DNA of 41,021 nucleotides from Catajapyx aquilonaris. Its lineage: Eukaryota. Numbering within the stretch: position 1 is the first letter of the stretch; each line of letters starts with the position of its first letter. The stretch is taken from contig KZ538908.1 of the NCBI GenBank assembly GCA_000934665.2, forward strand, positions 1 to 41,021. Reading direction: 5' to 3'. A program made the position numbers and the translations under genes. Below the pieces are notes generated by a model, which was not told the DNA's origin, searched no databases, and was given only the letters and a program-made list of their open reading frames with translations. Shown here piece by piece: positions 1-41,021 of this stretch.

Positions 1-46
1 TTTATCAATGGTGCCAATATAAACTCCACGGACGTTTATGAACAAA
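1..46 (+). CDS. Possible 3' end of an ankyrin-repeat exon truncated by the window edge (FINGANINSTDVYEQ)
   Basis: GANIN..D matches the ankyrin GADVNAKD turn and is followed by A|GTAAAA. Only 15 codons are visible. Confidence 0.3.
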
Positions 47-81
47 GTAAAATAATTCCGGTTTTTTAAACGAGGTCCTTA

Positions 82-316
82 CTGCTGCCGTCAGATATGA
101 GAAGACCGTAACTCAATGGCCACTTCCCCTTGCGCCGCTTGCGGCGAGAAAAAAAGCAGTGGTACCAAAAGCACCCAACAGGTGGAGTAGGGATGCCGTT
201 CCTTTTTCTCTCTTCCCCCAACGCCACCTCTTGGATGCTGTCGGTAACACTTGCTTTCTTTTCTCGCCGCAAGGGAAGTGGATAATGAGTTACGGTTCTC
301 TCACATCTGACTGCAG
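82..316. mobile_element. Imperfect palindromic MITE flanked by TA
   Basis: ~100-bp inverted arms (gtcagatatgagaagaccgtaactca / tgagttacggttctctcacatctgac); TA on both sides. Confidence 0.7.
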
Positions 317-479
317 TACTGGCATCCCCCAGTGGGAAGAGTTGCAGGATTAGCCGCGATATTCAACACTGAACCCGGGGATAGGCCGAGAACGTCAAAA
401 GAAAGTGTCGGGAAGAATTAAACCAGTTTTTGATCGTGTAATATTATTTTTTAATTGTAGTTATTTTTTATTTATTAAA

Positions 480-543
480 ATAATCGCGGCCACCCTCGAC
501 GCCCACGGAGACGGCTTCGCGACCCCCAGGTTGGGAAACACTG
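480..543. mobile_element. Right end of a hAT (Charlie/Buster-like) MITE
   Basis: caggttgggaaacactg TIR, same type as the intact copies at 15832 and 34339. Confidence 0.55.
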
Positions 544-954
544 ATCTAATACAAACACTGCCAAGTTCCATTGGCTGTTTATTAGTAAAGGGAAGTTATG
601 AGCAGTTAGAAAAACGTGGTCGGAAAGCGTGCATATGATTTAGATACATGTGCGAGTGCATGCGAATAGAGGCGGTAGAGGTTGTGAATTTTTGTTCATA
701 CATCAATATTTTTTTTAAATTGTTATTTTATTTTTTTTAAATTACAAAGGTATGGGTATGTTGAGGTGGGCAAATGCATATTTCCCAGCCAATGCAAAGG
801 TGGGATTGCAGATTGGTCACAGGGTATAGGGAATCACATATATGTGAATGCACGGAGGAACGGGTGAGGGTGGGGGGTGTGGATGTGATTGGCATCATCA
901 CTGGCAATATAAGTCCGAAGCGATTGAAAATATGGTGGGCACTGTAGGCCGCAG

Positions 955-1036
955 GCCTAGAAAAGAGCGAGCGAAGCGAGCGGTTTTCTAGGCCAGCGCC
1001 CTAGGAAAATACGAGCGGAGCGAGGGTTTTCCTAGT
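955..1036 (+). mobile_element. Helitron-like 3' terminus: two tandem hairpins ending in CTAG|T
   Basis: Stems ggcctagaaaa/ttttctaggcc and ctaggaaaa/ttttcctag with gagcgRagcgag loops; terminal CTAGT. Confidence 0.45.
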
Positions 1037-1074
1037 TTGATATTAACAGCTCAAATAGACATCCCTTTTTTTTT

Positions 1075-3576
1075 TTGCAACCACAACATGTAACATCAAA
1101 ATATGTACTAACTTACCCGGAACAGGGAATTGATTTTTTGAAGGAAGATTTAAACCAAGTGTTTGCAACAGATGACATGTTAAGTATAAATACATTGGAT
1201 ATGAAAACTTTCAATGAAAAGGCTCGAGCAATACTTACGGAATATGGAATACTGCATAAAAAAATAACCGGAAAAACAGAACACCTCAGGAAACATACGG
1301 CTACATGGTTTGACTCAGAGTTATTTTCAAAAAAAGAAGCAGTAATGGAACTTTTAAAGGACTGGAAAATAGACCCATCTGACCAAGCTAGAGAAAAATA
1401 TGTGGAAGAAAGGAGACTTTATAAAAAGCTGTTAGCTGCAAAAAAGAAAAAATACTTCTCAGAAACCCTGAGGCAACAATTACTAAGTACGGTAGAACCA
1501 AAGAGTTTCTGGAAAATAATAAAACAAGCAAAGAGGTATGCACCTCAAATAAACTTGGACAAGGAAATATGGTGGGAGTATAACAAAAAACTACAAGAGA
1601 GAAACGCATCAAATGCAATCCTCCAAATCGTAAATTTTGGTATGCTTGAAGATCCGATGTTAGATCACATTTTAACGTTTGAGGAATACGAAATAGCAAT
1701 TAAAAAATTAAGGCCTAAATCCTCTCCAGGGCCAGACATGGTGCCAAATACTTTATTACTTGTTAAATCAGAATGCCTTCATGAAAATCTATTCACTAAA
1801 TTGAAAAATTACTTAGAAAGTAGGCAAATACCGGATGGATGGATACAAGCCAAAATATGCCCGATCTACAAAACAGGAGACAAAGAGGACCCAGCAAATT
1901 ATAGGCCAATAACTCTATTTAACAATACCCTTAAAATTTTCACTTCCATTATAAACAATAGGATTAGGATATGGGCAGAAACGAACGGAATTTTTCCTGA
2001 ATGGCAAGCAGCATTTCGTAAAGGTAGAGGATGTGCAGACCATTTATTCACCCTGCACGTACTGACCCAAAAATATCTAAATAAACCTAAGGGCAAACTC
2101 TTTGCTGCATTCATAGATCTATCAAAGGCTTTCGACTCGATAGGACATAATATGTTATTACAAAAATTAAATTCTGTAGGTTTCAGTTTCAAAACCTTAT
2201 AATTAATTAGACAAATTTACCTTAAAATGGAAATTGTGGAAGATTTTGAAACAAAAGACCCAATCAGAATAACAAGGGGAGTTCCGCAAGGAGAACCACT
2301 TAGCCCTGCCCTATTTAATCTGTATATGGCAGATTTAGATACCTTTTTACAGCAAAAAAAATGCAAAGGAGTTAATTTTGGAAGCGGATTAAGAGATATT
2401 AGAATACTAGCGTATGCAGATGATCTCATTTTATTAGGAGATAACCCCCTCTATCTGCAGGAAAATATACATGCATTACGAGAGTATTTTGAAGCACAAG
2501 AACTCCAAATAAATCTTAAAAAAACAAAGATTATTTGCTTCAGAAAAGGAGGTAAACCACCAAATAAATCTTTTTATTGGCACTCCGAAAAAATAGAAGT
2601 GGTATCGTCATATACGTATTTGGGCATAACATTCAAGAGCTCCGGAAAATTTATTTTAGCTGCTGAACAACTGAAAAAGAAAGCACTCGCTGCGATAAAC
2701 GGACTTTGGCCTATATTAATCAATTAAAAATTACGCGACATACATATTGCTATGAAACTTTTCCATACCCATATCACACCGATAATAATGTATAATGCAC
2801 ATATTTGGGGTCCAAACCACTTAGACATGATAAACCAGGTACAAATCTTCTTTATAAAAAAATTCCTAGGGCTCCCACGAAATGCAGCAAATTATTTTGT
2901 CTACTTGGAAACAGGAATTTTGCCACTAACTGCTGCATTAATAAAATCAATAATTAGAAATATGGAAAAGCTAATAAACCTGGATGATCGGAGACTGGTG
3001 AAAGAAGCCTATAATTACTCTTTGAAGACTAATTCAGATAAGCCATTATTAAGAGAAAATTGGATATATACTTGCAAAAACCTAATTCAAAAAAACGGAG
3101 TGAACTGGTCGGATATCTTTTTGGACATGGCCATTATTGCTGAAAAGATAAACACGACTCAGAAGACAAATATTATGAACACACTTCAACAAACTAGTAG
3201 ATACAAATATTACAAAGAAATTAAAAATAGTTTTGAACAAGAAGGATGCCTAGCTTACGGATTACCAATAATACAGACTAGAATGATAAGTAATTTGAGA
3301 AACAAGTCAAAATATCTACGTCTAAAGAAAGACTCCATAAAGCTGTATGATGAGGTTTTCTGTGAATGGTGTAATATGCAAGAACCGTTAACAGCACATC
3401 ATATAATATACGAGTGCAGATATTTCAATACTCCGAGAAAAATTAATTTGTACAACCTCCCTTCTTACCCACCTACACTTTTTCATTTTCTTTTGGAAGG
3501 ACTAACAAAAAACCAAATTTTCTGTTTATATGCTTTTTTTCATAATGTAAATAAAAGAATCAACTTTTCGATGTAA
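1075..3576 (+). pseudogene. Reverse transcriptase ORF2 disabled by two in-frame TAA stops (2200-2202, 2725-2727)
   Basis: The three track ORFs share one frame. Motifs SPGPD, NYRPITL, FIDLSKAFDS, GVPQGEPLSP, YADD, YLGI and a C-terminal CxxC..H..C knuckle. The IMYNAHIWG / N..VYLETG..PL tail resembles the RTEX clade. Confidence 0.9.
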
Positions 3577-3740
3577 TCCAGGAACCTCTAAACATCAGAT
3601 AATTCGCCAAAATTGTAATTACAAAAGTAAACTGTAAAAAAATAAATAAAAATAAATGGGTGTGTATGTGTCCCCCAATACAGGCGTACGCCTGAGCACG
3701 GGGTATGAAAATAAAAATAAAATAAAAAATAAATAAATAA
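1075..3740 (+). mobile_element. 5'-truncated non-LTR retrotransposon (RTEX-like LINE)
   Basis: RT ORF2 remnant, short 3' UTR and an (AATAA/AATA)n tail at ~3708-3740. No endonuclease domain or ORF1 present. Confidence 0.9.
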
Positions 3741-3785
3741 TGGACTTTCCCAGCCATAGTAGGCACTTGACACTTGTGAAAATTG

Positions 3786-4144
3786 GGGGAGGTGTGGTGG
3801 CCGAGATGGTAACGTCTCGGCTTGCTGATGTTGAGTGAAAGACCCCAGGTTCGATCCCCGCCTGGGGAACTTTCCTTTCACCTGCGTCAGGAGGGTCTCT
3901 GACCTGCACCAAGGTGACTGGCAACCTAACCTCCTGGGGAACAGCACATGACCCATAGCTACGACATTGCACCGTACACCCATGTTCCCTCCCCAACAAT
4001 CCCTGTCCTTTCCCATTGTTCCTGTTTCCTTGCACCGGAGAATGAAGTGAAAATATACATGCAGAAAACTGATGGTGGTATGCCACCCCCCTATAGCTCT
4101 GGTGAGGGACATCACAGGGTAAAATAAATAAATTAAAAAAAAAA
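3786..4144 (+). mobile_element. Full-length tRNA-derived SINE (family A) with 16-bp TSD
   Basis: A box tggccgagatgg, B box ggttcgatccc, A-rich tail; TSD ACACTTGTGAAAATTG at 3770-3785 and 4145-4160. Confidence 0.92.
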
Positions 4145-4427
4145 ACACTTGTGAAAATTGAAACCTTGTTGAACATGACAAGGGAATTTTCATTTATTCT
4201 TACTATTCTATGGTAAATTTTTTTGGAACTATTTTCTTAAGTGAATTAAACACAAAGGACATGCATACACTACCTGAGACATGAAGACGGACCTAGGTGG
4301 GCCGCTCCTTTTCATTCTGCGGGCGTGGCCACTAGCGCAGCGCTCCACGTCAGTACCTATAGCTCCGTAACCATTTCGTATTCCAAAATTCCGTTTGTAT
4401 CACTGATAGAGGACAATGTGAGGTGTA

Positions 4428-5160
4428 CAGGGTGTCCCTAAATGATTGTCAACATTTGAAAGTTGTTTAATTTCTATTAGTTGCGGTGTGCAATGACAAG
4501 ACAGACATAGAACGAAAGAGGACATTTGGGAGTTTTTATTGCACACACTACAAGTGCTCAACGTGAGCACCTTTCGTCACACGACATGATAGTCCAATTC
4601 TCTACACAGGCCAGCATGTCTGGTGTGATTGATTCCACAGCAGCAACAATCCTGCATTTCAACTCACACAGGCTGGAAGGTAGCCGTGGTACGAAGACCT
4701 GGTCCTTTACATATACCCCCAGAGGAATAAGTCACATGGGGTGAGGTCGGGAGACCTTGACGGCCACTGGAGAAAAACCAGATCTTGCTGACAGTCATGT
4801 CCGATCCGCCGATCCTTGCCCTTGCAACGGCATCCCGTCGTCTGAAACTTCTGGAACCACCGTTGAATTATTGTAGGGAGGGGCGTAACGTCGTCCGTAC
4901 TGTCACCGGAAGGTCTGCTGAACAGTAACTACCGAACCAAGCTTTGCAAACTGCAGGACACTGAACGTTTTCTGTTCGGGAGACACCATTTTGTGGAATG
5001 GCCCTGTGTGCCTCGCGGCAAAGTGAGGAACCAACTTTTCTGTGTGAAATAAAAACTCCCAAATGTGGTCTTTCGTTCTATGTATGACTTGTCATTGCAC
5101 ACCGCATCTAATAGAAATTAAGCAACTTTCAAAAGTTGACAATCATTTAGGGACACCCTG
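4428..5160 (-). mobile_element. Internally deleted Tc1/mariner-superfamily element (DUF4817-type transposase remnant)
   Basis: TA TSD; ~115-bp TIRs starting CAGGGTGTCCCTAAATG. The minus strand retains the N-terminus MVSPEQKTFSVLQFAK..VVTVQQTFR and C-terminal WPSRSPDLTPCDLFLWG. Confidence 0.9.
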
Positions 5161-6243
5161 TATTTTGATATCAATGTGATGACATTTGACTTTGACTCTT
5201 TTTTGAAAATGTCCTTTGTTTGCAAAAAGGTCGCTTTTTGACATGAATTTGCACAGCTATCGGCAAGTGACTATTTTTGTCGGAAAGAGAAGACAATTTC
5301 ACACATAATTACATCATGCATTTATGTTGTCATGTAAACGTAATAGGGGGGCGCCTCTAACTGTGATCCAAGTGCAATTAGCACCTGTAGATAGGCAACC
5401 ACGCATCAGCGGACCAAATCCTTGTGGGAAAGGTTCGAACGTGACCTGGACCTAAACATATCTCACACTCATCGACGGGCAAATTTTTTCGTGCAAAAGG
5501 TGATCACGTTCACATGGAATTGCCCTACAACCTTTGTTTGACACATATCCGCCTAAGAAGCATAGTTCGCTCAGAAAAATACTTTTCACTCGCGTCAGGG
5601 TAGCCAAGCCGCCTCCAGTTGTAATATTCCTTTTATGAGAGAACTGAGACGCTGATCTGATCACATGCTTCATGCACTCACTGGACCAAATTTCTCTCTC
5701 TCAAAATTATGTTACTGCAATAAATAAGTTATAAGAATTTTTCTTAGCGTCTGCGTGCCAACCTTTTTCGTAGCAGTTGCCTTGTTGAATTCTTTTTTTC
5801 CCCCCATGGTGCAGGCTTTTCCCAACAGATGGCAAGTAACACTTATAAGTTGCTAGAGGTTGTATCCCAGAATATGCACCATCAATTTTCGCTCACTTTT
5901 TCTCTGGCAGCCCCATTAAAAATGTTTGAAAACAATGTATCTCCAGAGACACATTGCCATTTAAAGGGTTGAACTACTGTATATACTGTATGCTGCTTTA
6001 AAGAGGTTCAATCAAAATGATAAAACTTAACAATGATTGTTAGTTTGACTTCTCGAAAAAGTCGTATGTTTCTTTGCTTGCAAGACATATTGATATTCTT
6101 TCTGACTTTTATTTCTAACCCTTTGTTTTGGCAATGCTCGGATAATCCACACCGGCTAATTGGAAGAACAATGTAATCAAAACCGCGGCTGAAACATAGA
6201 CAACTGAACTGTTTAAAAATGAGAAAACACTCACAGGTACACA

Positions 6244-6446
6244 TGCGAGCATAAAGATGGAGACGGCAGGCCCTCACCTTCGGCAGGCTGCTCTGCCAAT
6301 CTCAGCAATTGCGGTATCAAATATAGTGTCATAAATACACGAACACACACATGAAGCAGCTAACTCGGTCCAAAAATAGTTCATTAATTTGAGTCTGATA
6401 AAGAAAGGTCAAAAAAGGGCCTGCCGTCTCCATCTTTATGCTCGCA
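6244..6446. repeat. Perfect 31-bp inverted repeat pair (6244-6274 / 6416-6446)
   Basis: tgcgagcataaagatggagacggcaggccct and its exact reverse complement. Confidence 0.8.
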
Positions 6447-6614
6447 GGGGTACATGGGTCTGGGAGTATAAGCTATATTTTCCGCTCACTTTTCTAGATG
6501 TACTCACCTTATTTTTCTGTCGTGATACGGTTAATTATCATCTCTGTATAGATATGTGTCCCTACAAACCATGGTGCTCCTAACAGATAGATATAACTCA
6601 GCAAGTGTTAACCG

Positions 6615-6628
6615 AATAAATATTTATT
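6615..6628. terminator. Palindromic AATAAA-TA-TTTATT: candidate poly(A) signal for the SRA gene (minus), possibly bidirectional
   Basis: AATAAA on both strands, ~850 nt downstream of the putative stop codon. Confidence 0.3.
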
Positions 6629-6743
6629 AACGACTGTACTTTACACTTTACAGTATTCAGAAGTGTGTCAGAGCTGTTTAAAATTGTTGTAACCCTCTAA
6701 AACAACATACTCATGGCAATGCCACAATTTTCTTCCTGATTAA

Positions 6744-7188
6744 AGCTGTGTTTACATGTGAGCAATTTGATCAGCTATATCATCGCTGAGTGAAGAAATT
6801 CTAATGACATCAGGATTTGGGCCGAAAGTCGCAATCGCGTTTAAGAAGGGAGGGCATCAGCAATGACATCGATGGGAATGTTGAATCGAACGTAAACAAT
6901 CCAGTGAAACAATCAAGTGTGTCCTATCATAGTATTGCCACCCGAAAACATCACAGTGTGCTGCTCCCTCATTGTTCTGTTTGGTTTGTTTATGACACCA
7001 TGGATACGGAACAATGTGCAGCCATGTCATTCCTCCAGTCTGTTGGAAACAGACCTGAGCCGTGTCATCGCCGATCCCTTCCCGTCTTCAACGTGATTGC
7101 TACTTTCGGGCCATATCACTGCTTTCATTATAATTTCTTCGCTCAGCGATGACATCACTTGTCAAATAGCTCACATGTAAACGCAGCT
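6744..7188. mobile_element. PIF/Harbinger-type MITE, TAA TSD
   Basis: TIR AGCTGYGTTTACATGTGAGC with long degenerate arms; related copy at 14453-14631. Confidence 0.85.
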
Positions 7189-7222
7189 TAAGTGTTACAT
7201 CTACAATTTTCATCTTGATTCA

Positions 7223-7379
7223 GGGCGGGTTCGACTGCCTCCTGAAAAATGTCGGCCCGTAAAAGAGCCAGATTAGTTCGTTATTCATTTTTAACAGCGT
7301 GGTTGACAACAATGAATAACAAACTAATCTGGCTCTTTTTCTGGCCGACAAATATTTCGGAAGTCGGTGCAACCCGGCC
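7223..7379. mobile_element. Palindromic Harbinger-type MITE
   Basis: Termini GGGCGGGTT / AACCCGGCC; internal arms aaaagagccagattagtt / aactaatctggctctttt; flanks TCA/TAA. Confidence 0.75.
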
Positions 7380-7477
7380 TAAGTGCTACATCTACAATAA
7401 TTTTTTTCCTGATTAATTGTTACAGCTGGCAACTTTATCATTTTCATCTTTTGTGTTCTTGACTTGTAACACAAGTT

Positions 7478-7693
7478 TTACGACCACCCAGTCCAGGGAG
7501 TGCCGTCGTCAACCTGAAGAGGCTGGTCAGTACCGGTTGTCGTTTTGGCAGTTGCCACTTTGATAAGGTTCTTTTCAGCAGCTTCACACAAGACTTCTTG
7601 CATCTCGACACAATCTTCGAAGTCCATATCATCCTTTGCTGACTCTCCCCAGGAGATGCCTCTTGTTTGATTAATGTCCTCTCCCAGCTCATC
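7478..7693 (-). CDS. SRA gene probable last exon: acidic tail DELGEDINQ...[10 protein letters not shown]
   Basis: Acceptor TTTTATTCTGTTAG; phase-0 open frame of 71 aa plus TAA in sequence I do not recognise as a repeat. There is no homology support, and extra exons in the 7-kb intron cannot be excluded. Confidence 0.6.
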   Translation of the reverse strand, partial: DELGEDINQTRGISWGESAKDDMDFEDCVEMQEVLCEAAEKNLIKVATAKTTTGTDQPLQVDDGTPWTGWS

Positions 7694-10600
7694 CTAACAG
7701 AATAAAATTAATAAACATGCACTGTAGTTGTCTTCAATTTTAAAAATCAGTAACACTAACTTCTGTCATTGCAACATATTTAACCACTACCTCACAATAA
7801 TTCTAAGACCGTTGACCTGGATTATACAAATTTGTTGTGCTCATTCTTTTGACCATTGCTAAGAGTGATTATGCATAGGTTTGTGTGCTTAAAAATAAGC
7901 AGCTTAAATCCAAAGTCACTAACCACTAAGAACATTTCAATTGGAACACCCTGTATGACTCTAAAACCATGCTTTAGTGCAACTAGAAAGAATGAACATC
8001 ATCACTTTGGATCCAGCTCCTATATTTCAGCCTTGAGGGGATGTAAGAGCTTGGTGGGGTGGCTAGTGCTGGTGGTGATAATGGTGGTCCTCACTTGCCT
8101 ACCTAGCATGCAGGGAGAAGCGAATGGGTCCAAATGTAATTTTGCACATTCTTTCCAGCTGCACTACGCCCCCCCCCCACCCACTTGCGCGCCTGCGGCG
8201 CAAATTGGTCCGCTCCCGCACAGGTCCTCCTCAGTCTCTGTAACTGTCCGAGGCCCAGTGCACCTGGCCACCCCACACTTATACTCCACTCTCCGATGCG
8301 AACAGAGCAAGTATTTTTACGCAAAAATTGGTCGGAGCGGGGTGGCATCCGTTTACAGAACCCGTGACATCATCGCTAAAGGTGTGGAGTATGAGAATGG
8401 GTCCTAGGTGACGTATCGTGAGAAAAGGCACTGAGGTGGGATTAGAGTAGATCCCGATTGTCACCAGGTGGGGGGAGGGAGCGCCAGAGAGGGGCTATTG
8501 TTCTCCGGCGGCTTAATGAGGAGCAGATGGACAAAGGTGGCACGTGCAAAAGTCGACTTTTTGCCAAGTCCAAAACGGCTGGGCATTTTGCGATTATGGG
8601 GATTTTTGGCATCGGTAAACCAGAGGCAAGAAATGCAACGGAATTTCGACCAGAGCTCTACGACCTCGGGAAGTGCGAAATCTTTTCTATCCTATATCCT
8701 ATATCTTTGTCGAAGAGGGGCTTTATCAGCCATCGGCTCTTTAGGGAGGAAGTTTGTTTTGCCTGGAACTCATTGCTTTCATTTTACTCTGCTCTTTGCG
8801 ATAGGATAGGGACGGAAGGAAGCGGCTGTGGCCTATTAATTACAGAAACAACTCTGGAATTTTCCTGGATGGACCGTGGGAAACCACAGAAAACCACGGT
8901 CAGAGTTGCCCGACCCGGGATTTGATCCCAGGACCTACCGATTAGCAGTCAGACACCATATCCCCTCCTCCAAACTGCTTCGGTTAGGCAGGTATGGTAT
9001 GGTATGGAGAGGCACTCTGCATCTCCTGATGCCCTCCACACCTTCTGGTTTTGCTCAGCTGCTCATGTACAGTCCCGCTCATAAAGAATGGTACGACTCT
9101 ATGGACGACGTGTTTCTTCTGACTATCCAGCATTATTCCCAACCTGATTTCGTCGTGACACTATGGACAACTTGTCCTAGATCTCTGGCGACCCATATGA
9201 CCCCCNNNNNNNNNNNNNNNNNNNCCCCCCCCCCCCCCGACTTTTTCTGAAATTTTTCATTACCAGAATGTTCAACCTGGTACAATGCTTACATAGATTT
9301 GAGATGAATTTTCCCCCTTAAATTTTCTCACTTTGCCTTGTTTTTTTCTTCTTTTTTTCTTGATTATAATTGCCTTTTCCCAGCCTTCCTCATGGCCCCT
9401 AAAAACACGCTGGTGACCCAGGGGTTGGGAACAGAATAAACATTTTGTTCATAGAGTCGTACCATTCTTTATGAGCGGTACTGTACACTGGGTAGATTCT
9501 GAATTACGGAATCAGTCCAACCCGTTGCTGACACTTTGAGAACAGTCCAATATTTCTGGGCACATGCTGTAATTCTTCACGGGAGATTTCACTACAGCAT
9601 GTGTCCAATTTCTGTAGACATTTCATGAAGTAACCAATTTCACTAAGGGGCTACGACATATATACCGGTCTGGAAACAAGCCCTCTTATCACATAGATCT
9701 TCAGAGTCCCACCCGGCCGCAGATCCCCTAAGTGAATGGAGCAACACCCCTACACTGCGGCGAATTTTTTTTACGATTATTCAGAACGGATGATGAGAAA
9801 ATGGATGCCTACAGGTCTCAGTGAAAAGGAATGAATGGACCATGGCTGTAGAAGACTCAGGTTAGGTCACTCCCCACCCACCCCCTGCCGAGGGATTACG
9901 CACCGGGTGCTCACTTGAGAGCGCCATGAGACATTTCCCAGAGCATTTATGTGGCGAACCTACCGGACTAAGGCTGAACTTTATAGGTACGAAGGGGAGG
10001 GCTACATGCTGGCCCAACAAGGCCGCAGGCGGCCATGTTGGGCCCCCCAATGTAGCCCTCCCCTTCGTACCTATAAAGTTCAGCCTTAGTCCGGTAGGGT
10101 CGCCACATAAATGCTCTGGGAAATGTCTCATGGCGCTCTCAAGTGAGCACCCGGTGCGTAATCCCTCGGCAGGTGATAAGCCCAGAAGATAGGGGTAGTG
10201 TCCGTGGGCTGGAATGGACCACGCCTACCAGATTTGAATTGGCGGTTTGGGAGTCTTGGTCCACCATGTTCCGCCACCAGATTCGATGTGTGCAGATTAG
10301 GAGTAAAAGTAACTAAAGGAAAGGGCCAAGCGCCGCAACTCAAGCCTAGTGGCACGCCACCTAACTACTGATATGCCGCTCTAAGGTCACGGGGGTTTGA
10401 GGGGGAAACCTATATGGAAAAAAAACCGGAGTTGCAGTGGGGTGGTGTCCTCCAGCTAATAAGGAGCCAGTAGCCGACAACTGCAGAAAGTGCATGGACC
10501 CGCCCTAATAAGTGACAGGGGAGAGGCAGTAGAGGCTGCCATGGTCCGCCAAGGTTGCTAGAGACATGTGCCAACATGCCCCAAGCAAAATGTGCCATCA

Positions 10601-13600
10601 TGCCCCATGGGCATTTTTGTACCTTTTGAGTCCTCCTACTCTTGAGTGACAAATCGGCATTTTTGCGATAGACCGGACATGAAGCGACGATTATTTTTTT
10701 CGTTAAATACCGCATTTGATCACACCAATCGGATGCTCAACATCTCTACTAAACAATGCCAACCTTAAAATTGGCCAGTGTTGCTGTTCTTTGGCACCAG
10801 CTGCTCATACGTTCAACTGTGCGCGCCAAAGGCATTTTGGTGTCTGGGGACACGCATGGCTTTTGGCACCTCTGTAAGCATTGCCATTCATTCGATCACT
10901 TCTCAAGTGTGTCTGTTGGATGCAGCTTCATGTCCTCTTTCGATTGGTGTGCTTAAATTGTCGGAGGGTGATCGCTGTGTGCTTCAGTTTCAGTAACTAA
11001 CCAGAGTCATCCGAAAGCTTTGGTTCGTTACCAAAAATTACAAAAAATTCATGTACACACCTTATGTCAATGATTTGGAGCGTCAAACTTGGAAACCTCT
11101 GTGGGAGTCGCGTAATACAGCAGTGTGCCAAGATTCAGCCCAATTCCATAACTCCATGTATTTATTTGGACGGTAACGAACCAAGCCAGTTTATAAGCAA
11201 ATCCACGCTCAATAATGCAGAAATTTTTATGAAATGGTTTTCAATGGCGCTGATTTCAGATCCGATGTCAGAAATTCAAAAATCAAAATGGTTAATCCAA
11301 TATGGCAGACAGCATGTGCAGAGAATTGGACAGATATACAGTATTAGCGTCAAAATTAGTTTACGGTGGCTTTAGAGGGCTCTGATTTCAAATTCAATGT
11401 AAAAAGTTACAAATCAAAGTGGCGCGATGTGTTATCCAGATATGCCCTGATGCTACCGCCGATTTTATTGGGAGGAAGGGGGAAAGATGCAGCTCTTCAA
11501 TGGTTCTTATTTATGATGCTGAAAACAAATTTTCACGAATCCTTCATGTTATAAACAGTGTTGCCTCTATTTACAATGCCACTGCAAGATGGGTGGTCCG
11601 GAAGTTAATTGTCTCTAGCAGTCAAGGTGGCAGGTGGTGGCAGCTAGTCTTTGGTTCTTCTCAGTCATGAGAGCCTCCCGCTTTTTATAGGCCGTAAATC
11701 AAAAAATTTGCATTTATCTGAATTTTTGCAGGTCTGAATTTACTGGAAAATTGACTGAAATGACCCATTTTCAAATACCTTCATTTATAGGCTTAGTAAA
11801 TTTTCATAGATGGTCACATTATAACTCCTTATACAGTCATATGCATATGCATTACAATGTGGTGCAGCTAAAATGGCTGTGCTACGTCCAGGAAACTCGA
11901 TACAAATAACATTGTCAAAATCATCACTCTCAGGCGATAATGACCGAATTAATTTGCCTGTAATTTCCTCTTACATCAGTCCTTGTTTTCGTGGTTTTAT
12001 GGGCACTTACGTGCCAAGAAATAATGTGTCTCTGATGACCCCAATGTCTAATATTATCGTAATGCGAATATTATGTAGATATTTGCAAGTTGGAAAATCT
12101 TTGGTTCGTTACTTTTTTTCTTGGTTCATTACCGAGAGTTTTGTTGCGCTATGATGCAAAGAAAAGCAGATACCAGTACGTCAAGGTGACCAATGGATTC
12201 CTCGCACTTTTTTTCTCTAGAGCATCTCTACACTGCCATCACGACCACTTAGAATTCGCAGTCATTATGCAATGTAACCTGGTGCAGAAATGCGTGTCCT
12301 CGAAACTTTGGTTCTTTACCGTGTTTGTTCTCGCTCCTCGGGCACTATCGAATGATATATTTTGTGTCGGATTTGTGGCAAAATTCAGCCCTCTGTACCT
12401 GGAACTCAATAGAAAAAAAAAGTATCCCCAAAGGTTTACCACAAGCATGGAAAATCACAATGAAAGTTGAAAAAAATCGTCTGAACCTTGGTTCCTTACC
12501 GCAAAAATGCCCAAATATTAAATGGCCATTTATACTGTCACTTTGTAGGCAGATGTTCTGCCTTGCAAACGCATTTTTGTTTTATTGCATTATTGTAGCA
12601 CTTCCTTTGGAAGAAAAAAGAAAAACTTACGCAAATGGTCAAAAACCGAAAAAATCGATACTGACACCGACAGTCTTTTGCAATTGAATTGAAAATAGGA
12701 TGTAATGTGGAGCATACCTATCTGCACCTGCCACGTAAGCATCAGGTCCGTGAACCTAATAGCCTCTTCACAAATTTGACTGTCATCATACCCCTGTAGC
12801 CATCGTGGCCCAGTCTCCCCTACTTTATCACATTTAGAACGTACAAGAGTATGTGTGGTCCTCTCTAGTACATCAATACATCAACATTTCTACCTCTGCT
12901 TTTCTGATGCTATGAAAATGGACCTCAGAATTACCCATACTGACACTAACAATAATTTACCTGAGTAACACCAATAATTCAAGCATTAACCAAAAAAATG
13001 CTGTGGTTCCCTTTGGACCAGCCTCTGATTCCCTGAAGTCCACAGAGCATAAGTGAAGAGTACTAATCTAACCTGGATTGTAAAAAAATAGAGCACTATC
13101 TCTCAAACTTTTTCGCTGAAGCCCATGTCAGGGAGGTAAAAACACTCTGAGGCCCACTTAAGTCACTCAATCCCACGAGAATTGCCTTTTCCATTAAAAA
13201 TAAAATACAGTGATACCTGTGTATTGCGGAATCACACAGGACCCCAAAAAACTTCCGTAATGGATAGGTTTCCACTATACTCAGATCAAGGACGTTACTG
13301 ATATTTTTTCCAATGAGAAAGATGGGAAGATGGGAGAGCAAAAATAAGCACCTTACCTCAATAAGTCAATATGGTGCAAAATCAGTCTATAAAGTAGCAT
13401 TTTTGTGAAATAGTCTGTTTTACCTGGGGCACAACACATCTAAAATGTGGCAGTTTCGGTGCAGTTGAAAATGTCCTCCTTGGAATACCCCTAACAAATG
13501 TTCCCCACCTTCTCCTTCCAATTTATTCTCTACTTAGAGATTCACGACACTTGCATCAACAGACACAGTTTTCCACGAAATTCTGTGCCTGTCCCGGAAA

Positions 13601-16600
13601 CTTCCCAGCCACCCATTTGAATCACTAAATTTTGCCACACCGACGTTTTTGGGCTATTAATTTTGCTTGCTCTATTGGACCATCGGTCCGGACACAGTCA
13701 ATACGTTGAGCCTGTGTCAACCTCTTCCTCCTTCCCGACATTTTAAAACTGGACTGAACAGTGAACTAAACTTGAAGGCAGGTCACATACGAATCACGCT
13801 TGCATCTTCTTGGCCCTCCCGCAAGCTGTCTTTCCGTTTTTCAACCAATAAGTTCCCCTTTCCTCACCTTTTACCTTCAAGGCCACAGGCCAGTAGCAAT
13901 TCCAGTAATTGTGACACATAGTATGTTGTCGCATCCTGGGAGGGCCGAGAGTGAACCCGGCTGAAGGGGATATTGCCTGCCCTTCACAGATCGTTCTGAT
14001 TTTTCCCCCGGCAAAAAGTAAGTCGCAGAATTTTGGAAATTTTTTAATGGTTTCAGCTGCACGTCCACATATCGGGAAATATGCGGTAGGGAGATGTGTG
14101 TATTTAAATTCGTGCAGTAAGTGTTTGTTTCAGGTTGTTTTAAATGAATGAAACCTTTGCCCTATGACGTCGCTCAATTAAAATATTACGCGAGTGGCGT
14201 AAATACTCGAAAGGTTTAATACTCAAAGGGTTAATATTCCTGCCCTGAATTTACCAAACTCCCCCCCCCCCAATAGGAGATATCCCCATGTCTTTCCTCC
14301 CCAAGGATAAGAATTGAATTGCCTGAAGTCATGCATCACATTCTTACCCAGGAGAGATGCAAAGTTGTAATACAATAATCTCAATGTCATACTTGGTGAA
14401 TTAAGTGGGCATGATTTTTATTGCAGATTTCTGTGCAGTAGAAGAACAGTTAAGCCGTATTTACATGTGAGCGATCTGACAAGCGATAACATCACTGAGT
14501 AACCAGAATTGTTTGCAGTGAAAATCGATTGTTACTTTCACCTCAAACAATATTGGTTACTGGGGTTACTCAGCGATGTTATCGCTTGTTGAAGACTTTG
14601 CTCGTCAAATTGCTCGCATGTAAACGTGGCTTAAAGGCACAAGCTTATCTAGGGGCACAAGTAATGCAAGCAGCAGCAGCATTTAAATATAAAAATTTGT
14701 AACTGTTCTTACCGGCTCTTCTTCATTTTGTGGAGCTTCACTCGTACTTTCCTAAAAAACAACATACCAACATTAATTTTGCACTCATTTTTGATAATGC
14801 AACAGTCAGTCTCACCTTCACAGACGTCTTCCACACTGGCAATTCCTGATCCTCGCACCTCCGTAACAAATATCGATAAACCATGAAGCCTGACTTGCCC
14901 TTGCAAGCCCAATACATCTCAACCCTGTACAAACCTACATGTAAAAGATGTTATTTAGTACTTCAACACAAATGTAGTATCAGGGACATACCATCATAAC
15001 GATAACCTTCTTCTGGAGCAAATGCACTACTCAGTTTGTACCCTCGGACAACCCTCACTGGGTTGCCTGTCTCGACACTCACACTCAAAGCCAGATTTCC
15101 CGAAGTCAGAGTCTGGTCCATGGATTGAGGGGCAGTGCGGAGGTTCTAAAGGAATAGCATTGGTGTCACTGACAAGTTAGCCCCACATGTAAGAAGAGTA
15201 TGTACATTTTGTTGCAAAATAACAACTATGAGTAATTTCCCGGATGCTTCCTTAGAAGGAGCATCATCATCAATGAAAAGTAATCAGAATTAAATGCAGC
15301 CGGAAAAGGCACCATTATTGCAGTTGGGGGGTGGGGGAGTGTTGACAATTAGGTGGAAAAACATAATTACTCTTTATGAAACTGATCACTGAACAGCTGC
15401 AACCATAACAATGAAGGCAAACTTGGTCAGGAAACCCAAGTCCCATATCCTCCTGAGACCTGGTGTTGTCATATGTCAACATCAGCTAAAAATAATTTGG
15501 CCCCAACTAGTGACGCCCACAGAACTGTAATCTGTTGGTATCCCATGATTACAATCTGGCCTCAATAAGTGTAGCCACCGAGTGTCGAATATCTGACTTT
15601 GGCCGCAAAAATTAAATCACTTATGAAAATGGTGGATGCCGCTGCTGAAGCTAGGCGCTCATCTGATAAGTTTTATTTTTTTACTCATATTTAGTGTGAT
15701 TTTCACAATGCAGTGAATGTCCTCGGATTCAGAAGGAATGCGTATTAGGAAATACGAAAAGATGTGTCTGTGACAATCTTTGCTGCTGTAGAGAACTGGT
15801 AATTTTCTTTTCTTTCCGATTCCATTTAAATCAGTGGTTCCCAACCTTTTCGTGGTGAAGCCCCCCTTTTCGTTTTCACCCAACACTCACCCCCCCCCCC
15901 CTCCTGTCCCCTTCCCCCCAGTCCCAATAAATTTCAGCAAGTTTCTTGAAAGGTATTTTTATAACTGAGGAATGAAAACATGTGAAGAGCACAGGGGAAA
16001 AAGGGGGAATGTCACACAAAAAATGTCCATGAAAAATCGAAGAAATAGCTTTATTTCTTCACGTGTCTAAAGAATAATAGGGATATCTTCACGTCATTAT
16101 ATGCAACTGTCCCTCTTGTACCCATGGAAAGCCTCCAGGTATAAGTGTCACCTGTGCTACTATTGTACTGTGCACTTGGCAGGAACCCCAACGGAATTTG
16201 ACATTCCCCCTTTTTTCCCTGTGCTCTTCATGTGGAAATAGGGGAAACAACAGAAGGGGGTAAGAAGCCCACCGCAGGAGGAATTTTTTGGGAGGGTTCA
16301 AGGTCAAACGAGTTTAGGTGAATGTCGCTGACAAAGTACAGTGGAATCCTCCTATACTGTAAGCACATCGGATACAAGCAAGTAGAAAAGTCGGTCCCTT
16401 CATATTTCCAGCGGCGCCAAGCGGAAGCACGTTACATTATTTTGCTCATTTCTCATGGCCTCACGCCCCNNNNNNNNNNNNNNNNNNNNNNCCCCCCCCC
16501 CCCCGGTTGGGAACCACTGATTTAAATGGACATCCGAAAAAAAATTTTTAGCTGAATGGGTTGTGACTTTTCTTTAAGTGGCTGTACCTAGACACGCATA

Positions 16601-19600
16601 AGGAAGTGTGCTTTGCACTATACAGATCAGTTTTAACCCTAATAAGACGGGCGTCACATAGAAAAATTCTGCTGGCGAAACTGTAGCATTTTTCCACTAT
16701 GTAACGAGGTTTCTGTGTGGGTTTTTAAATTTTCTCTCGTGTAAAAAAATCGCGAGTTTTGGACTACAAAATCGTGCATAAATAAACCGGATTAACCTGA
16801 TTAACTTGAATGAAATCATCTTTTTGCGGCCGCTAAAAAAAAAACTTCAAAAAAAACAAAATCCGACCTTGACCGGCAAATTTTTGGCATACATAGTTGC
16901 CCCCAAACCTCCTCAAGAGATTCCACCCTAAAATTAGTGCAAAAGATGATTCAATAGTTTTAAAATAAATAAATCATGTGTGTAAATGTCAATTATCTGA
17001 TGCCGGAGTCTGCGCACTTCAACCCCGGCCTCAGGCTCGCTGGACGGCGCATGCTCCCCGCCCCTTTTGAATGGCTGAATGTTCACATTTGTGAGGGAGT
17101 GTGTTTGTTTATCATTTCTGCTAAGTTCAGAGATGCCAAGGCTACATACCGATAATTTTTTGTCAAGCAGGCAGAGTGACAAAAAATTGGAGTAGGCGTG
17201 AAACATACGCCTCTGCGCCACCTTGTTATGCATATGAGAGTTTCCACTGCGGACGCATGAGAGGAGGGTCACAGAGATGGCCTCAGGATCAAGCCTGGAC
17301 ACTATACGATCTTATTCACTAGTGTTTTCAAATGTTGTCCCCAAGTCCCAACGAAAGAGAATTTTTTGCAGATACTTGCAAAAACGCGAAAAACCACCCG
17401 TCTTATTAGGGTTAAGCCATAATCTGAAATGACATGATGTGTGGTTGAAACCAGGGGGATACCATGAGAGAGGGATATTTTTTCCTATCCGCCATTGCTC
17501 TTGATGTCCCAGATGATGGGAACGTGCTCTGCAGAGGACTTTTGTGCAGTTCACACTTTCCCACACTTTTACAAGCATTTTATGACTCATCTACATGAAG
17601 GCTCCTAACTGGAAAAGCAGATTTCCCGCAAGCCATAAAAATCAGTCATATTTTATCCTAGTGATTATAATCACTAGGATGAAATATCTTCACAATTAGA
17701 AATAGCAAGCAACAAAACAGCATTATGATTAGCAGGGGATATACGTGGGTTGATTCATAATAGTCCAGGCCCTAAGCGTCTTAACCTTGCATTTTGGGAT
17801 AAGAAGGTGCCACTTGGCACATATGTTCCTTAGGCCTATAGGAGCAATTCCAGAGTTGCAGGCAACTGATCGGCCCCTTAGGTCACGAGTTATGCGGTGT
17901 TGCCAACATGGCCGGGGATGACCTGAGCGTTTTTAACGTTGCATTTTGTGATAAGAAGGTGCCGCTTGGCACATATGTTCCCTAGGCCTGTAGGAGTCGT
18001 TTGAGACATGGCGGCACTTGATCGGCTAATTAGGTCAGGAGTTATGCGGTGTTGCCAACCTGGTCCTGGACCTAAGTGTTTTGTACCATTTTTAACTTTG
18101 CATTTTGGGATTTTGGCAAGAATGTTCCCCCAGGCCTAGAGGTTCCATTTGAGAGTTGGTGGCACCTGATCTGCCCCTTAGATCACGAGTTATGCGGTTA
18201 TGCTTAGGTTCCGGACCAGGTTGGCAACACCGCATAACTCCTGACCTAAGGAGCCAATCAAGTGCCGCCATCTCTCAAATGGATCCTATACACCTAGGGA
18301 ACATGTCTGCCAAGTGGCACCTTCTCATCACGAAGTGCCGAGTTAAAACGCTTAGTTCCCTGATCAGGTTGGCAACACCGCATAACTCGTGACCTAAGGG
18401 GCCGATCAGTTGCCTGCAACTCTGAAATTGCTCCTATAGGTCTAAAGAACATGTGTGCCAAGTGGCACCTTCTTATCCCAAAATGCAAAGTTAAAAATGG
18501 TACAAAACGCTTAGGTCCAGGACCAGGTTGGCAACACCGCATAACTCCTGACCTAATTAGCCGATCAAGTGCCGCCATGTCTCAAACGACTCCTACAGGC
18601 CTAGGGAACATATGTGCCAAGCGGCACCTTCTTATCACAAAATGCAACGTTAAAAACGCTCAGGTCATCCCCGGCCATGTTGGCAACACCGCATAACTCG
18701 TGACCTAAGGGGCCGATCAGTTGCCTGCAACTCTGGAATTGCTCCTATAGGCCTAAGGAACATATGTGCCAAGTGGCACCTTCTTATCCCAAAATGCAAG
18801 GTTAGGCCTGATTTTTGCGCTTAGGGCCCGGACTATAAGTCATGCCGCGTATTTTTGTATTCAAAAATAGTAACTCATACAGAGATGACCTTGGCTGAGA
18901 TCTGAAAATCTGGCGATTACAATTTGATCTGGCATATAGATGTCGCTCATATCGCGAGGGGGGCAGGGAAACTTAGGGGGATCATGAGCCCCCCCACACA
19001 CACACACACCATCGCCCTAAGACGGCCGGACCCTGACGTGCTGGGACCTGTTGGACGCAGCATCCTGGACACTCGGAGATGAACAACACTGGAGCTTGCT
19101 CAAGAGTGTGGGACGAGTCAGAGCACTATGCTTAGGACTCGGAAAGACTGACAGGTCTCAGGAAGTTGGCATCTTCACTGGTTCCTCACCATCTCTTTGA
19201 GATGCAAAAGAGCCACCATTTTGCCTTCGCTAGGAACTCCATTGCATTGAGGGTGATGGTTTTTTCAAACGGTTTGTGGCGATGGATGACACATGGCTGC
19301 AGTCACAGTGTTCTGACTTGTCCCACACTCGAAAGCAAGCTCATGGGTTGTCCATCACCGAGTGTCCAGCATGCAGCGTCCAACAGCTCCATGAATTTAG
19401 AAATACGTGCCATGACTTATGAATCAATCCACGTATTTTAAAAACTGTTTTTCATGTCGAAACACATGGTCAAAACCAGGGATGGAAAAATTACCGCTTC
19501 CTTTCCCATCAGAACCGCTTCTTAAGCTTCCGCTACCGACAACCGCTTCGCAAATGTGGAAGCGCTTAAATACCACTACCGCTTTCAGAACCTATTCGAC

Positions 19601-22600
19601 AATATTCTGTTGCAACCGCTTCTCACTCAGTTGCAAATCCAGGAACCGCTGCGAGAAGCGCTTCTGTGCAGGGATGGAAAAAAGAACCGCTTCCTGAGAA
19701 GCGCTTCTCGCAGCGGTTCCTGGATTTGCAACTGAGTGAGAAGCGCTTCCACATTTGCGAAGCGGTTGTCGGTAGCGGAAGCTTAAGAAGCGGTTCTGAT
19801 GGGAAAGGAAGCGGGAATTTTTCCATCCCTGGCCTCTTCATTTTCTTGGGTGCTGGAGGTGATGTATGCTCAGAGTCGGACATGGTGCATCAGGCGCAGA
19901 AATCGTACTACCTTTCCGCTTGACCTTGCGCTCTGTTATGATGAAGCTGTGCCGCTGTGCGATGTCTTCCGGAAGCCAGTTTGACCAACATATGTCACCA
20001 TTTGACAATTTGCCCATTTGACTGTTTGTGCTCCAGTGTACACTTTTACAGGCAGTGTCGCAGTGAATATCCCCCTTGGGCGAAAAAGAACGAGGAACCG
20101 GTTAAGACACGAGAAGCGCTTCCGAAGAACCGGTAGCATCTTCAAAAAAGGCATCCGATTCCGCTTCTACAACCGCTCCCATGTTCGCAAAGAGCTACCG
20201 GTTACCGGATGCCAAGGGTACCGAGAAATACTGGAAGCGCTTCTTGTACCGGGTCCGGATCGGTATCATAGACGCGGTTCTTTTTCCATCCCTGGTCAAA
20301 ACATGGCATACCTTCGTTTACATTTGTTAATTGTACAGCCCAAATGTTTGTCCAGCCAAACTATGCATTTCATTTTCAGATCGTTAGAAATCTTGAAAGG
20401 CACAAAAACCAAAGAAAGCAAATTTTTGGTACAGATTGAGCCGATCCTTTATACTCAATAAATTCCAAAAACAGAAAATCTCCAAAATTCGAAAGTTTTT
20501 TAAAAGTTCTGATAATTGTCTCACCACAAATGAAAAATCCCATGCTATTGTAACATGACTAGCATCATTACCAGTCTCTCTACATACACAAAATTATTCG
20601 AGATTTATATAAAACTACCTTCAGCGTTTATGTGTACCACTTATGAAGTGTAAATGGATACTTTGGTGGACACCACAATGTTAATTTCGACTAAACCAGT
20701 GATGATACCCATCCCCCAACCATCCACATACCCACTCCAGACTCTCTCTCCCCCTCCTCTGTTTTAAGGGTCTGCAGTAGTAAAAATGCAGTAGAGCAAG
20801 ATGTCTCTTATGAGAGCTAGGGAAGGCAACCTACCAAATGTTTGTACAACAATCGAGAGCAGTTTTTGCCACCATTGCCACGATGCCATGCCTTGCCTTC
20901 CTGCCTCGCATTTGAACCATATAGACTTGTGACTACAAGGTCAACCTTTATCAAGTTTTGTGCTGAATTCCCATGCCCACACAGCTTACTGTGAGGTTTG
21001 CACTACATATGGGTAGGGGTCTCATTTAAAAATATTACACACAATACATATTTACTTTAGGTTTGGCCTTGGTTCCCTTGAGGTCTCTCCCTCCCTCTCC
21101 TGTGTAAGTGAAAACGTCACCATAGTCTGCGTTTTCCTCATATCCCCCAGAAAGTGCCAATGAGTAAGCACCATCACGGCCACGATGAATTCCTGCCACT
21201 GTTGGTGGGTGGATGCCATCGGCACTGCACAATGCGCGGTTCTTCCACCAGTGACCAACTTCAATTCCTGAAAATGGGCAATTTATTAGTCATTGAGATA
21301 CTAGTCATCATATTGTGCATTTTCTTGGGTCAAAGCAGCTCCCACCAACCTCCAGAATCACAACACAATAACATAGAGAGATAAGCAGCTTGGCAGGATG
21401 AGAAGGTGTCAATCTAGCAAGTGATAATTTCTGCAGTAATTACCTCATGTCAAACGCATGGGATGTGACCAGCAGCGTAACAACGTATTTCAGTGGGGGG
21501 TGGGGGGCGGGGGGTGGGGGGGGGGGAAGCAATTTGGTGCCCCCTCCCCCCAGAGCTTATTCAAAGGAATTTTTAGAACTGCACAAAAGGTATGTCCTAC
21601 TAGTCGTAATAGGGGAACTGAGAAAAGTGCCAATACGCCCGCCGCAGGAATTTAAGTGCATGTAATGACAAAGTATACAGTGTAATCCTCCTACAGTAAA
21701 TCCTAGATATAACACTCCTTTTTTTCCGGTCCCTTGATCATCCCCATAAGGCCCAATGGTAAATTTTTCCGCTTATAGTGCTTCCTGCTTTTAAAGTTTT
21801 TCCATATACTGCTCGATTTCCCAGGTCCAGAGATATTTATCACTCATACAACATCAATTTCCGTCGCTTTCCTCCCCATAATCACGATTATGGCAAGGAA
21901 AGTGATGGAAATGTTTTAAATTTCTAATTCGGTTACAGACGTTTTCAAATATTTTGCCGATTTCCCTCCTGTTCAGGGTTTACTTCTTGTCATAAGCAAA
22001 AACCACATGTCAATATGTGACTGTCACCTTTATTAATATTTTTATAGTTGAAAATGTAGGTTTTTGTCGATATTTTTAAAAGACAAAACAATTAAAATCT
22101 CCGCTTCCGTGGAACTTAGGACGCCCGTTCCTTTTTTGTTTTATAGCTCTTTTGCAGACGCTTTCAACTGTACCTTATTACACTTTTATGATGATGATGA
22201 TGATGATGATGATGGATACCCCATGATAGGTCCTCATTTAGTTGACAGTCTTTAATGATTGCCTGTTCTGTGATGGATTTTGATTGTGGGAGGAAATGGG
22301 AGAACCCCGAGAAAACCCACGCGAACACGGAGAGAACCCATCGAAACTCTATAGTCTCTATCCACATAAGTATCTTCTGTCCGACCCGGGGTTCGAACTT
22401 GGGACCTCAAAGGTGGAAAGCGGTGGCTATAACGACTAGGGGCCGTAGTCTGGTGTCTGGGGGTACGAGTCCCAGAAACGGTGGGGTAGCNNNNNNNNNN
22501 NNNNNNNNNNNNNNNNNNNNNNNNNNNNNNNNNNNNNGTCTCCTCACCCACTACCCCTCTGGGGAGCTCGGGATAGCGGCTACCACTCCTGGCCGCATTT

Positions 22601-25600
22601 CTGCGTGCCTGTGGCGTCACAGCACGCCTGGGCCAGCGGGAGCCCTCGACACACCCACATGTCAAGTCCCAGGAGGCAGCAAAAAAAGAGGAGGGCAGTC
22701 GGTTGGCAGTACTTTCTGTTCAGAAAAGAGAGAACGATGTACAAATTGGACAAAGTGCGACATGGAAGCTCTGGTCCTGCCGCTTTTGACTTTCAAAGGG
22801 AATCTCGGGAGGTGTAATGCAAAATTCACGTTCAAATTAAGTATTTTGGGTTCTTCATCTGCTAGGAAGACACATTTCCGGAAAAACCCTCAATCTCAAG
22901 CAGGTTTGAAATGCGGAGGTGCAAATTTAAAAAACTGAACCCTTTATGATAAGCCTCGATGAAGATATTACGTATAACCAAGAGGAGCTATAAGACAGTG
23001 ACTTGGACGCGAATTTCATGATCTATCACGTAAATAGAAATTATACAGTGTATATATCAATTGACTCGCTTTGCGAGCCGGGGGGGCGGAGCCCCACCGG
23101 ACCCCTCCGTGGGGCTGCGCCTGTATTCCGCCTAATCCATCCGGTTACAGAAATCAGTGACGTCACCGGTAGCGATGAGGAGTTTCCGAACGTGCCCTCT
23201 CTGACGTATCGTTCAAAACAGCGCTTGGGATGACAGGTGGGACCATCTGTGACGTATCATTCCAACGGCAGGTTTCAGCTGTGGGTTTGAGTGACAAGCG
23301 GGTGGAGAGGAGTGGGTGGTCCATTGTTCTCGGGGATCCGGGGGAGTTTGCGGATACATTAATTTCGCGATCTCGGGTTTGCGTCTACATTTAATTTGGC
23401 AATCTCCAAAACGGCTGGGAATTTTGCGATTATGAGGATTTTTGGCATCGGTATACCCGAAGCTAGAAATCCAACGGGGTATGTCCGAGATCTCTGCGAC
23501 GCCGGGAAGTGCGAAATCTTTTTCATCATCCTCCTCCTCGTCGGATAGGGGCTTTATATATATTAGAAGATGTTATAAATGGGGAGATGTGGTGGCCGAG
23601 ATGGTAATGTCTCGGCTTGCAGAGTGAAAGGTCTCAGGTTCGATCCCCGCCTGGGAGTTCCCTTTCACCTGCGTCAGGAGGGTCTCTGACCTGCACCTTG
23701 AATAAGGAGGATGTTCCAACAGCTCCCATTCCCATTTCTGAAGAAACTTTCCGAACAGCAAAGACCACATGACAGCAAGGGTTGTCGGGGAAGACAATGG
23801 GTTCCCTCTACAGCAAATCCTTCCTCTTAAGGCGAATTTCTGGGTGGAGATGATGTTGTAATTATGGTATTGCCGTTGCTTTGCTATTTTCAATGCCAAT
23901 TCCGTGCATGTCCATTATCGGTCCATATCCAACAGTTGTCACAGCTTCGACATGGGTCAGGTCGGTTGTAGTACGGGAGGGGGCCTTCTTTAAATTCTTG
24001 TACGAACCTTGCAATGGTAAGATACGGGAGCCAGAATCATCACACGTCTGCACAAGACCTTGATGGTGCTGTCTGGGTGGTGGTGGTGGTGGTGGTGGTG
24101 GTGCAGGACGTGCACGCAACTTTCGCTCTTACGGATGTTGCACCTCGGGTGTTTCACAGCGGGACGTCATAAAAGTATAAAGCTCAAGGTTTTTTTCACA
24201 GTTTTTAACTAAGTACTAGGAGTATCCATGGCCAAAATTTCAAATTTTCGCCGGCCTTGGTGGTCTGGTGGTTAGCCCGCTCACCCCTGGTCACAAAGTT
24301 GTGGGTTCGAACCCGGCCGAGGTCGGTGACTTTTCTCCGGGTGGTAGAAAAGTGAGAGTGCGCCTTCCTTCAGAGGGGAAGTAAAGCAGTCAGTCCCGTG
24401 TGCTTGTCACATTGCGCGAGTGCATGTTAAAGATCCCCAGGGTGACCAACATTCCAGAAGGAGGAAACACCCTCTAGCATCGGTGTTGAGCCTTAGCGGC
24501 AGAAATAGGCCGACATTAAGCCCCACTGAACAGGCCCCCCCTTCGAGATATTTGACCTTGAAATCCGCAAATTTCGAACTTTTTCTAACTGCGGACCGAA
24601 CAATCGGCCAGAAGCGCTTGCAAGCCCGGATTTATTTCACCATGGCTGGATACCCTTCCAGTCAGAGTCCTTGAAAAGAAATATTCCACCCTGGGATTTC
24701 AAGCCCTTTTAGTTTTACAGGCCTTTGAAATTGGAAAAATTTCTCGTTTTGATAGCTATTGAAGCCCATTAAAGTCCCAGTTACAAAGGTTTTATCCTAC
24801 ATATTCTGAAAGGCCAAGATCTCCACTTTCAGGAAGTGAAAACCAGAACATCCTACCTTGAATAGATACCAAATAGTAGCCTTTTTTCAGAACCCTTACA
24901 AATGCTCGTTTTTGCTCGCCGTAGTGAAAAAAAATGAGTATAAATCCAACATGGTGGCAGATAAAAAATTAACAAAAGGTTTCAGCAAGTCAATATCAAG
25001 GCCACCCATGGTGACAATATTAAAAATTAACTAGATGGTCGAGCAACCATCAAATATATAATTGGCTGATTTCACATGGAATGACCCGTACGTGTAAGTA
25101 AAAATCTATGTGATAACAGTATAGCTGGTACTCTGCAGTCCAGTCCTCATCGCATAGAACCTAGATTGTAGGTGGCTGGGGGCGAAGGGGTTAATACACT
25201 TTTGTACATGACAGTCAACAGTACATTACAGTCAACTCCCGATGTACCAGCCTCGGTTATGACAGACTCTTAGTTATAGCAGACTCAAAAGGCTGGTCCC
25301 ACCAGTCTTCCGTAAGGACCTGTGTATTTTCACTCTGGCCCCTCTGGCTGCCGGGGACAACAAGGAAATTACAAGAAAATTACACATTTTTTCTTGGCTC
25401 TGCGTAATTTACGGATTAGCTAATTTTTCATTTCGTGGATAGTTTCATTAATAAGTATGCAGTAGTGTACATTATAGGCATACAGGAGGTAGAAAACTTT
25501 GTGTATGCCTATTCGTTGCAAAAATGACAATTTGGCTATAACTGACCTCGGGTATAACAGACCCAAAGTCTCTTGAAGTCCATTATATCCAGAGTCTGCT

Positions 25601-28600
25601 GTATAACTAATACAACTGACCTTCAATGTCTCCATACACATTAGGCCTCTTCTTCCTAGGACTTTGAACTGGAGATGGCTTGAAATCATCGTCCTGATCT
25701 AGACCTTCTGCCAAAGAGCCACCCTACAAAAAAGTGCAACAATTGAAATGATGTAGTAACAAACAGTTGGGCCAGCTTTAAAAGTGAAACTGGCATAAAA
25801 TCCTAACTACAGTCTAGTGAAACCTGTCAATCAACTTGCTTCATTATATTAAAACTTTCTGAATGGAAGAGGCTCCATTATATGAGGTCATTGCATTAAA
25901 TATTCTCTGTTGGGAGGAGCAAAAGTCCCACAATCCGTAGCCTCAATCCCTGGGAAAGGACCCACAACAAGCACTTAAAAACTATTCTGGAAAAGTTTGT
26001 GGAGATGAGTCCCCTCCTACCACTGCTCCCACTACCTCTCCCCAAGATAGAGTCACATGTATCATGGCTAGTTACAAGGAGTGGGAAAAGCCTCTGCTAG
26101 GTTTGGAGTATTTGGAGACGAAGAGCTAACTGGAGTTTTGTAGCAGTTTCTGCCAGTCTTTTGTGGAGTAACAGGGAGCTAGGTAATTCAGGTCGAGCTG
26201 CACCAATGGCATGATACATGGGAAGATCTACTGCACACATGCACACAAAATAATCAAGGTTTTGTCCCATAAAGGGGGAGCCATCAATGGTCAGGTGATA
26301 CAATACCTAGGGCCGATTTCTCGAACAGTGGTTCAAGTCAGTTTGAACTGGGTATGTGTCTACAGGTGGATTTCATTTAACCTCCTCTTCCAAGTTTGCG
26401 CATTTCACGAACGTTTTCCAACCCTCGGTTATTAGCCAAACCCCATTCCGTTAGAATTGCGCCGTTGCCACATTTTGAGTCCTCCCCATCGCCCAAAACC
26501 GGTTTGAAATGCTGCCCGAGTGTTGAGGGCCAGAGGTTCTTAACTTGGGGTGCGAGCAAGGTGCACCCCTGGACTTAATCTAACTATGAACTTATTCAAT
26601 CACCCCTGGTATAGGGGGTACGACAAGGACCTACTGTCTTCAAATGGGTGCAGAGGCCCGAAAAGGTTAAGAACCCCTGGTTTAGGGGGCGTAAAGAAAC
26701 GCTAGTCAGCAAGTATTGAAGGTGGAGAGAGCGACATTTGAAAGGTGCCAGTGGCTTAAAATCTCAAGACGAGCAGTAGTTGATTTATAGGGGAGACAAT
26801 GTAATTGCGCCTGATGGAATGCTGTTTACACAGTACACAAGTATGAAACTGGATGTGAAATGAATTTTGTGTTTAATCCTTTGTCTCCTGCAGTATTCTG
26901 AACGCTTCATGTGGTGGTTTAAAAAGAGCGCCCTAGGTGAAAATCACTGGATCTGGCACCATTGGTTTCACTCTCGATTCATGCACAAGATTGCGAGATT
27001 GCAGATTGCGAGATTGTCATTCCTCCCCTACGCGCACAACAAGCCTCGTGCTGGGTGGTCAGTATACTATTCTGTAGATGTGTTTGTCTCAAACAAATGC
27101 AACTTTGTTTTTGTGTTAGAAATTTCAGCATATGTAGGTACTGTACTGTACATGTCCAATAATGGCACCCAGCATGTGTTCACTTATCTGGGCAGGATGC
27201 TGTGAGTTAGGTATGGTTAGGACATTCTATAGTACTGGTACCCTGATGGCCATGATGAACATTGTGTGGCCAGAGGACGTTAGGGTGAAACTAATACACT
27301 ACCCCTGAAATAATTCTCAAAAAACTGTCGCCTTGGACAGTCGAAATCGAGAACGGAAAGTCTCCTCATTGTAGGTGTCAAGGGATGGTGTGGTACCTGA
27401 TTACCCTGAATATGCGAGGAGGAGGCAAGACTACATCGAAGACGTCGATGAAAAACTCATCTTCTTCGGATGAGTCTGCGTCCAGACCGACATTCTCATC
27501 TCCCCTCCCAGCACTGCAAACCTGGGGTATTCCCGATAACAGCCGGCAGTCGGGCCATCAGATGTGAACCCAGTTTAAACCTCATCCTGGCTTTACTTTT
27601 GCCTCAAGAAATGGAAATTTCTCTGAACTGGGATTAAACCACAGTTGAACCGGGTTTACATTTGAACCACTGTTTGATAAATCAGCCCCTAGTGCTATTT
27701 CAATCTGCTAAATATTGGAAGTTGTTGCTGGATGTAGATATGTTCTGACAATTTTCAGAAAGGGCGACCTAGCCACAGCTCCTCTCCCTCCCACCCACCC
27801 AATTAGCTTCTAGTACAGTAAAACTTCTATAAGTCGAATCTCCATGGGACAGGGAAAAAACTTCGAGTTATAGAAGATTCGAGTTAGAGAAGTTTGGCGT
27901 TTTTTAAACACAGAACTCTATAAGGAAGCCTACCTTTATATCCAGCGATGAAAGGTGTTCAATACTTAAAAATTACTGTCACTATCACACTTACAATGTT
28001 CCTCGTTGTTTTGTTGTAAAAAAATCTCCATTATGGACATTTGCCTCCTCTTAGATTCAAGGATTCAATTGTCACAATTGAGTCAAACACTACTTTCAGT
28101 ACGGCTGGTAGACGGAGATCAGGAAATGGAGCCTTTCTGTACTATCAGTCCACCAAGAATTGTCGTAGCGGCAGCGCACGAACTACAGTTACGAGCACTT
28201 CTCCCCCCGGAAGTGCTCGTAGACTGTAGTTCGTGCGCTGCCGCTACGACAATTCTTGGTGGACTGATAGTACATGTGGCCTACTCTCGACCCTTCGGCT
28301 GGGAAATGAGACAATTTTCCTTACTCGCCAACATGACCTTCGAATTAGGCAGACTGAAAATGCATTGATATCCCATCGTAAGGCCCTGCCTGCACTTCGA
28401 GTTATGGAGAAATTCGAGTTAGGGAAGTCCATTTCCTATTATTTTATATTGGGACCAACCAAGCTCATAATTTTTACTGTGTTCCATCTGCTCCTGCCTC
28501 TGATTGGTGCTTTATGAAACAGCATCATGTCACATCCCTTTCTAAAAATGGTTCAACTCTACAAAAATGCCTAGCTATTTAAATAAACAATATTAATTTT

Positions 28601-31295
28601 ATAATTCTCTATCAGCCACTCAGTAAAGTTGTTGCAAGCTAAGTGCACTGCTTTCTGTGTTTCCCCAGCCCTCTTCTTGTGGTCAGGTATGGTGAGGCCT
28701 GGAAAACCCCAGAAAGCAGTTAGTTAGAGCTGGTGGTAATGATTAAAAGTGTCATGACATTTACCTGTCATTAATTATTTGTAAGTCCAAGCCTAGCTTG
28801 ACAAATTAAAATTTCTGTGCTTTCCAATCTCTTCTTGCAGCCCTTTCATATATTTAAAAAATTGCAACACAAAGTTGTAAGGTCACCACATTGCTACCCT
28901 TTGGTCTCAGCTGATTGTCACTTTCGCCATTCTTGCTTTAATTTTCTTCATTAACATTCTCTTGCACCCGTTCCACCAAAAAATTCAAGCTCAGGGCAAA
29001 AAAGGTGACCTACAATCTCTGGATCTTATCTGTTGCGATTTTTTAGCCTCTATCCCAGCGGTTCTTAACCTGGTGTGCCCTCACCCCCAGGGGTGCAAGG
29101 TGGTTCCCCTTGGGTGTGAGCAAGGTGCACCTCTGGACTTAGTCTAACTAGGGACTTAATCAATCACCCCTGGTTTAGGGGGGTGCAACAAGGACCAACT
29201 GTCTTCAAAGGGGTGCGGAGGCACGAATATGTTAAGAACCGCTGCTCTATCCAGTATGTTACAACAAGTCTCACAACAATGCCATAGCAAAGTTGGTGAT
29301 TGTAAATTTGGTTAAATTGCAAAAGACAACCTGTGATCGTGTCACACGCCTGGGCCTAGTATTCTCAACAGGGTCGATTGTAGTTCTTCGCTTGCGCTTC
29401 GTTGGTTCCTTTTTAGGAGTATTTTCCCCAGTTGAGACCAAAAACTCTGCAGCATAGGAAGTCCACTGGAAAAGGAAGGAACATTATTATTCACATACCC
29501 CAAATTCAGTGATCAGTGTAGTGACATTTTGTTAATAAATAAAACCTGTTTATTAATTATACAGTATTTCTAATATTGCACTTGGATAAAAGAGTGCTCT
29601 TTCCTTCATAAGTCTCCTTAAAATTAGAAAAATAATGTCTTAGTACTTGTCAGCCAATCAGTGCAGGCCACTCCAGGCAATAATGGCCATGCTGATTTAA
29701 CCAAGGATTTAACACCTGAAGGGCTTCGGCTAGAAAAAGCTCAAGGGGTCATTCCATGTCAAATCATCACAGTTTGGAATTAAAATAGGCCTTGACCCCT
29801 CAGATTTTGATGAAACTTGGTGTATCTAGTGTCCTTACATAGTTATGAATGAAAACCAAAAGAAATAATTTTTTGGCCTACCATTCAAGAGTTATTAAAT
29901 ATTAAATATTCCAATTTTGACTAAAAATTGCTGCGTCTTGAAATACTCAAGTATTATTTTCTCAGGAACCAGATGAGATATAAACCTGGGGAATGTCTCA
30001 TATTGAAGGTCTTTCCATGGGCTTTAATTTGATATGTAACACGGCAAAGGTTATCATATTTATTAAAAAATTTAAACTCAATTAAATCTTTAAATTTAAA
30101 TATTTCAAAAAATGATATTTTTAAAATTTTGAAAAAATTCCCAAAATTACTTTGTACTATCCTCTTGCATCTCCCAAAGTGTCATTTTGGGATCGCTATG
30201 GGATCAGGTGATACAGAGAGTACACGTTTCACACATGCCGGAAAATACCCATCATACCCAATCGAGGTTTTCACAAAAGTCACTTATATTGCCAGTAGCT
30301 TTAAAAATCATGATAGTGCTTAATAAACATTTCATTCTTAGTGTATATCAACTAAATAATTGACTTAAATGTATTTAAAAAATTTAAAAAAAATTTAAAA
30401 AAACATTTGTTTTTTTCGGGGTAAGTTGATGAAACAATTTTTTTCTTATACATTTAAGTCAATTATTTAGTTGATATACACTAAGAATGAAATGTTTATT
30501 AAGCACTATCATGATTTTTAAAGCTACTGGCAATATAAGTGACTTTTGTGAAAACCTCGATTGGGTATGATGGGTATTTTCCGGCGTGTGTGAAACGTGT
30601 ACTCTCTGTATCACCTGATCCCATTGCGATCCCAAAATGACACTTTGGGAGATGCAAGAGGATAGTACAAAGTAATTTTGGGAATTTTTTCAAAATTTTA
30701 AAAATATCATTTTTTGAAATATTTAAATTTAAAGATTTAATTGAGTTTAAATTTTTTAATAAATATGATAACCTCTGCCGTGTTACATATCAAATTAAAG
30801 CCCATGGAAAGACCTTCAATATGAGACATTCCCCAGGTTTATATCTCATCTGGTTCCTGAGAAAATAATACTTGAGTATTTCAAGACGCAGCAATTTTTA
30901 GTCAAAATTGGAATATTTAATAACTCTTGAATGGTAGGCCAAAAAAATTATTTCTTTTGGTTTTCATTCATAACTATGTAAGGACACTAGACACACCAAG
31001 TTTCATCAAAATCTGAGGGGTCAAGGCCTATCGCTGTGATGATTTGACATGGAATGACCCCAAGGGCTATCCCCAAGTCCCCCATGTGTACACACATACG
31101 AGCTTAGCATTTAAACACACATGCAAAAACTGACGGCCACATTGCAACTCAAGAAATAACATGCAATAAATCTTGGCAGCCTGTAATGCATGAATATCTG
31201 CAACACCAACTTACTTTGTCTGCTAGGGCCATTTTCTCTGCATGGCCGCCTTTGTTCTTGAGCTGGGCCGCTCGGAGTTGTTCGTAGTAGGACAT
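7478..31295 (-). CDS. Spliced gene (8 coding exons, 1059 nt, 352 aa) encoding a stand-alone SRA/YDG-domain protein (UHRF1-type SRA, no other UHRF1 domains)
   Basis: Manual splicing of 31295-31215, 29465-29331, 25723-25621, 21267-21056, 15145-14992, 14934-14816, 14751-14713 and 7693-7478. All introns are GT..AG and phases are compatible (0,0,1,0,1,0,0), giving one ORF with a complete SRA domain from VYGDIEGIEVG through [16 protein letters not shown] and GYRYDGLY to YLLRR. Confidence 0.85.
8165..8730 (-). mobile_element. Non-autonomous Helitron-like repeat (same family as 23051-23570)
   Basis: Shared block tccaaaacggctggg.attttgcgattatg.ggatttttggcatcggta...gggaagtgcgaaatctttt...ggggctttat. 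Confidence 0.6.
8790..8984 (-). mobile_element. Degenerate tRNA-derived SINE resembling polyneopteran Lm1/Talua-type SINEs
   Basis: Minus strand: B box gggatcaaatccc, then ggttttctgtggtttccca...ccagg.aaatt...ggccacagccgcttccttcc. Confidence 0.65.
9884..10173. repeat. 290-bp near-perfect GC-rich palindrome without obvious TSD
   Basis: Arms are almost identical; near-mirror-image ORFs 9862..10131(-) and 9926..10192(+). Confidence 0.9.
14453..14631. mobile_element. Short Harbinger-type MITE (family of 6744-7188)
   Basis: agccgtatttacatgtgagc / gctcgcatgtaaacgtggct; TTA/TAA flanks. Confidence 0.75.
14713..14751 (-). CDS. SRA gene 39-nt micro-exon 7: [13 protein letters not shown]
   Basis: Follows a 64-nt intron; acceptor TTTTTAG and donor GTAAGA; symmetric phase 0-0. 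Confidence 0.75.
14816..14934 (-). CDS. SRA gene exon 6: [39 protein letters not shown]
   Basis: C-terminal SRA strands (GKSGF.V.RYLLRR...P.W); follows a 57-nt intron; donor GTGAGA. Confidence 0.93.
14992..15145 (-). CDS. SRA gene exon 5: [51 protein letters not shown](G)
   Basis: Contains the PVRV.RG and GYRYDG (YDG) signatures; acceptor CTTTAG and donor GTATGT. Confidence 0.95.
15832..16519. mobile_element. hAT (Charlie/Buster-like) non-autonomous element, 8-bp TSD ATTTAAAT
   Basis: TIR CAGTGGTTCCCAACC; identical 8-bp flanks; contains an N gap. Confidence 0.88.
16637..17411. mobile_element. piggyBac-type MITE
   Basis: TTAA TSD; TIR CCCTAATAAGACGGG. Confidence 0.88.
17761..18835. mobile_element. 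Foldback element with arms built from ~155-bp tandem modules; Academ-like termini
   Basis: Termini TAGTCCRGGCCCTAAGCG; 3-bp TSD TAA; modules start near 17788, 17939 and 18098 and are mirrored in the right arm. Confidence 0.85.
19043..19390. repeat. Degenerate inverted repeat (~85-bp arms), probable old MITE
   Basis: ctgttggacgcagcatcctggacactcgg / ccgagtgtccagcatgcagcgtccaacag. Confidence 0.7.
19477..20294. mobile_element. hAT/P-like element with 8-bp TSD GTCAAAAC containing an inverted mini-copy of its own family (19669-19831)
   Basis: TIR CAGGGATGGAAAAA occurs four times; many subterminal ACCGCTTC motifs; identical 8-bp outer flanks. Confidence 0.85.
21056..21267 (-). CDS. SRA gene exon 4: core SRA pocket ([27 protein letters not shown]...[32 protein letters not shown])
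   Basis: Clear SRA motifs (VAGIH, GAYS, GGYE, FTYTG.GGRDL); acceptor TTTTCAG and donor GTAAAT. Confidence 0.95.
21694..22170. mobile_element. Degenerate Tigger/pogo-type MITE
   Basis: TA-CAGTAAATCC...CAACTG-TA with the typical subterminal ggtcccttga..cccata..ccaatggtaa. Confidence 0.55.
22189..22445 (-). mobile_element. tRNA-derived SINE with V-domain-like core (family B), (CAT)n tail
   Basis: B box agttcgaaccc; core ttctctccgtgttcgcgtgggttttctcggggttctcccatttcctcccaca. Confidence 0.85.
23051..23570 (-). mobile_element. Non-autonomous Helitron-like element
   Basis: Minus strand starts TCTTCTAATATATATAAAG and ends with GC hairpins (gccccacgg..ccggtggggc; ctcgcaaagcgag); homologous to 8165-8730. 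Confidence 0.65.
23581..23697 (+). mobile_element. 3'-truncated SINE family A copy
   Basis: Near-identical to the head of 3786-3910. Confidence 0.85.
23698..24150 (-). pseudogene. Decayed mariner transposase fragment
   Basis: Minus-strand pieces RKLRAR, TCDDS, DMHGI, PIVFPDN..CHV and [17 protein letters not shown], in mariner order, with frameshifts. Confidence 0.75.
24249..24540 (+). mobile_element. tRNA-derived SINE (family C), possibly with Meta-type core
   Basis: A box tggtctggtgg, B box ggttcgaaccc; core gtcccgtgtgc...gcatgttaaagatcccc. Confidence 0.75.
24541..25087. mobile_element. Right part of a Sola2-like element (same TIR family as 29746-31060)
   Basis: Ends gatttcacatggaatgaccc; left TIR not found. 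Confidence 0.55.
25229..25601. mobile_element. Tigger/pogo-type MITE adjacent to the exon 3 donor
   Basis: TA-CAGTCAACTCCCGAT ... ATCCAGAGTCTGCTG-TA; repeated cctcggttat..cagac motifs. Confidence 0.65.
25621..25723 (-). CDS. SRA gene exon 3: [34 protein letters not shown](G)
   Basis: Acceptor TTTTTTGTAG and donor G|GTCAGT. The phase-1 end joins exon 4 to form VYGDIEGIEVG, the start of the SRA domain. Confidence 0.88.
26310..27688. mobile_element. Harbinger-like non-autonomous element, CTA TSD
   Basis: Termini GGGCCGATTTCTCGAACAGTGGTTCAA / TTGAACCACTGTTTGATAAATCAGCCC; hosts a hAT MITE. Confidence 0.7.
26531..26679. mobile_element. hAT MITE (family of 29056-29244) nested in the Harbinger-like element
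   Basis: cagaggttcttaac / gttaagaacccctg; internal sequence shared with 29056-29244. Confidence 0.8.
27816..28479. mobile_element. Tigger/pogo-type MITE
   Basis: TA-CAGTAAAACTTC start; repeated ttcgagtta motifs at both ends; ends tttttactg. Confidence 0.7.
28142..28270. mobile_element. 129-bp near-perfect hairpin mini-MITE, TA flanks, nested in the Tigger-like MITE
   Basis: ctatcagtccaccaagaattgtcgtagcggcagcgcacgaactacagt and its exact reverse complement. Confidence 0.88.
29056..29244. mobile_element. hAT MITE, 8-bp TSD CTCTATCC
   Basis: TIR CAGCGGTTCTTAAC; perfect TSD. Confidence 0.92.
29331..29465 (-). CDS. SRA gene exon 2: [45 protein letters not shown] (basic, NLS-like)
   Basis: Strong acceptor TTCCTTCCTTTTCCAG; 135 nt open in phase 0; weaker donor CAG|GTTGTC. 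Confidence 0.7.
29746..31060. mobile_element. 1.3-kb foldback element (~620-bp arms), Sola2-like, 4-bp TSD CAAG
   Basis: TIR GGGTCATTCCATGTCAAATCATCACAG; identical mirror ORFs 30129..30323(+) and 30499..30693(-); AT-rich ~90-bp centre. Confidence 0.9.
31215..31295 (-). CDS. SRA gene coding exon 1: [27 protein letters not shown]
   Basis: ATG in ACAATGT context and consensus donor AAA|GTAAGT, phase 0. It lies at the edge of a CpG-rich region, and the YEQLR helix resembles the N-termini I recall for SRA-only proteins. Confidence 0.75.
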
Positions 31296-31925
31296 TGTCT
31301 ATGCCCACAAAATGCAACAAGTGATGATGGGGACGGCAGAAGGGGGACGGATGAGAGTGAAGGGGAATTCCAGGAGTCCAGCGGATGAACCGATGAAGAG
31401 TATGCAATGGAGTTCGTAGCTAGCTCAGAAGCACGCTCAGAAGGGACGCCATCATACCAGCACGAGCACGAACGAGCACGAATCCGGGTCTGTCCGCTCG
31501 TGGTCCGCTCTATCGGAACCGGCAGCAGACACCTTTTGGCGGGAGCACACCACAAGGCAACACAAAAAAAGTACGTTAGCGCCTAGCGGAAGCTCGAAGC
31601 TGGCAAGGGTGGCCAAGTGCAGGAGGCCGTAACGCAGGAGTGTCACACAGGATTGCACAATGTTCGTTTATTAAATCGTTAATATCTGGGTAATAATTAT
31701 AAATTCAAATTATAATTTCATATCGTATATATTATGTTAACTATTTTTTTTATTTTGGCTCCAACGCTCTGGCGGAGTCGGGCTGGACTGGCCAGTGGCC
31801 ACGGACTGGCGGAGTGGGAGTATACTATATGGCCGCAGTTTCAACACGAGTTTCAATCACGTGGTTTAAATCCTTTATTTAACACATGATTTCAACATTT
31901 GTCCGGCTCCGGCAGCCAGCGTAAT
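31296..31925 (-). promoter_or_regulatory. CpG-rich 5' UTR/promoter region of the SRA gene
   Basis: Visibly CpG/GC-rich blocks (31380-31660, 31755-31830) immediately upstream of the ATG, in contrast with CpG-poor intronic sequence. TSS not determinable. Confidence 0.5.
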
Positions 31926-32730
31926 TTGCTTATGTTTTGAATAGTAGCTACCAAAAATGAGGAGGCCTCTTATGCTAGTATGCACCTATACACATGTTTG
32001 CCTTTCAAACAACATAAAATAACTGGCAACTTTTAAGTATTTCCATAAGGACAACGCGACAACCACGGTATAGTTCCAGGGTTCTTTGCTGCCACACGTA
32101 GGCCTACTCGAAGAAAACAAAAAACACGCACCGTATCTCCGTATGACTATAGTTTAAGGATTAAGAAAATGGGCAGTCTCTCCAGGCAGCTTGTAAAATT
32201 GTTGACGAAATATTACTATTGGCACCTATTGGCAAGAGCTCTTCCTGTTGGCAATGTGCTTTCATTCTACCCCTTCTGGCCTTATAATGACAAACAATCC
32301 TGTATAGTACAATATTACAATAGGCCTACTGTAGAACAGGGTGGACTTGGCCACAATACCAAAAATGTCACGAATAAAATATTTAAAGTAACACGTCATG
32401 AAAATGAGACTTCAAATCACGTCATGCAGCTTTTAGCATGTACACACACACAAAAAATCACCTGTGCCAACAACCCAACATAGGTACGCAAGGAAATAAA
32501 TGTTAGAGGCAACAGGCGACCTCATGGAAGCAACCAATTTTCATAGCTCATGCCAAATTTAATAACAAATAAAGAATTTGTGAAGCAAGCATCTTGTCCA
32601 TTTTTAGGATATAAAGGTGAACCATTTCAGTGGTGGGGAATATTTATTAGTTTATATTCGAAGGTTGGATTTTAAATAGTGGCAACACTGCGATAGTTTC
32701 AAAGGAAATCTTTAATTAACTTGTTATATA

Positions 32731-33268
32731 CAGGGTGATTCTCTCGAATGGAAACACAAACATTGATCAATAATTTTTTAACTATGGTATGGTTTCCAAT
32801 GATAATTAACATGTACTTACCTGCTTGTATCATGCCAAACAAGGTCTGACTAAAGAATGTACCAAAAGTGGTCCCCTCCAGCATCCAAGAATGTTTTAAT
32901 CCGAGTCTGCATATTGCCGAAGACTCCTGTAGATTGCCGGCGGCGATCCCATCCATTCCCACCTGCCCGCCTGCTTGGCGAGAGGGCATCTCAAGGCAAT
33001 GGGACCGTGGCCTTGCGATGCCCTCTCGCCAAGCAGGCGGGCGGGTGGGAGTTGAGCCATTCCCGCCGGCAATCTACAGGAGTCTTCGGCAATATGCAGA
33101 CTCGGATTAAAAAATTCTTGGATGCTGGAGGGGACCACTTTTGGTACATTCTTTAGTCAGACCTTGTTTGGCATGATACAAGGTAAGTACATGTTAATTA
33201 TCATTGGAAACCATACCATAGTTAAAAAGTTATTGAGGAATGTTTGGGTTTCAATTCGAATCACCCTG
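32731..33268. mobile_element. 538-bp almost fully palindromic Tc1/mariner-type MITE
   Basis: TA-CAGGGTGATTC...GAATCACCCTG-TA; arms meet near 33005. Confidence 0.9.
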
Positions 33269-34170
33269 TATATATTCCTTCAAGGTAGTCGTCCCTGCAC
33301 TCCGCACTCCATGACCCCTTTCCAGATATGTGGGAGGCATTGGATGCCGTCAGCAGAGTGATGTTTGTTGATATCTGCAGTCACCCGCCCTAATGCATAT
33401 CACTTCAATTCTCTGGATATACGTTTCCTCGCACTGGTTCCTTCATTTTTCCCAACAAAATAATCAAAATCGCAAGGGGTGATGCTTGCAGAATAAGGAG
33501 GGTGCTGTAGTGTTTCCCATTGCCAACGAAGCAATAATTCTCTCACTGCAGCTGCGACATGGCAACGAGATAGGGCAACGCTATAGGGCTGGTCATGGTG
33601 TTCAGGATGTGCAGTTGCTTGCGTCGTATCACAGGTCTCATATGGTGTTCCAAGTCACAGTAGTACTGGGCATTGTCATGGCCTCTCACCACCTTGATCT
33701 TCAACCAAAAGTACTAAATTATAACTTCAATGCCATGGTTTAGGGCGGTGCATGAGGATACCTTGTCACCATCACCAGTAGCACAATCAGGTTCAAACTT
33801 GACACGAACAAGCCCCAAGTCTGTCTGGATCTCCCTATTCTTCTATTCTTGCACAGAAGACACAACCCTGTTTCCGTGTGCAAGGGGAACAGGGTTGCCA
33901 CTATTTAAAATCCAACCCTCGTATAAGGTTAAAGACATTAAAAAATTCCTAGGAGACTTCATCTCCTGCATGTCAGACACGGAGAACTTGTCTGTATGTG
34001 ATATACCTGCTTGTGCTGATCCGTGCGCTGATCCTATACAATGGAGTAGATGTAGTCTAAGATGTTTCTTGCATATTATGAGATGATGTGGTGCATGTCG
34101 TATTTACATCTGTTAACATTAGGGACTGGAACACATATTACTGGGTCAGGTTCAGGTTCCCTACACACTA

Positions 34171-34615
34171 CACTGTAAACCGCAAAACATTAAAAGAGCA
34201 TCCCTGGTGAGTCTCTCATGGAACATCAATTTTTAATGCTCCTCTGCTGCTCTGCTAATGCTCTTGTGGTCCTTTGTAGCAACAAAAAAACATCACAAGA
34301 GCATTAGAAGAGCATTAAAAATTGATGTTCCATTAGAGCAGTGGTTTCCAACTTACCAACTGCAACCCCCTAAATATGGTTCCATAAATGTGCGACCNCC
34401 CCCCCCCCCGCCCGGGCCCCTTCTACACATTTCCAGAAAACATACATTTCTGTACGGCCGCAAAAATGATTCAATTTACACAGAAATTGCAAAAAAAAAA
34501 AAGTTCAACAAAGGCTCGCGACCCCCCCGCGACCCTGCCCGCAACCCCCAGGTTGGAAACCACTGCATTAGAGACTCACTGGTGATGCTCTTTTAATGTT
34601 TTGCGGTTTACAATG
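34171..34615. mobile_element. Palindromic MITE (CACTGTAAA termini, TA flanks) interrupted by a hAT MITE
   Basis: cactgtaaaccgcaaaacattaaaagagcatc / gatgctcttttaatgttttgcggtttacaatg. Confidence 0.85.
34339..34565. mobile_element. hAT MITE, 8-bp TSD CATTAGAG
   Basis: TIR CAGTGGTTTCCAAC; perfect TSD. Confidence 0.9.
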
Positions 34616-34895
34616 TACTCATGTAGTGTGACCCATGTAGTCCACGATGGGGCAAAACTAAGAATTAACCAATAATGCCATCAAGTCTCTACTTCGCATT
34701 CCAAGTGCTGTGGAACAGTTGACCAGTCTAGACTTGTCACTCACCATTGCAAATGACAGTAGGCCTACTGTATCATACATGACCAGAAAATGTGCACACC
34801 TGACTCATCTGAATTTATCGAAATGCACACTCTTGACTTAAACCACTGAAACAAGGCAGGCACATGTAAGACCTTCACCAATATTGATTTAGGCT

Positions 34896-35149
34896 ATGTG
34901 GCGGAGTGGTTAGCGCCACAGCCTTCCACCTCTAAGGTCCCGAGTTCGATCCCCAGATGGCGCAGAGTATACTTATGTGGATAGAGTTTCGATGGGTTCT
35001 CTCCGTGTTCTCGTGGGTTTTCTCGGGGTTCTCCTGTTTCCTCCCACCATCAAAATCCATCACAGCAAAGGCAATGATTAAAGATGGTCAATTAAAAGAT
35101 GATCCCCTAAAAAGCCTAAGTTGGGAGGCTTATCACTGGGTATATATAT
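34896..35149 (+). mobile_element. V-domain-like SINE (family B), (TA)n tail, 15-bp TSD
   Basis: A/B boxes; TSD ATATTGATTTAGGCT at 34881-34895 and 35150-35164. Confidence 0.9.
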
Positions 35150-35596
35150 ATATTGATTTAGGCTGTACCATAGGTCTTGCTCAAGTAATTCTGAAGTGTT
35201 GTCCAGAATGGCTCATAAAGAAATTATACTAATTGGAAAAAAATAAAATAAAAACTAAAACCATCCTCACAGACTGATTTTCGCTCTTGAAAATGCAGAA
35301 TCCCATCGAAGGCGACCCTAAAAAATTCACCAAATTACGTCTATACATGAAAATAAAACATTAGTTAAAATCAGTATCTCACCAATCATATATAGAAATT
35401 CAATAAAGGCACTCAATATTGAATTATCTAATTTCAGAAAACAGACTTATATGAAGTGAGTCATGGTACTGTTTTCAGAAAGGATACTTATAAGGATTAA
35501 TTTGGAAATTGCTTAAGTAAAACTTGTGTGGGTGCGCATGGGGNNNNNNNNNNNNGGGGGGTACAGCCTAAACCAATAATTATTATATATATATAG

Positions 35597-35988
35597 TGTG
35601 ACCGGATTTGTCCGGTCATATGTAACAGCGCCATTGTATCATCTAATTTTAGCATGCCCGTACCTGATATATCATGTGACCATCGCCCACTCTAATCTCC
35701 CTCCATCCTGACGCGCACCACGTGCCTCCTATCCGGCCCGTTCCCATCCTGCCTTGCGGCCTCCCCCTTATAAGCGGGTGCGGCTGTGTACTCGAGGCCA
35801 GTGCCCAGGAGAATATCCAGGCACTTGGTGTCTTGGTCGGTCCGCTCCTCTGGACATTCCTCACTCTCTTTCCGTTACCATTCACCCTTTATGGTTTCGT
35901 ACCTATCGCCTCACGAGCCAAATAAAATACTGTACTTGAACATACCCACTGCGTTATTCTTCCGTGTGATCCAACCGCTCGGGTCACA
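35597..35988 (+). mobile_element. Solo LTR (Gypsy-like), 392 bp
   Basis: TGTGACC...GGTCACA termini; 4-bp TSD ATAG; TATA-like cttataag near 35768; AATAAA at 35921. Confidence 0.85.
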
Positions 35989-36496
35989 ATAGAGGTCTTA
36001 TATCTAAAAATGGAAATGTGGGGAACCTTATACCTTGTCCATGGACAGACACCTGAATGATCAGCTGAAATACCAAATCATGACATTGGTAATATCTGAT
36101 AAGGTTTGTTGGAGAATGATTTTCTTTTTTCAATTTGAAATATTTTCTTATTACAATTATTATTGTGCGTAAACAGCATCAGCTTTCACACTTAAAAATT
36201 ACCAACTCAAATATCTACGAGGGCCGTTCCAAAATGATTTACAATTATTTTTTTGCCACAGACACAGTGCCCATGCAGGTTGGAAAATAGGCACACATTA
36301 TAGATAGGATCCTCCAGGAGCAGAATTCACTGGCACTGGCACTGGTCAACCTCTCCAGGCCCTCCAGGAACCACTTTTTGGTGGTGCGTCGCACCTACTC
36401 CCGGACAACTCTACAACAGTCAACAATGTCCTAGAAATGGCATCGGCGAAGGGACTTTGTAAATATATTCGAACAGATGAAAGTCACTGGAGGCTG

Positions 36497-36720
36497 GAGG
36501 CATGGTGGTCTAGTGGCTATTCTACTGGCCAGCCAAGCGGGAGGTCCGGGGTTCAAATCCCGTCCGCGTCAGGCAGTCAACAGCAGTCACCTTCGCTTGG
36601 GCCGGTCTTTTTCTGCTTTTCACCCAACACGTCCGGGCAGAATTGCACTCCCTCCTCTGCCAAGGGCCAAGAGAAAAGGTCTGGTAAATTTAAGATGGTC
36701 AGAAATGACTACTTAAGAGC
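36497..36720 (+). mobile_element. tRNA-Gly(GCC)-like-headed SINE (family D)
   Basis: gcatggtggtctagtggct...gccagccaagcgggaggtccggggttcaaatccc resembles tRNA-Gly but lacks a closing acceptor stem. Confidence 0.65.
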
Positions 36721-36780
36721 GCCCTCCCTTGGGAACCTCCCCTCCCCACCCCCTGGCCCTATCACGAGGTATTACAAACT

Positions 36781-37089
36781 AGGTGAATTCGTTTTATGGC
36801 TGAGTGTAGCAATAGTGTAGCAAAAGTGTAGCTCCAGCGAGAGTTCTGCATTCGTTTATGACGAAGCTGCTCTAAAGGGGCGGGGCTTGGCGTAGCACTG
36901 CATTCGTTTATCCCAGTGCAAGGGTCGGGTGTAGCGCGAGTGTAGCTCTGGCCTGCACGCTCGTTCGGGAGGGTGCAAGTGGTGTAGCAGTGGGTGTAGC
37001 TCCTCTTCCACTGTGACGTTTCACACACGTGACCAGGCTGCGCTAGAGCTACACTCCAGTGCTACACTCAGCCATAAACGAATTCACCT
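36781..37089. mobile_element. MITE with 3-bp TSD ACT and GTGTAGC subterminal repeats (Harbinger-like)
   Basis: AGGTGAATTCGTTT(T)ATGGCTGAGTGTAGCA inverted at both ends. Confidence 0.8.
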
Positions 37090-37904
37090 ACTAACTAACT
37101 AACTAACAAAGTTACTGGAGGCCAGGGCAGGGGAGTACGGTGGGTGTGGAAACACTCAAAGCAAGATCCATGAAAAAATCCCTTCGCCGTTAACATTTTA
37201 AGGACATTGTTGATAGTTGCTGACTGAAAAGTCGTCCTGTAGTAGGTGGGTCGCACCTCCAAAAAGTGGTTCCTGGGAGGCCTGGAGAAGTTGTCACACC
37301 CGTGACTCCTGTGCATTTGGCTCCAGGAGGGTTCTGTCGATAGTGTGTGCACATTTGCCGACCTGCATGGGCCCTGTATTTTCGGCAAAAAAATAAATTG
37401 TAAATCATTTTGGTACTGCCCTCGTATTATACCTTGTATATAACAGTAAAATTTCATTAATGTGTTTTGCTAAATTAAATGGTAGACTCAATATTAGTCC
37501 CAATTCCAAAGGGAATCTTTATGGAGTCCGTGCAGGCAAGATCTGCGCTCCTATTGGCTGCTGGGTCATCACAGATCCCCACAGATTGTTGCCTAGGCCT
37601 ATTGAATGTGTTCATCAGTTTCAATGGGAAAATTGCAACGATTCATTCTTTAAGTGCAAGAGGTGTATCAATTTTTCACTCACCTGTGTTTCTTGGAGAC
37701 CATTTTGCATCATCGTGAACTATTTGAAAGCACGACCTATAAACATACCATCACTCTTTCATCATACTGACATGTCTCTGATAAAATGACATGCAGGAGA
37801 TGGAGATGATCTCCTGATAGGCACACTTTTTCTTCTTCTGCTAGATGGTGAGAAGGCACACACGTCCCAGGGCAGCCAAGAACCTTTTCCTTAACTCACT
37901 AGAT

Positions 37905-38171
37905 GGGCTGGCGACACAGTGGCGCAGTGGTTAGTGCCTCAGCCTTCCACCTCGAAGGTCCTGAGTTCGATCCCCGGGGCGGACGGAGGATACTAAAGTG
38001 GATAAGAGGTTCAATGGGTTCTCTCCGTGTTCGCGTGGGTTTTCTCGAGGTTCTCCTGTTTCCTCCCGCAATCAAAATCCATCACAGCAAAGGCAATGAC
38101 TAACGACGGTTCACAAAGATGATCCCTTATCACAGGGTATCCATAATAATAATAATAATAATAATAACAAC

Positions 38172-38232
<61 letters not shown>

Positions 38233-38250
38233 TATTATTATTATTATAAC
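37905..38250 (+). mobile_element. V-domain-like SINE (family B) with expanded (ATA)n microsatellite tail
   Basis: A box tggcgcagtgg, B box agttcgatccc; same core as 34896. Confidence 0.88.
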
Positions 38251-38347
38251 TTGTGGTTCTCCCGATCATCTCTCCACGACCAAAAAGAAACATTTCTGGA
38301 GTGCTGGTCAAACAATCGCAGAAAAATTCCAGGCGTAACCATGGAGC

Positions 38348-39062
38348 CTACAGAGATGCGTTATCTCCGGGCTGTTTGTGGGGTTACTAAGTTGGATAGG
38401 ATTAGGAATGAGGAGATTTTGGAGAGGTGTAATGTTAAGGAGACTGTTAAAGATAAGGTGTGTAGGTCTACTCTAAGGTGGTTTGGCCATGTGGAGAGGA
38501 TGAAGGAGGAGGAGATTGTGAAGAAGGTTTATTTGGGCGGAGCTGTTGGTAAGAGGGGCAAGGGGAGGTCTAGGAAGACATGGTTGGACCAGGTGGGCCA
38601 GTGTGCTAGTGTTAAGCCGAGATGTTCTTGTGTCAATAGGACCATGGACGTGGCTGAGGCTAGGGTTGTTTGTTTGGATAGGTGTAAATGGCGTAGGTTA
38701 ATTAATGGGTAAATAGGTAAATAGGTCTGAGGGTAAGGCTGCCTTCGCTCCGCTCCGGCGAGTAGAGGGGACGTCCTTGGCAGGGTCGATGAGGTGCAAG
38801 GGTGGTGCCATACACGTCGGCGTGGCCAGGGCGTCCAGAGTAGTGGCTGGTGGCGAGGGGGCTTGATTTGGCGAAGTACCGTATTGCATAGTGTAATATT
38901 TAAATATAATATTCAGTGTCTGTCGTCTGAGAAGGGCAGGGGTGGGATGGGTTGTTAATAGTTTTATTTTCACAAGTTTTAATTTAGTTCATATGTTGGG
39001 TTAGCTTGTGTCTCCCTCGCTGACTACCCCTCACAGGGAAATGCCGTGTTGTTGTTGTTGTT

Positions 39063-39110
<48 letters not shown>
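38348..39110 (+). mobile_element. 5'-truncated RTE-clade LINE (ORF2 C-terminus, 3' UTR, (GTT)n(ATT)n tail)
   Basis: EMRYLRAVCGVTKLDRIRNEEI...LRWFGHVERM...GKRGKGRSRKTWLD...DRCKWR, stop at 38712. Confidence 0.9.
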
Positions 39111-39113
<3 letters not shown>

Positions 39114-39430
39114 CAAACTCACTAGATGGAAGATTCCTTGACATTTTTTGATTATTAAATAATCAATACCATTCCCTCCCTGCATATCATGTAAAAGTGA
39201 GATGCACCTATCACTATAAAGAGATTGCAAAATGTCGCGGTTATTTGTGAGAAAACAGCACCAGAAACTGTCACTCTTAAACATGTGGGTAAATAATTTG
39301 CTGGACACTGTACAAAAAACTCACATCAATTCCATATTGAGATGCTATATTTCCAAATCCAACTTTACAATACCATATTAGATATTATCATACCACCTTG
39401 CATTTCTCTCATTACAAAGTTGATTGACAA

Positions 39431-39690
39431 CCCTTTCTGAACACAAGTATCGTAACGAATATGGGTAACATCTCATACACTTTAAATCTGAATAACAAGA
39501 TCTCCGAATAGAATCACTGATACTTCCTGAGGGCCCTTTCTGAACACAAGTATCACAACAAACATAGATAACATCACACACTTTAAATCCAAATAACAAG
39601 ATTTCCAAATAGATTCATGGGAACTTCCTGAGAGCCCTTTCTGTACACAAATATCACAATGAATACGTGGGTACTTCCTGAGAGCCGGTT
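39431..39690. repeat. ~102-bp tandem repeat, ~2.4 copies
   Basis: ccctttctgWacacaaRtatc recurs near 39431, 39534 and 39635. Confidence 0.8.
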
Positions 39691-39898
39691 TCATGAAGCA
39701 GCTGCCCTGACAACAAAATTAATACTGTATTAGCAGCTGAAGAAACCTAATAGGGAAGTTTGTTAATATCAATTACACAGCTTAATTAAAGAAATTGACT
39801 CAATTTCTTTCCATAACGTGGCCTTATGAAGGTTAGGAAAGTTATACGTCTAAGGGGTGTTCAAATTCAACATAGAGTGAGACAATGTCTCCAGAAGA

Positions 39899-40417
39899 AT
39901 TTGTCTCAGCTGGGTGCTCATGGTACCTCTGAGTAGGCACTTGCATGGCTAATCGTCATGCAGTGTAGTTAGTGCGGGCAGAATGAGTGTAGTAGACAGG
40001 AGAGCATTTGATGCAAGACTCACTGGGCTATGGATTCATCCAATCAGGCACAACTTGCCATCATCCCTTTTCCTCTTCGAGGAACCAGTGGACATCATCC
40101 ATTGGATGCCAAGGGTGTATGGGAATGCCTGTTTCAACCACAAGATTCTCTTCTAAAGGTGTAGGGAATTTCTGGCCAGCCGTGTGTCCGACACACTCTT
40201 GGCATTCAATGGACGATGTCCACTGGTGCAGTGCCTTCCTTGAAGAGGAAACAGTATGATGGCAAGTTTCCCTGATTGGACAAATCCATAGCCCAGGGGG
40301 TCTTGCATTAAATGCTCTCCTGCCCACTGCGCTCATTCTGCCCACTAACTACACTACATGACGATTAGCCATGCAAGTCCTACTCAGAGGTACCACTAGA
40401 ACCCAGCTGAGACAAAT
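39899..40417. mobile_element. ~520-bp imperfect palindrome (foldback MITE)
   Basis: atttgtctcagctgggt...ggtacctctgagtagg / cctactcagaggtacc...acccagctgagacaaat. Confidence 0.82.
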
Positions 40418-40448
40418 AGCAGCTCCAGTTTTAACAAGTTTCTGAATT

Positions 40449-40744
40449 GAGGGTTATGGCGGGAAAATGTGACAACCCTCAAAAGTGTAATTTTTCAGGA
40501 GAGCGAATTGAAGTTTGGAGTCTCTTCACAAATCATAGGGAATGCACGTTTTGATCTCGTCCATGTTGCCGTATCATACATGATATGTGAACTTGGAGTA
40601 TACTAAACTGTTTGTCATGTATTTTACATAGTTTCTCATAAAAGCTCACTGGGTACAATAAACTTGACACATACCTTAGCTTTCAGGTGTACAGGTCAAA
40701 AATGACAAAATTGAGGGTTGTCACATTTTTCCACCAAACCCCTC
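40449..40744. mobile_element. Sola-like MITE, 4-bp TSD AATT
   Basis: GAGGG..aaaatgtgacaaccctcaa inverted at both ends. Confidence 0.78.
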
Positions 40745-40809
40745 AATTAAATCTTAATTGAATAAAAATTAAATTAAATGCACCTGCATTGGTTTCAATC
40801 TTTATATTG

Positions 40810-40920
40810 GGTGGAATTTTCGTTGTATTACTAGTTACTGCTAACTTAGCAGTACCATTGCACTACACTGGTACTGCTAAGTTAGAAGTAACTATAGCAG
40901 TACGACAAAAATGCCACCAA
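40810..40920. mobile_element. Small palindromic MITE
   Basis: ggtgg..tagttactgctaacttagcagtacca / tggtactgctaagttagaagtaacta..ccacc. Confidence 0.7.
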
Positions 40921-41021
40921 TTAATTGTAAAAATACTGTAGGGTGGAATGTCCCTAAAGGATGCCATACTTGTAGGAAGTAGTGGGGGCGTTGATGCAAT
41001 GTAACAGTGTGTGTCATGGGG

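Follow-up and report, generated by a model that had tools for sequence, protein, structure and literature searches.

Maintenance of DNA methylation in animals is explained through the joint action of UHRF1 and DNMT1, and the characterised proteins UHRF1 and UHRF2 have the domain order UBL-TTD-PHD-SRA-RING. A 41,021-nt stretch from Catajapyx aquilonaris (assembly GCA_000934665.2, contig KZ538908.1, positions 1-41,021; hereafter the window) holds SRA-like peptides scattered over its minus strand between 31295 and 7478, which raises the question of whether these belong to a UHRF1-type gene or to a protein built around the SRA domain alone, and what such a protein would do. Our analysis makes it probable that the locus is an expressed, single-copy, eight-exon gene for an SRA-only, Uhf1-like protein of about 352 aa, and that this protein is a nuclear reader that flips 5-methylcytosine (5mC) without having a ligase.

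The window is repeat-rich and contains five assembly gaps, with a GC content of about 0.43 and a CpG observed/expected ratio of 0.62. The SRA-like peptides were first spotted in stop-to-stop frames of the minus strand, and exon ends were then set by reading the splice sites. The resulting gene (31295..7478, minus strand) comprises eight exons, numbered E1, E2 and E4-E9, with a total of 1059 nt, equivalent to 352 codons and a stop. All seven introns have GT...AG borders and measure, from 5' to 3', 1749, 3607, 4353, 5910, 57, 64 and 7019 nt. The number of exons, the protein length and both ends of the gene (ATG at 31295, stop at 7478) match exactly those put forward in a sequence-only reading of the window that preceded this work.

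Exon 1 (31215..31295; this and all following exons lie on the minus strand) carries the ATG at 31295 and 27 codons, ends at a GTAAGT donor and encodes a degenerate half of the N-terminal helix motif discussed below. Exon 2 (29331..29465), whose placement we infer from an AG acceptor, phase 0/0 and a weak GTTGTC donor, would encode a basic, NLS-like linker with a KRKRR run and an RRVTR stretch (RRSxR in the family). Exon 4 (25621..25723; AG/GT, phase 1 end) encodes an acidic-then-basic linker that ends in the RPNxYG lead-in to the SRA domain; it was recovered by a family profile (positions 99-123, E 0.037) after a relaxed tblastn of 120 relatives against the window had returned 3425 matches, mostly chance, and no additional exons. 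The SRA domain is divided among exon 5 (21056..21267), which holds its first part with the thumb, the 5mC pocket and the start of the finger loop, exon 6 (14992..15145), which holds the middle with the NLRTAPQS finger end and the PVRV strand, and exon 7 (14816..14934), which follows the 57-nt intron and completes the domain. Exon 8 (14713..14751; AG/GT, phase 0/0), preceded by the 64-nt intron, adds 13 codons of acidic character, and exon 9 (7478..7693) encodes the acidic tail and the TAA stop. As translated from this model, the predicted protein consists of a short N-terminal helix remnant, a basic NLS-like linker, a complete SRA/YDG domain and an acidic tail. The basic linker of the earlier reading is borne out by the 79 aa encoded by E2 and E4 (pI 9.69, 16 K+R), and its acidic tail by a pI of 4.05 over the last 95 aa (23 D+E vs 7 K+R).

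Evidence for the splicing of this gene comes from sequencing runs compared with positions 7522-27521, a stretch that leaves E1 and E2 outside. These were four DNA-like runs, X1-X3 among them, and a small public run, X5, that is not on record as RNA and in which splicing is argued from record coordinates and bin depths. Record 25 of X5 (847 nt) aligns through letters 391-561 on 7522-7692 and through letters 719-847 on 14990-15118. The gap of 157 letters between the two blocks equals E8 (39) plus E7 (119) plus one base of E9, less two ambiguous bases, which are the GT of the donor and the identical GT that starts E7 and therefore fit both sides. The alignment of this record stops at the E9 acceptor (7692), whereas DNA contigs continue to 7941. 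Record 30 of X5 (853 nt) aligns on 21056-21266 only, that is, on exon 5, leaving 47 letters unaligned towards E6 and 594 in the upstream direction. The X1-X3 DNA contigs are colinear through the exon-intron borders, over 7522-7941, 14532-15004 and 20243-21648. Bin depths in X5 of 1.79, 2.69 and 1.35 equal the contig depth multiplied by 171, 211 and about 106 bases for E9, E5 and E4, respectively, and the last value would thus represent about 106 nt in the exon 4 bin at the depth of record 30.

Since intron-less X5 contigs fit E5 and E6-E7-E8-E9 to the base while DNA contigs span the introns, we conclude that this gene is expressed and its introns are removed; that the intron-less form stems from a retrocopy in the individual concerned, and not from a transcript, is less likely. 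The X5 contigs agree with the original model at E5 and across E6-E7-E8-E9, and the joins E1-E2-E4-E5 are predicted from splice sites and reading frame. In the DNA runs, the bins of exons E4, E5 and E9 have single-copy depth.

A candidate ninth exon, absent from the first model, lies between E2 and E4 (27405..27521, minus strand; 117 nt, 39 codons, in frame, AG/GT). It would encode an acidic SSEEDE stretch and bring the protein to 391 aa. This candidate matches neither a Pfam family nor the family profile, and the X5 depth in bin 26865-27521 is 0.84 vs the 1.51 expected for all 117 nt in record 30, so that the full-length form is unsupported and was rejected. There are shorter in-frame forms of 60-63 nt, and the depth of 0.84 may come from one of these or from an unrelated contig, which cannot be told apart.

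A moderately CpG-rich patch upstream of the ATG (31296..31800, minus strand) is a possible promoter or 5' UTR. The sequence-only reading had described the ATG exon as lying beside a CpG-rich promoter; GC content (0.49-0.55) and CpG observed/expected (0.88-1.10, vs 0.62 window-wide) are indeed raised over 31201-31800, but comparable patches are present at other places in the window. A scan for bacterial-type promoters and terminators near the ATG was set aside as not meaningful for an animal gene. At the opposite end, a putative 3' UTR (7132..7477, minus strand) extends at least as far as X5 record 25, whose 390 letters below 7522 are positioned by assuming colinearity; the minus strand has no AATAAA near the end of this record, the nearest being at 6628.

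Several mobile or repetitive elements share the window with the gene. Non-LTR retrotransposon frames occupy 1036-3573 (+), downstream of the gene and on the opposite strand, with matches to RVT_1, the LINE reverse transcriptase, at 1036-2199 and 2203-2724 (+). Inverted repeats are found within introns at 29900-30922 (arms of 483 nt, 99%), 17782-18804 (330 nt, 100%) and 9884-10173 (124 nt, 99%), with several further diverged copies at 17.7-18.8 kb, and look like foldback or MITE-like elements. The summed contig depth of the DNA runs is 12,790-50,837 at 8189-9522 and 22196-24196, vs 13-53 on the E4, E5 and E9 bins, so these two regions represent very high-copy repeat families; both adjoin assembly gaps (N runs 9206-9224 and 22491-22537).

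Against the Pfam profile SAD_SRA (PF02182, cut-off 30.7 bits), E5 scores 72.7 bits (profile 5-73), E6 45.6 bits (profile 75-120) and E7 32.0 bits (profile 118-148 of 148). The SRA domain is therefore complete, as the three exons, all above the cut-off, cover profile positions 5-148 of 148; this is what the sequence-only reading had claimed, naming the same profile as the means of checking it. SRA is the sole Pfam family in the 352-aa protein, as it is in the relatives P0084, P0014 and P0073. No UBL, TTD, PHD or RING domain was found by Pfam in 133 frames of at least 50 aa from both flanks, nor in 125 frames of at least 62 aa at 7400-31400, where only the SRA exons match; exons shorter than 50 aa in the flanks or 62 aa in the gene would escape these scans. 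The same 258 frames contain no SET, RING-PHD or HNH family, and the flank matches consist of RVT_1 of a LINE and MotB_plug below its cut-off (17.1 vs 24 bits).

To relate this protein to others, the largest SRA exon was used as query, which gave 469 relatives at E<=0.001. Among the best 120 of these, 112 have SRA as their sole Pfam domain (158-527 aa), and the remaining eight are 183-1098 aa long, three of them with a second family. The hosts of the SRA-only proteins listed are molluscs, echinoderms, hemichordates, barnacles, Daphnia, thrips, whitefly, damselflies, a sea spider, cnidarians, a sponge, a brachiopod, a bryozoan, an annelid and many basidiomycete and chytrid fungi; no vertebrate occurs among the best 120 of the 469. 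The best relative among the matches listed is 74% identical in one exon, so there is no close orthologue for a rate test. The SRA-only family runs to hundreds of proteins of 300-500 aa and is already in databases under the names 'YDG domain-containing' or 'UHRF1-like'. The proposal that the window encodes a type of protein functionally uncharacterised in animals agrees with the literature searched, but the type itself is widely annotated and has a characterised fungal member.

When the search was repeated on proteins 600 aa or longer, canonical UHRF1 proteins (UBL, TTD, PHD, SRA) scored no higher than 175 bits and six long SRA-only forms from animals no lower than 230 bits, while fungal SRA proteins of that length that lack UHRF1 domains spanned the intervening range (161-264 bits), in each case among the matches listed. 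At least 12 species carry both kinds of protein among these matches, namely Bemisia, Lycorma, Potamilus, Solemya, Mizuhopecten, Physella, Batillaria, Ptychodera, Glandiceps, Lingula, Pomacea and Bulinus. Some family members depart from the short form. The hemipteran members P0121, P0124, P0125 and P0030 of the SRA-only clade reach 741-1109 aa and still show SRA alone in Pfam; in many polypore fungi (P0126-P0155) an SRA domain of this type is joined to PF25540, and in one Tulasnella protein (P0150) its partner is the uracil-DNA-glycosylase family domain PF03167, either as real fusions or as gene-model joins.

A tree of 82 rows and 186 columns was built from the window SRA region and 81 labelled rows from 236 proteins, as a quick search with SH-aLRT support only, without bootstrap, and rooted on one RING-SRA-PHD protein of unknown origin. 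Within it, the SRA-only proteins form one clade of 56 rows (43 animal, 12 fungal and the window; SH-aLRT 100, stem 1.08), and the 25 UHRF1 rows form a separate clade (SH-aLRT 90) outside which the window falls. A phylogeny with fungal and invertebrate SRA-only proteins had been suggested as a further check on the first model, and its outcome is in keeping with that model. The window joins barnacle and Daphnia rows, although weakly (SH-aLRT 80), and its end branch measures 0.67 vs a median of 0.16; this weakly supported position would suggest a crustacean-like arthropod sooner than an insect. Judged by its sequence, the window protein is a local member of an old opisthokont SRA-only ('Uhf1-like') family, a UHRF1 paralogue and not a fragment.

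Members of this family share an N-terminal motif, S/x-YE-xx-R-xx-NI-xx-N-xxx-L-xx-LGL, followed by RRSxR. In a search with a 48-position profile built from 21 N-termini of family members, window exon 1 came out top of 2077 frames, yet at 8.2 bits and E 0.26 this match is not significant. The exon matches the first half of the motif only (S-Y-YE-QL-R), as opposed to the full motif kept in fungal, Daphnia and barnacle SRA-only rows, and RRVTR in E2 resembles RRSxR, which is nearly invariant in the motif-family consensus. A structure model of a Daphnia relative (41-row alignment, mean pLDDT 70) has a confident N-terminal helix at 11-39, then a disordered linker, and a disordered tail; block-mean pLDDT over its SRA domain is 75-97, except in the finger loop (blocks 211-230: 52 and 45). 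The best Foldseek match of this model is the UHRF1 SRA on hemimethylated DNA (E 2e-16, TM 0.67-0.74 by target length). The N-terminal helix of the sequence-only reading thus finds a counterpart in the Daphnia homologue, but window exon 1 retains only the first half of the corresponding motif.

The motif is also found beyond SRA proteins. Its profile matches 2863 eukaryotic cluster representatives at E<=0.001, of which 21 reach E<=1e-10; oomycetes, a basidiomycete yeast and a streptophyte alga are among the sources, and some of the matching proteins have 2-4 motif copies. Among 49 longer matches scanned, SRA is present in eight and an MGMT-type DNA-binding domain in one, a cryptophyte protein; one carries a PARP-type zinc finger below threshold, four have unrelated Pfam matches below curated cut-offs and 35 have no Pfam family. 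No second domain common to the non-SRA carriers emerged from 53 proteins scanned at E<=0.1, and an Atlas look-up of one such carrier gave only bacterial-type SRA/DUF3427 candidates at 0.85-0.88, which is below the accepted level.

The SRA domain itself was compared with human UHRF1, and residue numbers were transferred from the full-length PDB entry of that protein by phmmer alignment. V446, G465, Y466, D469, Y478 and T479 of UHRF1 are residues that we take, from the 2008 UHRF1 SRA structures, to form the base-flipping thumb and 5mC pocket. The window protein keeps V446, G465, Y466, Y478 and T479, along with R484 and the finger's asparagine and arginine. It has N at position 469 (among 137 family rows, 120 have D and 17 have N), E at 481 (E in 73 and S in 56 of the 137), T at 445, where H is mostly replaced by T in the family, and P at 443 in place of R, a residue found in only 2 of the 137 rows. 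In the family profile alignment, the N and R of the UHRF1 NKR are kept in all 137 rows, and K490 is replaced by L in all 137. The finger loop of the SRA-only clade is six residues longer than that of UHRF1 and ends in an invariant 10-residue stretch; 137 of 237 rows contain the NLRT[AS]PQ pattern, and UHRF1 domains occur in none of these 137. Both the extended finger ending and GYRYDGLY, in place of GNRYDGIY, are found in the window protein, and the SRA-only clade, window included, lacks the roughly 17 additional residues that UHRF1 has ahead of the PVRV strand.

Across 136 family rows, 58 columns show at least 95% invariance. The window protein agrees with the family at 57 of these, with a D to E replacement as the sole change, and 36 of the 136 rows keep as few or fewer of the 58. 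Retention of these near-invariant positions argues for purifying selection on the SRA exons, the long branch notwithstanding.

Taken together with the fold modelled for the Daphnia relative, the retained flipping and pocket residues lead us to the following proposal. The SRA-only protein would enter the nucleus and bind DNA, its SRA pocket would take a flipped 5mC, most likely from a hemimethylated CpG, and its non-SRA parts may hold or recruit a partner. Since RING is missing, the protein is unable to recruit DNMT1 by ubiquitylating H3 or PAF15 on its own, and it would therefore act as an adaptor or as a site-occupying reader. Its most likely role would be that of a non-ligase protein that reads 5mC flipped out of hemimethylated CpG. 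Counting against a 5mC reader are the D469N and S481E changes and the rare P443 in the window protein, the long end branch (0.67), the half-lost N-terminal motif, and a finger loop that is longer than in UHRF1 and is predicted with low confidence in the Daphnia model.

These departures could instead mean that the SRA-only pocket reads another flipped base, such as 5-hydroxymethylcytosine, unmodified cytosine or a damaged base, and that the protein is a repair or demethylation sensor without a role in maintenance. The glutamate at 481 shared by the window and just over half of the family rows, the asparagine at 469, the universal leucine at 490 and the six additional finger residues would all fit such a change of specificity, as would the presence of the N-terminal motif on the cryptophyte MGMT-type protein and on the sub-threshold PARP-type zinc-finger protein. 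However, nothing has changed at the stacking tyrosines, at G465 and T479, at the V446 thumb or at the finger's N and R, the fungal SRA-only rows, which mostly have S at 481, belong to the same clade, and one fungal SRA-only protein binds hemimethylated DNA (10.1101/149385). The MGMT and PARP links, moreover, amount to one protein each, and we consider it unlikely that the pocket is devoted to a base other than 5mC.

The motif distribution invites a broader and equally doubtful conjecture, in which the N-terminal helix and RRSxR form a general eukaryotic docking unit that ties sensors of modified or damaged bases to one shared partner. The animal and fungal SRA-only proteins would then be a single ancient reader line, distinct from UHRF1 and with a specificity of its own realized through the extended finger and E481, and the window protein would be a crustacean-like member that is losing the unit.

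A different possibility accepts 5mC as the ligand and changes its consequence, in that a protein occupying hemimethylated sites without a ligase may shield them from UHRF1 and DNMT1 and so lower maintenance methylation. An intact SRA domain with no RING, PHD or TTD would suit such a competitor or decoy, as would the at least 12 species that, among the matches listed, keep an SRA-only protein alongside canonical UHRF1. But the conserved non-SRA parts, namely the N-terminal helix motif, RRSxR and the basic linker, point to partners and not to mere occupancy, and the SRA-only protein of Cryptococcus is reported to promote 5mC and not to oppose it (10.1101/149385); the odds are thus well against a decoy.

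The sequence-only reading had also held that the exons are not a fragment of UHRF1. The converse, that they are part of a larger multi-domain gene of UHRF1 type with further exons beyond the window or overlooked within it, may appeal to introns of up to 7 kb with only 9.7 kb upstream in the window, to CATAG/ACAATG before the ATG, which is in principle a possible acceptor, and to the 594 letters of X5 record 30 upstream of E5. Yet an in-frame TAG stands two codons 5' of the ATG at 31295, 594 nt is too short for UBL, TTD and PHD together, and the family N-terminal motif stands at the very start (residue 1-15) of most of the 55 relatives listed. At the 3' end, the spliced X5 contig enters E9 and contains its in-frame stop. 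With the SRA domain placed in the SRA-only clade and outside canonical UHRF1, the UHRF1 internal insert missing, no UHRF1 domain in the 133 and 125 frames scanned, and SRA-only and UHRF1-type proteins coexisting in the species named above, the original claim stands and a larger UHRF1-type gene is very improbable. That the locus is a decaying or non-functional copy transcribed by chance, for which the long end branch, the degenerate N-terminal motif and the rare P at 443 might speak, is barely credible given an ORF that runs intact through eight canonically spliced exons, the retention of all but one of the 58 near-invariant positions (the exception being D to E), and single-copy exon depth in the DNA runs.

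We therefore favor an expressed SRA-only reader of flipped 5mC. For this one gene the analysis brings confirmation, not surprise, and the locus provides a gene model with expression evidence for an SRA-only member in an arthropod-like genome. One fungal protein of the family has been characterised, whereas its animal proteins had been noticed but not studied. Besides UHRF1, many invertebrates carry a putative SRA reader that lacks a ligase, is conserved between sponges and hemichordates and is shared with fungi, and the features that set the family as a whole apart from UHRF1, namely the longer finger, S481E and the missing insert, offer concrete binding hypotheses.

Among known systems, the plant SUVH and ORTH (VIM) proteins and bacterial SRA-HNH proteins have the 5mC-flipping SRA fold in common with the window protein (PDB matches SUVH5, SUVH6 and TagI). 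Similarity to the SUVH and TagI type is far weaker than to UHRF1 (E 1e-7 to 1e-5 vs 1e-21), and the window gene lacks their SET, RING or HNH. The SRA domains of UHRF1 and UHRF2 are closer, with 46-55% identity, the same fold as judged from the model of the Daphnia relative, and a shared thumb valine, stacking tyrosines and finger N and R. They differ in that the window gene has neither UBL, TTD, PHD and RING nor the insert of about 17 residues, its finger is six residues longer, K490L and H445T are present, and the two fall in separate clades. The nearest rows in the tree are the Daphnia and barnacle proteins P0084, P0078, P0057, P0014 and P0009, which are 65-69% identical over the SRA domain and show the same order of helix, linker, SRA and tail, with unrelated tail sequences.

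In animals, the full-text literature searched yielded no functional study of an SRA-only member, in line with the sequence-only reading, and gave only a passing mention of an octopus protein. This is YDG-OCTBM (Ocbimv22020196m) of Octopus bimaculoides, a short protein with an SRA-like domain only that occurs alongside canonical UHRF1 and is said to lack the CpG-recognition residues (PMC9476566). The O. bimaculoides SRA-only protein P0073 (358 aa), putatively the same protein, falls in the window's clade, and, at variance with the octopus paper, all 137 rows retain the finger N and R if the six-residue insertion is allowed for.

The closest functional precedent is fungal. Cryptococcus neoformans Uhf1 (CNAG_00677) has an SRA domain and no Tudor or RING, and gel shifts show selective binding to hemimethylated DNA in vitro (10.1101/149385). 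In the same study, Uhf1 acts with Dnmt5 and with H3K9me/HP1, and its deletion alone has almost no effect on 5mC, whereas deletion combined with loss of Clr4 lowers symmetric CG methylation from 31% to 11% of wild type (10.1101/149385). The near absence of a 5mC effect on single deletion indicates that even the characterised relative has a subtle role. Fungal SRA-only rows mostly have S at 481 and retain the full N-terminal motif, unlike the window protein with its E and its half motif. To our knowledge, animals are without Dnmt5. In the tree, CNAG_00677 is represented by another tremellomycete, Trichosporon, which stands in for Cryptococcus, and the fungal SRA-only proteins, Trichosporon among them, share with the window protein both its clade and its extended finger ending.

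What the first reader, a model, noticed from the sequence alone, without database searches (positions are those of the whole stretch)
21110..21155. Cytosine-reading Asp of the SRA pocket (UHRF1 D469) is replaced by Asn
Seen: codons GGA TAT GAG GAA AAC GCA GAC give GGYEENAD, versus GGYEDDVD in human UHRF1. Both stacking tyrosines (Y466 and Y478 equivalents) and T479 are kept. Known: D469 hydrogen-bonds the Watson-Crick edge of the flipped 5mC. Inference: an intact aromatic sandwich with an amide in place of the carboxylate may shift specificity (for example to T, 5hmU or oxidised cytosines) or weaken 5mC binding, so this may read a non-canonical base.
Basis: partly seen in the sequence, partly recalled or inferred. 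Interest (0 to 1): 0.72.

Follow-up and report, generated by a model that had tools for sequence, protein, structure and literature searches.

The report
Asn-pocket SRA-only methylcytosine reader gene
An expressed animal gene for a small protein whose only known domain is an SRA methyl-cytosine reader really has Asn where human UHRF1 has Asp469, but the same swap is common in related proteins and most likely still reads cytosine.

Summary
Minus-strand codons at 21145..21125 read GGYEENAD, and the Asn codon AAC lies at 21133..21131. HMMER aligns this stretch column for column with GGYEDDVD of solved UHRF1 SRA chains (E 2.5e-22). DNA contigs, and a spliced contig from a second sample, carry the exon without a difference.

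The gene is not UHRF1. It is a 7+-exon, spliced member of an SRA-only "YDG/UHRF1-like" family of invertebrates and fungi.

In that family the site is only ever Asp or Asn: 82 D and 30 N among 112 relatives. All 16 bivalve proteins have N, and all 16 arthropod proteins have D. The window's protein groups weakly with barnacles, so its Asn is probably an independent change.

Published structural work argues that this Asp must act protonated to bond N3 and N4 of 5mC. Asn is therefore a built-in mimic, and PvuRts1I has Asn at the same place.

The best reading is a conservative, tolerated variant that still reads (methyl)cytosine. A shift to another base is not excluded, but nothing supports it. I rate it a new member of a known kind, of modest interest.

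The parts
31215..31570 (-). Exon 1 (5' limit is the end of the RNA-derived contig, not a mapped start). ATG at 31295 with an in-frame stop just upstream. Encodes [11 protein letters not shown]..., a diverged copy of the family's N-terminal helix motif.
   Evidence: X5 contig record 20 piece 31215..31570; donor gtaagt; translation
29331..29465 (-). Exon 2, basic KRKRR-rich linker
   Evidence: X5 record 20 piece 29330..29465; acceptor ..ccag and donor gttgtc
25621..25723 (-). Exon 3, ...[26 protein letters not shown], leading into the SRA domain
   Evidence: Sequence and splice sites; weak tblastn match to homologues. Its 103 nt fill the gap 259-361 of X5 record 20; this piece was not itself listed.
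21056..21267 (-). Exon 4, first part of the SRA domain: thumb V130, stacking Y149, E150-E151-N152-A153, Y161, T162, E164
21131..21133 (-). AAC codon for Asn152, the UHRF1 Asp469 equivalent
14992..15145 (-). Exon 5, SRA finger N178-L179-R180 (NLRTAPQS...) through ...GYRYD
   Evidence: tblastn; Pfam SAD_SRA profile 75-120; X5 record 18 piece 14990..15118
14816..14934 (-). Exon 6, end of the SRA domain (GLYRVEMYW...PVWKTSVK), after a 57-nt intron
   Evidence: X5 record 18 joins 14932 to 14990; Pfam profile 118-148; splice sites
14713..14751 (-). Predicted exon 7 ([13 protein letters not shown]), start of an acidic tail. Further 3' exons and the stop codon were not found.
   Evidence: AG/GT sites; frame. 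Inferred: no listed read piece shows it.

Best explanation
The window carries an intact, transcribed gene for a small nuclear protein of at least 281 aa. Its only recognisable domain is an SRA base-flipping reader. It belongs to the SRA-only 'YDG/UHRF1-like' family of invertebrates and fungi, not to UHRF1 itself.

Its most likely mode of action is that of other SRA domains. A thumb residue (V130) and a finger (N178-L179-R180, on a loop 6 residues longer than UHRF1's) hold the duplex. A 5-methylcytosine is flipped into a pocket between Y149 and Y161. Backbone groups and the side chain at position 152 then bond its Watson-Crick edge.

At that position Asn replaces Asp. The Asp has to be protonated to bond both N3 (an acceptor) and N4-H (a donor) of cytosine. 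The Asn carboxamide (N-H donor, C=O acceptor) does the same job without needing a proton. So the swap is conservative: cytosine/5mC reading is kept, possibly with altered affinity or pH dependence.

Shown here: the sequence, the splicing, family membership, and the D/N-only pattern at the site. Inferred: the hydrogen-bond geometry, 5mC binding, and any downstream role.
For: Gene and expression:
- All six introns have GT-AG splice sites.
- Contigs of run X5 join exons 6-5 and exons 4-2-1 exactly at those sites.
- The open frame runs from an ATG that has an upstream in-frame stop.

Domain:
- Pfam SAD_SRA scores above the cut-off on three exon frames, covering profile positions 5-148.
- E 2.5e-22 to solved UHRF1 SRA chains.

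Constraint:
- The protein keeps 61 of 64 columns that are at least 95% conserved in the family. This is on a par with an odonate member (62/65) and an ostracod member (60/64).

The site itself:
- 82 D and 30 N among 112 relatives, with no third residue.
- N in 16/16 bivalve proteins (12 genera), 4/18 gastropod, 1/3 annelid, 1/2 hemichordate, 1 bryozoan and 1/9 fungal. D in 16/16 arthropod proteins.
- At least 3 D/N changes are forced by well-supported branches, and 12 are needed on the best tree.

Chemistry and precedent:
- PMC3946040 (passage) states that the carboxylate must be protonated to bond N3 and N4, and that the same holds for mouse UHRF1 Asp474.
- PMC4157451 (passages) places Asn217 of PvuRts1I at the location of UHRF1 Asp469 and SUVH5 Asp418.
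- In one study, UHRF1 D469G kept wild-type binding to hemimethylated DNA (PMC5012860, passage).

Context:
- CpG o/e is 0.62 against GpC 0.99 in the window, as expected of a genome with germline CpG methylation.
- An SRA-only fungal relative binds hemimethylated DNA selectively (bioRxiv 10.1101/149385, passages).
Against: - No binding data exist for any Asn-type SRA of this family.
- The window's pocket loop is unusual beyond the Asn. E151 replaces a D found in 110 of 112 relatives. A153 stands where relatives have I, V or L in 105 of 112. R127P and K186M hit columns that are 89-90% conserved.
- The protein sits on a long branch, 0.42-0.52 against a median of 0.08-0.10.
- Among representatives at 50% identity Asn is rare: 2 N and 136 D among 138 readable of the top 150. 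So the Asp is clearly the preferred state.
- An Asn amide could in principle flip and pair with thymine-like bases.
- D469G was reported as loss of function by its first authors, as cited, and D469G/R491A is used as an SRA-dead mutant.
- All 16 arthropod relatives have D, so the Asn here has no known close orthologue to show that it is old.
Confidence: 0.68

Rival explanations
1. Changed specificity. The amide lets the pocket accept a base other than 5mC, for example 5hmC or oxidised cytosines, or thymine-like bases such as T:G or 5hmU. The protein would then read a non-canonical mark or a deamination product.
For: An Asn amide can present donor and acceptor in either order (chemistry, inference). 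PvuRts1I, with Asn at this place, prefers 5hmC, and its N217A variant changes selectivity (PMC4157451). Neighbours of the site are also unusual here: E151 and A153.
Against: The backbone carbonyl of the conserved Thr also bonds N4 and the Thr is kept, which disfavours an O4 base. Asn equals the protonated Asp that the canonical pocket is said to need. Asn is fixed in all 16 bivalve proteins sampled, with the rest of the pocket unchanged. No positive evidence for another ligand was found.
Confidence: 0.14
2. Relaxed or weakened reader. The lineage's copy is drifting, and the Asn is one of several mildly damaging changes that lower 5mC affinity. The protein would then act mainly through non-specific DNA binding or its tails.
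For: Long terminal branch. Twelve departures from columns at least 85% conserved, including the N-terminal motif (Q11, K15, A19, A23), R127P, D151E and K186M.
Against: The frame is intact over 7 exons, splice sites are canonical, and spliced contigs exist. 61 of 64 near-invariant columns are kept, like other arthropod members. Arthropod branches are long in general: odonate stem 0.71-0.91, whitefly 0.74, ostracod 0.49-0.81.
Confidence: 0.15
3. Sequencing or assembly error, or a private allele.
For: The nearest available relatives (barnacles, insects) all have Asp.
Against: Contigs of three runs from two samples and two studies carry the exon with no difference. One of them is spliced, and so comes from RNA, not from the assembly.
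Confidence: 0.02

Closest known systems
Metazoan/fungal SRA-only 'YDG domain-containing / UHRF1-like' proteins (e.g. P0004 Amphibalanus, P0003 Elysia, P0007 Mactra; database names only, uncharacterised)
   Same: SAD_SRA is the only Pfam domain. They share a size of roughly 300-500 aa, an N-terminal region ahead of the SRA domain, the finger sequence NLRTAPQS, the motif TYTGEGGRD, and an acidic/Ser-rich tail. Identity over exon 4 is 69-75%.
   Different: The N-terminal helix motif is diverged. E151 is unique among the 112 relatives. The Asn is shared with only 30 of 112, and with none of the 16 arthropod proteins.
Cryptococcus neoformans Uhrf1-like protein (gene uhf1, CNAG_00677)
   Same: It has an SRA domain without the Tudor and RING domains, and it binds hemimethylated DNA selectively in vitro (bioRxiv 10.1101/149385, passages). 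Tremellomycete relatives (Kwoniella, Naematelia, Cutaneotrichosporon) are among the hits.
   Different: Those fungal relatives have Asp at the site. Orthology of the window's gene to CNAG_00677 itself was not tested, because that sequence was not fetched.
Human/mouse UHRF1 SRA domain (PDB 3DWH, 3CLZ, 2ZKD, 3FDE and others)
   Same: Same fold family (E 2.5e-22 for exon 4 alone; 1.6e-44 for an Asn-type relative). The stacking Tyr pair, the Thr, the thumb Val and the finger Arg are all aligned.
   Different: No UBL, TTD, PHD or RING domain. Asn for Asp469, Glu for Ser481, a finger loop 6 residues longer, and a UHRF1-specific insertion is absent.
PvuRts1I SRA-like domain (5hmC-dependent restriction enzyme)
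   Same: Asn217 occupies the place of UHRF1 Asp469 next to an aromatic sandwich (PMC4157451).
   Different: It is a bacterial nuclease fusion with Trp/Trp stacking and only a distant fold-level relation. It is an analogy, not membership.

Membership tests
SAD/SRA (YDG) domain, Pfam PF02182 | Profile match above the curated cut-off over the whole domain | tested here: met
   72.7, 45.6 and 32.0 bits (cut-off 30.7) on the frames of exons 4, 5 and 6, covering profile positions 5-73, 75-120 and 118-148 of 148
SAD/SRA (YDG) domain, Pfam PF02182 | Two aromatic residues that sandwich the flipped base, plus the Thr whose carbonyl bonds N4 | tested here: met
   Y149, Y161 and T162 align with the UHRF1 residues.
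SAD/SRA (YDG) domain, Pfam PF02182 | Asp that bonds N3/N4 of the flipped cytosine | tested here: not met
   Asn152. However, the column holds N in 30 of 112 family members, so Asp is not strictly defining.
SAD/SRA (YDG) domain, Pfam PF02182 | Selective binding of methylated DNA with base flipping | not testable with these tools
   Needs a binding assay or a structure
UHRF1/UHRF2 (canonical E3 ligase) | UBL, tandem Tudor, PHD and RING domains around the SRA domain | tested here: not met
   The transcript-defined N-terminal 107 aa carry no domain. No such Pfam family was found in 44 + 99 frames of the window, including all 102 minus-strand frames of at least 38 aa downstream of the SRA exons. 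Relatives carry PF02182 only. Caveat: the 3' end of the gene is unresolved, and exons shorter than 38 aa were not scanned.
SRA-only UHRF1-like family of invertebrates and fungi | SRA as sole domain, the finger NLRTAPQS, and TYTGEGGRD | tested here: met
   Best hits are all from this family. 61 of 64 near-invariant columns are kept.
SRA-only UHRF1-like family of invertebrates and fungi | Conserved N-terminal motif (consensus S.YE..R.KNIE.N..IL.ELGL) | tested here: inconclusive
   The window has [30 protein letters not shown] and R are kept; N, N, L and G (91-97% conserved) are replaced.

The most novel reading that the evidence does not exclude
Asn-type SRA pockets are a functionally distinct, repeatedly evolved class of reader. 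They occur in all sampled bivalves, in Haliotis and in scattered other lineages, and independently in this arthropod-like animal. Because the amide needs no proton and can pair in two orientations, such readers would bind independently of pH, or would accept oxidised or deaminated derivatives of 5mC. In this animal, the extra E151/A153 changes would mark a further retuned pocket.
Probability: 0.12. Interest if true: 0.6.

Novelty: new member of a known kind. Interest (0 to 1): 0.3.

Why it matters
The finding gives a natural test of a point that structural papers only infer: that the base-reading Asp of SRA domains works in its protonated form. If Asn-type SRA domains bind 5mC normally, that inference is confirmed. 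It would also show that D469-type 'dead' mutants need care.

The work also draws attention to a widespread, uncharacterised SRA-only reader family in invertebrates. This family sits beside the canonical DNMT1-UHRF1 system, and its role in gene-body methylation is unknown.

For this window itself, the result is a correct annotation and a caution against reading a new base specificity into one conservative substitution.

Tried and rejected
- Whole-genome search for a canonical UHRF1 or a second SRA gene: no genome is held for this window. Whether the animal also has an Asp-type UHRF1 is therefore open.
- 3' end of the gene: no homology (tblastn) and no Pfam match downstream of 14713. The pieces of X5 record 18 below 14815 were not listed, so the stop codon was not found.
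- RNA runs: no listed holder is on record as RNA. The RNA origin of run X5 is inferred only from its spliced contigs.
- N-terminal motif of the family: no Pfam match at E <= 1. The ESM Atlas look-up of residues 1-60 of P0010 gave only scores of 0.79 or less and short structural matches, with nothing usable.
- Literature: no paper in the library holds 'UHRF1' together with 'D469N'. A six-term search for D-to-N/A mutants returned unrelated proteins. One search failed on a term that was too short.
- Earlier notes of this scan: nothing near the place or like the sequence.
- Co-variation: position 150 tends to be D in Asn-type proteins (21 of 30) and E in Asp-type proteins (77 of 82). This was not corrected for shared ancestry, and the window (E150) does not follow it, so I draw nothing from it.
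- Structure prediction was not run. The spliced protein is not a letter-for-letter product of the window, and a fold of a relative would add little to E 1e-44 against solved SRA chains.

Full report
**Observation.**
- The + strand at 21125..21145 reverse-complements to GGA TAT GAG GAA AAC GCA GAC. This lies inside the stop-free minus-strand frame 21035..21289.
- phmmer against all PDB chains matches 16 SRA chains, the best being human UHRF1 at E 2.5e-22.
- The alignment places 'ggyeenad' on 'ggyeddvd' and '[10 protein letters not shown]' on 'ftytgsggrd' without gaps.
The Asn codon is at 21133..21131.

**Is it real DNA, and is it expressed?**
- Five runs hold the stretch. I laid three of them on 12001..32000.
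- Contigs of X1 and X4, which may be the assembly's own sample, cover the exon and its flanks with 0 other letters.
- Run X5 comes from another sample and study of the same coded organism. It holds 41% of the sampled words of a 501-base query in which the exon makes up 42%.
- X5 record 20 lies on 21056..21266, 29330..29465 and 31215..31570. X5 record 18 lies on 14815..14932 and 14990..15118.
- These are exon-to-exon joins at the GT-AG sites I predicted, so X5 holds spliced, RNA-derived contigs, and they carry AAC.
- No variant is listed in the exon. Contigs can hide rare alleles.

**Gene model.** The minus-strand exons are:

| Exon | Coordinates | Note |
|---|---|---|
| 1 | 31570..31215 | ATG at 31295, in-frame stop upstream |
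| 2 | 29465..29331 | |
| 3 | 25723..25621 | |
| 4 | 21267..21056 | carries the Asn codon |
| 5 | 15145..14992 | |
| 6 | 14934..14816 | |
| 7 | 14751..14713 | predicted only |

- Introns are 1.7-5.9 kb, plus two tiny ones of 57 and 64 nt.
- The model gives 281 aa and is open at its 3' end. Later exons and the stop codon were not found.
- Pfam finds SAD_SRA on the frames of exons 4, 5 and 6 (profile positions 5-148) and nothing else in 44 long frames.
- A second scan covered 99 frames: the minus-strand frames of at least 38 aa downstream of the SRA exons, plus three upstream exon frames. It found no family at E <= 0.01.
- The gene therefore has no UBL, Tudor, PHD or RING domain as far as it can be seen, and it is not a UHRF1 orthologue.

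**Family.**
- A word-seeded search with exon 4, restricted to longer proteins, gave 112 hits at E <= 1e-5 among 177 candidates.
- All 112 have PF02182 as their only precomputed Pfam family. They are 135-980 aa long.
- They come from molluscs, echinoderms, hemichordates, cnidarians, annelids, arthropods, amphioxus, flatworms and fungi. They are named 'YDG domain-containing' or 'UHRF1-like'. The best identity is 69-75%.
- Eight of them, rescanned at E <= 1, show only SAD_SRA.
- The family shares an N-terminal motif (consensus S.YE..R.KNIE.N..IL.ELGL), the finger NLRTAPQS, the motif TYTGEGGRD and variable acidic tails.
- A profile of 40 members, searched against 1.84 billion representatives, found 5998 proteins at E <= 1e-3 and 1072 at E <= 1e-30.
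- An Asn-type bivalve member aligns to UHRF1 SRA at E 1.6e-44, with a finger loop 6 residues longer.

**The site across relatives.**
- In a MAFFT alignment of the 112 hits plus the window's protein, the column holds D in 82, N in 30, plus N in the window's protein. No other residue occurs.
- By named taxon:

| Taxon | N | D |
|---|---|---|
| Bivalves (12 genera) | 16 | 0 |
| Gastropods | 4 (Haliotis, Gigantopelta) | 14 |
| Arthropods | 0 | 16 |
| Echinoderms | 0 | 8 |
| Cnidarians | 0 | 3 |
| Hemichordates | 1 | 1 |
| Annelids | 1 | 2 |
| Fungi | 1 | 8 |
| Bryozoan | 1 | 0 |
| Unnamed | 6 | 24 |

- Among the top 150 representatives at 50% identity, the site reads D in 136, N in 2 and is unreadable in 12. 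This counts one regex mis-hit, read by eye, as D.
- So Asp is the usual state, while Asn is a recurrent and locally fixed alternative.
- I built a quick ML tree of 110 rows. Three of the 113 rows (P0096, P0099, P0103) were left out for at most 80% coverage, and the four columns around the site were removed.
- That tree needs 12 D/N changes, of which at least 3 are forced by starred branches.
- On a reduced set with the mixture model, the window's protein joins the barnacles (SH-aLRT 84) inside a barnacle-thrips-odonate group (SH-aLRT 92).
- The reduced set had 68 of the 110 rows. I dropped 42: near-duplicates, unnamed rows, and long rows including Bemisia.
- Every member of that group has Asp, so the Asn here is probably an independent change.
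- The support is weak and the branch is long (0.42-0.52).
- Earlier notes of this scan also call the genome arthropod-like, and they report a DNMT3 paralogue in it. Those notes are unchecked.

**Is the copy under constraint?**
- It departs from 12 columns that are at least 85% conserved. These include four in the N-terminal motif, plus R127P, D151E (D in 110 of 112) and K186M. A153 stands where 105 of 112 relatives have I, V or L.
- Yet it keeps 61 of 64 columns that are at least 95% conserved, like other arthropod members. It is also intact and spliced.
- I read it as a functional but fast-evolving copy.

**Mechanism.**
- PMC4157451 (passages): the side chains of UHRF1 Asp469 and SUVH5 Asp418 bond N3 and N4 of 5mC; a Thr main-chain carbonyl also bonds N4; PvuRts1I has Asn217 at the same location.
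- PMC3946040 (passage): to bond both N3 and N4 the carboxylate must be protonated, and the same must hold for mouse UHRF1 Asp474. The 5-methyl group touches only C-alpha and C-beta of Ser486.
- bioRxiv 10.1101/2019.12.17.880419 (passages) lists the same contacts.
- It follows, by inference, that Asn supplies exactly the donor/acceptor pair of a protonated Asp.
- It also follows that Glu164 in place of the Ser need not disturb the methyl contact.
- D469G was reported as loss of function by its first authors, but it bound hemimethylated DNA like wild type in PMC5012860 (passage). D469G/R491A is used as a dead SRA in PMC12704277.
- The SRA-only Uhrf1-like protein of Cryptococcus binds hemimethylated DNA selectively (bioRxiv 10.1101/149385).
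- SRA-without-RING homologues are noted across eukaryotes (bioRxiv 10.1101/2023.01.30.526367).
- CpG o/e of the window is 0.62 against GpC 0.99, which is compatible with a methylated genome.

**Verdict.**
- The substitution is real and sits at the base-reading position.
- It is best explained as a conservative, repeatedly tolerated Asp/Asn alternation in an SRA-only reader that still recognises (methyl)cytosine (confidence about 0.68).
- A change of ligand (0.14) or a weakened reader (0.15) remains possible. An error is practically excluded.
- Of all papers cited I saw only the passages named. Avvakumov et al. 2008 is known to me only through those citations.

Noticed in passing
window 1036-3573 (+): Three adjacent frames (1036-2199, 2203-2724, 2728-3573). 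The first two match Pfam RVT_1 (profile 3-97 and 106-205). This is a LINE-like reverse transcriptase broken by stops, downstream of the SRA gene.
   Followed up: partly
window 22006-22672, 23340-24006, 27342-28675: Intron stretches with summed contig depth of 25,000-50,000 in the DNA runs, against about 20-30 on the exons. These are very high-copy repeats inside the gene's introns.
   Followed up: no
window 19420-19890: Frames on opposite strands encode nearly the same peptide (e.g. [28 protein letters not shown] on both strands). This is an inverted duplication or palindromic element in the 5.9-kb intron.
   Followed up: no
window 14935-14991 and 14752-14815: Two very short introns (57 and 64 nt) sit next to introns of 1.7-5.9 kb in the same gene. 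The 57-nt one is confirmed by a spliced contig.
   Followed up: partly
relatives P0001-P0112, N-terminal ~30 residues; window exon 1 (31295 downward): The SRA-only family shares a conserved N-terminal helix motif (S.YE..R.KNIE.N..IL.ELGL) with no Pfam family and no usable Atlas match. The window's copy has lost four of its most conserved residues.
   Followed up: partly
relatives versus UHRF1: The DNA-inserting finger of the SRA-only family (..[15 protein letters not shown]..) is 6 residues longer than UHRF1's NKR finger. The family also lacks a UHRF1-specific insertion later in the domain.
   Followed up: no
window 21487-21550 and 22190-22215: A long G-rich tract (runs of G broken by single T or C), and a run of GAT/ATG-type triplets that gives poly-Asp, poly-Met or poly-His in different frames. 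Both are intronic low-complexity sequence.
   Followed up: no
window 9206-9224, 16470-16491, 22491-22537, 34398, 35544-35555: Runs of N (assembly gaps), two of them inside introns of the SRA gene.
   Followed up: no
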